Sequence record: NC_061440.1
DNA length: 64,000 nt
Reading direction: 5' to 3' (one strand)
Shown: one piece after another, positions 1 through 64,000 of the stretch
Layout of the letters: each line of letters opens with the position of its first letter
How positions within the stretch are numbered: position 1 is the first letter of the stretch
Notes under the pieces: model-generated
What the model saw: the letters and a program-made list of their open reading frames with translations, nothing else
Databases searched by the model: none
What the model was told of the DNA's origin: nothing
Position numbers and translations under genes: made by a program

Positions 1-1
1 C

Positions 2-2329
2 GCACCGCGTATCTCAACAGGCTGTCTGGCGCTTGACATGTATTTGTCTGGCGGTATCGTACCTGGTGGCTGGTACACATTCAGCGGCGGTGAGCAGTCA
101 TGTAAGTCAACAATGACCATGAGCATTATGGCGAGCCTGATTCGTCTGAAATACTCTGGCATTAGCGTGGTGTTCGACTACGAAGGTTCAACCGATGCCG
201 AGTACGTTGCTGGTCAGTTGAAAACGTTCGGCGTTAAGGTCGACCCGAAAACTATCTTCGGTGTGCGTGACGATAAAGACGGTAGCTGGATCGTTAAGCC
301 CAAGATCCGTTACTACGCACCAGACAACGGTGAGCGCTTCTTCGATTATATGTCGATGCTGCGTCGTCGTCTGCCTGACAAAATCGTTGAGAAAGACGGC
401 ACCGCGTATTACATCTTTGAGAACAACAAAGAGAACGCGAAGAAGCTGGCAGGCAAGTACGATAAGAAATGGTTCAGCCGTAACAACCAGTTCAAAGTAC
501 CTGCGCCAGACGGTCACATGCAGGCGATGGTTATCGTTGACTCCTATCCTGCGATGATGCCAGATCAGGTCGATGACGATGACGGCTCGAAAGCAATGGC
601 GCTGCAAGCGCGTATGTTCTCTGACGGCATCAAACGTTTCCGTGGCGGTATGCGTCGTAAGATGATGACTATCGTTGGCGTTAACCAGTTGCGTCAGAAG
701 CCCGCAGTAATGTTCGGCAGCCCTGAGTATGAGCCTGGTGGTGATGCGTTGAAGTTCTATTGCTTCGACCGTGACACTCTGATTCGTACTGACCACGGCG
801 TGTTGACTGCACCGCAGATCAAAGCGCTGATGGACGAAGGCAAAGAAGTTGCCGTTGAGTCGTTCGATGGTTATCAGAAAATCAATGGTGCGTGGCAGGT
901 TGAAGACGCTCCGTTCCCGTTCGAACTGAATGCTGGTGGTCATGTGTATGTCGGCTCGGCCGAACATCGCCAGTTCACGTTCATGCACGATCTGACTGCC
1001 GAAGGTACTCCAGTTCTGCGTCCTGAATGGAACACGCTGAATCAACTGGCTCAGTACCCAGAGCAGAAAGGTCAGTACGCTGGTCTGCGTGTACCACCAG
1101 TTAAGGAACTGAAAGAGAATGTTCCTGACGCCTTCGATGAAGCCTCACAACTGGTAAGCAATCTGCTTGGAAACTGTGACCCTGTTAGCAAGCAACTGCC
1201 TCTGGTGACTCATGGTGATACCACCTACGCCGCAAACTGTCTGTTCATCGACACTGTGGGCGAAGACACCGACACTGGTTCGTTCTCGTTCTGGGTAGAG
1301 AAGTTACTGGCCATCGGCGTATTTGCTTACGCTGACGAAAGCGGTATCTGGATTCCAGGTCTGAACAAACACGAACTGGAAGCGGCTGTAGCGCAGGACG
1401 AACTCGGTGCGTTTGCTGGTATCAGTTTTGAAGCGACCTGTCGTCAACGTCAGACTCAAATGCTGACCGTGATTGTTGATCACTTCCCAGAGCTGGTGCG
1501 TTACGTTCTGGACTATCAGTTGCAGACAGGTGAAGATAAAATCTATCTGGCTCCTGAGCAGGACTTCGCACAGGCGCTTGACCTGATTCTGCACAAAGAG
1601 ATCGCTGACTACGATGACATGTACGACCTGCTGATGTTCCAGCTGGCGTATGTCGATGACTGGTACAACTTCGACTCTGCAATTCTGCCTGTGCCGTTTA
1701 CGCTTCGTGCGCTCAACGAACAGCGTGAGTTCTGGGACGTGAACGTTGAAGAAACGTCGGTAGTAATCACCAACGGCTTCGTCAGTCACAACAGCGACGT
1801 GCGTGTGCGTCTGGCTTCTCGTGCGGTACCAGAAGGCTGGCCGAAACTGAAAGATGCTCCTGGCATCGTCGGTGAGAAGTCGGTAACAGTTGAAGGCGGT
1901 ACTGACCGCTATCGCTTCATCGCTGCTAAGACCATTAAGAACAAGATGGGCGGCATCCCTAACCAGCAGACGTGGTTACGTTTGTGGGAAGCTGACGGTA
2001 ACGGTGAAGCTCGCGGCTTCGACCCAGTGTTCGATACGTGGCACTACCTGAAAACTCTGGGTCTGGTCAACGGTAGCCGTAAGTCTTTCAAGCTGAAAGC
2101 GCCGTGCCCGCTCGCATCTGATGTTAAGATGGATTGGGATGACTTCCGTACACTCATCAACGGCAGCAAAGAGCAAGTTGTTGGCGTGTGTAAGAAACTG
2201 AAAGTCAAACCTGCTGGCCTGCGTCTGTGGTGCTTCAAGTTCGTTCAGTCCACTAAGGGCAACGAAATGTTGAAGAACGCAATCAGTAAGTCTGCCAAGA
2301 AGTCTGATGACGACGACGGCGACGAGTAA
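2..2329 (+). CDS. uvsX: RecA/UvsX-like recombinase, intein-containing; 5' end lies upstream of the window
   Basis: Frame is open from nt 2 (APRISTGCLALD, RecA-like). Walker A variant GGEQSCKST, Walker B VIVDSY, NQLRQK..MFGSPEYEPGGDALKFY, KTIKNK. Confidence 0.9.
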   Translation, partial: APRISTGCLALDMYLSGGIVPGGWYTFSGGEQSCKSTMTMSIMASLIRLKYSGISVVFDYEGSTDAEYVAGQLKTFGVKVDPKTIFGVRDDKDGSWIVKPKIRYYAPDNGERFFDYMSMLRRRLPDKIVEKDGTAYYIFENNKENAKKLAGKYDKKWFSRNNQFKVPAPDGHMQAMVIVDSYPAMMPDQVDDDDGSKAMALQARMFSDGIKRFRGGMRRKMMTIVGVNQLRQKPAVMFGSPEYEPGGDALKFYCFDRDTLIRTDHGVLTAPQIKALMDEGKEVAVESFDGYQKINGAWQVEDAPFPFELNAGGHVYVGSAEHRQFTFMHDLTAEGTPVLRPEWNTLNQLAQYPEQKGQYAGLRVPPVKELKENVPDAFDEASQLVSNLLGNCDPVSKQLPLVTHGDTTYAANCLFIDTVGEDTDTGSFSFWVEKLLAIGVFAYADESGIWIPGLNKHELEAAVAQDELGAFAGISFEATCRQRQTQMLTVIVDHFPELVRYVLDYQLQTGEDKIYLAPEQDFAQALDLILHKEIADYDDMYDLLMFQLAYVDDWYNFDSAILPVPFTLRALNEQREFWDVNVEETSVVITNGFVSHNSDVRVRLASRAVPEGWPKLKDAPGIVGEKSVTVEGGTDRYRFIAAKTIKNKMGGIPNQQTWLRLWEADGNGEARGFDPVFDTWHYLKTLGLVNGSRKSFKLKAPCPLASDVKMDWDDFRTLINGSKEQVVGVCKKLKVKPAGLRLWCFKFVQSTKGNEMLKNAISKSAKKSDDDDGDE
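761..1792 (+). mobile_element. Intein (344 aa) in RecA/UvsX, inserted at ALKFY|SDVR
   Basis: Begins C1 (CFDRDTLIRT), block B-like SAEH, block F WDVNVEE, ends VSHN followed by +1 Ser. Removing it restores the RecA ALKFYS.VR motif. Confidence 0.92.
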
Positions 2330-2335
2330 TAAATA

Positions 2336-2357
2336 GGCGGGCTTCGGCTCGCCCTTT
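2336..2357 (+). terminator. Probable intrinsic terminator
   Basis: GGCGGGC-TTCG-GCTCGCC hairpin with a short T run after the recA stop. Confidence 0.6.
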
Positions 2358-2371
2358 CTCTGGAGAAAGAA

Positions 2372-2800
2372 ATGCGCACTCAAATCTATACGGCTGATAT
2401 CGTCAATCTGGAAACAGTGGTCGTTGACGAAGAAGGCCAAGAGACACGCAGTCCGACAATCGTTCCTAATCTCGAAGGCGAACGTGATCTGACTGTTAGC
2501 ACTCTCGGTACTATCATGGCTACCGTGACCGCTGAACCAAATCCTGACGCTCGCATGATCGTTTTGGTGTCTCGCGCCCTGTTCCCTGCTTTCGCAGACC
2601 CTGAAGGTGACCTGTTCGATATCTTCGATCCAATCGAACGCGTTGCTGATGTTGTTGCTGGAAACGTTGGCAGCATTCTCGGTATGCAGGTAGTAATCAA
2701 CGATAAGTCCGACGACAACGTTCTGGCTATCGCTGATGTTCTCGATAACGAAGCTGGCGTTACTATTCGCACCTTCGGCGCTGCGCTCGTTCGCGCGTAA
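2372..2800 (+). CDS. Hypothetical protein (142 aa)
   Basis: ORF with GGAG RBS. Confidence 0.75.
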   Translation: MRTQIYTADIVNLETVVVDEEGQETRSPTIVPNLEGERDLTVSTLGTIMATVTAEPNPDARMIVLVSRALFPAFADPEGDLFDIFDPIERVADVVAGNVGSILGMQVVINDKSDDNVLAIADVLDNEAGVTIRTFGAALVRA

Positions 2801-2806
2801 GTAAAC

Positions 2807-2834
2807 TTGTGCGGGAAAGCATTATCCCGCACAA
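2807..2834. repeat. Perfect 10-bp inverted repeat
   Basis: TTGTGCGGGA-8 nt-TCCCGCACAA, no T tail. Confidence 0.8.
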
Positions 2835-2841
2835 TCCCTCT

Positions 2842-2894
2842 CTCGATAGGCAATACGCCACGAGAAAACAAATCACTCGATAGGCAATACGCCA
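2842..2894 (+). repeat. 19-bp direct repeat x2
   Basis: CTCGATAGGCAATACGCCA at 2842-2860 and 2876-2894, directly before the RBS of ORF 2905. Confidence 0.9.
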
Positions 2895-2904
2895 GGAGTA
2901 ATGT

Positions 2905-3606
2905 ATGAAAAAGATTCAACACGTAACACTTCCGACCGATGCACTCAACGGACTCATTCACGGTTATTACCACCACAGCAAAACCACTGATGAATTTTGC
3001 AGATCGTTGATCTATATTGACGTGACCGCCCGCAGCGCCTCAGATGCGCTGTATGCTATATTGAAACGTGAGCCGACAAAAGGCATTGTCCCTATGGGAT
3101 ATGATTGCTTACGAGAAGCACGTGGGCACACTGCTCCAGCACAACTCGCAATCGTATTGTCCAGCAACCTGTTGCATATAGATAATACGAAGATGGCCAG
3201 AGGCGTACAGGCCATCTTTAATGCTCTGGCCATAACCACGCACACAAACGATACTCAAATAACTGTGTACGGCGAGCCTGGAGTAAGTAAGATTCTCAAC
3301 ATAATGCGCGACATTCAATATAAAGAATATATTAACGCGCCTGAATCCGACATTGTGCTTGGCGACTTTAACCTTGAGTCGAACATGACTATAGACCATT
3401 TCGTTCACATGGCTATCGATCCTAAGTTCGAAGAAGCTATTCGCAATTCTCCTGCCACAGAATTTAAACTGGGCAGCAGTTTCATGTTCATGCACCCAGA
3501 TGAATTGGCTAAGGTTGTACGCATGGTCCGCCGTTGCAGTAAAATCTGCATCATGCACCCTGACATTCATCGCTATTACTTTGAGAACGTAATCTGTAAA
3601 TACTAA
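2905..3606 (+). CDS. Hypothetical protein (233 aa)
   Basis: ORF with AGGAG RBS. Confidence 0.75.
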   Translation: MKKIQHVTLPTDALNGLIHGYYHHSKTTDEFCRSLIYIDVTARSASDALYAILKREPTKGIVPMGYDCLREARGHTAPAQLAIVLSSNLLHIDNTKMARGVQAIFNALAITTHTNDTQITVYGEPGVSKILNIMRDIQYKEYINAPESDIVLGDFNLESNMTIDHFVHMAIDPKFEEAIRNSPATEFKLGSSFMFMHPDELAKVVRMVRRCSKICIMHPDIHRYYFENVICKY

Positions 3607-3708
3607 TCACCAAACCGAACACATTGCTGTGTGTAGTCTAGCCCGACTTGGGCAGGGGAGAGCCGGATGGCCTCCCCATTTTTTTATCTACACGCTGCGG
3701 AGAACAGT

Positions 3709-4710
3709 ATGTCTAAAACGAAGTCAACGCCACAGACCTTTCTCGATCTATTCCTAAAAGACGTTAAGCTCTTTCTGCCTAGATTCGACAAAGGGCTGGA
3801 CGCGTACTTATTAAAGTGCAAAGGCAAGCCGGGTCCTTATGGTGTATCGCTTCATCAATACATGAAGTGGCTAAATCCTGTAGCGCGACTTCCTGCCAAC
3901 GCAAGCGAAGTGTCTATCATCACATCAGGCTACCTGCATTACTTTTGGCAGCTCGCTAAACCTAACTTTGTGTTGGAGCCTGTGCTTGTCAATCACTTGG
4001 TTGAGTCTGTGTTGCCAGACGAACTCCCGGCTGAGATTCTTCAACGTCTGCCTTACTGGAGTCAGTGGATTACGTTGCCTCTACATCTGATAAGCAAAGA
4101 CAATATTCTGGATCTGGACTTCGATGGTGCTTTCGTTGGGTATACATCAATCGACAACAGACCTGCGCTTGTCCTTGCTGCGCCGTTTGTCTCCAACAAT
4201 CAAAGCATTCGTTCGAACGACTTCACGCCGTTCGTTACATCTCATGTGTTTCTGGATGCTCCTGTACGTCCAGAGTTTTTGGTGAGGAACAGTCACATCC
4301 TTAACGTTGCCTCTGACGCAATGAGCAAAGAAGCCTACGCAACACTGATAATCAACATTCACCACTTCTTGGTGAAAGTGATCAACTGTGTCATGTATAT
4401 CTGCTCTCAACAGGAAGCATTGTATCAGGAAGGTCATTCTCAACCTAAGCCTCAGCGTTTAGGTAAGAGCTATCGCATCACGCCACCGAAAGATGATCGC
4501 ATGATCACGGTAGGCGCCGAGATGACCAGGATTCTCAAAGACTTCGAAGCAGAAGTCGAAGCGTGTACTCGCGCTTTCAATGGGCGTAAGCCGCATATAC
4601 GAAAAGCGCACTACCACCACTTCTGGACAGGACCGAAAGTAGGAGTTCGTAGCCTTGTCTGCAAGTGGTTGCCACCAAGTATTGTTCGCGGCACTATCGT
4701 AGAGCAATAA
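3709..4710 (+). CDS. AcrVA2/FinQ-family protein (probable start 3709; track start 3667)
   Basis: C-terminal RKPHIRKAHYHHFWTG...KWLPP, plus LPDELP..IL..LP.W and a MYIC helix, in the order I recall for AcrVA2. Confidence 0.75.
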   Translation: MSKTKSTPQTFLDLFLKDVKLFLPRFDKGLDAYLLKCKGKPGPYGVSLHQYMKWLNPVARLPANASEVSIITSGYLHYFWQLAKPNFVLEPVLVNHLVESVLPDELPAEILQRLPYWSQWITLPLHLISKDNILDLDFDGAFVGYTSIDNRPALVLAAPFVSNNQSIRSNDFTPFVTSHVFLDAPVRPEFLVRNSHILNVASDAMSKEAYATLIINIHHFLVKVINCVMYICSQQEALYQEGHSQPKPQRLGKSYRITPPKDDRMITVGAEMTRILKDFEAEVEACTRAFNGRKPHIRKAHYHHFWTGPKVGVRSLVCKWLPPSIVRGTIVEQ

Positions 4711-4755
4711 CTTTTATCTCAACTCCACGTATGGGCGTTATGCCCGGAGACTATT

Positions 4756-5523
4756 ATGAAATCTCGTGTACAACATGCGTATATTCCTGATATGGAATCG
4801 TTTGACCCTTACGTCCGTTCTCTGTGCCATATGGCGCGAGCACTGGACACATCGAATGCTAACTACGGTAAACTGAAACGTGTCGTGATAATCGGCACTT
4901 CGAAGCGCGTGGTCGAAGCCTACGTTAAGCAGTTACTCAACACAAACAACCTGCCGCACACTCTCATTTGCTTTGGCGTAGACGAACCGCCTATCAGTCA
5001 CCGCGATTATACCTACGCTGGCGCCCACGTTGTGCTGATGCACGACCTGACCTACGTTGATAGCGGTACGATGGGCAAAGTCGCCACGCGTGTGATTGAA
5101 ATCATCGACAGCCTCAAACAGAAGCCTGGCGAAACAGAACTTAAAAATTCCGAGCTGTCTATGGTGTATTCGAATCCTCTGCTGTGGCGATCCATTATCG
5201 ACTACGGTGCTTCCGTTTCTCTGCGCATGAATGGCAGCAACATTGAATACCGTAGCGGTCTGGTGTCGTCTATTGGCTTCGATGCGTTGCTGCGTTGTGA
5301 AAGCAATGCAGACTACCATGAACTTCGCGCTGATACGATTACGATCGGTCTGGAGTTCTTCTGCGTACACACGGACTACCTGCTGTCAAAAGTACACAAC
5401 CTGCTGTGGTCACTTGCATGTGATGATTGCAAGTTCAAAAAGACGCACCGTATTATCTTCCATGAAGACTTCCGACGCTTATTCTTCGAAGAATATCTCT
5501 TGAGGGACTTCCAGGGCTTTTAA
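4756..5523 (+). CDS. Hypothetical protein (255 aa)
   Basis: ORF with GGAG RBS. Confidence 0.75.
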   Translation: MKSRVQHAYIPDMESFDPYVRSLCHMARALDTSNANYGKLKRVVIIGTSKRVVEAYVKQLLNTNNLPHTLICFGVDEPPISHRDYTYAGAHVVLMHDLTYVDSGTMGKVATRVIEIIDSLKQKPGETELKNSELSMVYSNPLLWRSIIDYGASVSLRMNGSNIEYRSGLVSSIGFDALLRCESNADYHELRADTITIGLEFFCVHTDYLLSKVHNLLWSLACDDCKFKKTHRIIFHEDFRRLFFEEYLLRDFQGF

Positions 5524-5596
5524 GATTATTCTTAGCCTGCTCTCTAATTTCAATATGTTGGCAAGTAGTGCTGACATATCGTTATTGGAGAATAAC

Positions 5597-5857
5597 ATGT
5601 GCGAACGTAGCCATTTGCGGTTGAAGTACCTCGCACGGTCATCTGGCTGGTGCAATAATAAAGTAAACGCTTGTAGTGAGCGGAAGGCGAAGAATGTACA
5701 ATGCGAAGAATTTTTGGCAGCGACCAAAGATTGCCGCAGCGAACAGAAGTCGTCCAGTGTTGTTTCATTCTTCAAAGGTCATGAGCTGGTTGGTCAGGCT
5801 ATATGGCATGAGATAGAGGGAGACAGCACACTTCAATTCCGGTTGCTACTTGCTTAA
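5597..5857 (+). CDS. Small Cys-containing hypothetical protein
   Basis: GGAG RBS before ATG 5597; followed by a terminator. Confidence 0.55.
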   Translation: MCERSHLRLKYLARSSGWCNNKVNACSERKAKNVQCEEFLAATKDCRSEQKSSSVVSFFKGHELVGQAIWHEIEGDSTLQFRLLLA

Positions 5858-5863
5858 CGACAG

Positions 5864-5904
5864 AGGGCCTTTCAGAGTAATATCTGGTGGGCCCTTTCTT
5901 CTTT
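5864..5904 (+). terminator. Intrinsic terminator
   Basis: AGGGCC...GGCCCT stem followed by TTCTTCTTT. Confidence 0.6.
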
Positions 5905-5956
5905 CTATGCTAATTTTGCCTGTCACTAACACACCAACCGACTTCGGGGTATCACT

Positions 5957-7645
5957 ATGTCTTTGATTAAGATCGAAGGCGTCCAATCACTGTCTGCGCC
6001 TACCAAAGCCCAGAAAGACGCCGCTGTTTATATGTTTGGTCCTAAGGGCCATTCAATCGTCGCCGTACTCGACAAGTTCAGTCGTGTAAAAGAACTGCGC
6101 ACTGCCCACATTGACGGTCTGCTCAAGCTGATGAAAGAAGGTGAAGATGACGAGATCGTCAAGTTCACTGCATCGGCTGCTGGTAAGAAATCTCTGACTG
6201 CGGCCAAGCAGTTCGCTACAGCCAAAACTCTGGCCATGTCCATCAAAGCGCTGAAACTGATTCGCGTTCCGATGAAGTGGATCGCTGGTCACTCTGATGC
6301 GGCAGCAGCCCGTATCACCGAGACGAAAGAAATTCGCGCCCGTAAGACTGCCGGCAACAAGCCAGAGAAGCCAATCAAACTCGATAATCCTCATGCGCCA
6401 GAAGCGACAACGGCCGAACAGACCAAACAGAACTCTGCCTTGAGCAAAATCTACAAGCTGCCTAAAAACGGCAATGGTTATGACAATAAACTGTCTCCGC
6501 AGTGGAACGCCCTGATTAAAACAATCAACACTACCTTCAAAGGGATGTTCGCTGCCAAGTGGATCAAAGCCGAAGGTGCTATTCGCATCACGCCTAAAGG
6601 TCCTGGGTATCGCTCAATCCCTGAAGCCTTCTTGGGTGCTATCCCTGAAGACAATAGCTGGCAGATGTATACCGTGTCACCGCGCGGGCAGGTTGAAGGC
6701 TACGCTATCGGCAATCAACTGACTATGGCTTCTGTTGCTATATTCATGCGTGACTTCATGGCTACCAAGAAGACTCCTGATGTTGCAGCCATCAATAAGA
6801 TGGTTGCTGGCGCTACTGCGTTCAACACAGAAGTCCTGCACACCGAAGAGAACAGTCCAGAACTGAAAGAACTGGGTGATGCTCAACGCAAGCTGGACGC
6901 AGAAGGTGTAGCAAAAGGCGCCATCAACTCTGTTACCAAGATCACTTCGGCTAACGTGTCTAAGATTACACGTGGAGCGCAGATTAAGATCGAAGAACAG
7001 TTGAACAACAAGCTGGGGAATGTTCTGTATAACGCGAACTTCCGTGAGAAAGGCACCTACTCAGCGCTCGATGGTTACCTGTTTGAAATGACTCAGGCGA
7101 CTAAGCATAGCGGTTCGGGCAACAAGTACGCAGCGTTCGCACTGATTCCTCCTCAGAAAGGTACTCAACTTGCAGGTCAGACTTGGCGTGTAGCGGCATT
7201 TAACATGGGCCGCCAGACTGCCACTGACCTGATTGATATCGGTGCTAAGTTCTCTCTGGCGAAAGTGAAGTCTGCTATCAAACAGATTGACGGCGTTTCT
7301 TCTACAAAGTACACACCGTCAGGTAAGTCGCCTGACTCTTTGGTGGATGAAATCGCAGAAACCCCTGCTCGTAAAATCGCAGCAATGCCTTTACAGGGAC
7401 GCGAAGAATACTTCAACGCCCTGAACGCTGTCATTCAGCGTAACATGCCTCACGCAAACGTGATTGTGTCTTCTGATGGCTTGACGATAACAAAAGGCAG
7501 TAAGATGCACACCGTGAGTCTGACTGATAAAGGCTGGTTCATTAAGACTGGCGCCACAGGCAAACCAAAACGTATCGGCGTAACGTTCGATATTGTTGAC
7601 CTTCTGGGCATGATCGACAAGAGCATTCTCAAACCTAAAGCGTAA
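5957..7645 (+). CDS. Lys/Ala-rich hypothetical protein (562 aa)
   Basis: Long ORF with high-expression-like codon usage, bounded by terminators. Confidence 0.85.
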   Translation: MSLIKIEGVQSLSAPTKAQKDAAVYMFGPKGHSIVAVLDKFSRVKELRTAHIDGLLKLMKEGEDDEIVKFTASAAGKKSLTAAKQFATAKTLAMSIKALKLIRVPMKWIAGHSDAAAARITETKEIRARKTAGNKPEKPIKLDNPHAPEATTAEQTKQNSALSKIYKLPKNGNGYDNKLSPQWNALIKTINTTFKGMFAAKWIKAEGAIRITPKGPGYRSIPEAFLGAIPEDNSWQMYTVSPRGQVEGYAIGNQLTMASVAIFMRDFMATKKTPDVAAINKMVAGATAFNTEVLHTEENSPELKELGDAQRKLDAEGVAKGAINSVTKITSANVSKITRGAQIKIEEQLNNKLGNVLYNANFREKGTYSALDGYLFEMTQATKHSGSGNKYAAFALIPPQKGTQLAGQTWRVAAFNMGRQTATDLIDIGAKFSLAKVKSAIKQIDGVSSTKYTPSGKSPDSLVDEIAETPARKIAAMPLQGREEYFNALNAVIQRNMPHANVIVSSDGLTITKGSKMHTVSLTDKGWFIKTGATGKPKRIGVTFDIVDLLGMIDKSILKPKA

Positions 7646-7647
7646 TC

Positions 7648-7676
7648 AAAAGGGGTGGCTTCGGCTGCCCCTTTTT
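7648..7676 (+). terminator. Intrinsic terminator
   Basis: AAAAGGGGTGGC-TTCG-GCTGCCCCTTTTT. Confidence 0.85.
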
Positions 7677-7709
7677 GCGTCTATATGCACCGCAAAGCTG
7701 TCTAACTCT

Positions 7710-7762
7710 GCATATAATAGGATGAAATCGCCGTATACGCGCCCGTACGCCCGTGATACAAT
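7710..7762 (+). promoter_or_regulatory. Promoter: GCA-N7-GG box plus extended -10
   Basis: GCATATAATAGGATGAAAT ... TGATACAAT. Confidence 0.75.
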
Positions 7763-7788
7763 ACACGTAGACGCTACATGTCGTAGCG

Positions 7789-7819
7789 CATACAACTACT
7801 GCCGAGGGGCACACAATGA
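7789..7819 (+). repeat. 31-bp leader repeat copy 1, containing the SD hairpin TGCC-GAGG-GGCA
   Basis: CATACAACTACTGCCGAGGGGCACACAATGA, identical to 8261-8291. Confidence 0.95.
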
Positions 7820-8190
7820 CTGCTATCAAATTTGCTTCTGTTTACGACATTCTTACCGAGATGGACGAATGCGCCAGAGATGTTGACTTCACCAAGACTC
7901 TTGGCTTCGACCCAATCAAAGTAGAAATTCTGCAATGTGGCTTGCAAGAAGACCTAGGCGTGTACGCTTGTCTACCGAACGCCACAAACATTCTGATTGC
8001 CGATTCTGATGACCTGTTCTCTGAGCACCTTAAAGGTGACGGCGAAATCACGGTCTGCCGCATCTTAACACCGAATGGTGAGATGTTCGATGAACCGGAA
8101 GTCGAAGTCAAACAGCTTGGCACGTTCAACGATTTTGATTCTGCGTATGCTGCGTGGTTAGCGGCGATTAACGAAGAAATCGACAAATAA
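7816..8190 (+). CDS. Acidic hypothetical protein (124 aa)
   Basis: First ORF after a promoter. Confidence 0.8.
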   Translation: MTAIKFASVYDILTEMDECARDVDFTKTLGFDPIKVEILQCGLQEDLGVYACLPNATNILIADSDDLFSEHLKGDGEITVCRILTPNGEMFDEPEVEVKQLGTFNDFDSAYAAWLAAINEEIDK

Positions 8191-8235
8191 TAGGTCAAAA
8201 GCGCCATAGCGATGTGGCGCTGTTTATCGTACTAT
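8183..8235 (+). promoter_or_regulatory. Promoter: box plus -10 (TACTAT)
   Basis: ACAAATAATAGGTCAAAA ... TACTAT; hairpin AGCGCCA..TGGCGCT in the spacer. Confidence 0.6.
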
Positions 8236-8260
8236 ATAGTCTCTAGCGCACTAACGCGCA

Positions 8261-8291
8261 CATACAACTACTGCCGAGGGGCACACAATGA
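8261..8291 (+). repeat. 31-bp leader repeat copy 2, containing an SD hairpin
   Basis: Identical to 7789-7819. Confidence 0.95.
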
Positions 8292-8989
8292 AAGCAGCAA
8301 ACTTTGACGTAGCATTCAACGCGAAAGACGAAGCAACCTTAAACGCATACGCAGCGCAAATCACCGAAGCTCTTAACGCGCTTGGTCGCCACGACCTGAA
8401 GATCAATATCATCTTCGGCACTGACCCGTTCGGCGAACGCCCTGATTTTGTGAATGACCCGAACGGTTTTCGCGTTACACAGAACGGCGAAGAAATTTTT
8501 GATATCTACACGCCGACTGAAAAACAAGTTGAAGGTGATGCGTCAGATGCTTTCATCTACGCTTCATGGGCCGACGGCGAAGCGCCGTGGGGTAAAGACG
8601 TGTCAGACAATGACATTGCAGAAATCGCCGAACACCTGAACGCTGCAATCCCACGCGTCGGCCGTGTGTTCAACGAATCTGATCGTCAGATGCTGCAAAA
8701 ACTCGCCGACACTTTGAACGCTCGTATGGACCGTACTGATGCGCGAGTGATCGTAACGAACGGCGCCGAAGACGATCTCATTGTTATGGTTGTTGGCTAC
8801 GACGAAGAAGAAGATGAAGTCAGTGACGAATACGGCTTCTTCTTGAGCCTGCCGTACACCGATGAAGACGGCACAGACGAGAAATACAGTCTGCACTACG
8901 CAGGCTACCCTGACGTGAACGACCACTCATATAGCTCTGCTGACCTCGACGAGATCTCAGAAGAAATCGAAGCGCTCGATCTGCTCTAG
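8288..8989 (+). CDS. Acidic hypothetical protein (233 aa)
   Basis: D/E-rich ORF after a promoter. Confidence 0.8.
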   Translation: MKAANFDVAFNAKDEATLNAYAAQITEALNALGRHDLKINIIFGTDPFGERPDFVNDPNGFRVTQNGEEIFDIYTPTEKQVEGDASDAFIYASWADGEAPWGKDVSDNDIAEIAEHLNAAIPRVGRVFNESDRQMLQKLADTLNARMDRTDARVIVTNGAEDDLIVMVVGYDEEEDEVSDEYGFFLSLPYTDEDGTDEKYSLHYAGYPDVNDHSYSSADLDEISEEIEALDLL

Positions 8990-9051
8990 TCACTAACTAA
9001 CTGCGGGGTTACGGCCCCGCTTACTTCACAATCTAATTGAGAGAACATACC

Positions 9052-9666
9052 ATGAACCTTATCAATACTTTCTTCGTCAAACGCTCTTACGCTTCTCTGG
9101 CCGCAGGTAACTTTGCAATCGACGCCAAGCACGTACAAGAGCTGGTTGAATGTGAGTGTGTGATCGTACACGTAGACACAGGCCACCGTAATGCGTTCGC
9201 GTTGAAGAACATCTCTATTACGCCTATCGACGAGCACAACGTTCGCATTACGTTCGACCCGCTGACCGACGCACACGCGATGCCTGTGACTGTCATGCCG
9301 AAAGATCTGAAAGGCAGCATTGAAGTATATGGCATGTATGTAGAAGACCTGAAAGACGTGCCACGTTTCAGCGTGTCGAATGACGCATCAGGCAACAATC
9401 CCAATCTGCTGTCGCTTGACCTCGAAAGCCGCCAGCGCTTCGTTCAATACTTCGGTGGCATGTGTACGTTGACTGACCTGTGCCTGACGCTACATGAGAA
9501 AGGCATTCACGTTGTCGATATCCACAACAACGTTAAGCAGCACGATCACGGCGTTGGCGTTTTCACTCAGCGTTATCGCACCGCATTCGAACTGAACAAA
9601 GACAACGGCATTAAGCGCCATAACGACGACTATCCTGTTCTGGCTCGCATGACCGTTTTAATGTAA
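9052..9666 (+). CDS. Hypothetical protein
   Basis: ORF; GAGAG before ATG 9052. Confidence 0.75.
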   Translation: MNLINTFFVKRSYASLAAGNFAIDAKHVQELVECECVIVHVDTGHRNAFALKNISITPIDEHNVRITFDPLTDAHAMPVTVMPKDLKGSIEVYGMYVEDLKDVPRFSVSNDASGNNPNLLSLDLESRQRFVQYFGGMCTLTDLCLTLHEKGIHVVDIHNNVKQHDHGVGVFTQRYRTAFELNKDNGIKRHNDDYPVLARMTVLM

Positions 9667-9714
9667 ACACACCTTGCCTCGCATTGAGCGGGGCTTTTCT
9701 ATTTGGAGAATGCT

Positions 9715-9975
9715 ATGTACCACTATACGCGTGAAGAACTGGAAGAAATGAACTGCATCGAACTGGACCAGCTTGCAAACGAGCGCGGTCTGCTGGAAGA
9801 TAAAGACGATGACGACGATCTGGACAATGACCTGCTCATTGGTATGATTCTTGACGACCAGAACGAACAGCAACTGGCAGACGAAGAAGCCGAAGATAAG
9901 CAACGTGCCGAAGACGACCGCGATCCACGTATCAATCGCCGTGACGGCCAAGACGGTTCAGACGACTATTGCTGA
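9715..9975 (+). CDS. Small acidic protein with a Rho-N/HeH-like N-terminus
   Basis: YTREELEEMNCIELDQLANERGL followed by an Asp run. Confidence 0.7.
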   Translation: MYHYTREELEEMNCIELDQLANERGLLEDKDDDDDLDNDLLIGMILDDQNEQQLADEEAEDKQRAEDDRDPRINRRDGQDGSDDYC

Positions 9976-10033
9976 TTAAGTAAACCAAGAGGCTGCCAAG
10001 CGCTGGTGGCCTCACTCACAAGAAGGAGCAATA

Positions 10034-10381
10034 ATGAAGCGCAAAGTAATATTGATAGACACGGCAGAGTTTCACAACCAACCCATCTCGTTCCCATCGA
10101 TCATTGATTTTGAAGGCATAGACACGGTGGTGTTTGTTGTGAAGTCAAATGGTGAGCACGGAGGCATTGATTATCTCGGTGCGTATTGTGCAACACAAAT
10201 GACAGTTGGCTATACGAAAGTGCCTATGGCGCAGACGTTGAACATCGACGAATATGGCGTTGTGCCTCTCGAAGATGATATGAAGGCCAAGCTACTTCAC
10301 ACCAACCATTACGTTGACGAAGTGCCTGAGCAACATCAAAGCATCTACAGCACGAAGACTGAAATCCTCTTCGCTGAGTAA
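10034..10381 (+). CDS. Hypothetical protein
   Basis: AAGGAG RBS. Confidence 0.75.
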   Translation: MKRKVILIDTAEFHNQPISFPSIIDFEGIDTVVFVVKSNGEHGGIDYLGAYCATQMTVGYTKVPMAQTLNIDEYGVVPLEDDMKAKLLHTNHYVDEVPEQHQSIYSTKTEILFAE

Positions 10382-10386
10382 CCGCA

Positions 10387-10414
10387 AGGGCTGCCATTAT
10401 TGGTGGCCCTTTTT
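10387..10414 (+). terminator. Intrinsic terminator
   Basis: AGGGCTGCCA-TTAT-TGGTGGCCCT followed by TTTT. Confidence 0.8.
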
Positions 10415-10458
10415 CATTTCTGTAAATACCTCGTACATTCACTGATGCGAGAAACACA

Positions 10459-10830
10459 ATGCGCCGCTTTCTGACAGTCTTCAATGTCACTCAACAGGAG
10501 TTTGACGAATTACGCTTTTACCGCCACAAGCTCAACATCGTAACTACCTTACGCCGCACACACGGCATACTGCTGGTGGTACGTGAGACAGGCCGAGTGT
10601 TCAATGTCTCAACTGCCTTGTATCAACAAGCCGAAGAATACGACTTGCGCCGCGTAGACTTCACTGGTCCTGTCGAAGTGACCAAAGAGTTAGGCGAACG
10701 CTTCTCTGAACTCAAGCAGGCAATCGCAAACAACCTGCAGGATAAAAGCATCAACTACTTTGGCCGCACTCTCTCGCTTGACGAAACGCAAGAGCGTTTG
10801 TACGCCACTAAACTGGAGATACTCGTATGA
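10459..10830 (+). CDS. Hypothetical protein
   Basis: ORF. Confidence 0.7.
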   Translation: MRRFLTVFNVTQQEFDELRFYRHKLNIVTTLRRTHGILLVVRETGRVFNVSTALYQQAEEYDLRRVDFTGPVEVTKELGERFSELKQAIANNLQDKSINYFGRTLSLDETQERLYATKLEILV

Positions 10831-11069
10831 CAACAATCGGTGCCTCTCTAGGTGCTCGCTTCGCTGCCACATCTTCGGAGCGTTGTTCTTCCCGCAAGAA
10901 AGCCAAGCCTCGTAACAAGACGCTGACGGCCGCAACAACTGCCGACATCCATAACGCAGTCGAACGCCTGGCAATCAAGTTGAACACGACACGCTCGAAC
11001 GTAATCGAGATCGCACTCAAAGAACTGTGCGCGAAACACGGCATAGCGATAGGCGATACTGATGAGTAA
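10827..11069 (+). CDS. Ribbon-helix-helix DNA-binding protein
   Basis: KTLTAATTADIHNAVERLAIKLNTTRSNVIEIALKEL fits the CopG/Arc RHH pattern. Confidence 0.65.
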   Translation: MTTIGASLGARFAATSSERCSSRKKAKPRNKTLTAATTADIHNAVERLAIKLNTTRSNVIEIALKELCAKHGIAIGDTDE

Positions 11070-11409
11070 CTTTATCTACTGTAGGCTATATGGAGTTCAG
11101 CATCGCCTGAACGTAGAAGGCATCGACTTCTCACAACAGACCGTATCGTATATGGTATCTGCCTCTGATGTGCTGCGCATGATGCCACGCATTCAGGTAG
11201 GTGCGGCCTATGACACGTACACGCCATACAATGTGCTCAAGGCAGGACGCGCTGACTTCAAGATCAAAAAGATTGAGAAGATAAGCGCTGACGAGTGGCG
11301 CTATTCGTTTGTTGATTATGCTGATACGCCGTTCAACACAATTCTTAAACGGAGGTCGTATGTCGATAGGACTGGTGAAAGTCGTCGGCTTAAAAGACAA
11401 AGCGCCTAA
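11062..11409 (+). CDS. Hypothetical protein
   Basis: ORF overlapping its neighbours. Confidence 0.7.
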   Translation: MSNFIYCRLYGVQHRLNVEGIDFSQQTVSYMVSASDVLRMMPRIQVGAAYDTYTPYNVLKAGRADFKIKKIEKISADEWRYSFVDYADTPFNTILKRRSYVDRTGESRRLKRQSA

Positions 11410-11992
11410 AGGGTTTGATTTAGATATCTGCCCTGTGTCGCGTGACGACGATTGGTGGTCATTGAGTCCTTTCTATCTTGGGCCTTGTCGTACACCGAGC
11501 GGTATTATGTTCCACAACATGGAGAACATGTGGCAGTATAGCAAGGTGTACGAAGAACACCTCGTCAACTCGAATGATTTGTTTCACGGCGAAGTATCTG
11601 CCGAGTGGTGGGAGTGGCATTTGAAAGGCAGTACAACCGAACAGGCGCATCGCTATCCAGCGGGTAAGGGTCGAAAGGCCCTGTTCTCGAAATGGGGCGA
11701 CTTGCGCCTTTCGTACATTCCCGCACGAAAACAAATCTACGTGCCTGAATATGCGAAGCTGGTAATCCACAAGCCGAAGTTTAAACGCCTGCTCAAGGAT
11801 TATAAGAAAGGTGCCAAGATAGTCCTCAGAGATTATGACACCTACGATATTCAAAAGGCATATCCAGATTCTCGTAGCCCGTGGTTGTCTGCCATCCAAA
11901 ACGAGAATGCAAAGTTCGGCCATGCGTTCGTCATTGCATTGGCCTTGATGTTCCACGAACGACCACTATGGTATAATCAATGGGTAATCTGA
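11360..11992 (+). CDS. DUF6939-like protein, possibly NADAR-related
   Basis: LSPFYLGP, ENMWQYSKVY, ARKQIYVPEY, FGHAFVIA; GGAGG RBS before ATG 11360. Confidence 0.55.
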   Translation: MSIGLVKVVGLKDKAPKGFDLDICPVSRDDDWWSLSPFYLGPCRTPSGIMFHNMENMWQYSKVYEEHLVNSNDLFHGEVSAEWWEWHLKGSTTEQAHRYPAGKGRKALFSKWGDLRLSYIPARKQIYVPEYAKLVIHKPKFKRLLKDYKKGAKIVLRDYDTYDIQKAYPDSRSPWLSAIQNENAKFGHAFVIALALMFHERPLWYNQWVI

Positions 11993-12300
11993 CCAGATAC
12001 GTAGCCTGCATTGAGTTGTCTACCCGCGAAGGAAATATGAATCTGCCGATTCTACCTCGCTGTGAACTACAAGCATTTGTTCTTGATGGACACACGCAGA
12101 CTAAAGTGCCTATCAAACTTAATGCCACAAACGTCATCAATGTGGCGGGCAAAACGTGTGGTAGTCTGCAATGGTTTGATTGTGTGAATCTGCTCATATG
12201 GTCATCGTTTGATCCTGGCCGGTTTACGCTGTATATTGAACGTGCTTTCAAAACAGACGAGACTACAGACGACCAGCAATCTGCTGAACTCTGCAAATAA
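11980..12300 (+). CDS. Hypothetical protein
   Basis: ORF. Confidence 0.6.
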   Translation: MGNLTRYVACIELSTREGNMNLPILPRCELQAFVLDGHTQTKVPIKLNATNVINVAGKTCGSLQWFDCVNLLIWSSFDPGRFTLYIERAFKTDETTDDQQSAELCK

Positions 12301-12345
12301 TAGGCTAAAATAGCCATTCAGTCAGATACGCTCCTATGATATACT
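12293..12345 (+). promoter_or_regulatory. Promoter: GCA-N7-GG box plus extended -10
   Basis: GCAAATAATAGGCTAAAAT ... TGATATACT. Confidence 0.8.
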
Positions 12346-12374
12346 ATACGTGAGCGCAGTGCTCATTACAACTA

Positions 12375-12388
12375 ACGCTGAGGAGCGT
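12375..12388 (+). promoter_or_regulatory. SD hairpin ACGCT-GAGG-AGCGT
   Basis: GAGG loop starts 12 nt before ATG 12392. Confidence 0.8.
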
Positions 12389-12391
12389 ATC

Positions 12392-12841
12392 ATGACTACT
12401 TTATCTATCACTGATTTGAAAACCCCTGCTGAGTTTACTACTCACCTGACTTTCGGTCACATGGAAGAACTGCGGGCCAGCCTCGAACGCGCCTTAAATC
12501 GTGCCGACCTTGAGGTGTATGTTGATTGTGATTCTAACTACACACTCGAAGAAGCAAACACCGACGGTCCTGACCAGCTGGTGGGCGATCATGAATGTAT
12601 TAACGTTCACGTTCGTTATGCAGGTATGTCGTTCGATGAAGCGACGGCGAAAGGCGTGTGGGATATTTTACTGCAAACCCCGCACGAAGATAACAGCATG
12701 TCCGAGTGGTCTAACTCATACATCATGTATGTGGCCGATGAAAACCTCGACGCGCTGGAAGAAGTGACGATAGAAAACGGGAATCCTCGTATGATGGAAA
12801 CTCTCGTTGATCGTATTAACTACTGGCTGCCAAAACTCTAA
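12392..12841 (+). CDS. Acidic hypothetical protein
   Basis: ORF after a promoter and SD hairpin. Confidence 0.8.
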   Translation: MTTLSITDLKTPAEFTTHLTFGHMEELRASLERALNRADLEVYVDCDSNYTLEEANTDGPDQLVGDHECINVHVRYAGMSFDEATAKGVWDILLQTPHEDNSMSEWSNSYIMYVADENLDALEEVTIENGNPRMMETLVDRINYWLPKL

Positions 12842-12843
12842 GC

Positions 12844-12881
12844 GATTTGTGAAGGGCATTTGCGAGTGCCCTTTGAAAATC
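12844..12881 (+). repeat. Repeated intergenic hairpin, copy 1
   Basis: GATTTGTGAAGGGCATTTGCGAGTGCCCTTTGAAAATC, near-identical to 13226-13265. Confidence 0.9.
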
Positions 12882-12889
12882 AAACACCA

Positions 12890-12905
12890 TAAGCTGAGGA
12901 GCTTA
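12890..12905 (+). promoter_or_regulatory. SD hairpin TAAGCT-GAGG-AGCTTA
   Basis: Part of the 24-bp repeat at 12887-12910 and 13689-13712. Confidence 0.85.
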
Positions 12906-12907
12906 AC

Positions 12908-13225
12908 ATGTCATCTTCTACCACTCTGACTTTCATCTTCCCAGAAATGACCACTCTGGAAGTATCTATCGGTAATGGCATTGTGCCTGCGTATCTGGGT
13001 CTCGCAGAAAATAGAGACATAACATTCAGCGACGTTAAGGCGCTGCGTCTGATGGGTGACTCAAACATCGTGGGTGCCATGTCACGCTTCGACCAGTCGA
13101 TGTTGAATCTGCTGATTGACCGTCACATCTCACATGAGAATGTTCGCTGCCGTGACGCCATAGACGCGGGCACCGAGCACTTCCCGTCTACTTGTCTTTA
13201 TCTGAAAGTAGCGCACCACCGCTAA
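12908..13225 (+). CDS. Hypothetical protein
   Basis: ORF. Confidence 0.75.
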   Translation: MSSSTTLTFIFPEMTTLEVSIGNGIVPAYLGLAENRDITFSDVKALRLMGDSNIVGAMSRFDQSMLNLLIDRHISHENVRCRDAIDAGTEHFPSTCLYLKVAHHR

Positions 13226-13265
13226 GATTTGTGAAGGGCATTCCAACGAGTGCCCTTTGAAAATC
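13226..13265 (+). repeat. Repeated intergenic hairpin, copy 2
   Basis: Same stem as 12844-12881 with a different loop. Confidence 0.9.
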
Positions 13266-13271
13266 ACAACC

Positions 13272-13287
13272 TGTTCTGAGGAGAACA
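13272..13287 (+). promoter_or_regulatory. SD hairpin TGTTCT-GAGG-AGAACA
   Basis: Before ATG 13291. Confidence 0.85.
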
Positions 13288-13290
13288 ACA

Positions 13291-13644
13291 ATGCCAGCAA
13301 CTGAATTGCCTATCGACGCCCGTGCTTTTGATGACCTGAGCAATAACAACTTCCTGCAAGTGTGCAACGCGATCTCTTTCTGCGTGTCTCGCGGTGATCT
13401 TGAGTTTCGTCATCATATCAAAGGTCGCCACATCGACGTTGCGTATCGCGCTGGTGGTAACAACGTTTTTGGTATCAGCACCGTTCGCATCCTGATGCCG
13501 TCCGAAGTTCTGCGTGAAGATATCGTAGAAGACTTCGAAATCATTCACGGCGATGCAATCATTCAGATTGAACGCCAGAAAGATTCGTTCTCGACGTTGC
13601 AACGTATCGCTGGTGCAGTCGAAGCATGTATGCCTAAGAAGTGA
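13291..13644 (+). CDS. Hypothetical protein
   Basis: ORF. Confidence 0.75.
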   Translation: MPATELPIDARAFDDLSNNNFLQVCNAISFCVSRGDLEFRHHIKGRHIDVAYRAGGNNVFGISTVRILMPSEVLREDIVEDFEIIHGDAIIQIERQKDSFSTLQRIAGAVEACMPKK

Positions 13645-13691
13645 TTGTTGCTCGCAGGTTCTTACGAGAGCCTGCTGTCAACATAACCCCA

Positions 13692-13707
13692 TAAGCTGAG
13701 GAGCTTA
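13692..13707 (+). promoter_or_regulatory. SD hairpin TAAGCT-GAGG-AGCTTA
   Basis: Before ATG 13710. Confidence 0.85.
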
Positions 13708-13709
13708 AC

Positions 13710-14117
13710 ATGAAACAATATCCACAACGCGGCCGTGTGTACACGCTGAAAGAAATCGAAAACGAACTGGAACTGCGTGACAGCCCGTTCCTGCGTTTCG
13801 TACCGCAGAAAGTTCGTCTGCTTGGTGAGAAAGAAGCTGGCATTCAGGTAATACAGCAATCGCACCTCGCTAACCTGTCTGACGTTGAAGGTTGGGCAGA
13901 CACCAAGTGGGCGTATGTACGCGAGACCGAAGAGTGGATTCCGCTTTTCCGTGCAGTTGACGACGCTGAGATTGAGGCTCTCTGTGTTATCGAGCCTGAC
14001 ACGTCTGAGTTTCGTTCGTGTGATGGTATGTTCATCTACCCGAAAGGTGCGGTGTGCAGGCAGTACACGCCTTATGACAAAAAGATTCACGGCGATCTGC
14101 TGGTGGCAGTAGAATAA
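13710..14117 (+). CDS. Hypothetical protein
   Basis: ORF. Confidence 0.75.
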   Translation: MKQYPQRGRVYTLKEIENELELRDSPFLRFVPQKVRLLGEKEAGIQVIQQSHLANLSDVEGWADTKWAYVRETEEWIPLFRAVDDAEIEALCVIEPDTSEFRSCDGMFIYPKGAVCRQYTPYDKKIHGDLLVAVE

Positions 14118-14124
14118 CAAAACA

Positions 14125-14155
14125 GGGATGCTCACCTTCGTGAGCATCCCATTTC
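14125..14155 (+). terminator. Probable terminator
   Basis: Perfect 11-bp stem GGGATGCTCAC-CTTC-GTGAGCATCCC followed by ATTTC. Confidence 0.7.
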
Positions 14156-14173
14156 TCATTTAAGGACAAATCT

Positions 14174-14683
14174 ATGATTCCCGAAATCACCCACATCTTC
14201 AACGTAATGATGACCAGCCTGAAAGACGTTCGCAGTGTTGAGCGTCTGCATCTCATTAACAAGAGCGCCGTGCGTTTTCACCTTAAAGGTAAACAGTATG
14301 ACGTGCGTGGTCAGTACCCGCTGTTTTCTGTTCACGAAATCGAAGGCGCCATTATGTCCTACTCACGGGCAGCCAAAGAGATTGAATCCCAACTCAATGG
14401 TGAACCTATCGAAGAAGTCGAAGACAACACGCATGACGCAGCACTGGACGATGTGCTGATCGCTCATGTTGACAACATGGCCGAAGATCGTGTTCGCGCA
14501 TACAATGAAGAATGCGGCGGCCCTGACTTAGACCCAATCAATATGCAGCGCACTTGGCTAAAGACCCACTTTCTGCATATAGGCCACAACACACCTGACC
14601 TGTTAGAGACCGTGCTGTACATGGAAGGAAAAGAACGGAGAGAAGAACTGGCGAAAGCTATTAAGGGGGTATTATGTTTTTAG
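14174..14683 (+). CDS. Hypothetical protein
   Basis: AAGGA RBS. Confidence 0.75.
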   Translation: MIPEITHIFNVMMTSLKDVRSVERLHLINKSAVRFHLKGKQYDVRGQYPLFSVHEIEGAIMSYSRAAKEIESQLNGEPIEEVEDNTHDAALDDVLIAHVDNMAEDRVRAYNEECGGPDLDPINMQRTWLKTHFLHIGHNTPDLLETVLYMEGKERREELAKAIKGVLCF

Positions 14684-14955
14684 CGTGGTTTAAATATCTG
14701 CGCGCCAAGAAACGCAACAAGTTCATGGCAGAAGTCGTGTCGGCAATTGCTAAATTGAATCAACGCGACCGTGACCTGTTGTGTCGTGCATTCAGTCTAC
14801 CTGCAACTGCTGACGGTCTGTTTACGTTGACGAACATGCCACGCAAAGATTTGGCTAAGCAGTGCAATCAGTATTACGCCCGTGTGTCGGGCAATAAATG
14901 GAACGTGTACGATGCGTTCTGCAAAGTCATTCATACCGCAAGAAAAGGAAAGTAA
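14674..14955 (+). CDS. Hypothetical protein
   Basis: ORF. Confidence 0.7.
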   Translation: MFLAWFKYLRAKKRNKFMAEVVSAIAKLNQRDRDLLCRAFSLPATADGLFTLTNMPRKDLAKQCNQYYARVSGNKWNVYDAFCKVIHTARKGK

Positions 14956-14957
14956 CC

Positions 14958-15398
14958 ATGAACGAAATAGATATTCTGATCCGTGAGTTCTCTCGGGCGT
15001 ATCTGAAAGCAGAAGCATCACCTTTCGGTAACGTCGCATATCACGTACAAGACCAAACAGACGGCCTGAAAAACATTGCACTCTATCTGCGTTTTCGTTC
15101 TGGCCCGCAGGCTCTTTGGCAGCGTCCGTGTTTGGTGCTCGCCACAATTGATGTTCGTGACTCGGGTAAAGGTACATTCAGTGAGTTGCTTCGCCGCACA
15201 AAAGACCTGTGCCGCGAACGTGACTGGATTCTTCAAATTGAAAACGTCCTGACTCCGCAGTTCAGGAAGTTCTTGCAGCGTGGTGGCTTCAAGCCGTTCG
15301 GTGTAGATAAAGATGTACCATTCGGTAGTCTCTACTGGTTCCACGACGAGGCAATCCCGCAGCAATGTGCGATGTACCCAGAGAGGGCACACCCATGA
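14958..15398 (+). CDS. GNAT-like acetyltransferase
   Basis: LATIDVRDSGKGTFSELL (motif A-like) and IENVLTPQFRKFLQRGGF (motif B-like). Confidence 0.5.
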   Translation: MNEIDILIREFSRAYLKAEASPFGNVAYHVQDQTDGLKNIALYLRFRSGPQALWQRPCLVLATIDVRDSGKGTFSELLRRTKDLCRERDWILQIENVLTPQFRKFLQRGGFKPFGVDKDVPFGSLYWFHDEAIPQQCAMYPERAHP

Positions 15399-15835
15399 TT
15401 AACTGGCCTGTAGTTCTCTGTGGATTCTTTCCACTGATTGCCTGCTACATAACAATCCCGTGGTTCCGTGCTGCTGTTAACCGTAGACTGACGTTCAAGC
15501 CATTCGACTACGATGCGCTTGACGAGATACTGACTGACGGCATGCCTGAGAAGTTGACGATCTCCTGTCTACAGGCTACGTACCGCGTCAACTCACCTGC
15601 GCATTCGCACATTGATATTTACGCGCACAAGGACAACGTTGCTGTTGTTCGAATGCTGGTGGACCCTAACTTCCCGATAGCACGTTGCTTCCATGACGTG
15701 TTGAACGCGAACATAAACGCATTCGCCGTGAAGTCACATAGACCACCGACACTCATAATCAATCAGTGTCTCTATCCTGTCGTTGAATATGAGTATGACG
15801 ATCAGTATCTGTTGATTTACCTTAAACATAAGTAA
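15395..15835 (+). CDS. Hypothetical protein with an N-terminal hydrophobic segment
   Basis: MINWPVVLCGFFPLIACYITIPW. Confidence 0.7.
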   Translation: MINWPVVLCGFFPLIACYITIPWFRAAVNRRLTFKPFDYDALDEILTDGMPEKLTISCLQATYRVNSPAHSHIDIYAHKDNVAVVRMLVDPNFPIARCFHDVLNANINAFAVKSHRPPTLIINQCLYPVVEYEYDDQYLLIYLKHK

Positions 15836-15844
15836 GGGACTATC

Positions 15845-16144
15845 ATGGTCACCCAACAACAACTATCGGAGTTTGCGCGACTGCCTACACTGCACCGTAA
15901 AGTGATACTTCGCAGTATGCAGGTTGAGATGTTGGGTGCCTTGCCTGAGCTTACTGACATTGTGCGTGAAATGCTTTATCGTGCAATTGTCGTTGATGTA
16001 GCTCAAGCTGAACTGGCACTCCTTGCTGCTCGCCAAATGTGTGAGAATAAGGACGTTCGTAAAAGCATTGATGACCTACTTCAATTCGCTGCGCGTCTGC
16101 ATGACGTTGCAACTGATAACTTTCTTTCTGGAGATTTACTATGA
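15845..16144 (+). CDS. Hypothetical protein
   Basis: ORF. Confidence 0.7.
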   Translation: MVTQQQLSEFARLPTLHRKVILRSMQVEMLGALPELTDIVREMLYRAIVVDVAQAELALLAARQMCENKDVRKSIDDLLQFAARLHDVATDNFLSGDLL

Positions 16145-17205
16145 ATAAGACCGTTGGCCTGATGATTGATGAAGACGTAATGAATTGGCTGGACATGCTG
16201 CTTGCTGGTGAACTAAGCAACGTCTTGGGTGCGTTGAACAATATCGTGTACGCTCGCCGTCAGGAACTGTCTGTCGAACGTCTGACCGAAGACGAAGACA
16301 TTGGTGCTCTCTCCCACAAGGAGCTGGAGATCATTCTGCGTTACGCTGCGCCTAACCATGAGTACGATACGTCGGTGCTGTCGAACGAACAACTGCTCCG
16401 CCTGGCGATGGACGCACAAGGGATCATCTCGTACACACTGCCGTGTCACTGTTCACCTATCATGGTTAAACGTGCTTTCGCTAACGGCAACGTGTGCTCA
16501 CTGCTTGGTGGTTTCTCTAATCGTGCTGATATTGTCATGGCTGTTCACCACTGGGAATGCGGTCTGTCTAACATCTCGCTCGATGGTGTAACTGGCAACG
16601 ACGAACGCCCAGACGAACAGGGCATGTACCTGTGCTACGATGAGCACAAGCAAGTTCGATACGGTCGCCTGTTCAAGAACGCCAACGATGGATGGACATT
16701 CAGTGAGTATTATTCTGCTGGTGGATCTACTACGTGGCTTGAAGCGAGTCCAAACAATGCGCTTGATGGCGACGACCTGCCAATCAGTCTGCTTTCTAAC
16801 TGGGTATTCGTTGTTCCAGATCGTTCACCGTCTATCCTCAAACCTGCTGAGGGGTTCAAACGCCTGTCTGATACACAACGCATCTTCCTGTATCTGCGTA
16901 GCCTGAGTCCTCACGTTAAAGCTGAGATCGTCGCACACTTCGACGGCGTTCTGGACAATCGATCATTCACCTCTGTCGATCAGATTGGTCGCCTGACCGA
17001 GAAAGACTGGCGCGATGCTGCAATTGCTATCGGTGAAGAAGAACGCGGCCAAGAAGGCGTTCACTACTGGGATGATCGTAGTGCGTGGGCTTGCTTCGTC
17101 GCTGTGCTTAATGCTCTGTGCTTCGACATGGACACACGCGACTTCCAACCGCAGTATGAATATCAGGCTAACGATGACACTATGGAAGAAGACAACAATG
17201 GCTAA
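16141..17205 (+). CDS. Hypothetical protein (354 aa)
   Basis: Long ORF. Confidence 0.8.
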   Translation: MNKTVGLMIDEDVMNWLDMLLAGELSNVLGALNNIVYARRQELSVERLTEDEDIGALSHKELEIILRYAAPNHEYDTSVLSNEQLLRLAMDAQGIISYTLPCHCSPIMVKRAFANGNVCSLLGGFSNRADIVMAVHHWECGLSNISLDGVTGNDERPDEQGMYLCYDEHKQVRYGRLFKNANDGWTFSEYYSAGGSTTWLEASPNNALDGDDLPISLLSNWVFVVPDRSPSILKPAEGFKRLSDTQRIFLYLRSLSPHVKAEIVAHFDGVLDNRSFTSVDQIGRLTEKDWRDAAIAIGEEERGQEGVHYWDDRSAWACFVAVLNALCFDMDTRDFQPQYEYQANDDTMEEDNNG

Positions 17206-17731
17206 ATCACTCGGCGTATACATGACTTACATTCTGCGACACAAGCCGCAGGATATCGGAATCGCAATGGACACCCAGGGTTGGGTGTCTGTTCTGGACT
17301 TCTTGCAGAAAGCGAAGTATGTGAAACAGGTCACTCTCGAAATGCTGATTGCCGAAGTTGAGGCGGACGAGAAAGGCCGTTTCGAGTTCAACTCTAACCG
17401 TTCCAAGATTCGTTGTGTGCAGGGACATTCGGTTGAGAACGTTATTCTGCATCTCGAACCGTTCACCGACCTTGCGCCTCTATATCACGGTACGGCTGAT
17501 AAGAACGTGGCGTCAATCATGCACGAAGGTATCACGAAGCGGAAACGCAAACACGTCCACATCAGCCGTGAGATCGAAACAGCCGAGAACGTTGGTCGTC
17601 GTCACGGTGCACCTGTTGTGTTTCAGATTGATACACAGGCAATGATCACTCACGGCTATAAGTTTTACCTCGCCGAGAATGGAGTCATCCTGACCGACCA
17701 CGTACCGTCCAGATATATAAAGTTGGTGTGA
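17198..17731 (+). CDS. kptA: RNA 2'-phosphotransferase (Tpt1/KptA)
   Basis: ILRH.P..IG+..D..GWV, DEKGRF, IRCVQGHS, LYHGT, RKHVHIS, VGRRHG, NGV.LT..VP..YI. Confidence 0.95.
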   Translation: MAKSLGVYMTYILRHKPQDIGIAMDTQGWVSVLDFLQKAKYVKQVTLEMLIAEVEADEKGRFEFNSNRSKIRCVQGHSVENVILHLEPFTDLAPLYHGTADKNVASIMHEGITKRKRKHVHISREIETAENVGRRHGAPVVFQIDTQAMITHGYKFYLAENGVILTDHVPSRYIKLV

Positions 17732-17732
17732 T

Positions 17733-18134
17733 ATGGAAAAGACGTACATGACACATTGGGGTTCGCGTTACGTGCGAGCTCCGTCCGGTAAGTGGTATTC
17801 AGTTCATGGACGTGAAGGTACTTGGGTAACGAACCGCTATGGTACCTCATTCTATCGTAGCGGTTCGGAGGTATGGCGGGACATAACTATTGCGGATCGT
17901 GAGTCGCTGGAACGTGAGCTAATCAAACGTACCAACGAAGACTACACCGAGCAAAAGCGTAGGTATGACTACTGGGGAAGACTGGTGCGAGCGATTGCTC
18001 GTCAGTCGGAAGAGGAGAAGAATGAGCATACGGCAGAGCTTGCCGGGATGATTGAAGCGCTTAGACAGACTTTCTATGGACAGAAGGTACAGCAACTAAG
18101 CACAATTCTGGACGAAATAGCCGTTAAGAAGTAG
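17733..18134 (+). CDS. Hypothetical protein
   Basis: ORF. Confidence 0.7.
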   Translation: MEKTYMTHWGSRYVRAPSGKWYSVHGREGTWVTNRYGTSFYRSGSEVWRDITIADRESLERELIKRTNEDYTEQKRRYDYWGRLVRAIARQSEEEKNEHTAELAGMIEALRQTFYGQKVQQLSTILDEIAVKK

Positions 18135-18152
18135 ACTAATTCGTGATACAAT
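18100..18152 (+). promoter_or_regulatory. Promoter: GCA-N7-GG box plus extended -10
   Basis: GCACAATTCTGGACGAAAT ... TGATACAAT. Confidence 0.75.
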
Positions 18153-18201
18153 AAAGACGAACGCTAGACAGTCGTTTAGCTACTTACATGAGGATATGTA
18201 T

Positions 18202-18531
18202 ATGAAAAAGTCAAAAGTTGAAGTTGTTGCGCCAACAATCGAAGGTCGCATTTTTACTCTGTACGGTGTTGGTCCTGTGCCTGACGAATCGACCACACCA
18301 TTCGCAGGTCGTGATTCATTCTTACCTCTGCTTCATAAAGTTCAGGAGAGTTCTAAGCTGGAACGTATTCGTGGTTTATCCTGTTGTCCGTATTGCCGAG
18401 AAACGATGATGCTCGGTGAATACACCAAAGACAACTGGCTGTGGTCATATTCATACCAACATATGATCGAACACCACAACGTAACGCCGTCCGCAGAATT
18501 TATTGCATACGTCGAAGCCGCTTCCAAGTAA
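18202..18531 (+). CDS. Hypothetical protein, possible Zn-binding (CPYC...H.IEHH)
   Basis: SD in a hexaloop-variant hairpin TACAT-GAGGAT-ATGTA (18185-18200). Confidence 0.7.
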   Translation: MKKSKVEVVAPTIEGRIFTLYGVGPVPDESTTPFAGRDSFLPLLHKVQESSKLERIRGLSCCPYCRETMMLGEYTKDNWLWSYSYQHMIEHHNVTPSAEFIAYVEAASK

Positions 18532-18551
18532 CCTGAACTCCGCATGAGGAC

Positions 18552-20048
18552 ATGAATATGAAAAACATTAAACACACTTTCCGACTGACAGACCTTGTAC
18601 GCATCTCCAAAACCCTGCTTCCTGGTCTGAATAAATCCACCGCAGGCCTTGAGGCGATTGTTGTTGGTCGCACCACAGGTCTTATGTACCAGTTACACAT
18701 TAAAGGTCAAGGTGAAGTAGACAACTTTTATCCACAGGAAACATTGAGTCTGATTAGCCACAACAACGGCGAACTGCTTGACCAGTGGGAAGCGGGTGAC
18801 TATGGCCGTGACAAGAAAAAGAAACGCAAGATCCCAAAAGAACTGCGTAACTTCACGGCAATCCTGCCTGTGACCTGCAATGCCGATTGTTCGTTCTGTC
18901 CTGAGAAAGAGATGGAGCAGAAAGCCAACCAGAAAGAGTGGCAAGATGGTTTGATTGCCGAGATCAAACGCATGTACAAGAAAACGAAGTTCGACCACGT
19001 ATCAATCAGCGGCGGCGAACCGACGTTGCGTACAAAGTTCCTGTTCGAAACGATCGACCGTATTCAGAAAGAAACGCCGATCAAGAAAGTCGGTCTGACT
19101 TCTAACGGTCAGTTCCTTGAGAAACCAAACAGCACGTTCGACTTCTTAGACCGTAACACTGCGCCTGAGATGACCAGCAAGCTGTCGCATCTGAATATCA
19201 GTATGCACTCGTTCAACCGTGACCTTGCAAACAAGATCATGGGTGTGAACTACAAACAGACCCTGGAAGATTTAGTTCGCTTCCGCCGCCAGCTCGGCCG
19301 TGACGTTAGTTTCCACATTAACTTCGTGATCAATGACCAGACTGGTTCGATTACGGAAGAGTTCAAACGCGCCGCTAACTTCATGCGAGCCAACCCGTTC
19401 ATCGACGTTGTGTTCCGTGTTGACTACAACGATGTTGAACTGTCTAAGGCTCTGCGTGATTACGCTATGGAATATGAAGCGTATCTGACTAAGCTGCGTG
19501 ATAATGCGAAGCGCCCTAAGAAGGGAATCATTCGTGAGCCGAAAGCACCGCATATCGTTCAGAAGTTTGATCGCTTCTTCGGTGGCCAGAACCTTGAAGA
19601 CGTTGAGAGCGCTTGGACTACAGGTTGCCCGTCATGCTTCACTCATGCGTCGAACCCTGTCAATAACAGTCGTGCGTATTTGAAAGCGTCCTCGTATGAA
19701 CCGAACGACGACGAAGAAGAATACACTGAGCTGGTGTACCACATGGACGGCGCTCTGTATTGGGATTGGACTCGCAATGACCCAGTAGCACTGCCGCGCT
19801 CAAAACGTTTCGACTTCGAAATGAAAGAAGAAGACTCTGTTACTGAGGGTCGCTGTTCATTCGGACCTGCTGCACCTCATCATTGTTCGTATGATTCAAC
19901 TGGTACAACGGTCGCACCAAAAGCTGTGAAGAAACCTAAGAAGGTGGCACCTGCTAAGAAAGCGAAGAAAGTGGGTGGAAAAGTTTCGAGCGTTCCTGGT
20001 GCTGCACCTGGTGTTTGTGGCTACGGCAATAGTCGTTGTGGTTATTAA
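18552..20048 (+). CDS. Radical SAM protein with an N-terminal SH3-like domain and a Cys/Gly-rich tail
   Basis: CNADCSFC (18876-18899), SISGGEPT, LTSNG, LNISMHS. Confidence 0.9.
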   Translation: MNMKNIKHTFRLTDLVRISKTLLPGLNKSTAGLEAIVVGRTTGLMYQLHIKGQGEVDNFYPQETLSLISHNNGELLDQWEAGDYGRDKKKKRKIPKELRNFTAILPVTCNADCSFCPEKEMEQKANQKEWQDGLIAEIKRMYKKTKFDHVSISGGEPTLRTKFLFETIDRIQKETPIKKVGLTSNGQFLEKPNSTFDFLDRNTAPEMTSKLSHLNISMHSFNRDLANKIMGVNYKQTLEDLVRFRRQLGRDVSFHINFVINDQTGSITEEFKRAANFMRANPFIDVVFRVDYNDVELSKALRDYAMEYEAYLTKLRDNAKRPKKGIIREPKAPHIVQKFDRFFGGQNLEDVESAWTTGCPSCFTHASNPVNNSRAYLKASSYEPNDDEEEYTELVYHMDGALYWDWTRNDPVALPRSKRFDFEMKEEDSVTEGRCSFGPAAPHHCSYDSTGTTVAPKAVKKPKKVAPAKKAKKVGGKVSSVPGAAPGVCGYGNSRCGY

Positions 20049-20061
20049 GAGGAAAAATGAA

Positions 20062-20424
20062 ATGAATGAACGTCGCAACTATTACTATGACAGTCCGTTC
20101 TACTACGGACTGATCACTTGGCGCAAACGCCTGTTCATCGTCGTGGCCTTCTTTGTCTTCATCGTAATGTTTCATGCAGACAAACCTCCAGTCGTACACA
20201 ATCAGTGGACGATAACTGCCATTATCTCTGGCCTGATGTTTGCTTTCTGCTATATAAGAATGCGTATCTATGAAACGTATCTACTGGAGGCGATGGGTCC
20301 ATTAGACAACAACACGGTTATCGGTAGCCTATCCTTCGAAGGACTTGAGCGCCGTCACGAACTTTGGTATGAAAAGAAGTTCGGACACAAGCCACCTAAG
20401 ACTAACACATGGAGCATCGACTAA
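20062..20424 (+). CDS. Membrane protein (2 predicted TM segments)
   Basis: LFIVVAFFVFIVMF and WTITAIISGLMFAFCYI. Confidence 0.7.
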   Translation: MNERRNYYYDSPFYYGLITWRKRLFIVVAFFVFIVMFHADKPPVVHNQWTITAIISGLMFAFCYIRMRIYETYLLEAMGPLDNNTVIGSLSFEGLERRHELWYEKKFGHKPPKTNTWSID

Positions 20425-20801
20425 TGGCACTCATGTTTACTGAGAAGCATCGCAAGCAGTTTGGTCGTGACAGCAAAGACCCGCAGTATCATGGTGATGC
20501 GTGTGAGGCAGTCTACAATCACGGCATGGAATTGTTGCGTGAGTACAAACGTCTGGCGTTGCTCATCGGCGCGAAGCGTAGAACGCGCATTGATAAAGGC
20601 GCGCCTATAACCAAGTGCTTCCGCAAGCAGTGGATTGAAGACAAGAAGCTGGCGAACGAAGACACGCGCCCTATCGACGTGTTGATTGCTCGCTTTAAAG
20701 AAGTAGCTGTGTTATTGAAACTGGCGCGTATGAACTACACGGACCTGCATACTCGTCGTCACGGTTTTACTCGTCCTAGCTACTTCCACTGGAGAGACTG
20801 A
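20424..20801 (+). CDS. Basic hypothetical protein
   Basis: ORF coupled to the upstream stop by a TAATG overlap. Confidence 0.7.
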   Translation: MALMFTEKHRKQFGRDSKDPQYHGDACEAVYNHGMELLREYKRLALLIGAKRRTRIDKGAPITKCFRKQWIEDKKLANEDTRPIDVLIARFKEVAVLLKLARMNYTDLHTRRHGFTRPSYFHWRD

Positions 20802-20802
20802 T

Positions 20803-21228
20803 ATGGCCAAGCATCATACCTTTCGTTTGAATGACCTGTGCGCTATTATGCCTAAGCGCGGTGTGCATGGTCCTCAGCAGGGTGAGCACGTTGTCATCGT
20901 TGGTCGCCATCCCGATCTGAATGAGTACACCATCTACTATAAAGATGGTCTGTATGGTTGGTTCAAAGCCGAAGACCTTGCGCTCGTTAGACACGATGCC
21001 CACGAACAACTCGAATTGTGGGAAGACGCATACAATGAACGCTGTGCGCTCGACCGTGAGCAGGATGATGAAGTCCAGATGCGTGAGCTTGACGCAATCG
21101 CTGCGAAGCTGGACTTGTCAGATGCAGGCAAATGTTGCGAGTGCGGAAAAGACCTCGATCCCGAAGACGGTGCAGATGATACGATGTGTCTGACCTGTCG
21201 CTGCGATGTAGATTTTGGAGATAGATAA
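20803..21228 (+). CDS. SH3-like domain plus C-terminal Zn finger
   Basis: N-terminus homologous to the radical SAM N-terminus; CCEC...CLTC. Confidence 0.7.
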   Translation: MAKHHTFRLNDLCAIMPKRGVHGPQQGEHVVIVGRHPDLNEYTIYYKDGLYGWFKAEDLALVRHDAHEQLELWEDAYNERCALDREQDDEVQMRELDAIAAKLDLSDAGKCCECGKDLDPEDGADDTMCLTCRCDVDFGDR

Positions 21229-21491
21229 TGGCTGTAGGCTTTGTAAAAGATGATGGCGTTAACGATACCATCGAAGCTAACCTGAACAACGAGATTGACC
21301 GCGCCCGTGCTGAACTGCTAGGCAAAGGCACCACGCACTGCATCAACCCTGAGTGTGGTGCAGAGATTCCACTGATGCGCCGTGTCGCTATGCCGAATGC
21401 TCGTTACTGTGTGGCCTGTCAATCAAGCCACGATGGTTCGGCTGTTAGCCACTACAATCGTCGTGGCTCAAAAGATTCTCAATTGAGGTAG
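21228..21491 (+). CDS. ybiI: DksA/TraR C4-type zinc finger protein, YbiI-like
   Basis: C..PEC...IP..RR.A.P....C..CQ; C-terminus YNRRGSKDSQLR as I recall for E. coli YbiI. Confidence 0.9.
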   Translation: MAVGFVKDDGVNDTIEANLNNEIDRARAELLGKGTTHCINPECGAEIPLMRRVAMPNARYCVACQSSHDGSAVSHYNRRGSKDSQLR

Positions 21492-21494
21492 TTA

Positions 21495-21719
21495 ATGGAT
21501 ATTAAAGCTAACCCCGAAGTTACATACACGCTTGAAGGATTCTTCCCTGATAGAAACATCTGGGTGATCATTCATTCCGGTCTTAAAGAAAAGGTTGAGA
21601 TCTCTGAGTTGTTAGACCAGTTGAAGATTGATCCGAAGTGCCCACGTAGTCCTGCCACTGCGTTTCGTATGGTGCAGGTAACACGCGACGTTGTTCAATT
21701 CATGGAGGTTATTAAATGA
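21495..21719 (+). CDS. Hypothetical protein, paralog of the C-terminal domain of ORF 22559
   Basis: VTYTLEGF.P..N.W...SGL. Confidence 0.7.
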   Translation: MDIKANPEVTYTLEGFFPDRNIWVIIHSGLKEKVEISELLDQLKIDPKCPRSPATAFRMVQVTRDVVQFMEVIK

Positions 21720-21859
21720 ATGATGAAGAACGTAAAGAACCGTACTCACGTTGCGAAGACTGCCGTACACCTCTAGCAGAGGATGAAGTGTACGGCGAGT
21801 GGGATGACCTGTGCGAAAATTGCTGTGCTGATCGTGAAGACGAAGGGGAGTCTACATAA
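21716..21859 (+). CDS. 47-aa Zn-ribbon protein (below the ORF-track cutoff)
   Basis: GGAGG RBS; MNDEERKEPYSRCEDC...LCENCC; ATGA and TAATG overlaps with both neighbours. Confidence 0.7.
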   Translation: MNDEERKEPYSRCEDCRTPLAEDEVYGEWDDLCENCCADREDEGEST

Positions 21860-22176
21860 TGCTGCGTAAACTTTGGGTAGCAATGGGATTCATCTTCCCT
21901 ACTGTCAAGGATGCACTGAATAGTGGTGAGCATTGCACTCGCATTGGCTATCGTAACTATTGCATACGAAGTGCCGGTGGCTTTGCAGAAGCCTTCTCCG
22001 ATCACCTGATTCAGTATCGCTCAAGCTCTATGTCTCTCGCACAAAACGAAGACAGGCACGAAGACGTGTTGAATAAAGCACGTCATCTGGAATATCCGTG
22101 CGTAATCTATTTCAACGACAACACGTTCAATTCTATTCCAGTAGAAGAACCTCGTTTAAGGTACCCGACGCCATGA
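21859..22176 (+). CDS. Hypothetical protein
   Basis: Coupled ORF. Confidence 0.65.
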   Translation: MLRKLWVAMGFIFPTVKDALNSGEHCTRIGYRNYCIRSAGGFAEAFSDHLIQYRSSSMSLAQNEDRHEDVLNKARHLEYPCVIYFNDNTFNSIPVEEPRLRYPTP

Positions 22177-22562
22177 AACGAATCAAACGTTTCTTCCGTG
22201 TAGTGTTTATACTACCGACTATCTTCTATCTTGTTTGTCAAATCATCGGCATCAAATTGTGGAAAGTAGTCCTCTGGTTCCGTATGCGTAAGTCTGATAA
22301 AGAGCTTGCGTATTTTCAGCACGAAGCTGATGTGCTTGAAGCATTGCTTAATCTTAGCACCGATAAGTGCGCACGTATCACTGTTTTGTTTGCGGAGTAC
22401 AAGAAGCCGCGGGGCTTATCGCACAATCTTGTTTACCTGTGGCCGAAAGCCTACTTGCATAAAGTTTTAAACAGCAAAGGCGTTGCCGTTGGTCCAGTTC
22501 CAAACTACACTGCCGCATTCACGCAGTTCTTGGACAAAGTTCAGCAGGAGAAGAAAGCATGA
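22173..22562 (+). CDS. Hypothetical protein with an N-terminal TM segment
   Basis: ATGA overlap; hydrophobic N-terminus. Confidence 0.65.
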   Translation: MKRIKRFFRVVFILPTIFYLVCQIIGIKLWKVVLWFRMRKSDKELAYFQHEADVLEALLNLSTDKCARITVLFAEYKKPRGLSHNLVYLWPKAYLHKVLNSKGVAVGPVPNYTAAFTQFLDKVQQEKKA

Positions 22563-23146
22563 AGCCTAACAAATGGAAAGTGAAGTTCACGCAGAAAGAC
22601 AAACCTACCAATACGTTCGAGGCTGTGTATACCAGTCAGGACGAATTTGAGCACTGGGCTAAGATCCACCACGACGGTGGCTTCCTTGTGGAAGTCGAAG
22701 CGTTTGCTGTTGTCGAAATTCCGGTGGCGACCGATTGGAAATACCCAGCGGCACCTAACCTGCATGAGATACCCCAGTTGTTCCACGTCAAGCACTACAC
22801 CGGCGATGAACAACCTTCACTTATCGGTATGCAGCGTTACTTCCATGTTGAAGGTGATCGCGAAGAAGTTGAAGACTTCGCCACGTTGCTCAACACAATG
22901 ATCTATGCTGCGCGTAACTACGCAGAGCAGGGTGTGACATATACGGTTGAAGGTTATGTGCCGTCACAAAACGCATGGCTACCTGTGCAGTCTGGTCTGC
23001 CTACGCTGCAAGAAGTTGAGAACTTCCTTGTGACGATTCGTGGTAGCAAGCCAGGTCCATTCAACCCTGTAACTAAGGTTCGCCTTGTTCGTTACGTGCG
23101 TGAAGTGGGTGAAGAAATAACTGACATGGGAAAGCATGTACTATGA
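22559..23146 (+). CDS. Hypothetical protein
   Basis: Coupled ORF. Confidence 0.75.
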   Translation: MKPNKWKVKFTQKDKPTNTFEAVYTSQDEFEHWAKIHHDGGFLVEVEAFAVVEIPVATDWKYPAAPNLHEIPQLFHVKHYTGDEQPSLIGMQRYFHVEGDREEVEDFATLLNTMIYAARNYAEQGVTYTVEGYVPSQNAWLPVQSGLPTLQEVENFLVTIRGSKPGPFNPVTKVRLVRYVREVGEEITDMGKHVL

Positions 23147-23379
23147 CAGATGAAGAATACCAGCGCTTCATTCAGCGTATCGCCGAACGCGGCGCGGAGC
23201 GTATGACTCCGCAAGAACTGGAAAGTCTGCGCTTTAAGTTGCGTGTCAATCAACCTGAGCGTCCTCTGCCCGATACGCACACGATGCCTGACTCTAAGTT
23301 TGACACGCATCGTATCGACCCGAGCACCGACATGACCGTCGGTGATATCAAACATCACTTTCCACCAAAAGGCAATTGA
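23143..23379 (+). CDS. Hypothetical protein
   Basis: Coupled ORF. Confidence 0.7.
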   Translation: MTDEEYQRFIQRIAERGAERMTPQELESLRFKLRVNQPERPLPDTHTMPDSKFDTHRIDPSTDMTVGDIKHHFPPKGN

Positions 23380-23380
23380 G

Positions 23381-23713
23381 ATGGAAAAGGTAACCAATGC
23401 TGTAAATGCAGTATGCGGTAAGTTCGTGCTGCCAATCTATATCGGCGAATCCGACATGAACCCGTACATAGGCAAGGCGTTCTGGGATAGTCTGGTCTTG
23501 CGTGACGATCTGTTCAAAGAACCAGAAACTCGTCAAGTCATTCACAACGACGAGCGTATGAACCGCACCGAGTTTATTCGCGTGTCAACTGTCTATGATG
23601 TTGTGCAGGCGTTGAAGCGCTGCCGCAGTTATATCCGCTACTTCGAGTATATCAGTGACGAAGACATTGATATCCTGGTTGAAGCGCTCGAACATTACAT
23701 CGACGAAGAATGA
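23381..23713 (+). CDS. Hypothetical protein
   Basis: ORF. Confidence 0.7.
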   Translation: MEKVTNAVNAVCGKFVLPIYIGESDMNPYIGKAFWDSLVLRDDLFKEPETRQVIHNDERMNRTEFIRVSTVYDVVQALKRCRSYIRYFEYISDEDIDILVEALEHYIDEE

Positions 23714-23729
23714 TAGATCAGGAGACGTT

Positions 23730-24353
23730 ATGAATAACATCATTCAATTTCTCATGGATGAGAACGAAGTGCAAGACGCACTCACCTCGTATCACACCGA
23801 CCCTACCGATGAAAACAAACGTCGTGTGATTGAAACGATTTTGAGTGAGTCTAAACACGCACCAAAACCAGACATTGAATCTGAGGCGCATCGCATTATA
23901 TTTGTGCCGTCCGTAACTACGCTGAGGAGTGAGCCTGCTGTTACGCAATATGCTTCTTTCAGCGGTGAGATTGACAAGATGCTTATGGCCACTGCTAAAT
24001 TGGCTAAGCGCGTTGTAGACAAAATTCATGAAGCAGGTAGTTCCGCTGTGTTTGTTCGCTTCGATCCAGAAGAATGGTATTCTTATCGCATTCCTATTCT
24101 TTGGGGATTCTACGATCTGGCGTTAGAAGCGAAAACGCTGGACGGGATTGATTCATCCATGCGCGACCTCATGCGCAAGGTAGGCAATCTGCCTTTGGAT
24201 GAAGATGTAGAAGGCTTCTACGGAAGGATTAATCGTTATGTGACTGAGGGAGAGCATGAAGGCTGTCTGCGCTCCATCACTCAAATGGTGGACACTAAGT
24301 TCACGCGCAACTTACCTCAAACCGAAACCGAAGAAGAAGGTGAAGAAGAATGA
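23730..24353 (+). CDS. Hypothetical protein
   Basis: AGGAG RBS. Confidence 0.75.
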   Translation: MNNIIQFLMDENEVQDALTSYHTDPTDENKRRVIETILSESKHAPKPDIESEAHRIIFVPSVTTLRSEPAVTQYASFSGEIDKMLMATAKLAKRVVDKIHEAGSSAVFVRFDPEEWYSYRIPILWGFYDLALEAKTLDGIDSSMRDLMRKVGNLPLDEDVEGFYGRINRYVTEGEHEGCLRSITQMVDTKFTRNLPQTETEEEGEEE

Positions 24354-24721
24354 TCAGACAAATGCCAAAGCAGATCTCGACTAAAGAGTTCAGCTTATCT
24401 ATTGACGGCTTCGCGGCTAAACTCAATCTCGAAAACTACACGGCAATCGTTCGTGGTAAGTGGCGTTTGCTTCGTGGTACAGACACAAGCGGTAACTTCA
24501 CGACCGTACTCATCGGTCCGTATGCAGTGTCGCCTGACCTGACCGGTTATCAGATTCTCATTGCCGCAGGTTATCAGCCTGTAGATGCGATGCAGGCGCT
24601 CGGTCTCGATCACAAACATCTGCGCACCATGCAGAAAGAACACCGTAAGCGCGTAGCTCAATCGAAAGCAGCACCACGCCGTGGCAACACTAACTCACTT
24701 GACGATCTCCAGGGGAAGTAA
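24350..24721 (+). CDS. Hypothetical protein
   Basis: Coupled ORF. Confidence 0.7.
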   Translation: MIRQMPKQISTKEFSLSIDGFAAKLNLENYTAIVRGKWRLLRGTDTSGNFTTVLIGPYAVSPDLTGYQILIAAGYQPVDAMQALGLDHKHLRTMQKEHRKRVAQSKAAPRRGNTNSLDDLQGK

Positions 24722-24722
24722 C

Positions 24723-25466
24723 ATGAAACAGTTATTCGTAGGCAGTCACCCAAACACCGTTCGCTTTTCTGACCTCGATGGTCGTGACCGTATCTGTGAG
24801 ATTCGTGCCATGATCGCTGACGCGTATCGCATGTTGCGTGATTCAATTGGCGAACAGGCGAAGAACGAAACGAATACTTTCCACGGTCCGTGGCTTGTGT
24901 TTCGTAATCTCATGAACGATCACCCTGCTGCCTGTCTGGAAGAGTTCCGCCATGCCTCTATCTACTTCGATGCAGATACAGAAGGCAAGGTAACTGAGAT
25001 TGCTGACCTGATTGAACAGCATATCGAACTGACCCGCCAATCGATCTGTTTGAAAGGCGCTAATCAACATCAGGCCGATGCAATGATTGGTATTGCAAGC
25101 ACTGGTGGACGAATCGAAACGACTGTTATGCAGGGTCTGGGAAAAACACGCCAGAACAACCCGCACCGCACTTTGGCCGAAGACCTGCGTAAGTACCTCA
25201 ACAAGTTCAAAGACAATGACGGTACCTTTGACTTGTGTACCTTGTTGACTAAGCTCTACGGTAAACCTTCGTTCGACACGTATGCTGATAGTACGGTAGA
25301 TGAGATGTTTGACGAAACGTGTCAGGCAATTCAAAGTGCGAATGAGCCTATCGATCAGGTATATGATGTGGTGTGTCGTGCAATCCTTTCGTTCGGTCTG
25401 CCTGCTATGCCAGCAGACAGTGATGACCAGGCGGCTGATGATGAAAACTTTGCTCTCCGCGGTTAA
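24723..25466 (+). CDS. Hypothetical protein
   Basis: ORF. Confidence 0.75.
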   Translation: MKQLFVGSHPNTVRFSDLDGRDRICEIRAMIADAYRMLRDSIGEQAKNETNTFHGPWLVFRNLMNDHPAACLEEFRHASIYFDADTEGKVTEIADLIEQHIELTRQSICLKGANQHQADAMIGIASTGGRIETTVMQGLGKTRQNNPHRTLAEDLRKYLNKFKDNDGTFDLCTLLTKLYGKPSFDTYADSTVDEMFDETCQAIQSANEPIDQVYDVVCRAILSFGLPAMPADSDDQAADDENFALRG

Positions 25467-25644
25467 AATCTATTGGCGTGAAGCGATGATACTGGCTGTG
25501 CTCGTTGTCATCGCTGTCGCTCTCCCTTTCTTAGAAGTACGCAACCCAGTTCTGGTGATGCTTGTTGCTGTCATCGTCGCTGCGTACTTCATTGCTACTT
25601 GGGCATGTAAGCCTGTATACGGATCAGACGATGAAAAAGAATGA
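25438..25644 (+). CDS. Small two-TM membrane protein
   Basis: ILAVLVVIAVALPFL and VLVMLVAVIVAAYFIATW. Confidence 0.65.
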   Translation: MMKTLLSAVKIYWREAMILAVLVVIAVALPFLEVRNPVLVMLVAVIVAAYFIATWACKPVYGSDDEKE

Positions 25645-26182
25645 AATCAAACTGAGTACCGCAGACATTGCAGCAGGTATCATCTGCATTAACGAAGCTC
25701 TGGCCAAACACGGCCTGTCGTGTGCAGAAGGTGATGTTGGTTACGAAACAGTGTACACCGATGATCACGGTGAAACACAGGGAGGCTGGTACGCTGAGTT
25801 CGATAAGAAGTCCCGTGACAAGCTGCGTGAATCAAAACAGGTGTCATGGCGTAACTGTGGTATGTTGAGCGGCGATACGATTGACAGCATTCTACGCACA
25901 ATCGCCAGCCTCAAGTTCCGCAACCACGCTAAAGAGCCTACGCCGTTGCAGTTGAAAATGGCGGAGAATGTTAAGAGCAAGGTCGAAGCAACTAAGGCAG
26001 CGCTTGAAGTGTACAACTCGGCAGCGCCTCTTTCTGACTCTGACCTGCGTTTGTGTATCGAGCACTTCCGTACTCTGGATAAAGCTGTGCAGGCAGACCC
26101 GATGCTTGCTCTGTGTAAGCTGCATGTAACACTCAATCTCGAAACACTCTTAGGCTACAAAGAAGCACGTAAGCGTAAGTAA
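25631..26182 (+). CDS. Hypothetical protein
   Basis: ORF. Confidence 0.7.
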   Translation: MKKNEIKLSTADIAAGIICINEALAKHGLSCAEGDVGYETVYTDDHGETQGGWYAEFDKKSRDKLRESKQVSWRNCGMLSGDTIDSILRTIASLKFRNHAKEPTPLQLKMAENVKSKVEATKAALEVYNSAAPLSDSDLRLCIEHFRTLDKAVQADPMLALCKLHVTLNLETLLGYKEARKRK

Positions 26183-26188
26183 CCAATC

Positions 26189-26214
26189 AGGGAGATCCCG
26201 CTAAGGATCTCCCT
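26189..26214 (+). terminator. Hairpin, possible terminator
   Basis: AGGGAGATCC-CGCTAA-GGATCTCCCT. Confidence 0.6.
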
Positions 26215-26237
26215 CTGTCATTTCTGGAGCATTTCTC

Positions 26238-27218
26238 ATGCGTTTTGGTTTCGCCTGCAAATTGCTTGACGCAAACAACAAACAGCCATTCACGAATAAG
26301 AGCCTTAGCTATAAACATTTCTCTGCGTTGTCTGCTGCTGACCAACATACGAAACTGTTGGAAGTTGTCACGCATAACCTGACTTCATTGCTTGATATGA
26401 TCAAGCACGTTGGTCGTCTGCGTACAGACCTGCGCATGTTTCGAATCACCAGTGAATTGTTGCCTCTGTACACTCACCCTAAAGTGTTTCACATGTACAT
26501 GCGCCATGACGTTGTTACTATCACCGAATCGCTACTCGCCTTGTGTGGTGAAGCGGCTAGACGTCATGACGTGCGATTATCATTTCATCCAGGTCAGTTC
26601 ACGGTACTCGCATCTGATCGACCAGATGTTGTCCAGAACTCAATAGCCGAACTTGAGTATCATGCGTACTGTGCCTATCACATGGGGTATGGTCGCCGCT
26701 TCCAAGACTTCAAGATCAACATTCACCTTAGCGGTAGACTTGGCGCTTCGGGATTCAGGCAAGCGCATTCGAAACTTTCTGATCGCTGCCGGAACATGTT
26801 GACCGTAGAGAACGACGAAATCACTTCGAGCCTCGAAGATTGTTTAGCGCTGGCAGACATATGCCCGATCGTCCTCGACATTCATCATCACTGGGTAATG
26901 ACTAACGAATACATACAACCGACCGACGACCGTGTTCAGCGTGTCATTGATTCTTGGCGAGGCGTTCGACCTGCTGCTCACTACTCTGTGTCAAAGCCTG
27001 AGTTTGTACCATCGCGTGGACTGCCCGACCAGAACAAGCTGTCCGCTAATCGAATGCAGTTACGTGCTCATGCTGATTATTACCACAACGAAGACGTAAA
27101 CGAGTGGGCCACTAGTTTCACTGATTTTGACCTGATGTGTGAGTCAAAAGCGAAAAATAGGGCTAGACTGAAACTGGCGTGTTTTAGCGTCAACTCTGCA
27201 AATAATTGGACAAAATGA
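26238..27218 (+). CDS. uvsE: UV damage endonuclease (UVDE/UvsE)
   Basis: RFGFAC, FRITSELLP..THP, RLSFHPGQF, LTVENDE, VLDIHHH, HYS, AHADY, LMCESKAK. Confidence 0.95.
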   Translation: MRFGFACKLLDANNKQPFTNKSLSYKHFSALSAADQHTKLLEVVTHNLTSLLDMIKHVGRLRTDLRMFRITSELLPLYTHPKVFHMYMRHDVVTITESLLALCGEAARRHDVRLSFHPGQFTVLASDRPDVVQNSIAELEYHAYCAYHMGYGRRFQDFKINIHLSGRLGASGFRQAHSKLSDRCRNMLTVENDEITSSLEDCLALADICPIVLDIHHHWVMTNEYIQPTDDRVQRVIDSWRGVRPAAHYSVSKPEFVPSRGLPDQNKLSANRMQLRAHADYYHNEDVNEWATSFTDFDLMCESKAKNRARLKLACFSVNSANNWTK

Positions 27219-27251
27219 GGCTTGTTTACGAAGGTAGCCCTGTGATACACT
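27198..27251 (+). promoter_or_regulatory. Promoter: GCA-N7-GG box plus extended -10
   Basis: GCAAATAATTGGACAAAAT..TTGTTT..TGATACACT. Confidence 0.75.
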
Positions 27252-27303
27252 AGATATGAGCGTTATCGCTCGTATAACTAGACTGACACAAGGAAATAAG
27301 ACA

Positions 27304-27606
27304 ATGTTCAATACTACTACCATCGTAAAGAAATCTGGTGCTGCAAACGTTACCAATCATTCGTTCGGTATTACAGGTATCACGCCAACCAATCGCATTT
27401 CTTGCATCTGGCCTGGCGCTTTGGAGGTTCCGGCTGACATTAAACGTTGGTGCCGTGCTAACGAAATCATTAATGACCTTGACGCTTACATGCGTGTTCG
27501 TTTTAAAGGTCGTCGTGCTGATATCCTGAACTTGGTTGCTCGTCATCTGGCACCAAACAATCCTGAACTGGCTGTGCGTATTCTTGCAACTATCACTGAG
27601 GCCTAA
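27304..27606 (+). CDS. Hypothetical protein
   Basis: AAGGA RBS. Confidence 0.75.
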   Translation: MFNTTTIVKKSGAANVTNHSFGITGITPTNRISCIWPGALEVPADIKRWCRANEIINDLDAYMRVRFKGRRADILNLVARHLAPNNPELAVRILATITEA

Positions 27607-27607
27607 A

Positions 27608-27871
27608 ATGAAAGTCCAATCTATGGAAGCTGTTTACGGTGCTACAAACACCAACACTCCGCTTGTGGAGAAACGCGGCTTTCGTTCTGTCGAATCGAAG
27701 TACGTCGATGGAACGGAGGTTAGATTACAACGGTTGTCGCATGACATACATGAACGTCAGGTGGTGGGCTACGATCAATTTGGTCGAGCAGTGTACGGAA
27801 CATATGTACCACCATCTACGTTCGAAGTGCGTGACAGCAAGGAAAGCGAACCGAATAAGACGGCGCCCTAG
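27608..27871 (+). CDS. Hypothetical protein
   Basis: ORF. Confidence 0.65.
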   Translation: MKVQSMEAVYGATNTNTPLVEKRGFRSVESKYVDGTEVRLQRLSHDIHERQVVGYDQFGRAVYGTYVPPSTFEVRDSKESEPNKTAP

Positions 27872-27944
27872 CAAGCTCACAACCAGAAGCCATAGAATAA
27901 CAAACAATAAATTCATGCGCTGACCTATCGTGGGGTGTCTTAAA

Positions 27945-28322
27945 ATGATCGTTATATGTAATAGCTCGAAAGAATTTTCAGCCGACCGTTTGGCTCATGG
28001 CGACGCATTTGTTTTTGGGAAGACTCGCATGTTGTTACGTGCGGACTTCATCGTCCTGACAGACAAAAACAATGCGGTATTCGTAATACGCAAATCTGAT
28101 GTTGTTTGGTCTCCCGAGCTTACGGGCGCAACGCATGTGATTAAAATCCGGGCGTATGCCCAGGTTAAGCCGTTTGAACTCAACGCAGCATGTCCGCAGT
28201 TTAACAGTCGTGTGTTCGGAACAATTGCGTTTCGTAACCCACACTTTGAGCACCGTCTTGGTAGCTTGAAATATGTAGAGACAATCTTCGGAGGTTTACA
28301 TGGCACGGTATCATGTGTTTAG
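27945..28322 (+). CDS. Hypothetical protein
   Basis: ORF. Confidence 0.65.
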   Translation: MIVICNSSKEFSADRLAHGDAFVFGKTRMLLRADFIVLTDKNNAVFVIRKSDVVWSPELTGATHVIKIRAYAQVKPFELNAACPQFNSRVFGTIAFRNPHFEHRLGSLKYVETIFGGLHGTVSCV

Positions 28323-28551
28323 TGCGACTCATAAATACTACGGTGAAGCATACGAAGGAACTTGGCTCAAAGAGATAACTCTCAACGGGCACCAAGTCCT
28401 CAACGCAGAGTTCCCTAACTTCGAGGCCGCGAAAGAATGCGCCGACAAGTTGCATGAGGTTTGCGATATTGGGTGGATCGTGTATAACGCTTTTTCTGAA
28501 CGCGCTATGTACGATACCCGCACGGTACAAGGCGAGTCTGTAAACAACTAA
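28300..28551 (+). CDS. Hypothetical protein
   Basis: GGAGG RBS. Confidence 0.7.
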   Translation: MARYHVFSATHKYYGEAYEGTWLKEITLNGHQVLNAEFPNFEAAKECADKLHEVCDIGWIVYNAFSERAMYDTRTVQGESVNN

Positions 28552-28623
28552 CAGGCCCGCCAGTTATCCCTAAACGTGATGCTCACGGGCGTCACACAAA
28601 TTTTCACAATACGAGGCTATAAA

Positions 28624-29133
28624 ATGAAATTCACCGCAATCGCTATCGCACTGGTTATGTCTGCTTCCGCTTCCGCTGCAAACTATGTGGCACCAGCTCC
28701 TGCTGCTGGCATGAAATCTTCTGGCATGACTATCAGCGACAAGCTGGACGATAGCTGCCAGAAGAAACTTAATCAGGCGATCGACCTGCGTCATTCAGTG
28801 ATTGACTTCGCTGTATCAAAAGATGCAATCGACACTGTAGCCGCTTGGCCGCTTGTGTGTTCACCGACTGTTGAGTCTGCGTCGGTTACTGTTGAACGTA
28901 TCGGCAGTGACATTACGATCACCTACGTCAATAACGACAAGTCGCTGGCGAATCTTAGCCTCGTGTTGCAGCGCGTAGAATCCACTACAGAAGACGATGC
29001 ACCAGCGTATCAGATCGTTCAGATTGGTGACCTGAATGCTATGGGTTATCAGGAACAAACTGACGTGAAAGAGTGGCTGCTTGATTGTTATGCGGCTACT
29101 GTGCAGGACGACATGGCTGTAGTGAGGAACTGA
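28624..29133 (+). CDS. Secreted/periplasmic protein
   Basis: Sec-type signal peptide MKFTAIAIALVMSASASA. Confidence 0.75.
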   Translation: MKFTAIAIALVMSASASAANYVAPAPAAGMKSSGMTISDKLDDSCQKKLNQAIDLRHSVIDFAVSKDAIDTVAAWPLVCSPTVESASVTVERIGSDITITYVNNDKSLANLSLVLQRVESTTEDDAPAYQIVQIGDLNAMGYQEQTDVKEWLLDCYAATVQDDMAVVRN

Positions 29134-29438
29134 TGAAAGGAAAGAAGTTAGACGTATTTTTGCAGCAACGCACGGCAATGAACAAAATCGCGTCCAGCCC
29201 GCAAGACTGGGAGACGTACAAAGAAATGCTGTTGAACATACGGCTTGCCGTTGCTGTTGACCCTCGACCTGATGCTGCTGTACGCCATCTGGCTCGTACA
29301 TGGCACGCCGAAAAGAAATATGCGCTCCCTGTCTGTCAGGCTACGCTTCTGAAACTGATGACGTTGAAGAAAGCAAACCAAACGCTTGAAGAAATGATCG
29401 CGCTTTACATTGACCTTGAGGAAGGACCGAAGAAATGA
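29133..29438 (+). CDS. Hypothetical protein
   Basis: GAGGA RBS; coupled. Confidence 0.7.
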   Translation: MKGKKLDVFLQQRTAMNKIASSPQDWETYKEMLLNIRLAVAVDPRPDAAVRHLARTWHAEKKYALPVCQATLLKLMTLKKANQTLEEMIALYIDLEEGPKK

Positions 29439-30628
29439 CCGAAGATGAAATGAACATCGACCACATTCGCAACGCCACGAAATCTATCTTCACTTCTGGC
29501 ACCGTTCAGCAACGTGACGCTCTGCGTTCAATCGCTAACACTGTGCTTGCTCCTAACGCCATGTTTGCGTGTGAAGTCGAGGCGCCTGATGTGGAAACCG
29601 CGTATCGTCTGCTGGAAGAAATCAAATTCACTGGCGACGGCACTAACATGCTTCCTGCCGATGAAGTGTATGCGCTCGATTCCATTCTGAGTAAGAAGTG
29701 GAAGAAAGACTTCTTTGAAGCAGTGCGCAATATCGCGCTGACAATGTACAGCACCGACCCTGTGTCTGCCGGTAAAGGCTTCTGGCCACGCAATCAAGGC
29801 GAGTTCAATCAGTTGATCACTCGCGCTTTCGTCTGGGTGTTGGCTCAAGAAGGTCTGAAAAATCTTTTGAAAGATTCGACTGTCGTTAGCCATACGCGTC
29901 TTGCTCAATTCATGATCGCAACGCAACTCGTAGGCAAAGACGAACCGAATCTGCGCCACTTCACAACGTATCGTCCATATCAGGACACAGGTGGTGTGAA
30001 CTGCGACAACATTCTGCCTGAGTCTTATCTCGAACAAATTCGCGCAGAACGCCGTGCAGGCCAGCCGCCAGAATATGAAGCTGCCAAGAACATGTCGTTC
30101 TCTGACCTGGCTGATTTGTGTGAGCGCTTGAACGTCATTGGCCCGGGTTCGACTAAACCCGTAACCTGTAATTGCCCTGTCGGTGAACTTTGCGAATGCG
30201 AAGAAGACGAATACCAGACGCGTGACGATTTTGACGAAGACCAGGAGGAGTTGCTGGAAGAGTTCTATCGTAAATTCGGCTTCCCTCACGATGAAGATGA
30301 AGACGAGCCCGAAGAAGAAATCTGGCGCGAAGGTATCTCGCTCATGGAAGTTGAAGTCGATCTGCCTACTGTGCGTCTGACTCTTCCAGAAGCCGGTGTC
30401 CGCAGAGACTCACGCATGAAAAAGCCGATGCAGAAATCTCGCCGTAACAAGATTCTGCTTACGGCTGAACAACAAATCTGGCACAAGGTTGATACTGACC
30501 CTGTGTCCGCAGATCGTCGCTTCGCTATCAGCCTCGTATCTCGTCATACGTGCGGTGTTAGTCGCCCTGTCGCCACGCAGCGTGAAGCACTGGCAATCGC
30601 CGCTGCTTTAGCTGAACTCTGCAAGTAA
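29435..30628 (+). CDS. Hypothetical protein (397 aa) with an acidic stretch and a C.C..G..C.C motif
   Basis: Long ORF. Confidence 0.8.
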   Translation: MTEDEMNIDHIRNATKSIFTSGTVQQRDALRSIANTVLAPNAMFACEVEAPDVETAYRLLEEIKFTGDGTNMLPADEVYALDSILSKKWKKDFFEAVRNIALTMYSTDPVSAGKGFWPRNQGEFNQLITRAFVWVLAQEGLKNLLKDSTVVSHTRLAQFMIATQLVGKDEPNLRHFTTYRPYQDTGGVNCDNILPESYLEQIRAERRAGQPPEYEAAKNMSFSDLADLCERLNVIGPGSTKPVTCNCPVGELCECEEDEYQTRDDFDEDQEELLEEFYRKFGFPHDEDEDEPEEEIWREGISLMEVEVDLPTVRLTLPEAGVRRDSRMKKPMQKSRRNKILLTAEQQIWHKVDTDPVSADRRFAISLVSRHTCGVSRPVATQREALAIAAALAELCK

Positions 30629-30673
30629 CTGGTCAGAATAGCGCTTCTTCGTGAGGCGCTTCTATGATACAAT
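30621..30673 (+). promoter_or_regulatory. Promoter: GCA-N7-GG box plus extended -10, with a hairpin in the spacer
   Basis: GCAAGTAACTGGTCAGAAT ... TGATACAAT. Confidence 0.75.
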
Positions 30674-30739
30674 CATAGATAGAGCAATATCGCTCTCAAC
30701 GTTTTATCAACCATACGTTTAAACACGGGATTGTCATTT

Positions 30740-31042
30740 ATGTCACGCACTATTTCACGCAAGAAAGCCTTAGAGTTAATGTCCAAAACTTATAACGCCA
30801 AGCACCCTGAATATCTTCCGCGCCTGATGGCCGAAGATATGGATTCGAAAGACCTGTTCGAATTCCGTGAAGATGTTGTCGCCCAGATTCGTGCTGGGAA
30901 AGATCCCGTTAAGGTTGTTGATGATATGATCGACAACGCTATTCGTGTGACTTTGGTTCGTCGTCGTTCGAGCAACGACTATAATCCGAAGATTGCCGAC
31001 GTGCTGACTGATGAAATTCGTGACCTGCTTCGTAACCTGTAA
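30740..31042 (+). CDS. Hypothetical protein
   Basis: ORF. Confidence 0.75.
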   Translation: MSRTISRKKALELMSKTYNAKHPEYLPRLMAEDMDSKDLFEFREDVVAQIRAGKDPVKVVDDMIDNAIRVTLVRRRSSNDYNPKIADVLTDEIRDLLRNL

Positions 31043-31051
31043 GGAATAAAA

Positions 31052-31603
31052 ATGAAAAGCTACGGTTACTTCTATATGTTGAACCATATCGCTATGGCCG
31101 TAGACGCACCCAACAAGGAAGTTGGGTTTAAAGCAATGGTTGAACTGGATATGTTTAACCGCGCGTCTATCTTCACTCGACCTGATGCAGAGCCTCGTGC
31201 CGCGCAACTGGTCAAAGACCTCACTGCCGCCATCTACCCTGTCGGTGACTGTCACCCGACCGTAGAGCAACGCATGATGCTGGTGCAAGCGCTGCATGAC
31301 CAAGAGCTGGAAAAGATTCTTGGTTCGATTCGTTTCTTCGTGCCGTTCGCGTACACAAAAGAAGTGTTATGCGATACGTTCGGATTCTTCGACAACGGTG
31401 ATACGTTGAGCATTCCGTATTTTCTGCGTCACCACTTCATGGATGACCAAGCTGTCTTCTATGACGGCAAACTGACCAGCTTCGCGTATTCGTGTTCGCA
31501 CGGCGAAGTGTCGCAGACTGCCAGACAGTATGGTCTGTTCCCTGCATACGCTTACGGTAAGAACGATATACCTGAGCAATTCAAACATCTGCCTCTATTC
31601 TAG
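31052..31603 (+). CDS. Hypothetical protein
   Basis: AAGGA RBS. Confidence 0.75.
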   Translation: MKSYGYFYMLNHIAMAVDAPNKEVGFKAMVELDMFNRASIFTRPDAEPRAAQLVKDLTAAIYPVGDCHPTVEQRMMLVQALHDQELEKILGSIRFFVPFAYTKEVLCDTFGFFDNGDTLSIPYFLRHHFMDDQAVFYDGKLTSFAYSCSHGEVSQTARQYGLFPAYAYGKNDIPEQFKHLPLF

Positions 31604-31611
31604 GAGACACT

Positions 31612-32076
31612 ATGGGAGTAGTTAAAGGCATAACCGCTACCACGTTCCCTGCACGTGGGCGTGACGAGGGCCAGAAGATTGCTCTCAAGACGCGCTGGGG
31701 AATCTACCCAGCCGTTATCGTGCGTCAAGACAACGACAATCCGTATAACGAGATTTGGAAGGTCGATGCAAAGAATCTTCCTCGTCGTTACTTCACTGAG
31801 GTAGATGACCTGTTCGTGTCTCGTAAGTTCATCGAGAACTATCCGAAGCTCTCGCCTATCTGTGAGAAAGGCGAGTACGAAGACAAGTTCGTTGACGTTG
31901 TGTTTGACCATGACGTGCAAAACAAATGTGAAGGCGTTGTCGTCACACATCGCAACGCTCTGCTGGTCATTCTGATAACGACAGGTCCGCATGAAGGTCG
32001 TTATGTCACAGGCAAAGAATGTCAGTACGCCGTGAAGCCTCGCACGGTTAAGGACCTGATCGATGAAAACGAATAA
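31612..32076 (+). CDS. Hypothetical protein, possibly two SH3-like phage domains
   Basis: FP.RG..EG.K...IVR.D.D.P and V.V.FD....EG.YV...ECQY. Confidence 0.7.
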   Translation: MGVVKGITATTFPARGRDEGQKIALKTRWGIYPAVIVRQDNDNPYNEIWKVDAKNLPRRYFTEVDDLFVSRKFIENYPKLSPICEKGEYEDKFVDVVFDHDVQNKCEGVVVTHRNALLVILITTGPHEGRYVTGKECQYAVKPRTVKDLIDENE

Positions 32077-32344
32077 AGGTAATTTCCTTGAGCGCTTGAA
32101 GTCCGGCGAAACTTTTTACATGCACATTAGCGGTAAGAAGAAGGGCCAACCACGTCAAGGTGTTTCGTTAGGCCATGACGCTCGATACAAAGACCTGATG
32201 ATGGCTGTCGGTGGTGTTGCATTCACTCACGGTTATAAGAACGTTCAGGTATCATTCAGCCGCAACATCATGGCAGACTCTGATGGTGTTGTGGTGTTTC
32301 GCGTTAAACAATCAATCACTGTTAAAGAAGAAAGGACGTACTAA
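32063..32344 (+). CDS. Hypothetical protein
   Basis: ORF. Confidence 0.7.
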   Translation: MKTNKGNFLERLKSGETFYMHISGKKKGQPRQGVSLGHDARYKDLMMAVGGVAFTHGYKNVQVSFSRNIMADSDGVVVFRVKQSITVKEERTY

Positions 32345-32871
32345 TGCAATTCTTAATCAAGCCAGAAGATCGTTTCCCGAATTTCATCCCGCCTAAACGC
32401 GCTACTGCGAAAGCTGCGGGCTTCGACCTGTTCGCGCAGGAAGATATGATCATCACGGGCGACACCGTGCTGTTCGATCTGGGCTTCCGTACTAAAGTGC
32501 CAAAAGACCACGTTGCTATCATCTTCCCACGTAGCGGCCTGGGCGCTAAGTTCCAGGTGCAGTTGGCAAACACGAACGGTGTTATCGACGAAGACTACAC
32601 TGGCATCTGGATGGCTGCTCTGCATCTCGGCGGTAAAGGTACTCAGGTACAACAACTCGACTGGCTGAGTGCTGCATACGAGCAATCCAGCTTCACCGAA
32701 ATCCCGGACATTGACGACGACGAAGATCAGAAAGCGTTGTTGATTAAACGCGGCGATGCGTTCGCGCAGGTGTTGTTCTTCCCTGTGCCAGAAGTCGAAG
32801 TGGTTATCACGCACGAACCTCTGCCTGAAACAGATCGTGGTGACGGCTGCTTCGGTTCCACAACGAAGTGA
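32344..32871 (+). CDS. dut: Trimeric dUTPase
   Basis: AGFDL, PRSGLG, NTNGVIDEDYTG, GDAFAQ, RGDGCFGST. Confidence 0.95.
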   Translation: MQFLIKPEDRFPNFIPPKRATAKAAGFDLFAQEDMIITGDTVLFDLGFRTKVPKDHVAIIFPRSGLGAKFQVQLANTNGVIDEDYTGIWMAALHLGGKGTQVQQLDWLSAAYEQSSFTEIPDIDDDEDQKALLIKRGDAFAQVLFFPVPEVEVVITHEPLPETDRGDGCFGSTTK

Positions 32872-33083
32872 TTTACTTCTGGCTGATCTTCGCAGCGTAC
32901 TACGTTGTCGGCATTGTCGTGTTTGCCAGTGACCTAAAAGAAACGTCCGACGATGTGATGCTGATGCGCCAGTTCAATGAAGAACTGAATCGCATGACCA
33001 ATCTTGAACTAGTTTGGGATGCGATAAAACTTTTGCTATTCGTGGTGTTCATCCACATTCCTTGTTGGATTCTCCGCGTATAG
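32868..33083 (+). CDS. Small membrane protein
   Basis: Two hydrophobic segments. Confidence 0.65.
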   Translation: MIYFWLIFAAYYVVGIVVFASDLKETSDDVMLMRQFNEELNRMTNLELVWDAIKLLLFVVFIHIPCWILRV

Positions 33084-33098
33084 TGACGTTACTCACAC

Positions 33099-33121
33099 GA
33101 GGAGCCTTACGTGGGCTCCTC
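33099..33121 (+). terminator. Hairpin, possible terminator
   Basis: GAGGAGCC-TTACGTG-GGCTCCTC. Confidence 0.5.
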
Positions 33122-33141
33122 ATTATCGTAATATAAATGCT

Positions 33142-33456
33142 ATGGGAAAGAAAACTTATCTGCTGCCCCGCGAGCGCCCTAGCCCTCTGCCGAACTTACG
33201 TGCCTATCTCGCGTATCTCGCCCGGAAGCCTAATGCTAACCGCGAAGTATTAGAAACGTATTGCAATCAGAGTCTGGCCCAAATGCGCCGTGAGCGGTTC
33301 TTTGTTGGTAAGCTCTTTGCCTATAAAGTGTATACGAAGTCGAACAAGCTCGCATACACGGTTGTCTGGATTGACCCGTACAACTATGACTGCCTTGTTC
33401 TGAATCACCAAAGGAGATGCGTAGAGTTTAAAAATTTATACGGCCTGCTTTTATAG
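33142..33456 (+). CDS. Hypothetical protein
   Basis: ORF. Confidence 0.6.
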   Translation: MGKKTYLLPRERPSPLPNLRAYLAYLARKPNANREVLETYCNQSLAQMRRERFFVGKLFAYKVYTKSNKLAYTVVWIDPYNYDCLVLNHQRRCVEFKNLYGLLL

Positions 33457-33493
33457 TTAGGTCCTAGCGCCTTCACACTAGGAGATTCTTCCA

Positions 33494-34174
33494 ATGATAA
33501 CTGTTCTTAACAATCGTACCGACGAGGTAATGAAACGCCTAAACGTAGCAGTATGGGTTTGTGTTGCTTTCGCATTTGCTGTTTTAATCGCAGTGTTGAA
33601 TACGCCCGCTAACGCCAGCATGTCTACAGGCCCTGACAACGCCATTGATATGTCTTCAACCGTGTCACTCGATCCCTCCAATCGTGTGGCGACTAAATAC
33701 AAGGAGATAGAAAAGGCAGTAGCAGTAAAAGACGAACGAAGGCCAAAACGCTATGTAACACGCGAGCGCCTCCGACAACTCTATGCGCACTTGCCTCATC
33801 CAACAGACCTTGGCAAGCAAATTGATTTGGCCGCAGAGAAGTATCAGGTAGATGCGAAGCTGCTTCTTTCCATCTGCGTCTCCGAGTCGCATCTCCGTGC
33901 AAAGGTCAGAAATAAGTCTGGCGCAACTGGCTTATGTCAGATTATGCCAAACATGCACGGCCGTTCTGTTAAAGAACTTATGGACTACCGGGTCAATGTT
34001 GATCAGGCAGCCCAAATCGTAGCGCTACTAAACAAGCAGTGTAAAGGACGACGCGCCTGCGTCATTCAAAGTTACAACACTGGTTGGGGAGCATATTTAA
34101 AGGGTGTACGTTCACCACAATACTTAGCTAAAGTTCAGACCGAGTATCGCCGCAAGCATACTCCTTCTTCCTAA
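33494..34174 (+). CDS. SLT-family lytic transglycosylase with an N-terminal TM segment
   Basis: AAEKYQVD..LL..I..SES, GATGLCQIMP, SYNTG, YLAKV. Confidence 0.9.
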   Translation: MITVLNNRTDEVMKRLNVAVWVCVAFAFAVLIAVLNTPANASMSTGPDNAIDMSSTVSLDPSNRVATKYKEIEKAVAVKDERRPKRYVTRERLRQLYAHLPHPTDLGKQIDLAAEKYQVDAKLLLSICVSESHLRAKVRNKSGATGLCQIMPNMHGRSVKELMDYRVNVDQAAQIVALLNKQCKGRRACVIQSYNTGWGAYLKGVRSPQYLAKVQTEYRRKHTPSS

Positions 34175-34186
34175 GAGGATATAATA

Positions 34187-34837
34187 ATGAGCATCAATAT
34201 CGCCGCGCTGTACAAAATGCAATTCCAGTTGTTGAAGCCGCTATCTCCACGTCAAGAGTTTGCTCTCGTTGTGCTGCTCTCCGATGACCTGCGTGACGGT
34301 GATGTTAAAGCACTGGCAGAAGTAATCATCCGTGACTACCCGCATGTAGGCCGTCTGTATGACGCGTTCGCTGCGGCTAATCAGTTTGAAAATGCGGTAC
34401 CGTTCATCGTACCTGTGCTGAACTCCGAAGAAGTGACAGAAGAAATCTTCTGCATTCGTGACCACGCGCTTGTCGTTGCACCTGAACTGCGTGACCTTCT
34501 GAGTCAGGCTCTGGATCGTGTCGAACAGATGCGTGAAAGTCCTGATGAACTGCGTTTCTGCGAAGGCGCCAAGCCACTTCAACTCGGCTGGTTCATTGAT
34601 TGTATGCTCGACGCATATAACTGCGGTGTGTTGCCTATGATCGTGCGCCCTACGAAAGACCAGCAAGCGATGCGTGATGACCGTCTGCTGTCTTTTGAAA
34701 TGCTGCGTGATAGCAACATGTTCTCTGGAAGTCTTGACTTTACTAAGGCGCTACAGCCGAGCGAACGTGCTCGCGTTATCGCCCAGCAATTGTTAGCGCG
34801 TCTGCGTCATAACTCGCTGCGTGTGGTAACACAATAA
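34187..34837 (+). CDS. Hypothetical protein
   Basis: GAGGA RBS. Confidence 0.75.
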   Translation: MSINIAALYKMQFQLLKPLSPRQEFALVVLLSDDLRDGDVKALAEVIIRDYPHVGRLYDAFAAANQFENAVPFIVPVLNSEEVTEEIFCIRDHALVVAPELRDLLSQALDRVEQMRESPDELRFCEGAKPLQLGWFIDCMLDAYNCGVLPMIVRPTKDQQAMRDDRLLSFEMLRDSNMFSGSLDFTKALQPSERARVIAQQLLARLRHNSLRVVTQ

Positions 34838-34842
34838 AACTC

Positions 34843-34873
34843 AACGGGAGACCTTAACTGGTTTCCCGTTTTT
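34843..34873 (+). terminator. Intrinsic terminator
   Basis: AACGGGAGACC-TTAACT-GGTTTCCCGTT followed by TTT. Confidence 0.8.
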
Positions 34874-34905
34874 CATTTCTGCGCAAATTTTTAAGGACTA
34901 CCACA

Positions 34906-35847
34906 ATGACTAAAATGATCAACATGCCGTTTGCTACTTCTTCTAGTCGTAGCTCATTCTTCTCGGCAAAAGTTCGTGAACTCGATCTCCAGAGCGTCTG
35001 GAGCTACGTTGTATCAAACAACAATCCACAATGGCAAGGCGACCCATTGCTGCACCACATGCACTATCATTCTACCGAGCACATGAAGCAAGTAACTGCT
35101 CTCGCCCTGTGGCTGCTGAATGAAGAAGCCGAACAACCATGGCAGTATGATCTGGGTGCGCTGCCTCTGGCTATCGCCTGTATGTTCCACGATATGCACC
35201 ACTCTCTTGGCCGCTTGAGCGATGCAGTCAACGTGCGTACTGCACAAGACGCTTTCAAACAATATGTGACCGTGTGTGAAGACCAACGCATTATCGACCA
35301 GCAGGAAATCATTCTCGAACTGATAGGCGTTACGGAATTCCCGTACATGAAGAATCGCCAGCCGAAGAATCTGGTTGAGCGTTGCATTCGTGATGCGGAT
35401 ATTCTCTACGGTATGCAGGACGATGCACTGGACGTTGTGATGTTCGCACTGCGCCGTGAAGTGAATCGTGCCGTGAACAAGCCAACACACTTCACGCCAG
35501 AACAGTGGGCAGTAGGTCGTGTTGACTTCCTCATGTCTGTTGAGATGTATACGCCTACAGCAAATGCGATCATGGACTGGCTGTTGGCAAAAGACAACGA
35601 TCACAATCATCAGTCTAAGATTGATAGCTGGATGCGGGATAACGTTATCTTCCGTGATACGTCAGCACACAAGCTCCAGGCCAATGATGTGTTGTTTATC
35701 GACACTGAGGCAGACAGTACGCCGAAGCGCCGTTTGATTGAACGTGTTGAGTCAGTACATCCGTACATCAACTTCTATTTCCACGACGGCGAAGCTATCT
35801 CGCTGCGTGACGGTGAGAGTTGTGTGGTCTGCGAAAGACGCAAATAA
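34906..35847 (+). CDS. HD-domain phosphohydrolase
   Basis: YHSTEH, ACMFHDMHH, IGVTEFP, IRDADIL. Confidence 0.8.
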   Translation: MTKMINMPFATSSSRSSFFSAKVRELDLQSVWSYVVSNNNPQWQGDPLLHHMHYHSTEHMKQVTALALWLLNEEAEQPWQYDLGALPLAIACMFHDMHHSLGRLSDAVNVRTAQDAFKQYVTVCEDQRIIDQQEIILELIGVTEFPYMKNRQPKNLVERCIRDADILYGMQDDALDVVMFALRREVNRAVNKPTHFTPEQWAVGRVDFLMSVEMYTPTANAIMDWLLAKDNDHNHQSKIDSWMRDNVIFRDTSAHKLQANDVLFIDTEADSTPKRRLIERVESVHPYINFYFHDGEAISLRDGESCVVCERRK

Positions 35848-35891
35848 TAGGCTGAAATAGGCGTATACGAACCACGTGCCTGTGATATAAT
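35840..35891 (+). promoter_or_regulatory. Promoter: GCA-N7-GG box plus extended -10
   Basis: GCAAATAATAGGCTGAAAT ... TGATATAAT. Confidence 0.8.
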
Positions 35892-35923
35892 ACGCATAGG
35901 CACACATAATAGAGAGAACTTGA

Positions 35924-36628
35924 ATGAAATACTTGAAGCGCATTCATCCCGGTGTGGACGCAAGTCTGTTTGCGATTAACGGAATCGTAATACCGATGGC
36001 TTTCTTCTACATGGACGTCACTATCCATGATCAAGAACGCGGCGACAAAGAAATAAAGCTCGGTGTGCGTATGAATCCACACGTTCCTGTAGAATCCTAT
36101 CTGCCTGGCGTGGACTACAGAACGTTTATTCCAGTGTTAGCCTGCGACCCATCTGATGACGAAGGGTTCCATACGGAGCTGGGATTCATTGACATTAACA
36201 GTCGCTATGTTGATCTGCATCACCAGAAGCGAACGTATCTTGCTTATCTAGGTTCGTTGCCTGATGTTGCAGAGTCCGATGTGCGCGACAAACGATATGT
36301 ATGTCCGATAGACATACGCCAAATACCGCCGCACCCTGACATGCCTCAACGTTTCCGCAATACACCACGTTACGGCGCTACGATTCGCACTGATTACCTG
36401 CGTACCTCTGCCATCGATCAGATCGACGATGAAACGTGGGAAGCGCTGCGCACCATTGACCACGCTAAAGGTACTACGTGGTCACAGTTTTTAGACGCCG
36501 CAACGTCAGGGCGCTTCACGCCACACGATGATCTGTCAGACTGTTTGGAGAACATCGACCACGAGTACATGCCTGAACATATCTTCAAGCGTATTCGTAT
36601 CGCTCAATTCGAGAAAAGAAGGAACTGA
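35924..36628 (+). CDS. Hypothetical protein
   Basis: ORF. Confidence 0.75.
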   Translation: MKYLKRIHPGVDASLFAINGIVIPMAFFYMDVTIHDQERGDKEIKLGVRMNPHVPVESYLPGVDYRTFIPVLACDPSDDEGFHTELGFIDINSRYVDLHHQKRTYLAYLGSLPDVAESDVRDKRYVCPIDIRQIPPHPDMPQRFRNTPRYGATIRTDYLRTSAIDQIDDETWEALRTIDHAKGTTWSQFLDAATSGRFTPHDDLSDCLENIDHEYMPEHIFKRIRIAQFEKRRN

Positions 36629-36630
36629 TC

Positions 36631-36861
36631 ATGATGCACGATTTGTATAAGGTGAGTGCTATCCTGTTCTACACGCTAGGCGCTATGGCTTTCCTTGCAC
36701 ATATCGTAGGCTTCATGAAGAACTGGATGAAAATTCAGGAGATGCGCCAGAAAGCAAAAGCGAAAGCCGCTAAGGTGCGCTCTCCACTGCAAGACATTAA
36801 ACGCCGTCTGCGTAAAGCAGAAGAACGCGCACGGCATCGCCCACGTAAATTGAGAGACTAA
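36631..36861 (+). CDS. Small protein: TM segment plus basic tail
   Basis: Hydrophobic N-terminus, K/R-rich C-terminus. Confidence 0.65.
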   Translation: MMHDLYKVSAILFYTLGAMAFLAHIVGFMKNWMKIQEMRQKAKAKAAKVRSPLQDIKRRLRKAEERARHRPRKLRD

Positions 36862-36863
36862 TC

Positions 36864-37172
36864 ATGGCTGAATTAACCCGCGACGATAATCTGGCGAACA
36901 AAGTACAACGTGCTTTGGAAATCTGCTGGGAAGAGACAACGAAGCGTAATGAAGGTGAACACACCTATGCGTTTCTCGCGTCTGAGTTTGCCGCTAACGG
37001 TAAGAACTTGTTTGATGGCGAATTGCGAATGCTGAACGCCATGTTGCGAGATGCCGTTAACATCAACATGTACGGCCGTTACGTTGCAACCGTTTATACA
37101 GGCAACAAAGGTATCATGGTCGCGTTCCAGCCTGTAGCCGATCTGGAAGATATCATCGAAATGAGGCTCTAG
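36864..37172 (+). CDS. Hypothetical protein
   Basis: ORF. Confidence 0.7.
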   Translation: MAELTRDDNLANKVQRALEICWEETTKRNEGEHTYAFLASEFAANGKNLFDGELRMLNAMLRDAVNINMYGRYVATVYTGNKGIMVAFQPVADLEDIIEMRL

Positions 37173-37173
37173 C

Positions 37174-37749
37174 ATGGAACAGATTGATATGTTTGAAACG
37201 TATGGCCCACATGAGATCTCTGACTATACTCAACTTGAGTATGAGCGTCTGACCGGTGAGTACATAGCGAAATGTGACCGCAGAGTGCAGGCTGCCTTCG
37301 GTGACCCAATTCTTACGGCGGAGTTTCGGGAAAAATACCCGATGCTTGTGCCTGGCAAATTAAAGTTTCGTAAGAAGCTGGTTATGGTCCAGGAGTTCGT
37401 GCTCGTTACACACGACAAGCTCAAGGCGAGCCTGCTCAAGAAACAGGGCAACGTTCGGCAGACAGGTAATATCGATCCGCAGTACCTGATCAATGTGTAC
37501 AATCACACCGAGAAGGTAGCGTTGTTCCTGCGCGACTTTGAAGACTTCATGGAACACTTCATGAATGCCATTCACCTGTTTACGGTCGCAACTGTGTATG
37601 ACGGTCGTCTGTTAGTCTTTGCAGAGAATGGTGATCCGCTTGTCTCCTCAGAGGAAACGTTGGCGATGCTCACCGAGATTGAGCACTTCATCAACCGCAG
37701 CAAAGTGTATCGCGTACACTCACAACACGCCATCTACCGTACAATCTAA
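37174..37749 (+). CDS. Hypothetical protein
   Basis: ORF. Confidence 0.75.
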   Translation: MEQIDMFETYGPHEISDYTQLEYERLTGEYIAKCDRRVQAAFGDPILTAEFREKYPMLVPGKLKFRKKLVMVQEFVLVTHDKLKASLLKKQGNVRQTGNIDPQYLINVYNHTEKVALFLRDFEDFMEHFMNAIHLFTVATVYDGRLLVFAENGDPLVSSEETLAMLTEIEHFINRSKVYRVHSQHAIYRTI

Positions 37750-37796
37750 TCCATCAATCACGGCGGCGCTCACGGGCGCTGCATAGGAGAAACATT

Positions 37797-39233
37797 ATGT
37801 CATTCGATCTTCGTCAAAACTTACTGCTTGTTCGTGACGCTACCTTGACAGGCAAGCCGCTGTTTTATTTCTACAACGCCATGGGGCGTGAGATGGTCCT
37901 CACTGGCGATGTGCTGCGTGAAATCATTGATCGTCAGAAAGAAGGTACGCTCTGCACTAACACTTACTGGGGTTTCGCTTCTGACCCTACGCTGGAAGTT
38001 TGGTCGTTCGACGATAACAATGACCTAATGCTTCATCATCACGTAGGCAAGTCCTGCAAAACGTTCCTGCCGTATGAGATGATTGAGAGTGCGCATGAAG
38101 GCTTCAAGCCAATCAATGGTCTGTTCATCGAAGACAGCCTGCGCCGTATCATCCGTATTCATCTCAAGGCAACGTGCCGCGAAGAACAAAAGATCACTTG
38201 GTTCGCCGATCTGCCTGAGCCTGAAATGCGTAGTATGTTGCTATCTCTCGGTGTTGGTCCTATGCGTGTATCGCGTGAAGACAAAGAAGGTCTGATCAAA
38301 CTTCATGACCGCTGGCTCGAAGACTTCGACGACAAATACAAGTACACGCACAACGCAATCGGCTTGGACGACAACGAAAAAATTCCTGCTGACTATCGCC
38401 CTGAACGCATTCGTGATATTACGAAGCGCACTATGTCTAACGGTAAGACTCAGGAAATGATGGACCAAACTCTGAATGACCTGTTGCGTCAGTGTCGTAT
38501 TCGCGGTGATATCCCACATCCTGGTCGTAACTTCAATCGCTACCAGTTGACATGCTATTACGCAACGCATTTGATCTTTGCGCAAGATGCGAAAGAGAAA
38601 ATGGTTGAACTGATCGATAATCCGCAATTCGTGGTCAACTTTATTTATGGTTGGTATCCGGACTACACATGGATTACGATCAACGAAGAAACGTTCGAGT
38701 ATCAGCGGTCTCTGGTACGTGCCGCGCTGATCAGTTTGCAGCGTAATGTACAGAATGAAGTAAGTGTGTACAAGATCGATCATGGTATGGTTACGTTCGC
38801 AGATAACTTTGACCCACATGCAGACGAAGAACCAGAAGATGACGGTCGGGTGGATGACGAAGAAGACGAGATTGAAAATGAACCTGAGCAGGAACGTGTG
38901 CCTCTGCCACGTAAATTCCCGGTGATGTTGCATCATAACCGCATCGACCACGATGTTATTCGTCGCTCTTTGGTTCAGATGAAGATCATTGCGAGCCAGA
39001 GCGCTCTCAATAAACTGTTTAAGAAAGACGGTTTGACCGTTGCCCAGCAACACGCAGCATATCGTACAATGCTGAAAAATGTTGTTCTGGATCCAGCACG
39101 GGACGTACTGAGCAAGCTGTCTGATTCGTCTTTATGTGCGCTGGCCATGAGCCTGACTAAGCTGAAAGACGGTGATGGCTATCCTCGTGACAATGCGTAC
39201 CTGAAAGAACTAATTAAACACGCGGTCAAGTGA
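37797..39233 (+). CDS. Hypothetical protein (478 aa)
   Basis: AGGAG RBS. Confidence 0.8.
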   Translation: MSFDLRQNLLLVRDATLTGKPLFYFYNAMGREMVLTGDVLREIIDRQKEGTLCTNTYWGFASDPTLEVWSFDDNNDLMLHHHVGKSCKTFLPYEMIESAHEGFKPINGLFIEDSLRRIIRIHLKATCREEQKITWFADLPEPEMRSMLLSLGVGPMRVSREDKEGLIKLHDRWLEDFDDKYKYTHNAIGLDDNEKIPADYRPERIRDITKRTMSNGKTQEMMDQTLNDLLRQCRIRGDIPHPGRNFNRYQLTCYYATHLIFAQDAKEKMVELIDNPQFVVNFIYGWYPDYTWITINEETFEYQRSLVRAALISLQRNVQNEVSVYKIDHGMVTFADNFDPHADEEPEDDGRVDDEEDEIENEPEQERVPLPRKFPVMLHHNRIDHDVIRRSLVQMKIIASQSALNKLFKKDGLTVAQQHAAYRTMLKNVVLDPARDVLSKLSDSSLCALAMSLTKLKDGDGYPRDNAYLKELIKHAVK

Positions 39234-39267
39234 ATCGTAAACATACCTATCATTGAAGGGAAACAAA

Positions 39268-39690
39268 ATGCAATTCGAACAAAACATTCTGGTAGTTAAT
39301 CGTGTGGCTCTTATCATGGGCGATGACCTCGTAGCTAAATGGGGTGAAGCTGCAAACGCCAATCGTGATCAGGCTGCGTATGCGACCATCGTTATTCTGT
39401 CTCGTCTTCAACAAAAGGTTATTGCTGCCCTTGCTGCGGAAAACCCAGAAGCCTGCTGCCGTCCTGATTTGCTTTGGACCGACTACGGTTCAATCTCAAC
39501 ATCAGGCCTGTTTGTCATTGCTTCCTCTGCGGACCGTGAAGTGTTGAATCACTTCGAAGACCACGACTACCTGAACCATCTGCACACAATCAAACGTGTT
39601 GCCGAGGAGAATGGATTCACGTTAACCGTTACGCCAGTGAAGCACTTATTCCCATTCGCTAACACTGAAATTCCAGCTAACATGAAATGA
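39268..39690 (+). CDS. Hypothetical protein
   Basis: ORF. Confidence 0.75.
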   Translation: MQFEQNILVVNRVALIMGDDLVAKWGEAANANRDQAAYATIVILSRLQQKVIAALAAENPEACCRPDLLWTDYGSISTSGLFVIASSADREVLNHFEDHDYLNHLHTIKRVAEENGFTLTVTPVKHLFPFANTEIPANMK

Positions 39691-39698
39691 GGTGACCT

Positions 39699-39998
39699 AT
39701 GCCACGCGAACAAATTCTGATGAATGACGTTGCTATCGTCCTGACCATGAGCGAACGTCGTGCGTTCTTGGGACCTAAAGCTGATGGCTTCGTGTACCTG
39801 CCGTCGAAAGAAGCTCTCACGAAGTTTGAGGCTCATATCAAACGTTATGGTAGTCGTGATGAGTATGCGTTCATCGAGCACCGCGAACTGCACTCTATAA
39901 ACTCTGAGGGCATCGTTGCTCTTGCTCATGAAGTAGAGACTGACTCTGAGCGCCCGTGGCTGTGGACGAAAGAAGACTTCCGCGTTAAGCTCTGGTAA
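39699..39998 (+). CDS. Hypothetical protein
   Basis: GAGGT RBS. Confidence 0.75.
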   Translation: MPREQILMNDVAIVLTMSERRAFLGPKADGFVYLPSKEALTKFEAHIKRYGSRDEYAFIEHRELHSINSEGIVALAHEVETDSERPWLWTKEDFRVKLW

Positions 39999-40051
39999 GC
40001 ATAAAACTGGCTAAAATCGTGGTATCAATTTAAGCCCGACTGTGATATACT
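39999..40051 (+). promoter_or_regulatory. Promoter: GCA-N7-GG box plus extended -10
   Basis: GCATAAAACTGGCTAAAAT ... TGATATACT. Confidence 0.8.
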
Positions 40052-40083
40052 AAAAGCGTAGCGATGCTGCGCTTTTTCACTTA

Positions 40084-40097
40084 TGTCTGAGGAGACA
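40084..40097 (+). promoter_or_regulatory. SD hairpin TGTCT-GAGG-AGACA
   Basis: Before ATG 40102. Confidence 0.8.
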
Positions 40098-40101
40098 ACA
40101 A

Positions 40102-40566
40102 ATGATTGAAGAAATCAAACCCACCATGTCGGATATTGAATTGCAGGACCAGATGATCGATGCGGCTGCCCAGAAGCTGATTGAACTGAAACCTGAATGG
40201 GTGGACGTTTGTGTGGCTGCACTTCGTTTATATCTGACCGTGTGTGAAGAAATTGGCGGTCCTATTCCAGAACTGCGTTTCGTCCACAACTCCAAGCCGT
40301 GCCGCCTTCAATTCAATTTGAAAGAGTCGGTGGAAGGTGCCGAGTTCGTGGCGAACGAAATCGACAAAGACAAGCAGATGGCTATTGTCGATGAAATGTT
40401 GAAAACTGCCGAAGCGTGTCCGAACGGCCACTCGATGTTGGACTTCGCTATTTGCTCTGGACGCCTGTTCATGATTGGTTATGATGGCCTTGCTGGTACG
40501 CTCGATAAGATTTGCTTCTGTGCCAACAAGAAAAACTATTCCATGACTCTGGTTAAAGGTGAATAA
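40102..40566 (+). CDS. Hypothetical protein
   Basis: ORF. Confidence 0.8.
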   Translation: MIEEIKPTMSDIELQDQMIDAAAQKLIELKPEWVDVCVAALRLYLTVCEEIGGPIPELRFVHNSKPCRLQFNLKESVEGAEFVANEIDKDKQMAIVDEMLKTAEACPNGHSMLDFAICSGRLFMIGYDGLAGTLDKICFCANKKNYSMTLVKGE

Positions 40567-40567
40567 C

Positions 40568-41254
40568 ATGAAACCTGACTACACTCTGCTGAAACGTAGT
40601 AAGACGCACGAAGATGTTTTCGCTTTCGTGTTTGACAGCGAGTTGCTTGTTCAATTCAAAGCTGTCCAGTTGCATAAAGCTCTGACCGAAACGCTCAAAG
40701 CAAACTGCATCAATGAAGTCGATATCCTGTGGCGTGACGGTACGCGTACGGTCCAACAACTGGTTGTGCATCATACGCGTGAGTTCGTACAGTTCGACAC
40801 TATCGTCCACAACTACAGCGTGTGCCTGATGCTTCGCGCACAAGGCGTTGGTCATTCGCTCGCTGTGCCTGTCGATGTTCGTTCTATGTATGACGCCGAC
40901 GGCCCGATGATCAGTGAGATTCGCATTGATAGTGAAACAGTCGCTGATCTGATGCGTCACATTAAAGCCACGCCATACATTGATCCAGAAGAAGATGACG
41001 ATGTTGGCGATATGGATGAAGATGATGATTGGGATGACGATGATGATCTCGATCAGACCGAGTTCCACGATATCGAAACAGAATCTATCGCCGATAACAA
41101 ATTGCAGGTCGGCGATTGGGGATATCGCGCACACGACTGGGCGGTCACTTTGACCGATGAACAGGTAGACCGCATTCACTTCCTCGAAGTTGGCATTGAC
41201 CCTGACATTGAACTGCCTATTGCAGATGATGCTAAGAAGGACGCATTCTTCTAA
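40568..41254 (+). CDS. Hypothetical protein with an acidic tract
   Basis: ORF (alternative GTG start at 40559). Confidence 0.75.
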   Translation: MKPDYTLLKRSKTHEDVFAFVFDSELLVQFKAVQLHKALTETLKANCINEVDILWRDGTRTVQQLVVHHTREFVQFDTIVHNYSVCLMLRAQGVGHSLAVPVDVRSMYDADGPMISEIRIDSETVADLMRHIKATPYIDPEEDDDVGDMDEDDDWDDDDDLDQTEFHDIETESIADNKLQVGDWGYRAHDWAVTLTDEQVDRIHFLEVGIDPDIELPIADDAKKDAFF

Positions 41255-41445
41255 TGAAAACGATTAACGAACAGGTCAACGAATTGAAACAGCGCGGCGT
41301 GCTTATCATCGAAGAACACCAGAAGCATACGCTGCCAGATTTGACCTTCACGCTTGACTGCATGTGTCTGCCGCATACTAAGCGTGAAGTAGAGACAACC
41401 ACGCGCGGCCGCGTTGTTAAAATTCGCCTGACAAACATTCACTAA
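41254..41445 (+). CDS. Hypothetical protein
   Basis: TAATG coupling. Confidence 0.6.
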   Translation: MKTINEQVNELKQRGVLIIEEHQKHTLPDLTFTLDCMCLPHTKREVETTTRGRVVKIRLTNIH

Positions 41446-41458
41446 CTTTTGTGGTCTT

Positions 41459-41533
41459 GGCCCGCCCGTCCAGAAATGCTCACCCCCAATGAGGTGTCTC
41501 GCGCAGAGGCATGACGGTCACCGGGTCCTTTTT
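41459..41533 (+). ncRNA. Candidate structured RNA
   Basis: Nested stems GGCCCG/CGGGTC, CCGTC/GACGG, ATGC/GCAT, CACC/GGTG, followed by T5. Confidence 0.35.
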
Positions 41534-41572
41534 AGAGCGCACTACTGAGTACGCTGTACAAAGCAAACAACA

Positions 41573-41586
41573 AACAGGAGGCTGTT
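41573..41586 (+). promoter_or_regulatory. SD hairpin AACAG-GAGG-CTGTT
   Basis: Before ATG 41589. Confidence 0.75.
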
Positions 41587-41588
41587 AC

Positions 41589-41933
41589 ATGCGTTTTAAC
41601 GAAGTATCGAAAGAAGCACAGGTTGCGTTAATGTCTAGCGCACTTGCGGGAGTAATCGAAGCATTCACCCGCGACGAAGACGATGAAGGCCGTAAGATTC
41701 TCGTCATGGCCCTCAAGCAAGTAGGCCTGACGGTAGATGAGTTCGGCGCGCTTATCTCTGACCTGTCTCCAGAAGTTGAACTTGAGATCGTTCGCGTTAT
41801 GGAAGCTGCTGATGCCGAAGCAGATGAAGAGGACGAAGACAGCGAACTCACCACGATGGAGGAGCGCCCTGGCAACCTAAATGATGCGCCTAACATTAAC
41901 GCTGATGGCTGGGAGAACCTCAAAGATGAGTAG
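41589..41933 (+). CDS. Acidic hypothetical protein
   Basis: ORF. Confidence 0.75.
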   Translation: MRFNEVSKEAQVALMSSALAGVIEAFTRDEDDEGRKILVMALKQVGLTVDEFGALISDLSPEVELEIVRVMEAADAEADEEDEDSELTTMEERPGNLNDAPNINADGWENLKDE

Positions 41934-42129
41934 TCAAGATGATGTGAATGGTAGAATTGCTGCGGCCGACGAGCAACGTCAGAAAGAGCGTGAATCACGC
42001 TATGATGATTGGTCGATCGACGACCTGCGTGATGCTCTGCTTGAGAATGGTCTTGTATTTGACGGTGAAGACGTAGACGACTACAGCCGCGCAGACTGTA
42101 TCAGACTGTTACTGGCTGATGGGTTCTAA
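41926..42129 (+). CDS. Small protein with an HeH-like module
   Basis: DWSIDDLRDALLENGL..DYSRADCIRLL. Confidence 0.7.
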   Translation: MSSQDDVNGRIAAADEQRQKERESRYDDWSIDDLRDALLENGLVFDGEDVDDYSRADCIRLLLADGF

Positions 42130-42182
42130 GCACAAAACTGGACAAAATCGTGGTTGTCTCAAATAGCTGCCTGAACTATACT
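42130..42182 (+). promoter_or_regulatory. Promoter: GCA-N7-GG box, -35 TTGTCT, -10 TATACT
   Basis: GCACAAAACTGGACAAAATCGTGGTTGT, shared almost exactly with 43143. Confidence 0.8.
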
Positions 42183-42188
42183 ATATAG

Positions 42189-42366
42189 ACAGCGAGACAA
42201 CTATCTCTCTGTATGCCTTTGTTACTGCTTGACCGTGTGTTTTTCGATTTTCCCGGACACACGGTCCTTTTTAAAGTGGACTTCGCTGAGGTTCCTTTAA
42301 AAAGGGTTCGATACCCTTTGAGCGCGTCGGGCTTTACGCGGTTTCCGCCTTACGTGCTCTCATGCT
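42189..42366 (+). ncRNA. Candidate sRNA or structured leader with a T-loop-like hairpin
   Basis: 10-bp stem GACCGTGTGT/ACACACGGTC plus T run; AAGGG-TTCGATA-CCCTT. Confidence 0.45.
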
Positions 42367-42386
42367 AAACCGCAAAGGAAATTGAA

Positions 42387-43094
42387 ATGCCTACTACTTC
42401 ACGTCCTAAGACAGAAGACAAGTTCTCCCGTGCTCGCGCCGCTAAAAACTCACCTGAGCGTCAGGCCGCGGCCGCTAAGAAAACGCCACGAGGTCCTTCC
42501 TCGGTTCGTCCTAAATCAACGGCAGATCGTGAGCCTAAGATTCGTGACGAGGAGCGTGTGTACAATCTCGTACATGCAATTCTGAGCGCGTGGAAAGCTG
42601 ATGTGGGACATGCCGAAAACACGGCAGCATCTGCTGGTATCATCAAAGTGTCTCGTCGTAAAATTGAAGGTGCCTTGCGTGACCTCAAGAATACACGCTT
42701 CACTAAAATCCCGACGCTCATTAATGACGTCCTCGTGTATAACGAAGTCTGCAATGAGTTCGGGCAGTGGGTGTACGTTGAGCATGACAGTCCTGATTGG
42801 ATTTTCGTGCGTCTGCCTGAAAACAGCACACCCGTGCTTCGTGCTGATATCAGTTACAACAAGACTGACGAAAGGTCTGCGTCTATCACAACGTCCAGTG
42901 AAGCACTCATGGAAACGTTCGATGACAATGACGACGAAATCGAGATTCTCGAATGTAACGATCAAGATATTGAAGATCTCGAATCTGCTGAGATGCGCAA
43001 GCGTCTGGTAGATGCGCAAATCATCAAACCTGAAGCTGCTGCCAAGCTGCAACGCCCAGACTTAATGAAGCTCTGCGCGTACTACGGCAAGTAA
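42387..43094 (+). CDS. Hypothetical protein: basic N-terminus, C-terminal HeH-like module
   Basis: AAGGA RBS. Confidence 0.8.
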   Translation: MPTTSRPKTEDKFSRARAAKNSPERQAAAAKKTPRGPSSVRPKSTADREPKIRDEERVYNLVHAILSAWKADVGHAENTAASAGIIKVSRRKIEGALRDLKNTRFTKIPTLINDVLVYNEVCNEFGQWVYVEHDSPDWIFVRLPENSTPVLRADISYNKTDERSASITTSSEALMETFDDNDDEIEILECNDQDIEDLESAEMRKRLVDAQIIKPEAAAKLQRPDLMKLCAYYGK

Positions 43095-43142
43095 GCAATA
43101 ATGAGCAGGCAGTGTAGTAGCTGCCTGCTATCTGCGAAGTAT

Positions 43143-43196
43143 GCAGAAAACTGGACAAAATCGTGGTTGTTATCTGAAAGCAACCTATGCTATACT
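43143..43196 (+). promoter_or_regulatory. Promoter: GCA-N7-GG box plus extended -10
   Basis: GCAGAAAACTGGACAAAAT ... TGCTATACT. Confidence 0.8.
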
Positions 43197-43239
43197 TAAT
43201 GCAGACGCAATATCGCGTCGGCAAGCAAATCAAACAACA

Positions 43240-43255
43240 AATACTGAGGAGTATT
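43240..43255 (+). promoter_or_regulatory. SD hairpin AATACT-GAGG-AGTATT
   Basis: Before ATG 43260. Confidence 0.85.
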
Positions 43256-43259
43256 AATC

Positions 43260-44870
43260 ATGGCACGTCTGGAAACTAACACTAACCTGGTTGGCAAAAC
43301 TATCGTCCTGCTGAACGGCACCAAATCTAAAATCGAAGATGCAATCGCGTCTGGTTATAAAGTGAAGGGCCAGTCAAAACGTATCGCCACCCGCTGCGTC
43401 ATCAAAGAAGGTTCTCACTTCCGCGAAATTGAGCGCATGAACATGAGCCAGCTGGAAGATACTGGCGAAGGTTACGTTAAACTGAAAGATGCTAAAGCGT
43501 CGGGTAAGAAAGCTGGCGCCAAAGAGAAAGAGCCGAAAGCGTCTGGCAAGAAGACTGGCAGCAAAGCTACTGCCAAAGAGAAAGAGCCGAAAGTTCGTCG
43601 TAAGTCTTCTAAAGAGCAAGGCGATGAGTATCAGGCTCTGGCGAAAGAAATCATCAAAGGCGGCAAACGTGCTGCGCCAGTTGAAATCGACGAGATCGAT
43701 GGCGACCTGACTGATACTGTTGCTCAACGTCTGGTGGACGTGCTGAACAATACCGAAATCGCCAAGCTGTGCGCTGACAACAAAACGCCGATCGCTAACG
43801 CTATCGAAGTTGCTTACGGCGCTGAGTTCGCACCTGAAACAAACGTCATGCAAATCACGCTGAGCCTGCAATACGCGAAGCCTGTTAAAACGCAGTCATC
43901 TTCTACGCTGGAAAACGCCGATGCAATCGCGGCCCGTGCTAAGAAAATGATCGCGCCTAAGCTGTCTAAGAAACTCGCTAAGGCGATTCGTGAAGCGTTC
44001 GGTCTGGAAGACGCCGCCGAGCTTGAAGCTGGTACCGTGTTGTTGTCTGATGGCGCTGAGTTCGTCTTCTGCGGCGAGAGCGCGAAGCACCTCGGCAAAG
44101 CGTTGCTGTATGTTGTAGAGACCGACAAGTTCAAATCTGTTGTAGGCTCTGCGCTGGCTGATTACGAAATTGGTCAAGAAGAGGAAGAGGAAGAGGAAGA
44201 AGAAGACTTCGAGGAAGAAGAGTCTGAGGAAGAAGAAGAGGAAGAGGAAGAAGAAGAGGAGGAAGAAGACGGCGAAGAAGAAGACGGCGAAGAAGAAGAC
44301 GGCGAGTCTGACGATACTGAATACCAGTATGTGGCCGTGACCAAAGATCATACCAACATGATCAACAAGAAAGTCACCGCTAAGTATCACGCCGCGCTGG
44401 CTGAACGCTTCAACACAACCGAAGAAGCTCTGGTCCCTGGCCTCGTGTTGACTGACGGGGAAACAACGTTCGCTTACCTGGGCTGTGATAGCAAAGGTGG
44501 TCTGCTGGTCATCGACGTTGAGGCTGAGGAGAACGAAGAAGACGTTCTGCTGTACAGCAAAGCCGATATCAAAGAACTGACCGACTTCAATCCTGTGCTG
44601 GATGACGTAGAAGGCGCTGCTGATGATGAAGGCGAAGAAGAAGACGGCGAAGAAGATCTGGACGAAGAAGACGGCGAAGAAGATCTGGACGAAGAAGACG
44701 GCGAAGAAGAAGAAGACGACGAAGACTTCGACTTCGATGATGTTCCTGCCGTTGACTTGAAAGATCTGTCCGAAGACGAACTGCGTGACCGTGTCGTTGA
44801 AGCCGGCCTGACCACCGTGCGTAAAGCTGACAAAATGAACGCGGCTCAACTGCGCAAGCTCCTGAAATAA
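43260..44870 (+). CDS. Multidomain protein with poly-Glu tracts and a C-terminal HeH-like module (536 aa)
   Basis: Long E/D runs, internal duplicated domain. Confidence 0.85.
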   Translation: MARLETNTNLVGKTIVLLNGTKSKIEDAIASGYKVKGQSKRIATRCVIKEGSHFREIERMNMSQLEDTGEGYVKLKDAKASGKKAGAKEKEPKASGKKTGSKATAKEKEPKVRRKSSKEQGDEYQALAKEIIKGGKRAAPVEIDEIDGDLTDTVAQRLVDVLNNTEIAKLCADNKTPIANAIEVAYGAEFAPETNVMQITLSLQYAKPVKTQSSSTLENADAIAARAKKMIAPKLSKKLAKAIREAFGLEDAAELEAGTVLLSDGAEFVFCGESAKHLGKALLYVVETDKFKSVVGSALADYEIGQEEEEEEEEEDFEEEESEEEEEEEEEEEEEEDGEEEDGEEEDGESDDTEYQYVAVTKDHTNMINKKVTAKYHAALAERFNTTEEALVPGLVLTDGETTFAYLGCDSKGGLLVIDVEAEENEEDVLLYSKADIKELTDFNPVLDDVEGAADDEGEEEDGEEDLDEEDGEEDLDEEDGEEEEDDEDFDFDDVPAVDLKDLSEDELRDRVVEAGLTTVRKADKMNAAQLRKLLK

Positions 44871-44935
44871 ACCTGTAGTATCGCAACACTGAATAATGTA
44901 CGCCTCAGACAGGGGCGTACATCTGACAACTAAGC

Positions 44936-44949
44936 TGATTGAGGAATCA
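44936..44949 (+). promoter_or_regulatory. SD hairpin TGATT-GAGG-AATCA
   Basis: Before ATG 44954. Confidence 0.8.
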
Positions 44950-44953
44950 CACT

Positions 44954-46204
44954 ATGTCAAACGCAAACAAAATTCTGCTTAACGCCCGTGTTCGTCGTAC
45001 TGATGGCACCATCACTTACATCAACAAAGTAAACGCTAACGGTTATAGCACCGACGCGAAAGGTCCTCAAATCCCTGTGAAGCGCATTGTCTTTGCAGGC
45101 AAGATGTTGAAAGAGATTGCGGAGCCGTTCGCAAAAGGCGAGTACGTGATTGTGCAGGGTGTCGCTGTGAAGTTGAACAAGCGCCAGCAACGTGAACTGG
45201 CTGATGGTACTCTCGACGAGAAAGCGCTGCGTCCTGAGTTTGGCCGTTTGGCTATCATCGACCCTGAAACAGGCAAAGCAACTGACGGCAAGAAAGTGAA
45301 GCCGAAAGCTGATAAGAAAGACGGCGGCCTGAAAGCTACGCGCAAGCATAGCGGCGATACCAGCACGAAGAAAGAGCGCAAAGCTGAGAAGGCGAATCTG
45401 AAAGACGACCTTGACTTCATTCAGTCAGACAAGATTGACCGTAAAGCTGAACTTGTCAAGCTCCTCGACGGCTCTATCGCTGACGCGAATACGAAAGAGC
45501 GCCGTAAGCAATTGTCCGAAGCGTTTGACATGGACTGGAAAGATCTTAAAAAACACGGCGGTAAAGGTGTTGTCAAACATCTTGGTCGCAAGGCCGCACA
45601 AAGCGCCGTTGACCGTCTGTCTGCTACGCTGACGCAAGACGCATTCATCAAACAAATGCCGGCTGAGTTGAAGCGCCTGATTCAAGATCGTCGTCTGGTT
45701 CTGAATAAGCGCCAGATTGAAGCTGTACTCTCTGCATTGGGTCTGGACGTTAAGTTCTACGCCATCGCAATGCAAACGCTGCTGGGTAACCTGTCGCTCG
45801 CTGTAGACGACACGGCCGTGAATCCCAAAGCAGGTAAGAAAGCAAAGAAGCGCAAACCAGCAAAGCCTGAGTATGCGTCCGATAAAGAAATAAAGCGCCG
45901 TATCAAAAAGATGAAAGTCAGTTTGATCATGCCTCCTAAGAGCGAAATCAAAACGGCTAAAGCCCACTTGAAACAGGCGAAAGCCATTCTCGCCGACAAG
46001 CTGGGTATCTCGTCGAAAGATATCAAGCGTGGCCTGATCGTGCACCACAAGAACGGCGTTGACTACATGTTCGTTGCGTGTGACCTGCGCGGACCAATCT
46101 TCATCGACAAAGATGGCGATCCGTCTGTGTATACCTACGCCAACCTCGAATCGACTTTCGACTTCACGCTGGCGAAATCTTCTGAGCTGGATGAGGCTGT
46201 ATGA
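44954..46204 (+). CDS. Lys-rich protein sharing domains with ORF 43260
   Basis: Homologous N-terminal and C-terminal segments. Confidence 0.85.
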   Translation: MSNANKILLNARVRRTDGTITYINKVNANGYSTDAKGPQIPVKRIVFAGKMLKEIAEPFAKGEYVIVQGVAVKLNKRQQRELADGTLDEKALRPEFGRLAIIDPETGKATDGKKVKPKADKKDGGLKATRKHSGDTSTKKERKAEKANLKDDLDFIQSDKIDRKAELVKLLDGSIADANTKERRKQLSEAFDMDWKDLKKHGGKGVVKHLGRKAAQSAVDRLSATLTQDAFIKQMPAELKRLIQDRRLVLNKRQIEAVLSALGLDVKFYAIAMQTLLGNLSLAVDDTAVNPKAGKKAKKRKPAKPEYASDKEIKRRIKKMKVSLIMPPKSEIKTAKAHLKQAKAILADKLGISSKDIKRGLIVHHKNGVDYMFVACDLRGPIFIDKDGDPSVYTYANLESTFDFTLAKSSELDEAV

Positions 46205-46584
46205 CAAATAACGAAATACTCCTGTCTGGTATGTTTGCTCAACTGTATGCGCGGCTGGTAACGGCCGCAATACTGAAAACGCATGTGTTCTATTCTGACT
46301 TGGCTCCGATAGTATTCGGCATCCAACTGTCCGAAGTGAGCACTGCGCAATATGACGCTCTGTGGAGTTTAGTAGCGACTTCCATGAGCGTCGATATCTC
46401 GCACGGAAGAGCACCGCTTGCTGCGCTCTATGTGTCGCGGTCATCTGATGATAAGAAGCCGAGTCGCAAGTTCTTCCGTGAGTATCACAAGATTACAGGC
46501 AAGCATCTGTCGGACAAAGAGTGGCAAGCACTCGTCCAGCAGGTGTACACTCAATACGAATCAAATCTCCGAGAGCCATCATGA
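46201..46584 (+). CDS. Hypothetical protein
   Basis: ATGA coupling. Confidence 0.7.
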   Translation: MTNNEILLSGMFAQLYARLVTAAILKTHVFYSDLAPIVFGIQLSEVSTAQYDALWSLVATSMSVDISHGRAPLAALYVSRSSDDKKPSRKFFREYHKITGKHLSDKEWQALVQQVYTQYESNLREPS

Positions 46585-47042
46585 AAAAAGCAAAGGTAGT
46601 AATTAGTCGTGGTGGATATCGACCGGCCTCCCACGAAGAAGCACAAAAGCTGGTGGTCGAAATGTTGTTAGCTTCAATCGGCGTTGACCCTACTATACTG
46701 AGCCAACAAATGCTGTTGAACGTTGCGAACTATAACTTCCTGACGTCAATCGCAGATACAGGCAAAGCAAATAACGCGAACCAGACAACTCTGCATAAAA
46801 CTGTAAAAGAACTTAATGCGTTTTGTAGATTGCACAAGATTCCGCTGGGCTTGCTAATTATGCCCCATACATCGGCTAGTGATTATGCTGGTGATGAGGT
46901 TGTAGCGATTCCATGGGAGCATGTGCTTAAAAACACATTAAGCCAGAACGCTGTCAATTCCCTGTTCCAAACAGTCGAAGCTGATGGCTATCCGCAGTTT
47001 GTGACTGACGCGAAAACAGTAGAGGAATACAATGTTTTATGA
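46581..47042 (+). CDS. Hypothetical protein
   Basis: ATGA coupling. Confidence 0.7.
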   Translation: MKKAKVVISRGGYRPASHEEAQKLVVEMLLASIGVDPTILSQQMLLNVANYNFLTSIADTGKANNANQTTLHKTVKELNAFCRLHKIPLGLLIMPHTSASDYAGDEVVAIPWEHVLKNTLSQNAVNSLFQTVEADGYPQFVTDAKTVEEYNVL

Positions 47043-48312
47043 TCACGTATTCAACCACGACGAAAAGCTAACGCTCTTGTCGGTGGCTGAGTCTAAATTC
47101 CTGGTGCGGCTCGACTGCCCTGATTACTTGAAGAAGTCGAAGCACTCAATTGAGATTCGCCACACTGTAACGAACCGCGGCGAGCAACGTCGAAGCGGTG
47201 TTGTGAATACAACCTTTGTTCCGCGTATTCATACTGCAACCGTTCAGCGTTTGGTGCGTGAAGTTCGTGACAATGCTAACGTTAGTTCTGCGAACAGCCT
47301 AGCCGCGTTGTTCGAACTTGGTCTGGGTGTGCCTAAGCAAAAGGACATTGCAACGTACCTGCGAGACTACTCGCGTGATAACGATAAGAAGGGCGTGGGC
47401 ATCAAATATATCCGCAAACTGATTAACGAGTATCATCGCAAGCACCGTCATAGTTTTGCAGGAAGTCGCTGGCTGATGCCTGCTGTGTACACCGCGAACT
47501 TGCTGAACATGCAGTCATTCATTCATCTGAAAGAAGACGGCTACAGCAAGAAGGTCAAAGTGCCTGACGGTCTGCCTGTTGTTCTGATCTACCAGAACAC
47601 GAACCACGCCGAAGCTGAGTTCTCTTTGTGTGACGCGTTTGCGATTAGCCCACTGGGTTATCCGATGCCGTTCGCCCAGATTGCTCTGCGTCCTGAGTTC
47701 AAGGCTGCACCGAAGACCTTCCGTTCTAAAGCGTTACGCGGCAAAGGTATGTATAGCATGGTGATGGGTATCATGCACTGGGAGAACGGCGATGCACTGT
47801 CGAACTTCCGTGAACTGATGGCTATCGACGACGAGCCGTATCTGACTCTGCTGGGCGATGAGCAGTACGCTGACCGTCGCAGCCCTGAATATCAGGCTCT
47901 GCTGGACAAACGTGCTGAGTTCCATGAGCAACGCCATGAGCATAACGAAGCGATTGCGAAGTATGGCAACACGACCCGTACGCTCAAGCCTAAGCAGGTG
48001 GAACGACTCGAACGTGCGGAAGCCTTCTTCAAAGAACGCAAAGCGTTTATGGACGAGTTTGATAAGTTCGAGAAGAAAGAGAACCATCACGCTGCGAAGA
48101 AATTCGCTGTGGCCCGAGCGCAGTTTGCTGCCGTTGATTGTGGTACCGTTATCGACCGTTCAACCTACATGGCGGTTGCTTCCGGCCTTGATACTGTAAA
48201 CAAGATTCTCACGAAGTGGGGATTTACGACGGTCGACACTGTTAATAGTAGTTTGAAGAAGTCTATCCTTACATACGACCCAACGACCGCTACTCGCGTC
48301 TGGTCTGTGTAA
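47032..48312 (+). CDS. Hypothetical protein (426 aa)
   Basis: GAGGA RBS. Confidence 0.8.
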   Translation: MFYDHVFNHDEKLTLLSVAESKFLVRLDCPDYLKKSKHSIEIRHTVTNRGEQRRSGVVNTTFVPRIHTATVQRLVREVRDNANVSSANSLAALFELGLGVPKQKDIATYLRDYSRDNDKKGVGIKYIRKLINEYHRKHRHSFAGSRWLMPAVYTANLLNMQSFIHLKEDGYSKKVKVPDGLPVVLIYQNTNHAEAEFSLCDAFAISPLGYPMPFAQIALRPEFKAAPKTFRSKALRGKGMYSMVMGIMHWENGDALSNFRELMAIDDEPYLTLLGDEQYADRRSPEYQALLDKRAEFHEQRHEHNEAIAKYGNTTRTLKPKQVERLERAEAFFKERKAFMDEFDKFEKKENHHAAKKFAVARAQFAAVDCGTVIDRSTYMAVASGLDTVNKILTKWGFTTVDTVNSSLKKSILTYDPTTATRVWSV

Positions 48313-48317
48313 ACCAC

Positions 48318-48333
48318 TTATCTGAGGAGATAA
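48318..48333 (+). promoter_or_regulatory. SD hairpin TTATCT-GAGG-AGATAA
   Basis: Before ATG 48337. Confidence 0.85.
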
Positions 48334-48336
48334 CGC

Positions 48337-51300
48337 ATGTCATCTAATACTAATAATCTGGGCGCTGCTGCAACATTCGGCTCTGAGACTCAAAAGCAAT
48401 TGAACGACCAACAACGTCGTGCTCATTCTGCTGAGTCGGGCCACGTAAACAAATGTACCATCGTTGTACTGACTTCCCTGAATGCCAACAATCGTTTCTC
48501 GTACATGTCTGCCGACGAGCAACTGCGTGAACACGATATCGTGGGCAAAGTAATGGACCGTCTGCCTGGTTTGATCGAACGTGCGTCTGGCGTTTCTTCT
48601 GACCCAAACAGTGCGTACTACATTCTGCATCCGAACAACGGCGTGCCGACCCGCATCGACGAGCGCATCAAAATCGGTGAAGCTGATTCTGTCATCGTTT
48701 CATATACTGTAAATAAAGCAGTGTCAGAAATGTATGGCAGTTTGTCACTGGCCCTGTTTAGTGCTGGCGAAGGTGATATCGCAGACCTCGCGGCTGAGTA
48801 TGGTATTCACTCCATCTCAATCGTTGAAGAGGCGAAAGCGCCTGACTACATCAAAGCTCTTGCCGAACAGGTAGAAGCTCTGAAAATTGTAAATCTCACT
48901 AGCATTGACGAAGCTGATGGTGCTCTTGAGAAGCCTGTCATTAATTACAGCGCTCTGCCGGGCAATCCAATCAACGTACTGTCTGGCGCTGTTCGTACCT
49001 TCATCATGCAATCTATCAGCGGCGAAGTCTTTGCTGCAATTCCAAATAACGGAGAATTGAACGTGAAACAACCTACCAACGCAACGCCGGTTAATCTGGA
49101 CGAAGACTTCGACGCAGAAGACGAAGTGGTGGACCAGCAGGGCGAAGGCGAAGAAGGCGAAGAGCCTACCGGTACTGACCTGTTCGGCTACAAAGCAGAA
49201 GCGCTGGACATTGGCCAGATGACCGAAGCTCTCGAAGCTCTGTCGTATGACGTTAGCGCGATGGACGAAGCAGGCATTCGTGAGTCGTTCGAAACTGAGC
49301 AACAAATCTGGCTGGAAAAGAACGACAACGCCGAGTCTGATGAAGAAGAAGACGATGGCGAAGAAGTTGAAGACGACGAAGATGAAGCTGGTGACGACGA
49401 ACCTCTGAACCCAGCTCTGTATCTGGCTCACCTGCTGTCTGCTGATATGCTGGACCGCCGCGCTCTGAAAACTCTGGTGCTGTCGCAGGACCTGAAGGTG
49501 TACAAGTCTGACACCGAAGAAACTCTGACAACCAAGTTGTTGGAATCGGTCGAAGACGCGACCGAAGAAGAACTGGTCGAAATGCTGACCGTGTTCGTTG
49601 GCCTGCTGGACGAGAAAGAAATTGATTGTCCGAACATGCGCGCCGCTCTGGCTTCTGATGAAGATTCCGAAGAAGAAGATTCTGAGGAAGAAGAAGACGA
49701 AGAAGAAGAGGAGGACTCCGAAGAGGAGTCTGAGGAAGAAGACGAAGACGAATCTGCTGTTGCCGATGAAGACGAAGTGCAACATCAAATCGACGCCGTT
49801 GAAGATCCCCTCGACTACTTCCAGTTCCCGGGCGGCGCACTGACTGCCGAGCAACGTATCGCTGCTGTTGAAGCGATGGGCGAAAACACCGAAGGCATGT
49901 CTATCGTGCAGGTGATGAAAGCGTTCCAGCGTATTCAAACCCAGACCAACGAAATCGACGTTGAGTCCGAAGGCGAAAGTAACGTTGCAGAACTCGAAGC
50001 GCTGCTTGGTCAGTACGACGAAGCGACCGTTCAGCATGTAGCTGAAAGCCTGGGCATCCTCGTTGACGAATGCGAAACCGTTGACGATATGATCGAAGCG
50101 ATTGCTAACGGCGGTAGCGAAGACGACTTCGCGGCTGTTGAAGAAATCGCAACCAACTACGGTATCGACCTGTCTGAAATTGCAGACGGTGATGATCTGG
50201 ACTTCGTTGATGCGCTGCTTGCCGTGCTGCCTGCGTTCCTGTCTGACGACGAGCAGGAAGAAGAAGACGAAGAAGAAGACGAAGCGGAAGAAGTTGAAGA
50301 AGCCGCTGATGTTGACACCGACGTTGTTGAAAACGATAGCCTGCGCTTCGTCAAAGACGTTAACACCGAAAACTCTGCCGGCCCGATGTTGTCTGTCGAA
50401 ATGGACCAGTCACTGGTGATCAACTTTACTTTGACTGACGGTGATACCTACAGCGAAATCGAATCTGAGCTGGCTGATATCAACGGCGTAAACTACCGCT
50501 ATCCGTTCAACATGGGTAAAGCTGGTAAAGCACCGGGCGCGATGCTGCTGCCTGCCCAGTCTCTGATTGAGATTACTGAGCGCACTCGCACTACTCGCTT
50601 CCTGGCCGATCCGAAAACGTTCGACGTTGCACTGTGGGCACAGAGCCTCGAAGCAACTCTGGCTGCTGAAATCGCTGCTGTCCTGTATGAAGGCCGCATC
50701 GAAGACGGTCAAGACCCAAGCGAAGCGGGCATTGTTGTCGGTGACTTCCTGGACGAAGAAGAACTGGAAGCGGCCACTGAACTCGGCCACATCGACCCTG
50801 AGCAGTTCGACGAAATGCAAGGCGACCACCTGCCTATCTCCAGCCTGTACAGCGCTCGTTCTCGTGTGCGTCCCGTGCGTGTAGATACCGCTTATGTTGC
50901 TCTGCATACCACCGTGCTGAACGTTGCAGTCCCTGGTTTCTGGGGCGATGCGCCAGTACAGCGTATGGTTCAGGCCGCTGTCAACCGTGTCATTACAATG
51001 GCGCAGGACATTGAAGGCATCAAAGTGTACGCAGGCTTCACTATGGAATCTGCCGCACTGCTGAACAACGATCGCCTGTTCGAAGCGCTGTCTACGCTGC
51101 GTGAGATCGAGAACGTCCAGTCTTACTCTGCTGCTGACGCTGCAAACTTCGACGATGCCGAAGACGTGATCGAAGTAGCTGGTGCGCTCGACTCTCGTGA
51201 CCTGCCACTGTCTATCCTGTCAAGCGGTCTGGCTGCTGCGACCTTTGACAACGGCGGTGACCTGACCGTTCTGGTTCCGTGCTCTGTCGTCGAAGAAGAA

Positions 51301-51342
51301 GACGAAGTGGACGAAGACGAAGACGACGGCGAAGACGAATAA
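48337..51342 (+). CDS. Very acidic 1001-aa protein with repeated small helical modules
   Basis: D/E tracts separating short helical segments. Confidence 0.85.
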   Translation: MSSNTNNLGAAATFGSETQKQLNDQQRRAHSAESGHVNKCTIVVLTSLNANNRFSYMSADEQLREHDIVGKVMDRLPGLIERASGVSSDPNSAYYILHPNNGVPTRIDERIKIGEADSVIVSYTVNKAVSEMYGSLSLALFSAGEGDIADLAAEYGIHSISIVEEAKAPDYIKALAEQVEALKIVNLTSIDEADGALEKPVINYSALPGNPINVLSGAVRTFIMQSISGEVFAAIPNNGELNVKQPTNATPVNLDEDFDAEDEVVDQQGEGEEGEEPTGTDLFGYKAEALDIGQMTEALEALSYDVSAMDEAGIRESFETEQQIWLEKNDNAESDEEEDDGEEVEDDEDEAGDDEPLNPALYLAHLLSADMLDRRALKTLVLSQDLKVYKSDTEETLTTKLLESVEDATEEELVEMLTVFVGLLDEKEIDCPNMRAALASDEDSEEEDSEEEEDEEEEEDSEEESEEEDEDESAVADEDEVQHQIDAVEDPLDYFQFPGGALTAEQRIAAVEAMGENTEGMSIVQVMKAFQRIQTQTNEIDVESEGESNVAELEALLGQYDEATVQHVAESLGILVDECETVDDMIEAIANGGSEDDFAAVEEIATNYGIDLSEIADGDDLDFVDALLAVLPAFLSDDEQEEEDEEEDEAEEVEEAADVDTDVVENDSLRFVKDVNTENSAGPMLSVEMDQSLVINFTLTDGDTYSEIESELADINGVNYRYPFNMGKAGKAPGAMLLPAQSLIEITERTRTTRFLADPKTFDVALWAQSLEATLAAEIAAVLYEGRIEDGQDPSEAGIVVGDFLDEEELEAATELGHIDPEQFDEMQGDHLPISSLYSARSRVRPVRVDTAYVALHTTVLNVAVPGFWGDAPVQRMVQAAVNRVITMAQDIEGIKVYAGFTMESAALLNNDRLFEALSTLREIENVQSYSAADAANFDDAEDVIEVAGALDSRDLPLSILSSGLAAATFDNGGDLTVLVPCSVVEEEDEVDEDEDDGEDE

Positions 51343-51354
51343 TATCGTCTAAAC

Positions 51355-51381
51355 GAGTGGCTCGAAAGGGCCACTCACTTT
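51355..51381 (+). terminator. Probable terminator
   Basis: GAGTGGCTC-GAAA-GGGCCACTC followed by ACTTT. Confidence 0.7.
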
Positions 51382-51398
51382 CTTGGGGATCTGTAAAC

Positions 51399-52220
51399 AT
51401 GACACAAGAAGTAGACCACGGAGCTAACATCGTTCAGATGATTGGTGACCGTGACGAGAAAATCCGCGAACTGACCGCAAACTACCGCGAAGTGCATGGT
51501 CAGAAGGTTGACCTTGAAGCTGAGTTAAATGTCTTTGCGAACGAGAACAAAGACCTCCGCTTAACGATTCGCCGTAACGAACGTACTCATGCCGCCGAGA
51601 TTGCTCTGCGCGATGAACGCATTCGTGAAGTGGTTGGTTTCTGCAACGAAGAAACTCGCGCAAAAGCTGAGTTATCCGCAGAACTCGAATCTGTAAAACA
51701 AAAGAGCGCACCGGCAATTGCCCTGCCCTTCGTTTTGCAATTGATAATGTCTTCTGGCGTAGCGCACTACCACGCAATCATCGCCCAATGCGCTATCGCT
51801 GCTGTTAACCGAGCAACAAATAAAGTTGCCCGCGAGTTGCGTGAAATCTATGATAACGATAATGTAGTGAAGCATCCTTCGCTGTATCGTGTCGCAACCC
51901 GCCTGTGTAGACAACTCGATGTTGACCTGCCGACTGTTCCTGAACTGCAAAAGCACCTCAAAGAATACGTGGCGCAGAACATCGACTTCTACCTGAAGGA
52001 CCCGCAGTACGATCTGACTGAATCTGCCTTGCGTCAGATTATCGCTGCGAAAAACAATGCTGCACATTATGGCTCTTATGGTCGTGATGTGTATCAGATG
52101 TTTGACTGGCTACCAGCTCTGACTGCAAGCCTGGAAGATGTTGAAGATGACTACAACGATTTGGTGGAACAATCTGTCTATCAAGTCTGTCGTAATCTGA
52201 TTAGCGATAGCTTTTCTTAA
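51399..52220 (+). CDS. Coiled-coil hypothetical protein
   Basis: Heptad-like N-terminal half. Confidence 0.75.
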   Translation: MTQEVDHGANIVQMIGDRDEKIRELTANYREVHGQKVDLEAELNVFANENKDLRLTIRRNERTHAAEIALRDERIREVVGFCNEETRAKAELSAELESVKQKSAPAIALPFVLQLIMSSGVAHYHAIIAQCAIAAVNRATNKVARELREIYDNDNVVKHPSLYRVATRLCRQLDVDLPTVPELQKHLKEYVAQNIDFYLKDPQYDLTESALRQIIAAKNNAAHYGSYGRDVYQMFDWLPALTASLEDVEDDYNDLVEQSVYQVCRNLISDSFS

Positions 52221-52246
52221 TCTGTAAAAGTTACCTGCAATCAAAA

Positions 52247-52265
52247 CTGTAAACACTAATTGAAG
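52247..52265 (+). promoter_or_regulatory. CTGTAAAYWYTAATTGAAG motif (candidate phage-sigma promoter)
   Basis: Near-identical to 52956-52974. Confidence 0.5.
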
Positions 52266-52314
52266 TTCGAACCGAGCGACAAGCTCACACTTATAAAATC
52301 CCGGAGCATTAACA

Positions 52315-52866
52315 ATGGCTAAAGCACCAAAGACTTCACTGACACCTACCCTGGTTTCTCGTATCGCTAAAAAATCCGGCTCTATCGGTACTTCAAAAGT
52401 TAAGCCGTCTGACCTGCCGCACGATATCGTGATGGAAACCGTGTTGCCTGTTGAGCTGATTGGCTTCATTACCGACCGCACCGAAAACAGCGTTACCATT
52501 CGTCACAAAAAAGGTCACGGTTCTTCTGCGCAAATCGTTTCTACCTTCGGCCCGAACCAACTGCTGTCCGTGCTGGGCGAAGCTGGTTCTCACGGTAGCG
52601 TTATCGCTCTGATTAATGCGCCGGTTCGTGAATACAAAGGCTTCAACGTTAAATACAAAGGCTCAACGCTGATCGCTACCTCTGTTGAGACTGGCGAAGT
52701 TGTTGAAGTGAACACCGCACTGCCGGGCATCACCGTTCGCGCTACTGTGAACGAAACTGCTGCCGCTAAAAAGTACGGTACGCCGCTGCCTACCAAAGCT
52801 AAAAAGCTGGACAAAGGCGATAAAGCTGGCAAATCTGCGAAAGCGGTAAAGAAAGTAAAAAAGTAA
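52315..52866 (+). CDS. Basic hypothetical protein (183 aa)
   Basis: K-rich termini. Confidence 0.85.
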   Translation: MAKAPKTSLTPTLVSRIAKKSGSIGTSKVKPSDLPHDIVMETVLPVELIGFITDRTENSVTIRHKKGHGSSAQIVSTFGPNQLLSVLGEAGSHGSVIALINAPVREYKGFNVKYKGSTLIATSVETGEVVEVNTALPGITVRATVNETAAAKKYGTPLPTKAKKLDKGDKAGKSAKAVKKVKK

Positions 52867-52892
52867 GTAAGTCTGACGAAGACTTCTAACTT

Positions 52893-52974
52893 TCGAAATC
52901 TGTAAATATTAAGTATGCAGCGGGATAAAATGTTCCGCTGCCTGTCTCTCGAAATCTGTAAATCTTAATTGAAG
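52893..52974 (+). promoter_or_regulatory. Tandem TCGAAATCTGTAAAT motifs (52893-52907, 52949-52963)
   Basis: 15-bp direct repeat upstream of ORF 53010. Confidence 0.55.
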
Positions 52975-53009
52975 CAACGTCGCTTCTAATCAAACAGGAA
53001 ATAAATACC

Positions 53010-53807
53010 ATGGCTAAAGCAACCGCAAATACCGCAGCAATCGTTCTGGCTAAAATGCTGGGCGTAGTTATCGAAAACGCCGACGCGAAAGAAATCGCAG
53101 CAATCCTGAAAGAAGCCGGTCTGACTGTCTCTGGCGGTAAAGTGGTAAAAGCTGAAAAAGGCGGTAAAGCTGCTAAAGGCAAAAAGGCCAAAGCACCTAC
53201 CGTTGCTGAAATCGTCGCTGCCATCAAGGACGAAGAAGAACTGGACATCTCCGGCGTAAGCGAAGATGACCTGCGCGCCGCTGTAGTTAAAGCGAAACTG
53301 TCCACCGCTAAGAAAGCAAAAGCGCTGGACGAAGATGACCTGCGCGATCTGCTGAACGAAAACCTGGGCGGCGAGTCCGATGAGGACGAAGACGAAGACG
53401 AAGAAGAAGAGGACGACGAAGACGAGGACGAAGACGACTCGGACGACGAAGATGAAGACGGCGACGACGAAGACGAAGACGACGAAGACTCTGATGAAGA
53501 AGAAGAGGACGACGAAGACGACGAAGACGGCGACGACGACGAAGAAGAAGAGGACGACGAAGATGAGGACGAAGATGAGGACGAAGATGAAGATGATCTC
53601 GACCTCGACTCCCTCGACAAGAAAGAGCTGTTAGCTCTGGTCCTCGAACACAAGCTGGCGCCGGCTAAGAAAGCCAAGAAAATGGACGAAGATGAACTGC
53701 GCGAACTGTGCGAAGAACACTTCGGTGGCGAAGACGACGAAGACGAAGATGAGGACGAAGACGACGAAGACTTCGACGATGAAGACGAAGACGAAGACGA
53801 CGAATAA
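53010..53807 (+). CDS. Asp/Glu-rich protein with two HeH-like modules
   Basis: About 80-residue D/E tract between two homologous 40-aa modules. Confidence 0.85.
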   Translation: MAKATANTAAIVLAKMLGVVIENADAKEIAAILKEAGLTVSGGKVVKAEKGGKAAKGKKAKAPTVAEIVAAIKDEEELDISGVSEDDLRAAVVKAKLSTAKKAKALDEDDLRDLLNENLGGESDEDEDEDEEEEDDEDEDEDDSDDEDEDGDDEDEDDEDSDEEEEDDEDDEDGDDDEEEEDDEDEDEDEDEDEDDLDLDSLDKKELLALVLEHKLAPAKKAKKMDEDELRELCEEHFGGEDDEDEDEDEDDEDFDDEDEDEDDE

Positions 53808-54025
53808 GTCCTGATCTGAACCAGCCGCCCCTCTAGTTCTAACGAATGAGCGAGGGGCAAATATTCGTGTTAAAATGATGCGAATATTTTTGTAAAAAGT
53901 TTCAAAATTCCTGTTGTCGTATGTTGAACATAATAATGTATGACTACAGGAAATCAAACCTGAATAAATTTATCTTTTCATCCAGCGGTGAAAACGCCGC
54001 ATCAAATATAAAGTAAGGAACTATC

Positions 54026-54544
54026 ATGTCCAAGAAAGCAATTAGCGGCCTGAACAAAGAAATCCGCGCAATCGAAAAATCTGAAAAAGCTCTGACCAAA
54101 ACCGCTGGCGAAATCACCAAACAGTCCGAAGCGCTGGCTGCTCGCCGTGCTGGTCTGAGTGCCCAGGTCGAAGCTCTGCAAAACGACGGCGCGGCTCCTG
54201 CTGCTAAACCTGCTAAAGCGAAAGCCGCTAAAGCAGAGAAAGCTGCTAAGCCTGCCAAAGCTGAAAAAGCTGGCAAGAAAGCTAAAGCTGAAAAAGCTGA
54301 AAAACCTGCTAAGGCTAAAAAAGCCAAAGCTGAGAAAGCTGAGAAGCCTGCTAAAGCAGACAAAAAAGCAAAAGCCGCCAAAGCTGAAAAGCCGGCCAAA
54401 GCTGAAAAAGCTGGTAAGAAAGCTAAAGCAGAAAAACCTGCTAAAGCTGAAAAAGCCGGCAAGAAAGTGAAAGCCGACAAAGCTGGCAAAGCCGGTAAGA
54501 AAAGCAAAAAAGAAGCCGAAGACTTCGACTTCGATATGGAATAA
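54026..54544 (+). CDS. Histone H1-like Lys/Ala/Pro-rich protein with an N-terminal coiled coil
   Basis: Repeats such as AKAEKAGKK and AEKPAK. Confidence 0.8.
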   Translation: MSKKAISGLNKEIRAIEKSEKALTKTAGEITKQSEALAARRAGLSAQVEALQNDGAAPAAKPAKAKAAKAEKAAKPAKAEKAGKKAKAEKAEKPAKAKKAKAEKAEKPAKADKKAKAAKAEKPAKAEKAGKKAKAEKPAKAEKAGKKVKADKAGKAGKKSKKEAEDFDFDME

Positions 54545-54576
54545 GCAAGCGCCGCGCATTAGCGGTACTTGATTCG

Positions 54577-54608
54577 AAAGGGCAGCGCTGACGAGCGTTT
54601 GCCCTTTT
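54577..54608 (+). terminator. Intrinsic terminator
   Basis: AAAGGGCA-GCGCT-GACG-AGCGT-TTGCCCTTTT. Confidence 0.8.
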
Positions 54609-54641
54609 GTCATATCTGTGTCAATTTTCGAGGTGAATCGA

Positions 54642-55124
54642 ATGTCTGCCGAACATCTGCTCAACGACGACCTGCCTGACGACTCCTTAGTTGTCCCTGC
54701 ACTCAAACAGGACAAGCCTTCCTATTACGACTTGATGACGCTACGCTTAGAAGCTGGCGCACGTCTTGCTCGCTCCCTTAAAACTCTGGTCGATGCGCGT
54801 GTCATTCACGGTCCAGCGTTAAACGACCTGCTTCCATCCGCGTTGCGTATCGCTGAAACCCACTGGGCTGATATCTGCAACGGCCTAACTCCTGTCCATG
54901 ATGAGAAGAATAAAATCACGCTTGTTGGCAATCTGCCTGCATGTATTGAAGCGTTCCGCATTGTCGTTATGGAACATGCACAACGTAACGCACTGGAACT
55001 TGAGTGTCGTAACATGGTGGCACACGGCGATGGCTTTAAGCTGCTGACTCGCCCTCAACTGCTGCATATTGAACCTAAACACGTCTGCGATGGAAACTGC
55101 GACCATGACTCAAAAGCTGTCTGA
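54642..55124 (+). CDS. Hypothetical protein
   Basis: GAGGT RBS. Confidence 0.75.
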   Translation: MSAEHLLNDDLPDDSLVVPALKQDKPSYYDLMTLRLEAGARLARSLKTLVDARVIHGPALNDLLPSALRIAETHWADICNGLTPVHDEKNKITLVGNLPACIEAFRIVVMEHAQRNALELECRNMVAHGDGFKLLTRPQLLHIEPKHVCDGNCDHDSKAV

Positions 55125-55647
55125 GCAACTCAACCGATATTTCAACCTCATGGAGAAAATCCGTGAGCAACTGTTCCGCACTCTGCCTGTGTCCGACCGT
55201 TACATGTGCATCGTAAGTTTCAGCACACAATACCAAGCATTGCAATGCGACCTCGTTAGCAAAGAGAGCCTGCTGCCTGCTAAACTCATCGAAGGCCTGA
55301 CTGGTCAAGAGCTGGTGGTGTATGGAACAATCAAAGCCCAGATTGAAAAGTGGGTTGCAGACGGTATGGTCGATGACTTCCCTATCGCGCAGGACGCCGA
55401 CACGTATGCTCAATATCGTGTGTCTGTCGGTGATGCAGAAACAGACCAGAGCCGTCAGACGATAGCTGATGAGGACTTGGCTGCGTATGTTGAATCGTTG
55501 CCTAAGTCAGATGCCCTGAAATACGTTGACCCTCTGAGCAAGTATGAGCTGGCTATTCTCTGCAAAGCATGGGGCATTCCCCAAGATGCCAGTGAGACTG
55601 TCATGCTGTCTCTCATCAAGGGTCATATTCTGCGCCGCGCTTCCTAA
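55105..55647 (+). CDS. Hypothetical protein with a C-terminal SAP/HeH-like segment
   Basis: LSKYELAILCKAWGI....SETVMLSLIK. Confidence 0.7.
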   Translation: MTQKLSEQLNRYFNLMEKIREQLFRTLPVSDRYMCIVSFSTQYQALQCDLVSKESLLPAKLIEGLTGQELVVYGTIKAQIEKWVADGMVDDFPIAQDADTYAQYRVSVGDAETDQSRQTIADEDLAAYVESLPKSDALKYVDPLSKYELAILCKAWGIPQDASETVMLSLIKGHILRRAS

Positions 55648-55657
55648 CTCAAACTCT

Positions 55658-55710
55658 GCATATTTCTGGACAGAACCTGAGTAGCGTCTAATACTTTCGT
55701 ATGATATAAT
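55658..55710 (+). promoter_or_regulatory. Promoter: GCA-N7-GG box plus extended -10
   Basis: GCATATTTCTGGACAGAA ... TGATATAAT. Confidence 0.8.
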
Positions 55711-55774
55711 AGCTTGAGACAAGTAGTGTCTGAACATGCTAATATCGAGTAGTTAACGCTACTCATAGGAGAAC

Positions 55775-57808
55775 ATGAAAATGGCCAAAGCGCCGAAGGC
55801 TGCCAAAGTTAAAAAGAATACCGGTGACGGTTCCCAAGAAGGGTTCGTCATTGCGGAAGGACTTGACGGGATTCGTTTGAATCCGGGAATGTACATGGGT
55901 GAACGTGGTGCCGACATGGCGTACCGCGGAGTTAAGGAACCTGTCGATAACGTCTATGACGAATTGATGGCGGGTCGCACCAAAGTTCTGGAAGTTGTGA
56001 TTGACTACGACAACGATCTGAACATCGTAGCCGATATGGCGAAAGGCATTCCGACCGACTTCAAGAAACTGAAAGATGGTTCGAAAGAAACTATCATGAC
56101 CGCAGCGTTTAGCCGTGCTCATGCTGGTGGTAAGTTCAACGACCAAGCATATAAGACCTCTGCCGGTACTCACGGCGTAGGCGTTGCAGCACTGAACGCA
56201 ATCTCCAGTCAGTTGCGTGTATGGTCAATGTACAAAGGTGGCTGCGCATACCAGATGTGGGAATGCGGTGTTGCCAAGTCTGGTAAAGACCCTAAGCAGG
56301 TCAAAGCCGTAGACAAAGATGTTATGAGTCTGCTGCGTGAAAAGAAACACAGCAAGTACGGTACGATTGTCGCATGGACTCTCGACCAGACCGTTGTGTC
56401 TGCTGACGTACAGCGCGGTAAGAAGTTGCCGAAGAACTATCGTCACGCTTCGCCAGACCCAGCACGTATCGGTGAGTGGCTTCGCAACATGTCGCTGCTT
56501 AACCCAGGCTTCGAGATTCGCTTGACGCTTATCAAGAAGGGCAAGCGTAAAGAGTTCACGTTCCACAACAAGAAAGACCTTGCGTTTATCGTGAAGACGA
56601 TGGTAGACGAACGCGAGTTAGAGATCGTCGGTAAGCCGTTCACGTTCCAGCATGAGAACATCACGGCAGCGCTTGCGTGGACTAACCATGCAGACACTGA
56701 CAACTTCCTGTCTTTCGTTAACACCAGCCCTACAGTTGACGGCGGTTGGCACGTTGTTGGTTTCCGTGATGCGTTGTTTGAAGCTATCAAGCCTTTCATG
56801 AAAGAGCCGAAAGGTAAAGGCAAGAAGAAGCAGGGCTTCAAGCAAGAAGACTTGCTTATCGGTCTGACTGGTATGTTCGACTGGCGTATGCACGGTGCTC
56901 AATACACCTCACAGGTTAAAGATAAGCTGGCGAGCCGTGTTGAGAAAGAAGTGTACGAGCTGATGAAAGAACAGCTTGTGAAATACTTCAAGGACAATAA
57001 GAAGGTCGCAACGACGATCATCAAACGCGCCGAAGCAATGAACAAAGGCCGCGAAGAATTGTCCGCAGTTGTGAAATCTATGGCAGACACGAAGAAGAAG
57101 CTGAAAGGCAACTCGCTCCCTGCTGACCTGATCTCTGCGCTCAAGTGTAAGCCGCATGAGCGTGAGCTTATCGTGGTGGAAGGTGATTCTGCTGGTGGTA
57201 CTGCTAAACATGCGCGTAACCCTGACCATCAGGAAGTTATGCTCGCTGGTGGTAAGCCGCTGAACGGTCTGAAAGCAAGTCTGGCTGACGTACTCAAGCA
57301 CAAAGAAGTGCAGGGCATGTTGGTGTCTGTCGGCGCTGACCTGAAATCGCTTGACCCGAAAGCTGAAAACCCAGTGTTGAGCACGAAGAACCTGCGTATC
57401 GGTAACTTGCTCTTCCTGATGGATGCTGACCCTGACGGCTTCCACATCGCAACGTTGTTCTTGGGCGTTATCTATCGTCTGCTGCCTGATCTGATGAAAG
57501 AGGGTCGCGTGTGGATTGTCGATGCACCTCTGTATAACGTGATGCACAAAGGCATTCACTACGGTGGTATGACGTTCGAAGAATGCCGTTCGAAAGCACC
57601 GTCTGCTGTAAAAGACAAAGAGATTGTACGCGCTAAAGGTTGGGGTGAAGTTGAGCCTGACGTGCTTGAAGCTATCGCGTTCAATCCGAAGACTCGCCGT
57701 TTGATTCGCGTTAACCCGTTCGTTAGCGTAGAACAAGAGCGTTTCTTCCGTGGTGTTGTGGCAGAAGATGCCGTGCATCGTCGTCGTCTGCTGGGTCTGG
57801 AGGATTAA
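55775..57808 (+). CDS. Type IIA topoisomerase B subunit (GyrB/ParE-like)
   Basis: GHKL motifs EPVDNVYDE, KGIP, HAGGKF, GTHGVGVAALNA; TOPRIM motifs VEGDSAGG, MDADPDGFHI. Confidence 0.97.
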   Translation: MKMAKAPKAAKVKKNTGDGSQEGFVIAEGLDGIRLNPGMYMGERGADMAYRGVKEPVDNVYDELMAGRTKVLEVVIDYDNDLNIVADMAKGIPTDFKKLKDGSKETIMTAAFSRAHAGGKFNDQAYKTSAGTHGVGVAALNAISSQLRVWSMYKGGCAYQMWECGVAKSGKDPKQVKAVDKDVMSLLREKKHSKYGTIVAWTLDQTVVSADVQRGKKLPKNYRHASPDPARIGEWLRNMSLLNPGFEIRLTLIKKGKRKEFTFHNKKDLAFIVKTMVDERELEIVGKPFTFQHENITAALAWTNHADTDNFLSFVNTSPTVDGGWHVVGFRDALFEAIKPFMKEPKGKGKKKQGFKQEDLLIGLTGMFDWRMHGAQYTSQVKDKLASRVEKEVYELMKEQLVKYFKDNKKVATTIIKRAEAMNKGREELSAVVKSMADTKKKLKGNSLPADLISALKCKPHERELIVVEGDSAGGTAKHARNPDHQEVMLAGGKPLNGLKASLADVLKHKEVQGMLVSVGADLKSLDPKAENPVLSTKNLRIGNLLFLMDADPDGFHIATLFLGVIYRLLPDLMKEGRVWIVDAPLYNVMHKGIHYGGMTFEECRSKAPSAVKDKEIVRAKGWGEVEPDVLEAIAFNPKTRRLIRVNPFVSVEQERFFRGVVAEDAVHRRRLLGLED

Positions 57809-57811
57809 GTA

Positions 57812-59464
57812 ATGGCAATTACGCCGAAGAAAGTCAAAAAGGTCAAAGCGACTGCCGTAGCAAAAGCCGCTAAGCCTGCAAAGCTCAAGTCGAAAGCGGT
57901 ATCTGCTGACGACATTAAAAAGAAGAAAAAGAAAAGCACCGAAGCGTCTGCAACAACGGCGGTCGGCACTTCTCTCTATCCGATGCTCGGACAAGACGAG
58001 TCGCTGATTCGTGACGAGAACCTCGCGGACTATACGCGCCGTGCTCTCTTCCAGTACGGCTCATACGTTGTTGAAGATCGTGCTATCGCTGACTACCGTG
58101 ACGGCCTCAAGCCTGTACACCGTGCGCTGCTTTGGTCGCTATGTGACTTGGGCTTACGTCCCGGCGGAGCATTCAAGAAGTCTGCACGTACCGTTGGTGA
58201 TGCGTTAGGTAAGTATCACCCGCACGGCGATGCTGCTTGTTACGGTGCGATGGTAACGATTGCGAATACCGTGCCACCAGCCGTAGCAGGTCAAGGTAAC
58301 TGGGGCGACCCTGTAGCACCTGCTGCTGCGATGCGTTATACCGAAGCGAAGATGAGTAAGTTTGCGGGTAGCTTCCTGCTGGACCCAGACTATCTCGAAG
58401 TGACGCCGATGGTAGACAACTTCTCGAACGACATGAAGATACCTCTGTATCTGCCTGCGCTGCTGCCGTACATGTTGTTCAATGGTAGTGTGCCTGCTCC
58501 AGCGTATGGAGTTAAGTGCGGTAACCCATCGTTCAGCTTTACGTCAGTCAGTAAGGTCGTGTGTGACATGCTGGCTGGCAAAGAGTACGATGCGAAGAAA
58601 CTGGCGAAGACGCTTGAGATTAACCACGAGTACGGTTGTCTTGACGCAAGCTCCGATGCTGACTATCTCGCACTGATCGAAACAGGTCGCGGCAAAGTAA
58701 CATACGAACCTCAGATGAAGGTCGATGAGAAGACGAAGACCATCACTGTGCAAACGTATGTGCCGGGCGGTATGTCTAACAACGCAGCCATCACGAAGAA
58801 GCTGGAGAAGATTGCAGAGTGGTCTGGTGTTGTCTCTGCGTCGAACGCCAGCTCGAAGAAGAACAAAGACGCGGGCCCGTGGGGTGCAGCGTTTGCGATT
58901 CGTTGTCGTGGTAGCGAAGACCTGCTGTATGAGATTGCGGAGAAGGTGAAGAAAGAAATCACCAGCGCCATCAACTACTCGCTGGGTGTTACCGTTCGCC
59001 GTGCTGATGCTTCAAACAAGTTCATGTACCTGAGCTACGTGAAGTATTTCAAAGCGTGGATTGCGTATCGCATTAAGCTGGAAACTGCGATGCTCACCAA
59101 CAAGAAGGCGAAAGCAGAGAAAGCCCTTCATCTGCAAGAAGTCTACTTGTGGGCAGTTGACAACATGAAGCAACTGCTGGCCGCACTACCGAAAGCCCTG
59201 ACCGCAGAAGACCCAGACAAGATGCTGGCGAAGCTGTGTAAGATTCCTGTTGAAGATGCGAAAATCATCCTCGACCGTCAAGTGCGTAAACTGGCGAAAC
59301 TAGAACGTGCTGGGCTGGTGGCCAAGATTAAGGAAATCAAGGCCGAGATTGCAGAGTATAAAGCGGGACTGAAAGAGCCTGGTAAATACGCTGCTGCGGG
59401 CACGGCCGCTAAAGTTAAGGCATACCTGAAATCGCCTGACGATAAGCTGCCTGTCGGTCTGTAA
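57812..59464 (+). CDS. Type IIA topoisomerase A subunit (GyrA/ParC-like, no beta-pinwheel CTD)
   Basis: DGLKPVHR, KKSARTVG, YHPHGD, GQGNWG, AAMRYTE (catalytic Tyr). Confidence 0.97.
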   Translation: MAITPKKVKKVKATAVAKAAKPAKLKSKAVSADDIKKKKKKSTEASATTAVGTSLYPMLGQDESLIRDENLADYTRRALFQYGSYVVEDRAIADYRDGLKPVHRALLWSLCDLGLRPGGAFKKSARTVGDALGKYHPHGDAACYGAMVTIANTVPPAVAGQGNWGDPVAPAAAMRYTEAKMSKFAGSFLLDPDYLEVTPMVDNFSNDMKIPLYLPALLPYMLFNGSVPAPAYGVKCGNPSFSFTSVSKVVCDMLAGKEYDAKKLAKTLEINHEYGCLDASSDADYLALIETGRGKVTYEPQMKVDEKTKTITVQTYVPGGMSNNAAITKKLEKIAEWSGVVSASNASSKKNKDAGPWGAAFAIRCRGSEDLLYEIAEKVKKEITSAINYSLGVTVRRADASNKFMYLSYVKYFKAWIAYRIKLETAMLTNKKAKAEKALHLQEVYLWAVDNMKQLLAALPKALTAEDPDKMLAKLCKIPVEDAKIILDRQVRKLAKLERAGLVAKIKEIKAEIAEYKAGLKEPGKYAAAGTAAKVKAYLKSPDDKLPVGL

Positions 59465-59485
59465 GAAATCTGTAAATACAACTAA

Positions 59486-59537
59486 GCATATTCTAGGACG
59501 AAACGCGGTTGTATCTGTATGTCAATTCTGTTACAAT
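59486..59537 (+). promoter_or_regulatory. Promoter: GCA-N7-GG box, -35 TTGTAT, extended -10 TGTTACAAT
   Basis: 17-bp spacer between -35 and -10. Confidence 0.75.
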
Positions 59538-59543
59538 TGACTT

Positions 59544-59800
59544 GTTGGGGATAGCTGGTTGTTGGGAGATAATCAGCTATCCAAATCTATAACAGGAGGG
59601 TAAGGTAGCGCAGCAAATATTCACTCAGGAAAAATAAACCGAGCCTAAAAGGCCGACCGCTACGGCATACTCAGAGTGAGCACCGTACGCAATACTATTA
59701 ATCGACCCACGTAATGCTAATATGATATCGTATCGGCATTCGAAGTGTCGCTAGGGCCGGCAGGATATGGTCCTCAACTCTTAATGAAGTTTGGAAATCC
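59544..59800 (+). ncRNA. Candidate ncRNA or long structured leader
   Basis: No credible CDS; 12-bp stem GGATAGCTGGTT/AATCAGCTATCC; three CAGGA motifs. Confidence 0.35.
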
Positions 59801-59804
59801 ATAA

Positions 59805-61073
59805 ATGAAAAATCAGGTAAACAACCTTAAAGCTGGTTTAGAGAAGGTTAATGCAGCGTTGACCTCACTCCGTTCAGGCAAGAATTTGAAACGCCAGCAT
59901 GTTGTTGATTCATTGGGTAAGCCTACGGATATTTTGGCTGACCTCACAAAAGCATTAAAGAGTAATACCTACAAGTCATACCCCGATGTATTGCAATTGC
60001 GTGATTCTGTACGCGCAACATGCACCACCTGCCTAAGCCTGTCAGAACAAGTGGCCGCTCGTCGTATCAAGCCACGCGAACTGATGGAAAAGCTCGGACA
60101 GATTGTGAAGTCGTTTGATGCCGACGCCAAGTTGGCCAAGTCGTGCTTAGGTTACCTGCCTGAGTCACGCAAAACTCTCAGTCTCGATGATCTCCCAGAA
60201 GACAGCAAAGAGCGTTTGAAAGCGCTGCAAGCTATCGACAAAGAGGTGTACGAGAACGAAGCGAACGACAAGGCTATGCGCCGTGAGCAACGTGAAGACG
60301 CAGCGACTGCTAAAACCAGCCGCGTGTTGCAGCGCCTCAAGGACTCATACGCCCACAAAGTCCCGAGAACGTTCAACAAAGCTATTCAAATAATCCAACT
60401 TCCTGTGATGGCTCGATTCGGTACGCTCGCCATGAGTCCTGAATCGTTATCGCGCATGGGTTTCAAAATCGAAACTGCTGGTCTGCACTCAACCCCTAGT
60501 TCAGACTTAGGTATCATTTTCGAAAACCAACTTCTCATGTTCTTCCGCATGTCCGACGCGAAAGAGATGGCCGAAGAAGCTGCGCGTGATCACAAGATGC
60601 TTGATGGAACCCTCGTCGAACGCAAACGCCTCCAGAAAGAACGTAACGCAGAACGCCGCGATCTCAAGAAGCTGAATAAGCTCCTCGAAGAATCGAAGTC
60701 GCTCAAAGCTCGTCGTGCTATCCGCGAACAAATCGCAGACACGCAGACAGAGATTGATGACATTACGGCGAAGCTCGATGCGATGGACAGCAAAGTGCGT
60801 GAGTCAGGTTCCCGCGAGCGTGTGTATCGTCAGATGAAAACATCTAACGACCATGCGATGCTGGATTATCTTAACCCCATTGTCGATATGATTAACGAGA
60901 AGGGTAGCTCCACGTTAGGTCTGTTTACTACCATGCCGTTGCGCGGCGTGATGAAGGACGCAGATGTGTATTGTGCTTGGCTTATGGAAAAATCAGCGAT
61001 CAACTTGTTGCTGCGCCATACTGGCGGCGACGTGAAGTTGCAAAACTGGTTCTTGCCGTGGACTAATGGCTAA
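59805..61073 (+). CDS. Coiled-coil hypothetical protein (422 aa)
   Basis: Long ORF. Confidence 0.8.
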   Translation: MKNQVNNLKAGLEKVNAALTSLRSGKNLKRQHVVDSLGKPTDILADLTKALKSNTYKSYPDVLQLRDSVRATCTTCLSLSEQVAARRIKPRELMEKLGQIVKSFDADAKLAKSCLGYLPESRKTLSLDDLPEDSKERLKALQAIDKEVYENEANDKAMRREQREDAATAKTSRVLQRLKDSYAHKVPRTFNKAIQIIQLPVMARFGTLAMSPESLSRMGFKIETAGLHSTPSSDLGIIFENQLLMFFRMSDAKEMAEEAARDHKMLDGTLVERKRLQKERNAERRDLKKLNKLLEESKSLKARRAIREQIADTQTEIDDITAKLDAMDSKVRESGSRERVYRQMKTSNDHAMLDYLNPIVDMINEKGSSTLGLFTTMPLRGVMKDADVYCAWLMEKSAINLLLRHTGGDVKLQNWFLPWTNG

Positions 61074-61605
61074 CGAAAACCGACTGCCGGCGGTAGTGAA
61101 AGGTGAGTTGACTCAGTGTGTGATATGCGGTAGATTTACGCGAAACATTCACTGGCACCACACGACACCTCGCTCATTGGGTGGCGAGCATATGCTCCAA
61201 ATCCCTATAGACGGTGACTGCCACACAACGCTTCACGCAAAAGCAGAAGCTGTGGTAGCGAAGTTAGCAGGCAACCGTAAGCAACCTGTTGGGACTTTCT
61301 GGGATGACCCAGAAGTAGAGCAACGGGCACAAACGTGGTTGAGTATTCTGGTCGATGCGATGCTTAATCCTCCTGTGCAGCCTGGACAGAAAGAAGTCCT
61401 GTTGCCGATGATTAAAGTCGATATGACAACCAGACATGCTCTCGAACTCTTGAAGCGCGACACGCCTGGCATTACTAATATGAGCCAAGTGTTGCGATAT
61501 TGTATTGAGACAACATTAAAATCGAAGGGGTTAAAAAATGGCGAATCAAAAAGTACGCACTCTGGATATCAAAGCAATCGTAAAAAGCGAACTGACCTGT
61601 GGTGA
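61066..61605 (+). CDS. HNH-motif protein with a possible C-terminal RHH
   Basis: CVIC....HWHH..PRSLGG.......DCHTTLH; KVDMTTRHALELL..NMSQVLRYCI. Confidence 0.7.
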   Translation: MANENRLPAVVKGELTQCVICGRFTRNIHWHHTTPRSLGGEHMLQIPIDGDCHTTLHAKAEAVVAKLAGNRKQPVGTFWDDPEVEQRAQTWLSILVDAMLNPPVQPGQKEVLLPMIKVDMTTRHALELLKRDTPGITNMSQVLRYCIETTLKSKGLKNGESKSTHSGYQSNRKKRTDLW

Positions 61606-62404
61606 CTGCCGCGGACTGACTCGTGATGCACTTTTACCGACTGCCGAGAAACCATGTGCTACGCAAGGTCAGTTGGCTGATTCTAAGATCTGCAAACACT
61701 ATCGCTCTGACAGCCAATCGCTGACAGACCTGATGACCGAGCACGGTGATTCACTTGTTGGGCTTTTTAACACGTTCAAAAACTTCTCTGACAAAGACCT
61801 GCGCGTTGTCGCTGGTATGCTGCTGGCAGAGTCGAAAACACGCCGTCATGGTGTGCGTATGGGGCAAGCTGTATTCGTTCGCTATCAAGGCCGTGAGACA
61901 CGCAACTACCTGAACAACTTCATGGCAGCGCGTGTGCTTGACGTAGACGACAACACGATCCGCCTTATTTCCGAGAAAGGTGATATCGTTCTGACGTATG
62001 CGAACACTGGCTTCAATGGTCCGTCCGTGTATACCAAGAAGCAATTTGCTAAACTGCGTACCGAGATGATCAAGGCAGGCCGCCTTGTTGATCCAGAGCG
62101 CGAGATCAAAACTGCCAAACGCCTTCTCCCACAAGAAGACAATGTTAACTTCTCCGCACCAAGCGAACTCGATGGCTTCTCTGTTCCTCTAATGGAAGAC
62201 GTTGCCAAAGGTCGTGGTGGTAAGCGCAAGGGCAAGAAGACCCAGACGCTGGTTGATATTGTTAGCATGATCGAGAACGGTCATGACATGGGCGCAGAGC
62301 AAGACGAGTCAGGTGTGATGAGTCTTGGTGGTAACAGCTATCGTCACAAGAAGAAAAAACTTAACGTCGGTAAGAACGGCGTGGTTGAAATGGGCGATAT
62401 GTAA
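61538..62404 (+). CDS. Hypothetical protein with an N-terminal Cys cluster
   Basis: CGDC...KPC...KICKHY. Confidence 0.8.
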   Translation: MANQKVRTLDIKAIVKSELTCGDCRGLTRDALLPTAEKPCATQGQLADSKICKHYRSDSQSLTDLMTEHGDSLVGLFNTFKNFSDKDLRVVAGMLLAESKTRRHGVRMGQAVFVRYQGRETRNYLNNFMAARVLDVDDNTIRLISEKGDIVLTYANTGFNGPSVYTKKQFAKLRTEMIKAGRLVDPEREIKTAKRLLPQEDNVNFSAPSELDGFSVPLMEDVAKGRGGKRKGKKTQTLVDIVSMIENGHDMGAEQDESGVMSLGGNSYRHKKKKLNVGKNGVVEMGDM

Positions 62405-62460
62405 GTTAAGGTCTACACAGCAAATTCACTTCTAACTATACGAACAGGATCTCGGAAAAA

Positions 62461-63603
62461 ATGATCACAACAGAAGAATCAGGCCTTAATGAATATCTCT
62501 CTAACCGTCTGGGCATTGAGGAAGGCTCAGAGGCATTTCGTCGAGTATACGCTGCAACAATTCGTTATGTAGGCAGCGGGTATAAATCTATCGCGGGTTA
62601 TCACCGTGACTTGCAAGCAGCCGTTGACTTTAAGCAGTTCGAATTTACTGCTCCTGACTTGCGCATTGATATTTCTTCCGTGTGTCGTTTCACGTTGAAG
62701 ATGCGGTTCTTCGTGCTGGCTGTATGTCTGCATAAAGACCCTGTAGCAACCATTCAAAAATATGCGCTGTATGGCCTGTCGAAGCGTGAAGCTGTTCTCG
62801 CCTGGAATTTGATTCTCAAGGACGATGCGCAGCGTAAGCAGATACGCCGTATAGCTAAACAAAAATCCAAGTCAAGGGGAGGCCTTGATATCACGATGGT
62901 AAGCAGTCGTGAACTTCGTTTGCGTCTGGAGCAGACCTCAAGTCTGTTCGCCATCATTCACAAAAGTGCAAAAGGCCTTGTGCGCAAGAAGCTGAACTGG
63001 GTCTGCAAGAGTGAGAACATACCTCAGGCAGATATGACCTGCGACATTATGTGTAAGGTGTTGTTGTCGTACTATCAATCCTTACCGAATCGTTTCAGTG
63101 AGGGCCACCAGCTCAACTATCTTCGCGCTTCTCTGACGAATCGTATTAACAACATGAACAACTACTACAGTGCAGATTGCCGTAAGCGTATGCACAAGGT
63201 GGGTGAAGACAAGTATGAGATCTTGGTTATGTCTGACAATCAGATGTGGCACAACCCAGATGATGATAGTTCAAACTCATATGAAGACATGTTGGGTGAA
63301 GACGCTCGCATTCACACGGAGCAGATGGAAAACAATCTGACCATCAATCGGCTTCTGGAGGAGGCCGAAGGTACCAAACGCCACAAACTGTATCAAACGG
63401 TTCTCGGTCGTGATTGTGCCGAGTTCACTGACTATCTGCGCGAGAACGGAATGCTTAAACAGACCATGACGTGTGCCACACAGTGGCTCATGGCTAAGCC
63501 TACGAAATTCATTCGCAAGACTCTGGCCAACTGGCTTGAAGTTAGCATTGATGCCGTAACAGGTGGTCTGGAAACATTACGCGGTTCATTACAGGTAGCA
63601 TGA
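62461..63603 (+). CDS. Probable phage sigma70-family factor
   Basis: Region 2-like ADMTCDIMCKVLLSYY..LNYLRASLTNRINN; region 4 HTH-like TLANWLEVSIDAVTGGLETLRGSL. Confidence 0.5.
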   Translation: MITTEESGLNEYLSNRLGIEEGSEAFRRVYAATIRYVGSGYKSIAGYHRDLQAAVDFKQFEFTAPDLRIDISSVCRFTLKMRFFVLAVCLHKDPVATIQKYALYGLSKREAVLAWNLILKDDAQRKQIRRIAKQKSKSRGGLDITMVSSRELRLRLEQTSSLFAIIHKSAKGLVRKKLNWVCKSENIPQADMTCDIMCKVLLSYYQSLPNRFSEGHQLNYLRASLTNRINNMNNYYSADCRKRMHKVGEDKYEILVMSDNQMWHNPDDDSSNSYEDMLGEDARIHTEQMENNLTINRLLEEAEGTKRHKLYQTVLGRDCAEFTDYLRENGMLKQTMTCATQWLMAKPTKFIRKTLANWLEVSIDAVTGGLETLRGSLQVA

Positions 63604-63620
63604 GAGGTCACCATATAGTT

Positions 63621-63992
63621 ATGCAGCAAGCAATCATTAACACTGACGTAGAGCGCTCTGCACTTGCGCTATTCAGCCGTCCTCAGTTGGATGAGGACTA
63701 TAAGCGTACCGTACTGTATCTCGTGTATAAGACTGTAAATCGTAATGGCATGATGCAGGTGAATCGTCTGCTGTTCGAATTGAGCCAGAAGTACGAACTC
63801 AACAAAGAAGATGTGAAGTCTGCTATCGGTGCTCTCAAAGCTCCGTACGCATTCAACGCGCTTTCTGTGTTTGTACCTCGTGCAGATACCAAAGCAAACC
63901 GTGTGTGCCGTGTGAACTCGAATACTGCAATTGAAAACTGGATTGCAGAGGTAGAGCAAACGCGTCCTCATATCACTCGCTTGTTGCAGTAG
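63621..63992 (+). CDS. Hypothetical protein
   Basis: ORF (track start 63600). Confidence 0.7.
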   Translation: MQQAIINTDVERSALALFSRPQLDEDYKRTVLYLVYKTVNRNGMMQVNRLLFELSQKYELNKEDVKSAIGALKAPYAFNALSVFVPRADTKANRVCRVNSNTAIENWIAEVEQTRPHITRLLQ

Positions 63993-64000
63993 GGGCATAA

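What the first reader, a model, noticed from the sequence alone, without database searches (positions are those of the whole stretch)
3709..4710. AcrVA2/FinQ-family co-translational mRNA-silencing factor with an unknown target
Seen: C-terminal RKPHIRKAHYHHFWTGPK..LVCKWLPPSIV, preceded by FWQLAKPNFVL, LPDELPAEILQRLPYW and VMYICS, in a protein of about 333 aa. Knowledge (from memory): Moraxella AcrVA2 has the same order of motifs, including RPHIRRGHWHGYW.G. It binds nascent Cas12a and triggers degradation of its mRNA through a ribosome-associated C-terminal domain, and FinQ is a plasmid homolog. Inference: Cas12a is uncommon in Enterobacterales, so this protein probably silences a different host gene, such as a defence or conjugation gene.
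Basis: partly seen in the sequence, partly recalled or inferred. Interest (0 to 1): 0.85.

Follow-up and report, generated by a model that had tools for sequence, protein, structure and literature searches.

The report
AcrVA2/FinQ-family gene in Erwinia jumbo phage
This jumbo-phage gene is a genuine, intact relative of AcrVA2 and FinQ, proteins that shut off one chosen gene by destroying its mRNA during translation; its target here is unknown, and related phages carry very different versions of it in the same genomic slot.

Summary
Window 3709-4710 (+) is an intact 333-aa ORF holding every quoted motif. It is CDS pEaSNUABM22_00250 ("hypothetical protein") of Erwinia phage pEa_SNUABM_22, a 265-kb Alexandravirus.

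The AcrVA2/FinQ assignment holds:
- AcrVA2 (PDB 7ci1) is the only significant solved-structure hit, at E 8e-5 with the single sequence and 7e-49 with a family profile, over the full length.
- A confident AlphaFold model (pLDDT 91.8) finds only AcrVA2 chains in the PDB.
- Plasmid finQ genes come back by tblastn.
- Precomputed Pfam hits list PF26125 "AcrVA2-like" for this exact protein.
- The residues shown by mutation to matter in AcrVA2 are kept: W80, E90 (acidic, for D89) and H296/R298/H301.

The mechanism (ribosome-docked, nascent-peptide-triggered mRNA decay) and a non-Cas12a target are inferred only. The literature says such homologues are common on mobile elements without Cas12a, megaphages included, so this is a new member of a known kind.

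The added finding is that the gene fills a fixed slot after the SSB and RecA genes in every syntenic phage examined from four named Erwinia/Dickeya jumbo-phage genera and an unclassified group. Its body is swapped as a cassette: identity falls to 26-33% while RecA stays at 59-90%. It remains under purifying selection, with the signature residues intact in all alleles.

The parts
3709..4710 (+). CDS of the AcrVA2/FinQ-family protein (333 aa plus stop); pEaSNUABM22_00250
   Evidence: ORF and annotation; AcrVA2 sequence hits; structure model and fold match; Pfam PF26125.
3709..4056 (+). N-terminal, mostly helical region (residues 1-116). Residues 1-64 are poorly conserved. Residues 65-116 hold the conserved W80, E90, P107 and P115.
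   Evidence: Secondary structure; per-segment conservation.
3946..3948 (+). Codon of W80, the counterpart of AcrVA2 W79 (mutation there reduced function and binding)
   Evidence: Alignment; W in 126/130 family members; paper passage.
4057..4443 (+). Central beta-sheet plus long helix (residues 117-245). This is the most variable part of the protein and the presumed specificity region.
   Evidence: Residues 161-240 are about 50% identical among close alleles (52-75% in Alexandra) and mostly 2-18% in distant ones. Family-wide entropy is highest here and in residues 1-64.
4444..4707 (+). C-terminal conserved module (residues 246-333), the presumed effector and ribosome-docking part
   Evidence: Residues 291-327 form the most conserved segment, with a mean commonest-residue share of 0.63. 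Most distant hits in the exhaustive search align only here.
4594..4611 (+). H296-x-R298-x-x-H301 motif, the counterpart of AcrVA2 H286/R288/H291
   Evidence: Present in 128, 130 and 129 of 130 family members, and in all 12 syntenic phage alleles.
3655..3685 (+). GC-rich hairpin (3655-3677) followed by a T-run (3679-3685), terminator-like, directly upstream of the gene
   Evidence: Fold of 3640-3712 gives -29.2 kcal/mol, z = -3.0. Conserved in the syntenic phages, with a different but equivalent hairpin in Yoloswag and SNUABM_5. The simple terminator scan missed it because of a bulge.
3594..3654 (+). Conserved non-coding block upstream of the hairpin. It is kept even where the preceding gene is absent. 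It may hold a promoter or leader, but its function is unknown.
   Evidence: Alignment. A 19-nt core of the block (3625-3643) is unique in the window.
3699..3704 (+). Shine-Dalgarno-like GGAGAA, 5 nt upstream of the ATG at 3709

Best explanation
The gene encodes an intact, selected member of the AcrVA2/FinQ family (Pfam PF26125).

Shown here: homology, fold, signature residues, purifying selection, and a fixed but swappable genomic slot.

Inferred from the characterised relative: the conserved C-terminal module carrying H296-x-R298-x-x-H301 docks the protein on translating ribosomes. The variable N-terminal and central parts recognise the nascent N-terminal peptide of one particular protein. 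On recognition a cellular RNase is recruited and destroys that mRNA before translation finishes, so the target is never made.

The target is not Cas12a. The most likely target is a host immunity protein of Erwinia, Dickeya or related Enterobacterales. The different alleles in sister phages would then recognise different targets or target variants.
For: Membership:
- AcrVA2 is the only significant PDB sequence hit: E 8.3e-5 with the single sequence, collinear over residues 66-326, and E 7.4e-49 over chain residues 9-319 of 323 with a 130-sequence profile.
- The AF2 model has pLDDT 91.8 and pTM 0.89. Foldseek against the PDB gives AcrVA2 7ci2_A at E 1.5e-11 and TM 0.60/0.63, then 7ci1_A and 7ci1_B. 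The next hit has E 0.33.
- finQ genes are hit on plasmids. A family profile built without the query scores the query at 209 bits and FinQ at 177 bits (208 bits for the longer in-frame finQ ORF).
- Pfam PF26125 is listed for this protein.

Effector residues: W80, H296, R298 and H301 align with the residues whose mutation abolished mRNA down-regulation in AcrVA2. They are kept in 126-130 of 130 relatives and in all 12 syntenic alleles.

Architecture: the C-terminus is conserved and the N-terminal and central parts are variable, as the published model of constant effector plus variable recognition expects.

Functional gene: dN/dS is 0.05-0.20.

Conflict-type evolution:
- The gene occupies the same slot in every syntenic phage examined, yet falls to 26-33% identity where the neighbouring RecA keeps 59-90%.
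- Cassette swaps have sharp edges.
- dS is 0.9-1.6 against 0.4-0.7 for RecA in the same phage pairs.

Host: E. amylovora has type I-E CRISPR-Cas and a type I-F remnant.
Against: - There is no functional datum for this protein or any jumbo-phage member.
- The effector chemistry of the family is itself unresolved; the RNase is unidentified.
- Nothing in the sequence names a target.
- The gene lies among replication and recombination genes rather than in a recognisable anti-defence island. No neighbour matches PADLOC, Pfam or NCBIfam models of defence or anti-defence.
- Phages with different alleles (SNUABM_31 and SNUABM_32) both lyse 94/94 E. amylovora isolates (PMC9686651). The allele differences therefore do not show up as host-range differences on that species.
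- The terminator-like hairpin just upstream leaves the mode and timing of expression unknown.
Confidence: 0.55

Rival explanations
1. Same family and same mechanism, but the target belongs to a competing mobile element (another phage, a plasmid or a prophage) rather than to host immunity. This would be a FinQ-like role in conflict between elements, or in excluding a second infecting phage.
For: FinQ, the other member with a known phenotype, lowers transcript levels of a rival plasmid's transfer genes. Family members sit on conjugative plasmids beside transfer genes. Allele diversity among phages that all grow on the same uniform host is easier to explain if the targets are other, more diverse mobile elements.
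Against: A virulent jumbo phage gains more obviously from disabling host immunity. No candidate competitor target was identified, and there are no data.
Confidence: 0.15
2. Same family, but used for host takeover or for the phage's own timing. The protein would silence a conserved host housekeeping gene or one of the phage's own genes, rather than act as a counter-defence.
For: The slot is occupied in every syntenic genome examined, next to core sigma-like, SSB and RecA genes on the same strand. The gene therefore behaves like a core gene.
Against: A conserved housekeeping target would not predict 26-33% identity between alleles or cassette replacement. No neighbouring phage gene co-varies with the allele: SNUABM_23 and SNUABM_20 share their flanks at 99.3% and 94.8% but carry different alleles.
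Confidence: 0.12
3. The fold and motif are retained but the activity is different. The protein might bind and block a finished protein directly, or bind nucleic acid, with no translation-coupled mRNA decay.
For: AcrVA2 also binds mature apo-Cas12a and an internal Cas12a peptide in crystals. Identity to AcrVA2 is only about 15%. The biochemical role of the H-x-R-x-x-H motif is not known.
Against: The residues tied specifically to mRNA down-regulation, and not to target binding, are the most conserved in the family and are intact here.
Confidence: 0.1
4. It is a true anti-CRISPR against Cas12a, like Moraxella AcrVA2.
For: Homology to AcrVA2.
Against: The known host carries type I-E CRISPR-Cas and a type I-F remnant, with no Cas12 mentioned. 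The presumed recognition parts are the least conserved. The source paper states that most homologues occur where Cas12a is absent. No acr-associated regulator gene was recognised next to it.
Confidence: 0.03

Closest known systems
AcrVA2 of Moraxella bovoculi prophages (PDB 7ci1/7ci2; Pfam PF26125 AcrVA2-like)
   Same: Similar length (333 aa here; the PDB chain is 323 aa). Alignment is collinear over the full length. The three-part fold is the same (TM about 0.6). W80 and H296/R298/H301 match W79 and H286/R288/H291, and E90 matches D89. Both are carried by a mobile element.
   Different: About 15% identity. The N-terminal and central parts, presumed to give specificity, are unrelated in detail. 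The host has no known Cas12a. The carrier is a virulent 265-kb jumbo phage, not a prophage. There is no AcrVA1-like neighbour. The function is untested.
FinQ, fertility-inhibition protein of IncI1 plasmids
   Same: Same family: tblastn E 2e-4 to 8e-4, BLASTP 7e-11 over residues 104-323, and a shared profile match. The C-terminal motif is the same. Both occur in Enterobacterales.
   Different: FinQ is plasmid-borne and lies near the transfer-gene (tra/trb) clusters (excA, trbA). Its phenotype is inhibition of F-plasmid transfer with reduced tra transcripts. Identity is 23%. The phage protein sits among replication genes of a lytic phage.
Uncharacterised homologues in other jumbo phages (Yoloswag, JA13, RisingSun gp126, Klebsiella FBKp24 gp195; PHROG 6160)
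   Same: Same family and fold (BFVD Foldseek E 1e-19 to 9e-26; PHROG 6160 E 4e-48). Yoloswag carries its copy in the same post-RecA slot.
   Different: All are unannotated or mis-annotated (for example 'putative mycothiosynthase'). RisingSun, JA13 and FBKp24 carry the gene in unrelated contexts.
AcrVA2-like ORF43 of Shewanella phage vB_SbaS_Y11 (PMC10846135)
   Same: A published precedent for an AcrVA2 homologue in an isolated lytic phage. The Shewanella genome that paper examined has a type I-E system.
   Different: A 63-kb siphovirus. That paper treats the gene as a putative Cas12a inhibitor and reports no allele series or synteny analysis.

Membership tests
AcrVA2/FinQ family (Pfam PF26125 AcrVA2-like) | Significant, collinear, full-length sequence similarity to AcrVA2 | tested here: met
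   phmmer against the PDB gives E 8.3e-5, residues 66-326 against 66-316. The profile gives E 7.4e-49 over chain residues 9-319 of 323. A precomputed Pfam PF26125 hit exists on this exact protein. The local Pfam copy lacks that model, which explains the empty result.
AcrVA2/FinQ family (Pfam PF26125 AcrVA2-like) | Same three-dimensional fold as AcrVA2 | tested here: met
   AF2 pLDDT 91.8. The Foldseek top three PDB hits are all AcrVA2 chains, with E 1.5e-11 to 3.4e-10, probability 1.00 and TM 0.53-0.63. No other hit is below E 0.3.
AcrVA2/FinQ family (Pfam PF26125 AcrVA2-like) | C-terminal H-x-R-x-x-H motif (AcrVA2 H286/R288/H291), needed for mRNA down-regulation | tested here: met
   H296, R298 and H301 are present and aligned. 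They are kept in 128, 130 and 129 of 130 relatives and in all 12 syntenic alleles.
AcrVA2/FinQ family (Pfam PF26125 AcrVA2-like) | Conserved N-terminal tryptophan and acidic residue (AcrVA2 W79, D89) | tested here: met
   W80 is W in 126/130 relatives. E90 falls in a column with D in 97 and E in 14 of 130, so it is a conservative replacement.
AcrVA2/FinQ family (Pfam PF26125 AcrVA2-like) | Homology to plasmid FinQ | tested here: met
   tblastn hits to annotated finQ on IncI1-type plasmids. BLASTP E 7e-11. FinQ scores 177-208 bits against the family profile built without the query.
AcrVA2/FinQ family (Pfam PF26125 AcrVA2-like) | Translation-dependent, target-specific mRNA depletion | not testable with these tools
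   This needs expression data. It is known only for AcrVA2.
AcrVA2/FinQ family (Pfam PF26125 AcrVA2-like) | Association of the C-terminal part with ribosomes or polysomes | not testable with these tools
   Reported for AcrVA2 in a review of Marino et al. 2026. There are no data for this protein.
Type V-A anti-CRISPR (functional class) | The host carries Cas12a for the protein to inhibit | tested here: not met
   This was a literature check only. E. amylovora has type I-E CRISPR-Cas and a type I-F remnant, and the paper does not mention Cas12 (PMC9004355). I made no genome-wide survey of natural hosts.
Type V-A anti-CRISPR (functional class) | Acr-locus context (neighbouring acr genes or an aca-type regulator) | tested here: not met
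   The neighbours have no Pfam, NCBIfam or PADLOC match, and the only PHROG match among them is the UvsX-like recombinase. The context is the set of sigma-like, SSB and RecA/UvsX genes.
FinQ-type fertility inhibition | Carried on a conjugative plasmid beside transfer genes, and inhibits F transfer | tested here: not met
   This gene lies in a virulent phage genome. FinQ lies downstream of excA and directly upstream of trbA on IncI1 plasmids. The transfer-inhibition phenotype cannot be tested here.

The most novel reading that the evidence does not exclude
The post-RecA slot of these Erwinia/Dickeya jumbo phages may be a natural plug-in site for interchangeable specificity cassettes of a peptide-directed gene silencer. 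Each allele would keep the same ribosome-docking effector end but recognise a different host or competitor protein, and recombination at the conserved upstream hairpin and at the conserved 3' end of the gene (within or just after the C-terminal motif) would exchange them. If so, the allele series (at least six classes at 25-33% identity) is a ready-made data set for reading the recognition code of the family and for finding which immune proteins jumbo phages need to silence.
Probability: 0.3. Interest if true: 0.7.

Novelty: new member of a known kind. Interest (0 to 1): 0.4.

Why it matters
AcrVA2 is the first bacterial example of a protein that reads a nascent peptide and has the encoding mRNA destroyed. 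Only one target (Cas12a) is known for the family, plus one phenotype (FinQ against F-plasmid transfer), although roughly 1,800 homologues are reported. This work shows that large virulent phages of plant-associated Enterobacterales keep a member in a fixed slot in every syntenic genome examined and exchange its recognition part. That gives a compact, naturally varied set in which targets other than Cas12a could be sought. It also corrects annotation. The gene is labelled 'hypothetical' in dozens of phage genomes used or considered for fire-blight biocontrol, and 'mycothiosynthase' in one.

Tried and rejected
I used the exhaustive HMMER library instead: 1,743 representatives at E <= 1e-3.
- Pfam, NCBIfam and PADLOC scans of the protein returned nothing. 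The Pfam result is a gap in the local copy. A relative with a recorded PF26125 hit also returned nothing locally, and the precomputed table lists PF26125 for the window protein.
- The simple promoter and terminator scan gave no convincing sigma-70 promoter for the gene and missed the bulged hairpin. Searching the conserved upstream block elsewhere in the window found no second copy, so it is not a repeated phage promoter motif within this window.
- I looked for a donor of the divergent SNUABM_20 allele among sequenced phages. Only SNUABM_3, SNUABM_20 and SNUABM_40 carry it.
- I looked for a neighbouring gene that co-varies with the allele and could be a partner or target. None does.
- Positive selection was considered and rejected as the cause of divergence. 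dN/dS is 0.05-0.20 and dS is saturated, which points to old alleles moved by recombination.
- A whole-genome comparison of SNUABM_23 and SNUABM_20 was not done. The 94.8% downstream flank already shows that the two genomes are mosaic rather than isogenic.
- The neighbours g248, g249, g251, g252 and g253 gave no family matches.
- The 347-aa reading from ATG 3667 was rejected.
Full report
**What is there**

The window is 100% identical over the 3.2-kb test stretch (2800-6000) to Erwinia phage pEa_SNUABM_22. This is MZ443785.1, genus Alexandravirus, 265,146 bp, host Erwinia amylovora, isolated from stream water in Korea. Window position 1 corresponds to record position 201,147.

The finding's coordinates, 3709-4710 (+), are exactly the annotated CDS pEaSNUABM22_00250 (UAW96737.1, 'hypothetical protein'). 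A longer mechanical ORF starts at ATG 3667. That ATG lies in the loop of a conserved hairpin, and a GGAGAA Shine-Dalgarno precedes 3709, so the annotated start stands.

**Is it an AcrVA2/FinQ relative?**

Yes, by independent routes:

- **Sequence against solved structures.** With the single sequence, AcrVA2 (7ci1/7ci2) is the only significant hit, at E 8.3e-5, aligned collinearly over residues 66-326 against 66-316.
- **Exhaustive search and profile.** The HMMER search of 1.84 billion representatives found 1,743 relatives at E <= 1e-3 and 235 at E <= 1e-10. A profile of the query plus 129 of them hits AcrVA2 at E 7.4e-49 over residues 9-319 of 323, and hits nothing else in the PDB.
- **Independent profile.** A profile built without the query scores the query at 209 bits. 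Annotated FinQ scores 177 bits, and 208 bits when its longer in-frame ORF is used.
- **Plasmid finQ.** tblastn against plasmids returns 450 records, mostly conjugative Escherichia, Salmonella and Shigella plasmids. In nearly all of the sampled Enterobacterales rows the matched gene is annotated finQ. Direct BLASTP against one FinQ gives E 7e-11.
- **Structure.** The AlphaFold2 model is confident (pLDDT 91.8, pTM 0.89). Foldseek against the PDB returns only AcrVA2 chains as significant hits: E 1.5e-11 to 3.4e-10, probability 1.00, TM 0.53-0.63. The next hit has E 0.33.
- **Pfam.** The precomputed Pfam table attached to the contig index lists PF26125 'AcrVA2-like' for this exact protein. The empty Pfam result is a gap in the local library: a relative with a recorded PF26125 hit also gives nothing locally.
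- **Other libraries.** PHROGs places the protein in phrog_6160, function unknown, at E 4e-48. NCBIfam and PADLOC have no model for it.

**Signature residues**

Marino et al. (bioRxiv 10.1101/2022.11.29.518452) mutated residues conserved between AcrVA2 and FinQ. W79A and D89A reduced function. H286A, R288A and H291A abolished the loss of cas12a mRNA while leaving Cas12a binding intact.

The PDB chain numbering is shifted by one relative to the paper. Allowing for that, these residues align with W80, E90, H296, R298 and H301 of the phage protein. Counts in the 130-sequence alignment are:

| Residue here | Count in 130 relatives |
|---|---|
| W80 | W in 126 |
| E90 | column has D in 97, E in 14 |
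| H296 | H in 128 |
| R298 | R in 130 |
| H301 | H in 129 |

H303, W306, G308, W320 and P323 are also nearly invariant. By segment, residues 291-327 are the most conserved (mean share of the commonest residue 0.63). Residues 1-64 and 117-245 are the least conserved (0.23-0.30). Many distant relatives align only over about residues 220-327. This matches the published picture of a constant C-terminal effector and a divergent recognition part.

**What is known of the mechanism (literature, not tested here)**

AcrVA2 binds the nascent N-terminal peptide of Cas12a. The cas12a mRNA is then lost in a translation-dependent way that does not depend on promoter or codon usage. A 2026 review of the published version adds that the C-terminal part associates with ribosomes and polysomes, and that AcrVA2 does not cut the RNA itself but recruits a cellular enzyme (PMC13728456). 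FinQ inhibits F-plasmid transfer and lowers tra transcript levels.

The same paper states that about 1,800 orthologues occur on plasmids and 'megaphages', typically without Cas12a in the host. The 'unknown target' idea is the authors' own published expectation.

**Host**

[quoted passage not shown] An anti-Cas12a role is therefore unlikely. I did not survey natural host genomes myself.

**Genomic setting**

All genes in the neighbourhood are on the + strand. The order is:

- sigma-like factor
- SSB-like protein
- an 843-aa RecA/UvsX-like protein
- a 142-aa protein
- a 233-aa protein
- this gene
- a 255-aa protein
- an 86-aa protein
- a 562-aa protein

The names come from annotations in sister phages and from PHROG and Pfam hits.

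A GC-rich hairpin (3655-3677) followed by a T-run (3679-3685) lies about 23 nt before the start codon. The stretch 3640-3712 folds at -29.2 kcal/mol, z = -3.0. The hairpin is conserved in all 12 syntenic phages compared, with a different but equivalent hairpin in Yoloswag and SNUABM_5. A conserved 60-nt block precedes it, and a 19-nt core of that block is unique in the window. No convincing sigma-70 promoter was found. How and when the gene is transcribed is unknown.

**A fixed slot with exchangeable contents**

The same slot holds a family member in every syntenic genome examined. These are Alexandravirus (Alexandra, AD1, SNUABM_18, 20, 23, 32, 35), Sasquatchvirus Y3, Yoloswagvirus, Rivsvirus SNUABM_5 and the unclassified SNUABM_14 group.

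Protein identity to the window's copy is as follows:

| Gene | Range of identity to the window's copy |
|---|---|
| This gene, closer alleles | 68-75% |
| This gene, distant alleles | 26-33% |
| RecA-like gene, same genomes | 59-95% |
| SSB-like gene, same genomes | 65-97% |

Two pairs show clean cassette replacement:

- **SNUABM_23 against SNUABM_20.** They are 99.3% identical over 5.8 kb upstream and 94.8% over 6.1 kb downstream. They have no detectable nucleotide similarity from 24 nt before the start codon to about codon 299. Homology resumes at the C-terminal motif.
- **AD1 against SNUABM_32.** The pattern is the same, running from 20 nt before the start to 45 nt before the stop.

Within the closer alleles there is intragenic mosaicism. 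AD1 is 95-98% identical to the window protein over residues 241-333 but only about 50% over residues 161-240.

The gene is not decaying. dN/dS is 0.05-0.20 in all allele pairs. dS is 0.9-1.6 where RecA shows 0.4-0.7 in the same phage pairs, which indicates old alleles moved by recombination rather than accelerated amino-acid change. All 12 alleles keep W80, P107, P115, G140, G269, H296, R298, H301, H303, W306, W320 and P323. The SNUABM_20 allele has no closer donor among sequenced phages.

**Wider distribution**

- tblastn finds members in 84 phage records. These include other Erwinia jumbo phages in different contexts (RisingSun, Asesino), Klebsiella and Serratia 300-kb phages, and Leptospira, Pasteurella and Lactobacillus phages.
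- The scan of one genome per species returned 223 confirmed loci. The 80 listed span Gammaproteobacteria, Desulfovibrio and relatives, Leptospira, Acidobacteriota, Planctomycetota, Bacillota and others, with only one Moraxella entry.
- BFVD structure matches are all uncharacterised phage proteins.
- A metagenomic contig (L097) carries a 43%-identical copy in what looks like the same gene order.

**Interpretation**

The best-supported reading is an intact member of the AcrVA2/FinQ family that works as its characterised relative does, against something other than Cas12a. Three features are typical of genes at a host-parasite or parasite-parasite interface: a slot that is always occupied, a conserved effector end, and a swapped recognition part under purifying selection. 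I favour a host immunity target at about 0.55 for the whole statement. Membership itself is about 0.97.

The rivals are set out with their evidence in the Rival explanations section. In short:

- a competitor-element target in the manner of FinQ (0.15)
- host takeover or self-regulation (0.12)
- retained fold with a different activity (0.10)
- a true anti-Cas12a role (0.03)

One published observation weighs against a simple 'allele equals host range on E. amylovora' idea. SNUABM_31 and SNUABM_32 carry different alleles, and both lyse 94/94 E. amylovora isolates (PMC9686651).

**Novelty**

The family, its mechanism, its spread on mobile elements without Cas12a and its presence in very large phages are all published, and a Pfam model already captures this protein. 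A Shewanella phage homologue has also been described (PMC10846135). This is a new, uncharacterised member of a known kind.

The observation I did not find in the papers read is the fixed-slot cassette exchange across Erwinia/Dickeya jumbo phages, with junctions at the upstream hairpin and the C-terminal motif. It is descriptive and needs whole-genome recombination analysis to be firm.

Consensus lines printed by the alignment tools were not used. Residue counting on AcrVA2 used only the alignment printed.

Noticed in passing
window 3655-3685 and 3594-3654: A terminator-like hairpin plus T-run lies immediately upstream of the gene's ribosome-binding site. A conserved 60-nt non-coding block precedes it. 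Both are kept in sister phages whatever allele follows, and Yoloswag and SNUABM_5 have a different but equivalent hairpin. The expression logic (read-through, leader or unrecognised phage promoter) is unexplained.
   Followed up: partly
window 2372-7645: The gene sits in a small variable islet directly after a conserved core of sigma-like, SSB and RecA genes. The 142-aa gene (2372-2800) is either about 94% or 31-55% identical in most sister phages and has no match in Yoloswag. The 233-aa gene (2905-3606) is absent from SNUABM_23, SNUABM_20, Yoloswag and SNUABM_5. The 255-aa gene (4756-5523) also splits into 85-88% and 56-59% classes in most sister phages (37% in SNUABM_14; no match in Yoloswag or SNUABM_5). 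None of them has a family match.
   Followed up: partly
window 5957-7645: In the 562-aa protein, only the first ~27% aligns in most sister phages (at 51-91% identity) and the rest is replaced. This modular pattern resembles receptor-binding or depolymerase proteins, but there is no Pfam or PHROG hit.
   Followed up: no
window 1-2329 (gene starts before the window; L001 5090-7621): The RecA/UvsX-like protein is 843 aa long. Pfam's best RecA stretch covers only about 80 residues, while the PHROG UvsX profile is spread over about 750 residues. This implies large insertions in the recombinase.
   Followed up: partly
window 2842-2860 and 2876-2894; 7789-7815 and 8261-8287: There is a 19-nt exact direct repeat in the intergenic region before the 233-aa gene. 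There is also a 27-nt identical leader immediately upstream of two consecutive genes (starts at 7816 and 8288).
   Followed up: no
L014 6731-7822 (IncI1 plasmid NZ_CP145638.1): RefSeq annotates finQ as 259 aa (L014 7043-7822). An in-frame ORF of 363 aa is open upstream and matches the family profile over nearly its whole length (profile positions 8-336, 208 bits, against 177 bits for the annotated CDS). The annotated FinQ start is probably too far downstream.
   Followed up: partly
L015 3764-4765 (Erwinia phage RisingSun gp126): This gene is annotated 'putative mycothiosynthase' but is a clear AcrVA2/FinQ-family member (188 bits to the family profile; Foldseek E 1e-19). The annotation is probably wrong.
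   Followed up: partly
L012 5854-7478 (Dickeya phage JA13): The JA13 family member is not in the post-RecA slot. It overlaps by 4 nt the start of a gene annotated as a putative (p)ppGpp synthetase/hydrolase, which suggests a possible host-manipulation cluster.
   Followed up: no
tool libraries: The local Pfam-A copy lacks PF26125 'AcrVA2-like', although the precomputed table in the contig index has it. A 'no Pfam family' result for this family from the local scan is therefore a false negative.
   Followed up: yes
window 18552-20048, 26238-27218, 55775-59464: Other recognisable genes in the window are a radical-SAM protein, an endonuclease (phrog_8420) and the two subunits of a type II topoisomerase. 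There are no tRNA genes in the 64 kb.
   Followed up: no

Follow-up and report, generated by a model that had tools for sequence, protein, structure and literature searches.

A 25-bp box with the consensus AACTCT-GCAaATAAnnGG-nCAAAAT lies at approximately −65 to −41 on 12 of 12 host-type (sigma-70-like) promoters in the DNA analyzed here, and we propose, tentatively and from sequence, that it serves as the binding site for a phage-specified factor that would act with the sigma-70 polymerase in the UP element/activator zone. The window comprises the last 64 kb of the genome of Erwinia phage pEa_SNUABM_22 (Alexandravirus), a jumbo phage with a genome of 265,146 bp and 342 genes. The box outweighs the polymerase's own recognition elements in information, and its variants track the phage lineage, not the host.

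A Conserved Box Upstream of 12 Host-Type Promoters

The initial annotation had described 12 elements, 11 of them with the pattern GCA-N7-GG. All 12 coordinates hold, and every box lies on the + strand. GCA is present in 11 boxes, the exception being ACA at 8183, and GG occurs in all 12, followed after 3 nt by RAA, again in 12 of 12. The conserved block begins 6 nt further 5′ than the element first described, with AACTCT. G1, C2, G11, and G12 of the box are invariant or nearly so. The box is built from two similar half-sites, yTG..CAAA(A)T, which are spaced 12 bp apart in an asymmetric, direct-repeat-like arrangement; its center is near −52, and 5 bp separate the end of the 3′ half-site from the −35 hexamer.

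Counted from the G of GCA, the −10 hexamer begins 47 nt downstream at eight sites, 46 nt at two, and 48 nt at two, so that the base before GG falls 37–39 nt ahead of the −10 hexamer, as had been stated, and the core of the box occupies −59 to −41, in agreement with the −60 to −40 zone originally assigned to it. The −10 hexamers (TACAAT, TATACT, TATAAT, TACACT, or TACTAT) conform to TAnnnT in 12 of 12 cases, and the earlier description of them as mostly TG-extended is accurate: a TG precedes the hexamer by one base at ten sites, all except 8183 and 42130. A weak −35 region, T[T/A]Gnnn, accounts for 1.9 bits. With TGn plus TAnnnT contributing 11.3 bits, the box promoters look like sigma-70-type extended −10 promoters. 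The box has the location of an UP element (−60 to −40, just 5′ of −35) but not its A/T-only composition, given G1, C2, G11, and G12; agreement with the UP consensus is limited to the AAA at −44 to −42 and to the first run of A/T bases.

The bare pattern GCA-N7-GG-N3-RAA occurs 14 times in the window, compared to 4.2 expected, a count reached in none of 100 shuffles. When the box (with RCA allowed) is required to be followed by TAnnnT 27–31 nt later, 12 matches are found in the window and 12 in the 265,146-bp genome, against 0.44 expected per window; among 200 first-order Markov surrogates, the highest count was 3. A whole-genome motif scan of the kind that the initial annotation had proposed, using a weight matrix derived from the sites, recovered the same 12 at 25–37 bits, the next best genome position scoring 17 bits. 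All sites are located between 208,856 and 260,632 of the record, with zero elsewhere in the 265 kb, and the window thus holds every copy. In total, the box contains 27.5 bits; approximately 15.4 bits would suffice to single out 12 sites in the pEa_SNUABM_22 genome. Neither such an information content nor an invariant GCA and GG would be expected of a plain UP element. The earlier proposal of sequence-specific reading, rather than a plain A/T-rich UP element, is borne out by the information content, the invariant G/C positions, and conservation that exceeds that of the −10 element (see below).

Genes Downstream of the Box Promoters

The first promoter (7704..7762, +; box, 7704–7728; −10 TACAAT, 7757–7762) is preceded by a terminator hairpin at ~7649–7677 and is predicted to drive gp253 (7816). 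The gp253 stop codon lies inside the box of the second promoter (8177..8235, +), the ACA variant without TG, whose −10 TACTAT (8230–8235) is predicted to drive gp254 (8288). At the third (12287..12345, +; −10 TATACT, 12340–12345), the box contains the stop codon of gp262, and gp263 (12392) is the predicted target. The fourth box is positioned within the 3′ end of gp274 (promoter, 18094..18152, +; −10 TACAAT, 18147–18152), upstream of gp275 (18202) and the genes after it, which it is predicted to drive. Similarly, the fifth (27192..27251, +; −10 TACACT, 27246–27251) has its box within the last codons of the UvsE-like endonuclease gp293, with gp294 (27304) as the gene predicted to be driven. Predicted targets of the next three promoters are gp301 (30740) for promoter 6 (30615..30673, +; −10 TACAAT, 30668–30673), gp311 (35924) for promoter 7 (35834..35891, +; −10 TATAAT, 35886–35891), and gp318 (40102) for promoter 8 (39993..40051, +; −10 TATACT, 40046–40051).

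Promoter 9 (42124..42182, +; −10 TATACT, 42177–42182) has no TG and is followed by a leader of ~200 nt and then gp323 (42387), and promoter 10 (43137..43196, +; −10 TATACT, 43191–43196) is predicted to drive gp324 (43260) and the conserved block gp324–gp335. The topoisomerase II genes, gp336 and gp337, are the predicted targets of promoter 11 (55652..55710, +; −10 TATAAT, 55705–55710), and every enterobacterial lineage examined has an orthologous promoter. Finally, promoter 12 (59480..59537, +; −10 TACAAT, 59532–59537) has a CTGTAAAT motif at 59470 directly 5′ of it and a leader of ~260 nt, followed by gp338–gp342.

At five sites, the stop codon of the preceding open reading frame is located inside the box, as TAA within GCAAATAA at 8183, 12293, 30621, and 35840, and as TGA (27216–27218) at 27198. 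A coding constraint or stop-codon function was rejected as the origin of the box: the majority of boxes lie between genes, and stop codons are lacking from the variants of other genera. As a cause of the uniformity, gene conversion or a mobile cassette was likewise discarded, since only specific columns are uniform and the spacers and flanks differ among the promoters of one genome. A hairpin is predicted at the start of the transcript for 11 of the 12 promoters (35840 alone is without one), and a terminator-like hairpin 5′ of the box is present at only two sites, 7710 and 43143. Scans of the window for Rfam families and tRNAs gave no matches.

Nearly all matches to an extended −10 element in intergenic gaps belong to the box promoters, and the region around the phage sigma gene contains 7 sigma-70-like matches, compared to 17.2 in shuffles; no other sigma-70-like promoter class was found in these gaps or in the sigma gene region. 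The remainder of the genome is covered by two other classes of promoter-like motif, CTGTAAAT and nCTAATTT. The box promoters therefore appear to be the only host-type promoters of the phage and, as such, probably constitute its early class.

Lineage-Specific Variants of the Box

The relatives Yoloswag, Y3, fHe-Yen9-02, the JA phages, PaBG, and Lu11 were read over 60–92 kb each. When orthologous promoters are compared among SNUABM_22, Alexandra, and AD1, identity averages 0.90 per pair for the box, 0.80 for TGn/−10, 0.62 for the spacer, and 0.63 for the upstream sequence, which makes the box the best-conserved part of the promoter across these three Alexandravirus genomes; the spacing of 46–48 nt to the −10 element is retained as well. 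Related genera have the box at the same distance from −10, in variants of their own: ctGGnCAAAAT in Alexandravirus corresponds to TGGTCAAAA in Yoloswag, to GCGGCTAAAAT (gcGGCTAAAAT) in Yersinia phage Yen9-02, and to TGTCCAAAAT (gTGTCCAAAAT) in Dickeya phage JA11. In Pseudomonas phage PaBG, an unrelated motif, CTAnnnnCnTAACCnnTA, starts 47 nt before −10, at the distance seen for the box of the enterobacterial phages.

The variants are uniform within a genome and differ between lineages with a common host. AD1, whose boxes read ..TGGaCAAAAT, and JA11 were both isolated on D. solani MK10, yet they differ at every site, position 12 being G in 12 of 12 AD1 sites and T in 8 of 8 JA11 sites (p = 8e-6). 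SNUABM_22 and Yoloswag, both on E. amylovora, likewise use different, internally uniform variants, and orthologous promoters, such as the one 5′ of the topoisomerase genes, bear the variant of their own lineage. These comparisons involve few lineage-specific positions (mainly 12–14) and small site sets outside Alexandravirus (8–11 sites). The box changes in step between phage lineages, and its reader is therefore most likely specified by the phage rather than being host polymerase alone.

The architecture is restricted to this clade. Of 36 exact matches in IMG/VR, 21 belong to the Alexandravirus-related clade, and the other 15 are on contigs of 28–42% G+C without a convincing extended −10 element. 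A search of 596 Gb of cellular genomes returned 11 matches, nine scattered outside Enterobacterales and two on Alexandravirus-like contigs binned into a metagenome-assembled genome (MAG). The box-plus-promoter architecture is hence absent from the Enterobacterales genomes in the cellular search and from unrelated phages in IMG/VR.

A Model for Recognition by a Proposed Phage-Specified Reader

A simple model would have host sigma-70 RNA polymerase read these promoters through the TG-extended −10 element and the weak −35 region, with the half-sites of the box filling the zone used by alpha-CTD and by class I/II activators. The phage-specified factor would bind the box and recruit or stabilize polymerase via alpha-CTD and/or sigma region 4, possibly sharing the half-site A-tracts with alpha-CTD, and the outcome would be a private, very strong promoter code for the phage. 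The reader may be a factor delivered by the virion, an early protein that sustains its own synthesis through positive feedback, or a modified polymerase. Given that the box promoters are seemingly the only host-type class, it is unlikely that an earlier class of promoters supplies an activator, and if they are the first promoters used, an activator would have to arrive with the DNA. We know of no DNA-delivered activator protein for this phage. Alternatively, the good extended −10 elements may mean that an activator is not needed.

In a more specific and rather improbable version of the model, each lineage injects an adaptor that attaches to host polymerase at alpha-CTD or sigma region 4 and confers on it a new, lineage-private specificity for the 25-bp box. 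The phage would thereby appropriate the part of polymerase that makes upstream contacts, and would do so at the earliest promoters in use. Coevolution of adaptor and box would then explain why Alexandravirus and Yoloswag have GG, why JA11 has GT, and why the box of PaBG is different altogether.

Pfam and PHROG scans of ~30 lineage-conserved window proteins identified no DNA-binding domain and hence no reader; their sole match was a DksA/TraR zinc finger in gp280, which is not a DNA binder. gp341, encoded in the operon of promoter 12 and considered as a possible second sigma factor, is the orthologue of PaBG gene 112. Its family profile has no sequence match in the PDB, its AlphaFold model (mean pLDDT 75.8) gave scattered sigma-factor matches in Foldseek at E = 0.4–3.5 among noise, and a profile–profile comparison of gp341 with the gp244 sigma family was not significant.

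Comparison with Known Promoter Systems

The initial annotation had suggested a phage activator with MotA-like logic. The comparative data favor the first part of this suggestion, a phage-specified reader, whereas the details of MotA do not fit. T4 MotA/AsiA middle promoters also combine a phage-specific box with a host-type −10 element that is often TG-extended and a weak or missing −35 region. However, the 9-bp MotA box replaces the −35 element and is centered at −30; the box described here is centered at about −52, is unrelated in sequence, and leaves the weak T[T/A]G in place. In addition, the middle class depends on early proteins, whereas the box class is seemingly the first used, and no match to MotA or AsiA was found among the ~30 window proteins and the sigma gene that were scanned out of 342 genes in total. 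The promoters activated by P2 Ogr and P4 delta (late) and by Mu Mor and C share with the box promoters a good −10, a poor −35, and a phage-specific element at about −65 to −35, and their activators act through alpha and/or sigma region 4. In contrast to the asymmetric box and its apparent early class, these activator sites are dyad-symmetric (for Ogr, TGT-N12-ACA with its center near −55) and serve middle or late genes; a P2 Ogr dyad was rejected because the box has no such symmetry, reading TGC-N10-ACA in Alexandravirus and having TCC in place of ACA in JA11.

PeSL cassettes of T4-like phages consist of many near-identical sigma-70-like early promoters and stem-loops among small variable open reading frames of unknown function (PMC2839356, PMC4122927). 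The box promoters are similarly repeated in a region of small hypothetical open reading frames. Unlike the stem-loop of PeSL, a terminator joined to the promoter, the regular hairpin here is at the 5′ end of the transcript, terminators precede the box at only the two sites given above, and only the box and −10, not a whole cassette, are conserved.

Alternative Readers of the Box

The main alternative, possible though somewhat unlikely, is that the box is a specialized UP element read only by the two host alpha-CTDs, perhaps after modification of alpha by the phage, with the additional conserved bases tuning DNA shape or bending to yield very strong early promoters like those of T4. UP elements, with the consensus nnAAAWWTWTTTTnnAAAAnnn, sit on strong promoters and have two subsites in the −60 to −40 region that are separated by about one helical turn, with an A-tract at about −45 to −41 adjoining −35. 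With −10 at −12 to −7, the box falls in this zone, its half-sites also being about a turn apart; AAA(A)T at −45 to −41 is similar to the proximal UP subsite, as CAAAT(AAT) at −58 to −51 is to the first part of the distal subsite, and alpha-CTD could thus explain part of the signal. Such a mechanism would also suit an apparent early class, given that no phage protein synthesis is needed. T4, another large lytic myovirus whose early class relies on host polymerase, provides a precedent, in that its early promoters combine UP, −35, TGn, and −10 elements with an additional unexplained consensus, and virion-delivered Alt changes how alpha reads them (PMC2988021). However, the −35 element of T4 is strong, whereas here hardly any −35 element is left and the box contributes the bulk of the information. 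To our knowledge, T4 has no discrete G/C-containing box at fixed spacing. UP elements are A/T-only and low in information, at odds with 27.5 bits, an invariant GCA and GG, and lineage variants. Positions 6–10 between the half-sites are mixed rather than A/T-rich in Yoloswag, Yen9-02, and JA11, the PaBG motif is unrelated and not A/T-rich, and variants shift in concert between phages of the same host. The residues with which alpha-CTD contacts DNA are presumably conserved among the hosts concerned.

The evidence for a phage-specified reader applies equally to a shut-off operator, a quite improbable reading in which the promoters fire unaided at the start of infection and an early phage protein later binds the box, blocking alpha-CTD/UP contacts and closing the early class as phage-specific classes take over. 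The good extended −10 elements could work alone, the reader would be made from the box promoters themselves so that no injected protein is needed, and the CTGTAAAT and nCTAATTT classes are available to switch to. On the other hand, −65 to −41 is the usual position of activators, repressors more often overlapping −35, −10, or the start site, and the strict spacing of 46–48 nt suggests a stereospecific contact with polymerase; the Pfam/PHROG scans of ~30 proteins yielded no candidate here either. It is very unlikely that an abundant enterobacterial DNA-binding protein has been hijacked to bind the box and activate the promoters. Such a factor would be consistent with a box in Erwinia, Dickeya, and Yersinia phages and another motif in the Pseudomonas phage, and there is a loose likeness to the MarA/SoxS/Rob box, a 20-bp asymmetric site with GCAC and YAAA elements whose G and C are 11 bp apart. 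Although both elements are present in the phage box, G1 and C14 are 13 bp apart at all sites, 2 bp too long for a marbox. A shared host factor is also difficult to reconcile with the different uniform variants of AD1 and JA11 on one host strain and of SNUABM_22 and Yoloswag on E. amylovora, and with the absence of the architecture from Enterobacterales genomes and unrelated phages. Other host patterns do not match: the G..C ends are 14 bp apart, not 15 as in a Fis site; an IHF site agrees at 5 of 9 positions in Alexandravirus and at fewer in other lineages; CTG-N10-GAC replaces the CTG-N10-CAG of LexA; and a sigma-54 promoter would have a different GG-to-GC spacing and would not account for the conserved −10. 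Sigma-28 was rejected against its consensus, and a phage sigma factor reading the box as a displaced −35 element was dismissed because the box is too far from −10 and the stretch in which a matching −10 would fall is unconserved.

Implications for Jumbo Phage Transcription

Alexandravirus, Yoloswagvirus, and Salmondvirus, together with the PaBG and Lu11 relatives, form a jumbo group without its own polymerase, and a literature search found no paper on the promoters of this group, whose transcription program has not been described. The box provides a precise handle on the first step of host takeover and defines 12 predicted transcription units. It also improves the annotation of phages used against fire blight and soft rot, and the compact promoters are candidates for driving strong expression in Enterobacterales, which may depend on infection. 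With natural variants such as those of AD1 and JA11 on one host strain, the idea of a private code is directly testable. If a phage-specified reader exists, it would represent a new way for a phage to endow host polymerase, as infection begins, with a private promoter code.

The Phage and Its Transcription Genes

Bases 7000-13000 of the window are 100% identical to Erwinia phage pEa_SNUABM_22 (NC_061440, 265,146 bp, genus Alexandravirus), and the window corresponds to 201,147-265,146 of that record (positions below are those of the window unless marked as record). The phage is a jumbo myovirus of the PaBG/Lu11/AD1/Y3/Yoloswag group (PMC7412058). Iyer et al. assigned PaBG and Lu11 to jumbo phage subgroup 2.2, whose members encode sigma factors but not an RNA polymerase (PMC7824862). 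The single sigma factor annotated in the record is gp244 (record 198,542-199,579), whose family profile gave weak matches, 24 of 26 to sigma factors, with top scores on region 2 of primary sigma factors. Nearly all window genes lie on the plus strand and are annotated as hypothetical; the others include topoisomerase II subunits, a UvsE-like endonuclease, and an RNA 2'-phosphotransferase. gp280 (21228-21491) is a DksA/TraR-type C4 zinc-finger protein (Pfam E = 9e-12), with 66-72% identity in the more distant relatives Yoloswag, fHe-Yen9-02, and JA11. Since proteins of this type bind the secondary channel of the polymerase, gp280 may be one more means by which the phage modulates host transcription.

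A Position-Locked Box at 12 Promoters

The conserved element upstream of the -10 hexamer, here called the box (core GCA-N7-GG-N3-AAA), is a real and statistically solid feature. All 12 positions reported in the initial annotation were recovered, each on the plus strand (promoters 1-12; box starts at 7710, 8183, 12293, 18100, 27198, 30621, 35840, 39999, 42130, 43143, 55658, and 59486). The G of GCA precedes the -10 hexamer by 47 nt in eight sites, 46 nt in two, and 48 nt in two; the predominance of TG-extended -10 elements also held (10/12), and a weak -35 is present (T[T/A]Gnnn). On its own, the box pattern is only modestly enriched, with 14 matches versus 4.2 expected; combined with TAnnnT at the proper distance, it was observed 12 times versus 0.44 expected, and the surrogate maximum was 3 (n = 200). 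Weight matrix scores are 25-37 bits for the 12 sites, at most 12.5 bits in the rest of the window, and at most 17 bits in the rest of the genome, and the whole-genome motif scan that had been proposed placed every genomic copy of the box within the window. A partial box inside gp327 (AACTCTGCATAAAACTGTAAAAGAAC, 46787-46812, 12.5 bits), which lacks the GG and a -10 at the right distance, is probably a chance match or a decayed copy.

The box extends six conserved bases (AACTCT) further upstream than first described. Positions -6 to 19 (G of GCA = 1) hold 27.5 bits after small-sample correction, compared to 11.3 bits for TGn/-10 and 1.9 bits for the -35 hexamer; about 15.4 bits suffice for picking 12 sites from this genome. 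Two similar half-sites can be discerned, cTG-CAAAT and cTGGaCAAAAT, with CAAA cores 12 bp apart. If the -10 is placed at -12 to -7, the core box occupies -59 to -41, stopping 5 bp short of the -35 hexamer; this agrees with the placement at -60 to -40 proposed earlier and lies in the UP-element zone.

The orthologous positions of all 12 promoters are kept in two other Alexandravirus phages, Alexandra and Dickeya phage AD1. Mean pairwise identity is 0.90 for the box, 0.80 for TGn/-10, 0.77 for the -35, 0.62 for the spacer, and 0.63 for upstream sequence, so no other part of the promoter is as constrained as the box.

Restriction to the Clade and Variation by Lineage

An exact-pattern scan of IMG/VR for the box plus -10 returned 36 matches, 21 in this clade; the other 15, on contigs of 28-42% G+C with no convincing extended -10 promoter, look like chance occurrences of the pattern. 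Bacterial and archaeal genomes (596 Gb) contained 11 matches to the TG version of the pattern, nine of them scattered outside Enterobacterales. The remaining two are complete box promoters with a 5' hairpin on contigs of one 'Raoultibacter' sp. MAG (4193-4248 and 745-801 of JAVWLC010000226.1 and JAVWLC010000053.1, respectively), which look like mis-binned Alexandravirus-like phage DNA. Both scans thus indicate that the architecture is unused by unrelated enterobacterial phages and host chromosomes.

In 60-92 kb from each of four more distant relatives, the same promoter architecture was found with a box variant particular to each lineage. The consensus is gCAAAt...TGGTCAAAA in Yoloswag (host E. 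amylovora, 11 sites), GCAAATa.gcGGCTAAAAT in fHe-Yen9-02 (Yersinia enterocolitica, 10 sites), and GCAAAt..gTGTCCAAAAt in JA11 (D. solani, eight sites). Position 12 is G in 36/36 Alexandravirus and 11/11 Yoloswag sites and T in 8/8 JA11 sites. D. solani MK10 was the isolation host of both AD1 and JA11, and yet these phages differ at this position (G in 12/12 versus 0/8, p = 8e-6); positions 13 and 14 are also lineage-dependent (p = 1e-4 to 4e-2). Initial detection of the JA11 sites used a G-preferring Alexandravirus matrix, so no bias against G entered the search. In PaBG, the motif at three TG-extended promoters, CTAnnnnCnTAACCnnTA, differs markedly but starts 47 nt before the -10, the distance of the enterobacterial phage boxes. 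Orthologous promoters, such as that upstream of topoisomerase, bear the variant of their own lineage, which indicates concerted promoter change after the lineages split, the outcome expected from an altered trans-acting reader, that is, a factor binding the box.

Other Putative Promoter Classes and Genome Layout

Almost all TG-extended -10 matches in intergenic gaps are box promoters, and sigma-70-like matches are scarcer in a 17-kb region around the sigma gene than in shuffled sequence (7 versus 17.2). One box-less TG-extended -10, TGTTAAAAT at 53868, lies within the 218-nt gap ahead of gp333. A 10-bp inverted repeat on either side of it (CAAATATTCG ... CGAATATTTG, 53858-53889) looks like an operator overlapping a promoter.

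A second recurrent motif, (a/t)aTCTGTAAAT(a), occurs in about 34 copies across both gene-strand domains of the record, 33/34 CTGTAAAT copies being co-oriented with genes. Window copies lie at 3594, 10420, 28538, 51391, 52247, 52900, 52956, and 59470 and, inside ORFs, at 23400, 48194, 48707, and 63733; one copy lies upstream of gp244. The motif is one base off the T4 late promoter, TATAAATA, and probably represents a promoter class read through a phage-encoded sigma factor. In more distant IMG/VR relatives, this motif, there TGTAAA(C/T), takes the place of the box ahead of the topoisomerase gene. A third motif, nCTAATTT, is co-oriented with genes in 19/20 copies, 12 of which precede an ORF start by no more than 80 nt (31-53 nt). 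Its copies fall mostly in the minus-strand domain with structural genes, mainly record 65-186 kb, one precedes the endolysin gene, and it is likely a late promoter class. A copy at 5909 lies upstream of gp252 (5957-7645), which would therefore be a late gene just before the first box promoter.

Since extended -10 elements are rare in other intergenic gaps and the other motifs cover the remaining genome, the box promoters look like a single, sole host-type class. Arranged in tandem, the 12 units take up 7.7-64 kb, in many cases without an intervening terminator, and the layout, together with the T4 analogy, suggests that the class is probably early.

Leaders and 5' Hairpins

At 11 of the 12 box promoters, the transcript is predicted to form a stem-loop within its first few bases, 35840 being the only exception. 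These stem-loops lie about 6-45 nt downstream of the -10 (for example, 12352-12368, 27258-27275, 40058-40074, and 59549-59583; mean z -2.2 versus shuffles) and may stabilize the mRNA. Unusually long leaders follow promoters 9 (about 200 nt, 42183-42386) and 12 (about 260 nt, 59538-59804, opening with a hairpin predicted at -22 kcal/mol); neither gave an Rfam match or a tRNA. Many ribosome-binding sites read nnCTGAGGAGnn with pairing flanks (12378, 12894, 13276, 13696, 40087, 43244, and similar), which would form a small hairpin just ahead of the ATG, with GAGG in its loop. About 30 nt reaching into the ATG are identical between the gp253 and gp254 leaders (CATACAACTACTGCCGAGGGGCACACAATG, 7788-7818 and 8260-8290), although the two promoters differ.

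A Putative Reader of the Box

The box is a discrete, high-information, position-locked, and strongly conserved element on all host-type promoters, with variants by lineage. Our tentative reading, held at slightly less than even confidence, is that it is a protein-binding site for a phage-specified reader. Its position and strict phasing with the -10 suggest that the reader contacts alpha-CTD and/or sigma region 4 in the manner of an activator. Such a reader would have to arrive with the virion, act through positive feedback, or consist of a modified polymerase, since there seem to be no host-type promoters earlier than these; T4 Alt provides a precedent for virion delivery (PMC2988021). Pfam and PHROG scans of about 30 window proteins found no reader protein.

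A specialized UP element read by alpha-CTD alone, the main rival, seems unlikely. The 3' AAA(A)T of the box coincides with the A-run of the proximal UP subsite, but invariant GCA and GG are out of keeping with an A/T-type UP element, as had been argued from the outset, and a host alpha-CTD hardly accounts for concerted, lineage-specific change. The same difficulty confronts a hijacked host factor, the least probable explanation; a shut-off operator bound by an early phage protein is only slightly less improbable. The variants thus lend comparative support to the initial proposal of sequence-specific recognition by something phage-specific; the MotA-like logic suggested with it is a loose analogy.

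More generally, the box belongs to a known type, phage-specific upstream promoter elements, and by analogy would work like an upstream activator or UP module. T4 early promoters plus Alt, and the P2 Ogr and Mu Mor promoters, with activator sites upstream of the -35, are the closest in logic. As for canonical UP elements, MotA boxes, marboxes, and Ogr dyads, the box is none of these, each comparison having failed on a defining feature. The repetition of box promoters in a region of small ORFs is reminiscent of the PeSL cassettes of T4-like phages (PMC2839356, PMC4122927), but just the box and -10 are conserved rather than a whole cassette.

Transcription in this phage group has so far been undescribed in the literature. 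PaBG gene 112 has been called a possible second sigma factor (PMC7412058), and its orthologue, gp341 (62,461-63,603), is part of the promoter 12 operon; a structure search with gp341 gave only weak, scattered sigma-factor matches. If gp341 does prove to be such a factor, it would connect the early class with the one that follows.

Follow-up and report, generated by a model that had tools for sequence, protein, structure and literature searches.

The window analysed here is the terminal 64 kb of the 265-kb genome of the Erwinia jumbo phage pEa_SNUABM_22 (Alexandravirus). About 15 genes of its early region carry the Shine-Dalgarno (SD) sequence at the tip of a small, weak RNA hairpin (Table 1). 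Four parts make up such a start. The first is usually a stable upstream G+C-rich hairpin, either the 5' stem-loop behind the promoter or the end hairpin of the previous gene. It is followed by a short single-stranded tract, G-poor and C/A-rich, and then by the weak, A·U-rich hairpin of 4-7 bp, in which the SD is formed by the tetraloop (NNGG, mostly GAGG) together with the first bases of the 3' stem arm (mostly AG). An A/C-rich spacer of 0-4 nt leads to the AUG. All 11 GAGG sites listed in the first-pass annotation were found where it placed them and with the stems it gave. A twelfth lies at 29414, and three further sites have GGAG or AGGA loops. The site at 18185, taken for a hexaloop at first, is better read as an AGGA tetraloop with a G·U closing pair, which is G-C in some relatives. 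It should be mentioned that the 29414 hairpin is a doubtful member, falling inside the upstream CDS; it may be a chance occurrence, as one such hit is expected by chance.

Table 1. SD hairpins at gene starts in the window (loops in square brackets; stem energies in kcal/mol at 37 C)
Hairpin	Position	Strand	Gene (ATG)	Energy	Leader	Promoter-like element upstream	Remark
GTTATT[GGAG]AATAAC	5581-5596	+	gp251 (5597)	-2.3			6-bp stem, abuts ATG
TGCC[GAGG]GGCA	7800-7811	+	gp253 (7816)	-5.1	CATACAACTAC	composite, extended -10 at 7754	loop 12 nt upstream of ATG
TGCC[GAGG]GGCA	8272-8283	+	gp254 (8288)				
ACGCT[GAGG]AGCGT	12375-12388	+	gp263 (12392)	-5.5	ATTACAACTA	12337	
TAAGCT[GAGG]AGCTTA	12890-12905	+	gp264 (12908)	-5.2	AAAATCAAACACCA		
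TGTTCT[GAGG]AGAACA	13272-13287	+	gp265 (13291)	-5.1			
TAAGCT[GAGG]AGCTTA	13692-13707	+	gp266 (13710)				
TACATG[AGGA]TATGTA	18185-18200	+	gp275 (18202)	-1.4		18144	G·U closing pair
CATG[AGGA]CATG	18543-18554	+	gp276, radical-SAM protein (18558)	-0.8			weakest member
CCTT[GAGG]AAGG	29414-29425	+	gp300 (29435)	-2.2			4 bp, loop 17 nt upstream of ATG
TGTCT[GAGG]AGACA	40084-40097	+	gp318 (40102)	-4.2		40043	
AACAG[GAGG]CTGTT	41573-41586	+	gp321 (41589)	-3.4	CAAAGCAAACAACA		
AATACT[GAGG]AGTATT	43240-43255	+	gp324 (43260), 536 aa, no assigned function	-3.0	CAAATCAAACAACA	43188	
TGATT[GAGG]AATCA	44936-44949	+	gp325 (44954)	-1.9	TCTGACAACTAAGC		
TTATCT[GAGG]AGATAA	48318-48333	+	gp329 (48337), 1001 aa	-3.3			

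In a scan of the 265-kb genome, SD hairpins at gene starts are limited to positions 206.7-249.5 kb, and none was found in the other 201 kb; six GAGG hairpins occur elsewhere in the genome, none of them at a gene start. The description of the hairpins as phage-wide was therefore wrong, and they belong to one region and one promoter class. This class, GCA-N7-GG...TGnTAYAMT, spans 208.9-260.6 kb of the genome, so that the hairpin stretch lies almost wholly inside it, and is probably the early class. Its promoter-like composite consists of GCA-N7-GG, then 24-34 nt, then an extended -10, with 10 elements. The statement that about half of the hairpin genes come first after these promoters was too strong: 5 of 15 directly follow an element. 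The hairpin is thus dispensable for expression of the class: of the 28 genes whose intergenic leader measures 40 nt or more (window 5597 to 48337), only 12 carry it, and it is missing from 5 of the 10 promoter-proximal genes.

An unbiased scan of the window for GAGG tetraloops closed by a perfect stem of 4 bp or more gave 12 on the + strand and 0 on the - strand, and all 12 (stems 4-6 bp) stand 11-17 nt upstream of an annotated ATG. The mean of 300 dinucleotide-preserving shuffles was 0.69 and the maximum 5; with the minimum stem raised to 5 bp, 9 were observed against 0.18 expected. This comparison, which the first-pass annotation had proposed, indicates that the hairpins are not random and are tied to gene starts. 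Thirty genes have a GAGG SD; their stem lengths are bimodal, 0-2 or 4-6, and in 12 of them the flanks pair over at least 4 bp. Such sites could in principle have no RNA function, being either palindromes that work as DNA (for example, sites at which proteins bind or shuffled cassettes recombine) or a side effect of the SD consensus, a view that we find barely credible. The frequent core CTGAGGAG is partly self-complementary, its CT pairing with AG, but permutation of the flanks among the GAGG-SD genes, which keeps the CT...AG consensus, yielded 0.56 on average and never more than 6 over 20,000 trials, compared with the 12 observed. The repetition and exchange of cassettes would also suit DNA-level sites. 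Identical cassettes stand upstream of unrelated genes at 7800 and 8272 (about 30 nt) and at 12890 and 13692 (24 nt), and neighbouring genes exchange cassettes in relatives: SNUABM_17 has the TAAGCT cassette at the 13272 position, SNUABM_7 has the TGTTCT cassette at the 13692 position, and the 18185 cassette is found in relatives upstream of the radical-SAM gene as TACATG[AGGA]C/TATGTA. The position of the hairpin, however, is fixed to the ATG and not to the cassette borders.

Orthologues from at least seven genera retain the hairpins, and in 37 of 37 distinct sequences the four inner pairs are formed. Pairs 3-6 covary; at each of them three to five standard pair types occur, which again argues against DNA palindromes. 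The covariation score of 0.735 compares with 0.203 in shuffles (0 of 500 reach 0.735) and with at most 0.20 when the partners were slid; this pooled value includes paralogous members chosen for being hairpins, the unbiased sample being the orthologues only. Covariation of the stems, claimed from the single sequence, was confirmed in the orthologues as well as in the paralogues. Across genera, double changes that restore pairing were seen at least five times and G·U intermediates five times, single-pair disruptive changes occur only at the outermost pair, and inner pairs are never broken. Considering these changes, the comparison points to selection on the RNA structure of the SD hairpins, as the first-pass annotation had held. 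The T·G and G·T states, tolerated five times, pair only as RNA on the + strand, contrary to what a DNA palindrome would need.

In the gp324 orthologues alone, whose proteins share 36-41% identity, both partners have changed at two pairs, and the five inner pairs are always paired: the stems are TAATACT/AGTATTA in Rivsvirus and Yoloswagvirus, TAATTCT/AGAATTA in Yersinia phage fHe-Yen9-02, and TATTTCT[TAGG or TTGG]AGAAATA in Salmondvirus JA29 and metagenome contigs. Compensatory pairs were also found for the hairpins at 12375 (AAGCT/AGCTT in SNUABM_17, 32 and 20), 13692 (ATGCT/AGCAT in Y3) and 40084 (AGTCT/AGACT in Y3). G·U states appear at 8272 (ATGCT[AAGG]GGCAT in SNUABM_17, U·G instead of C-G), 13272 (AGGACA arm in SNUABM_35), 13692 (TAGGCT in SNUABM_20) and 40084 (CTGTCT/AGACGG in Yoloswag). 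Other stems hardly change. The 12890 stem is the same in 8 of 8 sampled relatives (proteins 49-91% identical); the 41573 hairpin is unchanged in eight other genomes (Alexandravirus, one metagenome contig and Y3; proteins 39-92% identical), as is the 44936 hairpin in the eight other genomes carrying it (55-77%). The inner 5 bp of the 48318 stem, TATCT/AGATA, are retained in Alexandravirus, Y3, Rivsvirus and Yoloswagvirus, with variation only at the sixth pair, and the 7800 stem is retained with a GAGG or AAGG loop. AAGG also replaces GAGG at 12375 in SNUABM_7 and at 12890 in SNUABM_20. The 5581 sequence is identical in SNUABM_35 and has a GGAGA pentaloop in Alexandra and SNUABM_2. Altogether the loops are GAGG, AAGG, TAGG, TTGG, AGGA and GGAG; they are closed by U-A, C-G or U·G across the alignment of 37 sequences and by G-C in the hairpin of gp321. 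What is conserved is the SD core and the pairing, nothing beyond. Some members are lost in distant genera: the 41573 hairpin is lost in fHe-Yen9-02 and the 44936 hairpin is absent from four more distant phages. The 13692 hairpin is lost in Alexandra.

The stems, weak and rich in A·U pairs, have energies of -0.8 to -5.5 kcal/mol at 37 C; their mean is -3.4, compared with -4.8 kcal/mol for random complementary arms (P = 0.003), and the outer pairs have 28% G+C. The predicted lowest-energy fold of -45..+20 contains 13 of the 15 hairpins, that at 5581 included and that at 18543 missing. Weak stems around an SD could act as RNA thermometers or kinetic gates that slow early translation at low temperature, and the host habitat is typically 15-28 C, where the stems would be more stable. 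We regard this reading as very improbable: in known thermometers of the fourU and ROSE types the SD is part of the stem itself, while the SD core here is mostly in the loop, the stems are without melting-tuned mismatches or bulges, and the hairpin occurs on only a subset of the class. The flanks are also biased in composition. The 14 nt upstream of the hairpins contain 10% G, versus 20% in control intergenic leaders (P = 0.004), and 68% A+C, in agreement with the A/C-rich tracts noted earlier at several sites; the spacer is 83% A+C, and the predicted single-stranded linkers measure 1-24 nt, mostly 4-16.

The design is real and apparently new to description. The first-pass annotation knew of no named system matching it, and there was no Rfam family match and no description in the literature searched. 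We propose, with about an even chance of being right, that the SD hairpins are self-contained cis-acting translation-initiation modules of one transcription class, in which a weak hairpin displays the SD beside a standby tract; the data establish the anatomy, statistics, region restriction, conservation, covariation and stem weakness, and any effect on translation or stability is an inference. The local hairpin would keep the G-rich SD free of other pairings and present at least GG or AGG in a fixed context, independent of neighbouring sequence. The C/A tract may serve as a ribosome standby or S1-binding site, and the weak stem would be opened by the bound 30S subunit, whereupon the UGAGGAG:anti-SD helix could be completed. 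The outcome would be a portable start signal that still works when ORFs are shuffled behind it, and the hairpin may also shelter the leader from RNases. Such a design explains the data without any factor. Several points count against it: with part of the SD paired in the stem (AG of GGAG, closing U), initiation should fall rather than rise; the hairpin is carried by only part of the class; some hairpins are lost in distant genera; and within the genus the hairpin and spacer are nearly invariant while the leaders diverge, a pattern that factor recognition would also give.

A close precedent for the proposed cis-acting module is the MS2 coat gene, together with CA-tail reporters, where a ribosome-binding-site hairpin likewise adjoins a single-stranded C/A-rich tract (Sterk, Romilly, Wagner 2018, PMC5934652). 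CA-rich tails 5' of a structured ribosome-binding site strongly increase translation by a standby mechanism, in which, experiments indicate, 30S subunits wait on the tract and capture the site upon its opening (PMC5934652). The MS2 hairpin is stable and sequesters the start region, in contrast to the weak stems, free AUG and loop-borne SD core found here; the tracts here are short, with linkers mostly of 4-16 nt against a reported optimum of 16-18 nt (PMC5934652), and the design recurs on about 15 genes in pEa_SNUABM_22.

Regulon operators usually show themselves by a loop common to variable stems, as found here on about 15 mRNAs of a single promoter class, and the near-invariance within the genus fits this reading as well. 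The hairpins could thus be operators for a trans-acting factor, either of the host (RsmA/CsrA) or of the phage (a protein or small RNA as yet unrecognised), that binds the SD-bearing loop and controls part of the class in concert, by repressing, activating or timing its translation; we consider this possible but rather unlikely. T4 RegA on early mRNAs and CsrA on GGA loops offer models. CsrA/RsmA hairpins also have a GGA-containing purine loop on a short stem at the SD; the GGA lies at the loop/stem junction, and the 18185 cassette (UACAUGAGGAUAUGUA) resembles the CsrA SELEX consensus, RUACARGGAUGU. Here, however, the A of GGA takes part in the closing pair. Dimeric CsrA needs a second GGA for high-affinity binding, and one is almost always missing, being present within -60..+40 in 2 of 15 hairpin genes versus 30 of 81 other genes. 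Most early proteins are without known function, so an unrecognised factor is possible, but Pfam matches to RegB, RegA, CsrA, S1, KH, Hfq or cold-shock domains, or to any other recognisable RNA-binding regulator, were absent from 159 proteins (all 96 window genes and 63 from two further + strand gene blocks), and hairpins with anti-SD-like loops, scanned as a possible small RNA, stood at background level only. Loop positions 1-2 and the closing pair vary freely, and conservation is restricted to what the SD needs. Of the dedicated translational control code suggested earlier, the non-random, gene-start-specific hairpins stand, but the variable loop and closing pair do not support its trans-factor reading. 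A mark that tells phage mRNA from host mRNA is possible.

An SD-specific endoribonuclease of the T4 RegB type, inactivating early mRNAs at the switch to later expression, would be another partner, with the hairpins as its substrates or as shields against it. T4 RegB/S1 sites likewise have their motif, GGAG, in the SD of early-class mRNAs (Durand 2006, PMC1702504), and the hairpins are limited to one, probably early, class, like RegB targets in T4 (PMC3014915). Among the genes of the phage are also T4-like ones for replication and recombination (UvsX, a two-part topoisomerase II, a sigma factor). With GG in the loop and the next G paired, the hairpin would, once its weak U-A closing pair is opened, match an artificial S1-independent RegB substrate, whose loop contains GGA and whose next G is in the stem (Lebars et al., as cited in PMC1702504). 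The natural RegB/S1 site, in contrast, is an 11-nt single-stranded GGAGRAYARAA, in which secondary structure gives protection from cleavage (PMC3014915). Full matches to it number 0 in the window, several sites having C at a disallowed position; GGAG is present in 9 of the 15 hairpins and missing from 6; and the 159 proteins gave no RegB-family match. We therefore judge the nuclease reading improbable.

Other hairpins at T4 starts resemble the proposed modules in being cis structures, conserved among relatives, that set initiation efficiency, as those here would. Genes 25 and 38 have an enhancing hairpin between SD and AUG, and in e, soc, 49 and I-TevI the SD or AUG is sequestered in early transcripts (PMC3014915). 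None has the SD in a loop, and these are single-gene devices rather than a promoter-class family. The first 50 kb of T4 contain only four minimal 4-bp SD-loop examples, all of which include one or more G·U pairs; longer stems, of at least 5 bp, are absent there. The PeSLs of T4-type phages combine a stem-loop, a sigma-70-type early promoter, an SD and a start codon (Arbiol 2010, PMC2839356; Comeau 2014, PMC4122927); these repeated intergenic cassettes of plastic early regions have been linked to gene shuffling (PMC2839356, PMC4122927), and the cassettes here also repeat and swap between genes. The promoter here is composed differently, of GCA-N7-GG and an extended -10 with 24-34 nt between them. 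Whereas the PeSL stem-loop is a terminator upstream of the promoter and covariation at the SD is not described for it, the hairpin here carries the SD and covaries.

The window matches positions 201147-265146 of Erwinia phage pEa_SNUABM_22 (NC_061440.1) with 100% identity. This jumbo phage of the genus Alexandravirus has a genome of 265,146 bp. All 96 annotated genes of the window lie on the + strand and encode hypothetical proteins nearly throughout, the named products including UvsX, topoisomerase II subunits, RNA 2'-phosphotransferase and an endonuclease. Every hairpin site listed in the first-pass annotation, where the Shine-Dalgarno (SD) core GAGG forms the tetraloop of a short perfect stem just 5' of an ATG, was found as described. 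A blind scan of the window for GAGG tetraloops on perfect Watson-Crick stems of at least 4 bp gave 12 hairpins on the + strand and none on the - strand, whereas 300 dinucleotide-preserving shuffles averaged 0.69 and never exceeded 5. Stems of at least 5 bp were observed nine times, with 0.18 expected from the same number of such shuffles. The loop starts 11-17 nt 5' of the annotated ATG in 12/12 cases. GAGG is the SD of 30 genes, and its flanks pair over at least 4 bp in 12 of these; stem length among the 30 is bimodal (0-2 or 4-6). Permutation of the 5' flanks among the 30 genes, a procedure that retains position-specific consensus such as CT...AG, averaged 0.56 paired cases and never exceeded 6 in 20,000 trials, versus the 12 observed. 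Chance or composition as the origin of the hairpins is thus excluded by the opposite strand, the shuffles and the flank permutation.

Three further genes carry the same design with a GGAG or AGGA loop (see table). The site at 18185, previously described as a hexaloop variant, does belong to the design but is better read as a tetraloop whose G·U closing pair is G-C in some relatives. The site at 29414, a 4-bp stem within the upstream CDS and 17 nt from the ATG, may be the single chance match expected from the shuffles.

Coordinates of additional hairpins, promoter-like elements and neighboring features (window positions; loops in square brackets)
Feature	Position	Strand	Remark
GTTATT[GGAG]AATAAC	5581	+	further member of design
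CATG[AGGA]CATG	18543	+	further member of design
TACATG[AGGA]TATGTA	18185	+	further member of design; G·U closing pair
Composite promoter-like element 1	7710-7762	+	motif
Composite promoter-like element 2	12293-12345	+	motif
Composite promoter-like element 3	18100-18152	+	motif
Composite promoter-like element 4	27198-27251	+	motif
Composite promoter-like element 5	30621-30673	+	motif
Composite promoter-like element 6	35840-35891	+	motif
Composite promoter-like element 7	39999-40051	+	motif
Composite promoter-like element 8	43143-43196	+	motif
Composite promoter-like element 9	55658-55710	+	motif
Composite promoter-like element 10	59486-59537	+	motif
Motif TCTGTAAA, nine copies	3593, 10419, 28537, 51390, 51690, 52221, 52899, 52955, 59469	+	
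Array gp264-gp266	12842-14173		tandem small genes
Inverted repeat	17830-17867	+	inside gp274 CDS
gp276	18558-20048		radical-SAM protein
gp324	43260-44870		536 aa
Non-coding gap	42130-42386		257 nt
Non-coding gap	53808-54025		218 nt
Non-coding gap	59465-59804		340 nt

The hairpins are weak, with stabilities between -0.8 and -5.5 kcal/mol and a mean of -3.6 kcal/mol. Each of the 15 predicted hairpins spans the SD, and 13 of them are contained in the predicted lowest-energy fold of the region from -45 to +20. The outer stem pairs have a G+C content of just 28%, and the mean of -3.4 kcal/mol in this comparison is weaker than the -4.8 kcal/mol obtained when the inner pairs are retained and the arms are otherwise random but complementary (P = 0.003). 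In the 14 nt 5' of the hairpin, G amounts to 10%, versus 20% in control leaders (Fisher P = 0.004), and A+C to 68%; A+C reaches 83% in the spacer between hairpin and ATG. A stable hairpin usually lies further upstream, and the linker it leaves, predicted to be single-stranded, measures 1-24 nt and in most cases 4-16 nt. In the commonest core, CUGAGGAG, the UGAGGAG portion can by its sequence form 7 bp, including one G·U, with the 3' end of 16S rRNA; the SD therefore runs from the closing U through the loop and into the 3' stem arm, of which it takes the first two bases. Given the established anti-SD sequence, full SD:anti-SD pairing would have to unzip the top of the stem. In most members, GG is in the loop and A in the closing pair. 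In fourU and ROSE thermometers, the SD is paired inside a stem with destabilising mismatches, whereas here the loop takes up most of the SD core and the stems have no mismatches; an RNA thermometer is regarded as unlikely.

Orthologues of 13 hairpin genes were found via protein similarity, the hairpin itself not serving as a criterion, in 16 further genome sources. These are eight other Alexandravirus genomes, Sasquatchvirus Y3, Snuvirus SNUABM_7, Rivsvirus SNUABM_5, Yoloswagvirus, Salmondvirus JA29, the unclassified Yersinia phage fHe-Yen9-02 and metagenome contigs; the data are mostly GenBank phage records, with few sequences from IMG/VR and metagenomes. The SD hairpins are kept across at least seven phage genera. 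Within Alexandravirus, hairpin and spacer are near-invariant, the leader diverges and protein identity goes down to 39-77%. Compensatory changes are found in gp263 (ACGCT/AGCGT to AAGCT/AGCTT), in gp266 (AAGCT/AGCTT to ATGCT/AGCAT, or to the G·U form AGGCT/AGCTT), in gp318 (TGTCT/AGACA to AGTCT/AGACT, or to the U·G form TGTCT/AGACG) and in gp324 (TAATACT/AGTATTA to TAATTCT/AGAATTA, and to TATTTCT/AGAAATA at 36-41% protein identity). A C-G pair becomes U·G in the gp254 hairpin, an A-U pair becomes G·U in gp265, and G-C and G·U alternate in the radical-SAM cassette. Disruptive single-pair changes affect the outermost pair only. The inner four pairs are intact in 37 of 37 distinct sequences, each position showing three to five standard pair types, and the covariation score of this pooled set, in which paralogues were picked as hairpins so that only the orthologues form an unbiased sample, is 0.735, against 0.203 in shuffles (0/500 reach 0.735) and no more than 0.20 with slid partners. 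Among gp324 orthologues alone, none of the sequences breaks any of the five inner pairs, and at two pairs both sides have changed. The orthologue data strengthen the hairpin observation, and the selection on RNA structure at the SD proposed in the first-pass annotation is real. Tolerance of G·U and strand specificity argue for pairing of RNA and not of DNA; an explanation at the DNA level is regarded as unlikely.

Loop positions 1-2 vary (GA, AA, TA, TT), as does the closing pair; the constant feature is the loop GG followed mostly by AG, the SD core. Regional censuses in distant genera add members such as CGTCT[GAGG]AGACG, present twice each in Yoloswag and SNUABM_5. A general habit of T4-like phages was rejected: in the first 50 kb of T4, used as outgroup, no stem reaches 5 bp, and the only cases are four minimal ones of 4 bp, all of which contain one or more G·U pairs.

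The hairpins had been called phage-wide, which they are not; those at gene starts are confined to genome positions 206.7-249.5 kb. Of the 201 kb outside the window, 200 kb were scanned in four pieces, one at a time, as an internal control, and no hairpin was found there at a real gene start. Six further GAGG hairpins exist elsewhere in the genome, none at gene starts. A composite promoter-like element, (AACTCT)GCA-N7-GG followed after 24-34 nt by an extended -10 TGnTAYAMT, has a similar restriction, with ten copies, all on the + strand of the window (208.9-260.6 kb), and none elsewhere in the genome. Each copy is followed by a short 5' stem-loop. Directly downstream are five hairpin genes and five genes lacking the hairpin; the remaining hairpin genes are preceded by G+C-rich hairpins at the end of the previous gene. 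Window 5597-48337 has 28 genes whose intergenic leader is 40 nt or longer, and 12 of these have the hairpin. The SD hairpins therefore mark a subset of one transcription class. This class is probably early, because its elements combine a sigma-70-like extended -10 with an UP-like upstream element. Neither a generic sigma-70 scan nor a terminator scan clearly exceeds shuffles, and our promoter statements, which are predictions, therefore rest on the specific composite motif. Separately, the + strand has nine copies of the motif TCTGTAAA, versus 2.25 expected, and the other strand none. The copies concentrate in intergenic regions at 51.4-53.0 kb of the window, and it may be a second promoter class or regulatory site.

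Leader and hairpin behave as a cassette. Within the window, the cassette at 7800 equals that at 8272, and the one at 12890 equals that at 13692. Cassettes also move between genes: the TAAGCT hairpin is found on gp265 in SNUABM_17 and the TGTTCT hairpin on gp266 in SNUABM_7. Because the hairpin type is swapped between adjacent genes in these two phages, comparison of the leaders indicates that the cassettes have recombined with each other. In the gp264-gp266 array, which was also examined in relatives, a near-identical leader unit precedes each gene and consists of a terminator-like hairpin, TTTGAAAATC, a C/A tract and the SD hairpin. Except for the radical-SAM domain in gp276, PHROGs and Pfam place the hairpin genes only in families of unknown function. 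The conserved gp324 has long poly-Glu/Asp tracts and has no family assignment beyond PHROG 33433, a function-unknown family. It ranges from Alexandravirus to Salmondvirus, always with the longest SD hairpin in front.

Selection is usually regarded as avoiding pairing that touches the SD. Because this gene set has kept the SD hairpin over at least seven genera, with compensatory changes, the fold itself would appear to be useful. The SD hairpins would belong to the cis-acting RNA structures at translation starts. The best reading, about as likely as not, is that they are self-contained translation-start modules acting in cis. Such a module would use a weak local hairpin to shield the G-rich SD from other pairings and show it in a fixed context; the flanking G-poor C/A tracts could hold the 30S subunit, and the stem would be weak enough for the ribosome to open. 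This reading agrees with the confinement of the hairpins to leaders of one class and with their behavior as cassettes, with selection for both pairing and weakness, and with the lack of conservation beyond SD and stem. However, it leaves unexplained the advantage of a stem that touches the SD and the absence of the hairpin from half of the comparable genes.

A second, more doubtful reading takes the SD tetraloops as an operator common to some of the early-class mRNAs, which would together form a translational regulon. The reader would be an unrecognised factor, such as a phage RNA-binding protein, a nuclease, a ribosome-associated protein or a hijacked host protein, which would give these mRNAs an advantage on host ribosomes immediately after infection or jointly shut them off later. 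Operators classically take this form, a single loop carried by many stems in one promoter class, and most of the early proteins lack an assigned function. However, a Pfam search of 159 proteins detected no domain of the RegA, CsrA, S1, KH, cold-shock or Hfq type; the set comprised the products of all 96 window genes plus 63 from two further + strand blocks, with - strand genes and about 30 proteins of other + strand blocks outside the set. The dual-site model of CsrA/RsmA is disfavored, as the second GGA is nearly always missing: it lies within -60 to +40 in 2/15 hairpin genes versus 30/81 others. The first-pass annotation had gone further and proposed a dedicated translational control code. 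Its part on RNA structure at the SD holds, together with an apparently undescribed design, while a code read by a factor goes beyond these results.

A RegB-like nuclease acting on the SD hairpins seems quite improbable. If the closing U-A is opened, the loop GG with the paired next G resembles an S1-independent RegB substrate (PMC1702504). GGAG is present in 9/15 sites. On the other hand, it is missing in 6/15, the 3' part of the site is a stem arm, and position 5 is C in several members. The natural single-stranded 11-nt GGAGRAYARAA has no full match in the window, the best matches (10/11 positions) being the hairpin sites of the genes starting at 5597 and 13291, and Pfam gave no RegB-family match among the 159 proteins. 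A phage small RNA with an anti-SD loop was also considered and rejected; a scan for CCUC/CUCC loops returned 291 matches, mostly in coding regions, with no clear candidate. It is noted that a perfect 15-bp inverted repeat in gp274, CGAACCGCTATGGTA[CCTCATTC]TATCGTAGCGGTTCG, has a loop CCUCAU complementary to AUGAGG of the downstream SD hairpins at 18185 and 18543; this repeat is absent from the eight relatives examined.

The nearest mechanistic frame for the SD hairpins is ribosome standby (PMC5934652). Single-stranded CA-rich tails 5' of a structured ribosome-binding site strongly raise translation, with S1 as the suspected anchor (PMC5934652). As in the standby case of the MS2 coat gene, the ribosome-binding site here is in a predicted local hairpin. 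The G-poor C/A-rich tracts upstream, with predicted linkers of 1-24 nt, may serve as a standby site; the inhibitory hairpin of the MS2 type is far more stable than the present stems. In T4, start structures of e, soc, 49 and I-TevI sequester the SD or AUG, and those of genes 25 and 38 bridge a split SD and AUG (PMC3014915). None of them shows the SD in a loop, unlike the hairpins described here. The nearest evolutionary frame is the PeSL of T4-type phages, a repeated module of promoter, SD and ATG in plastic early regions (PMC4122927). Here too, an intergenic cassette with predicted promoter, SD and ATG is repeated, and it swaps in relatives. However, the PeSL stem-loop is a terminator upstream of the promoter, while the SD hairpin is 3' of the promoter, bears the SD and has no U-run. 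The earlier statement that no named system matches the hairpins stands, with no Rfam match at gathering score in the 64-kb window and nothing similar in the literature searched. The loop-displayed SD design appears to be undescribed.

The hairpins define a conserved cis-regulatory RNA motif of one transcription class in the little-studied jumbo phages of Erwinia, Dickeya and Yersinia, and they point to genes under special expression control, including gp324, gp325, gp329 and the small-gene arrays. As 15 small variants of one design, they are a natural test bed for the way 30S subunits combine an SD displayed in a loop with a standby tract and a weak stem. If the module is independent of the downstream ORF, gene-expression design would gain a start signal that is compact and portable. 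Should a factor read the hairpins, they would constitute a new translational regulon, and a true operator would mean that the phage has its own layer of translational control, in which the mark is the shape of the RNA and not its sequence.

Other features can be mentioned. Pfam matches in the window early region and in genome 1-44 kb include Acb1 (anti-CBASS), Tpt1 RNA 2'-phosphotransferase, the 2'-5' RNA ligase superfamily, DUF4326 and UvdE endonuclease; a DksA/TraR zinc finger and the radical-SAM protein gp276 are further matches among early proteins. Domain content suggests that this set of otherwise hypothetical proteins may have RNA-repair and anti-defence functions. Three unusually long non-coding gaps with several hairpins each, none with an Rfam match, could encode small RNAs or hold regulatory regions.
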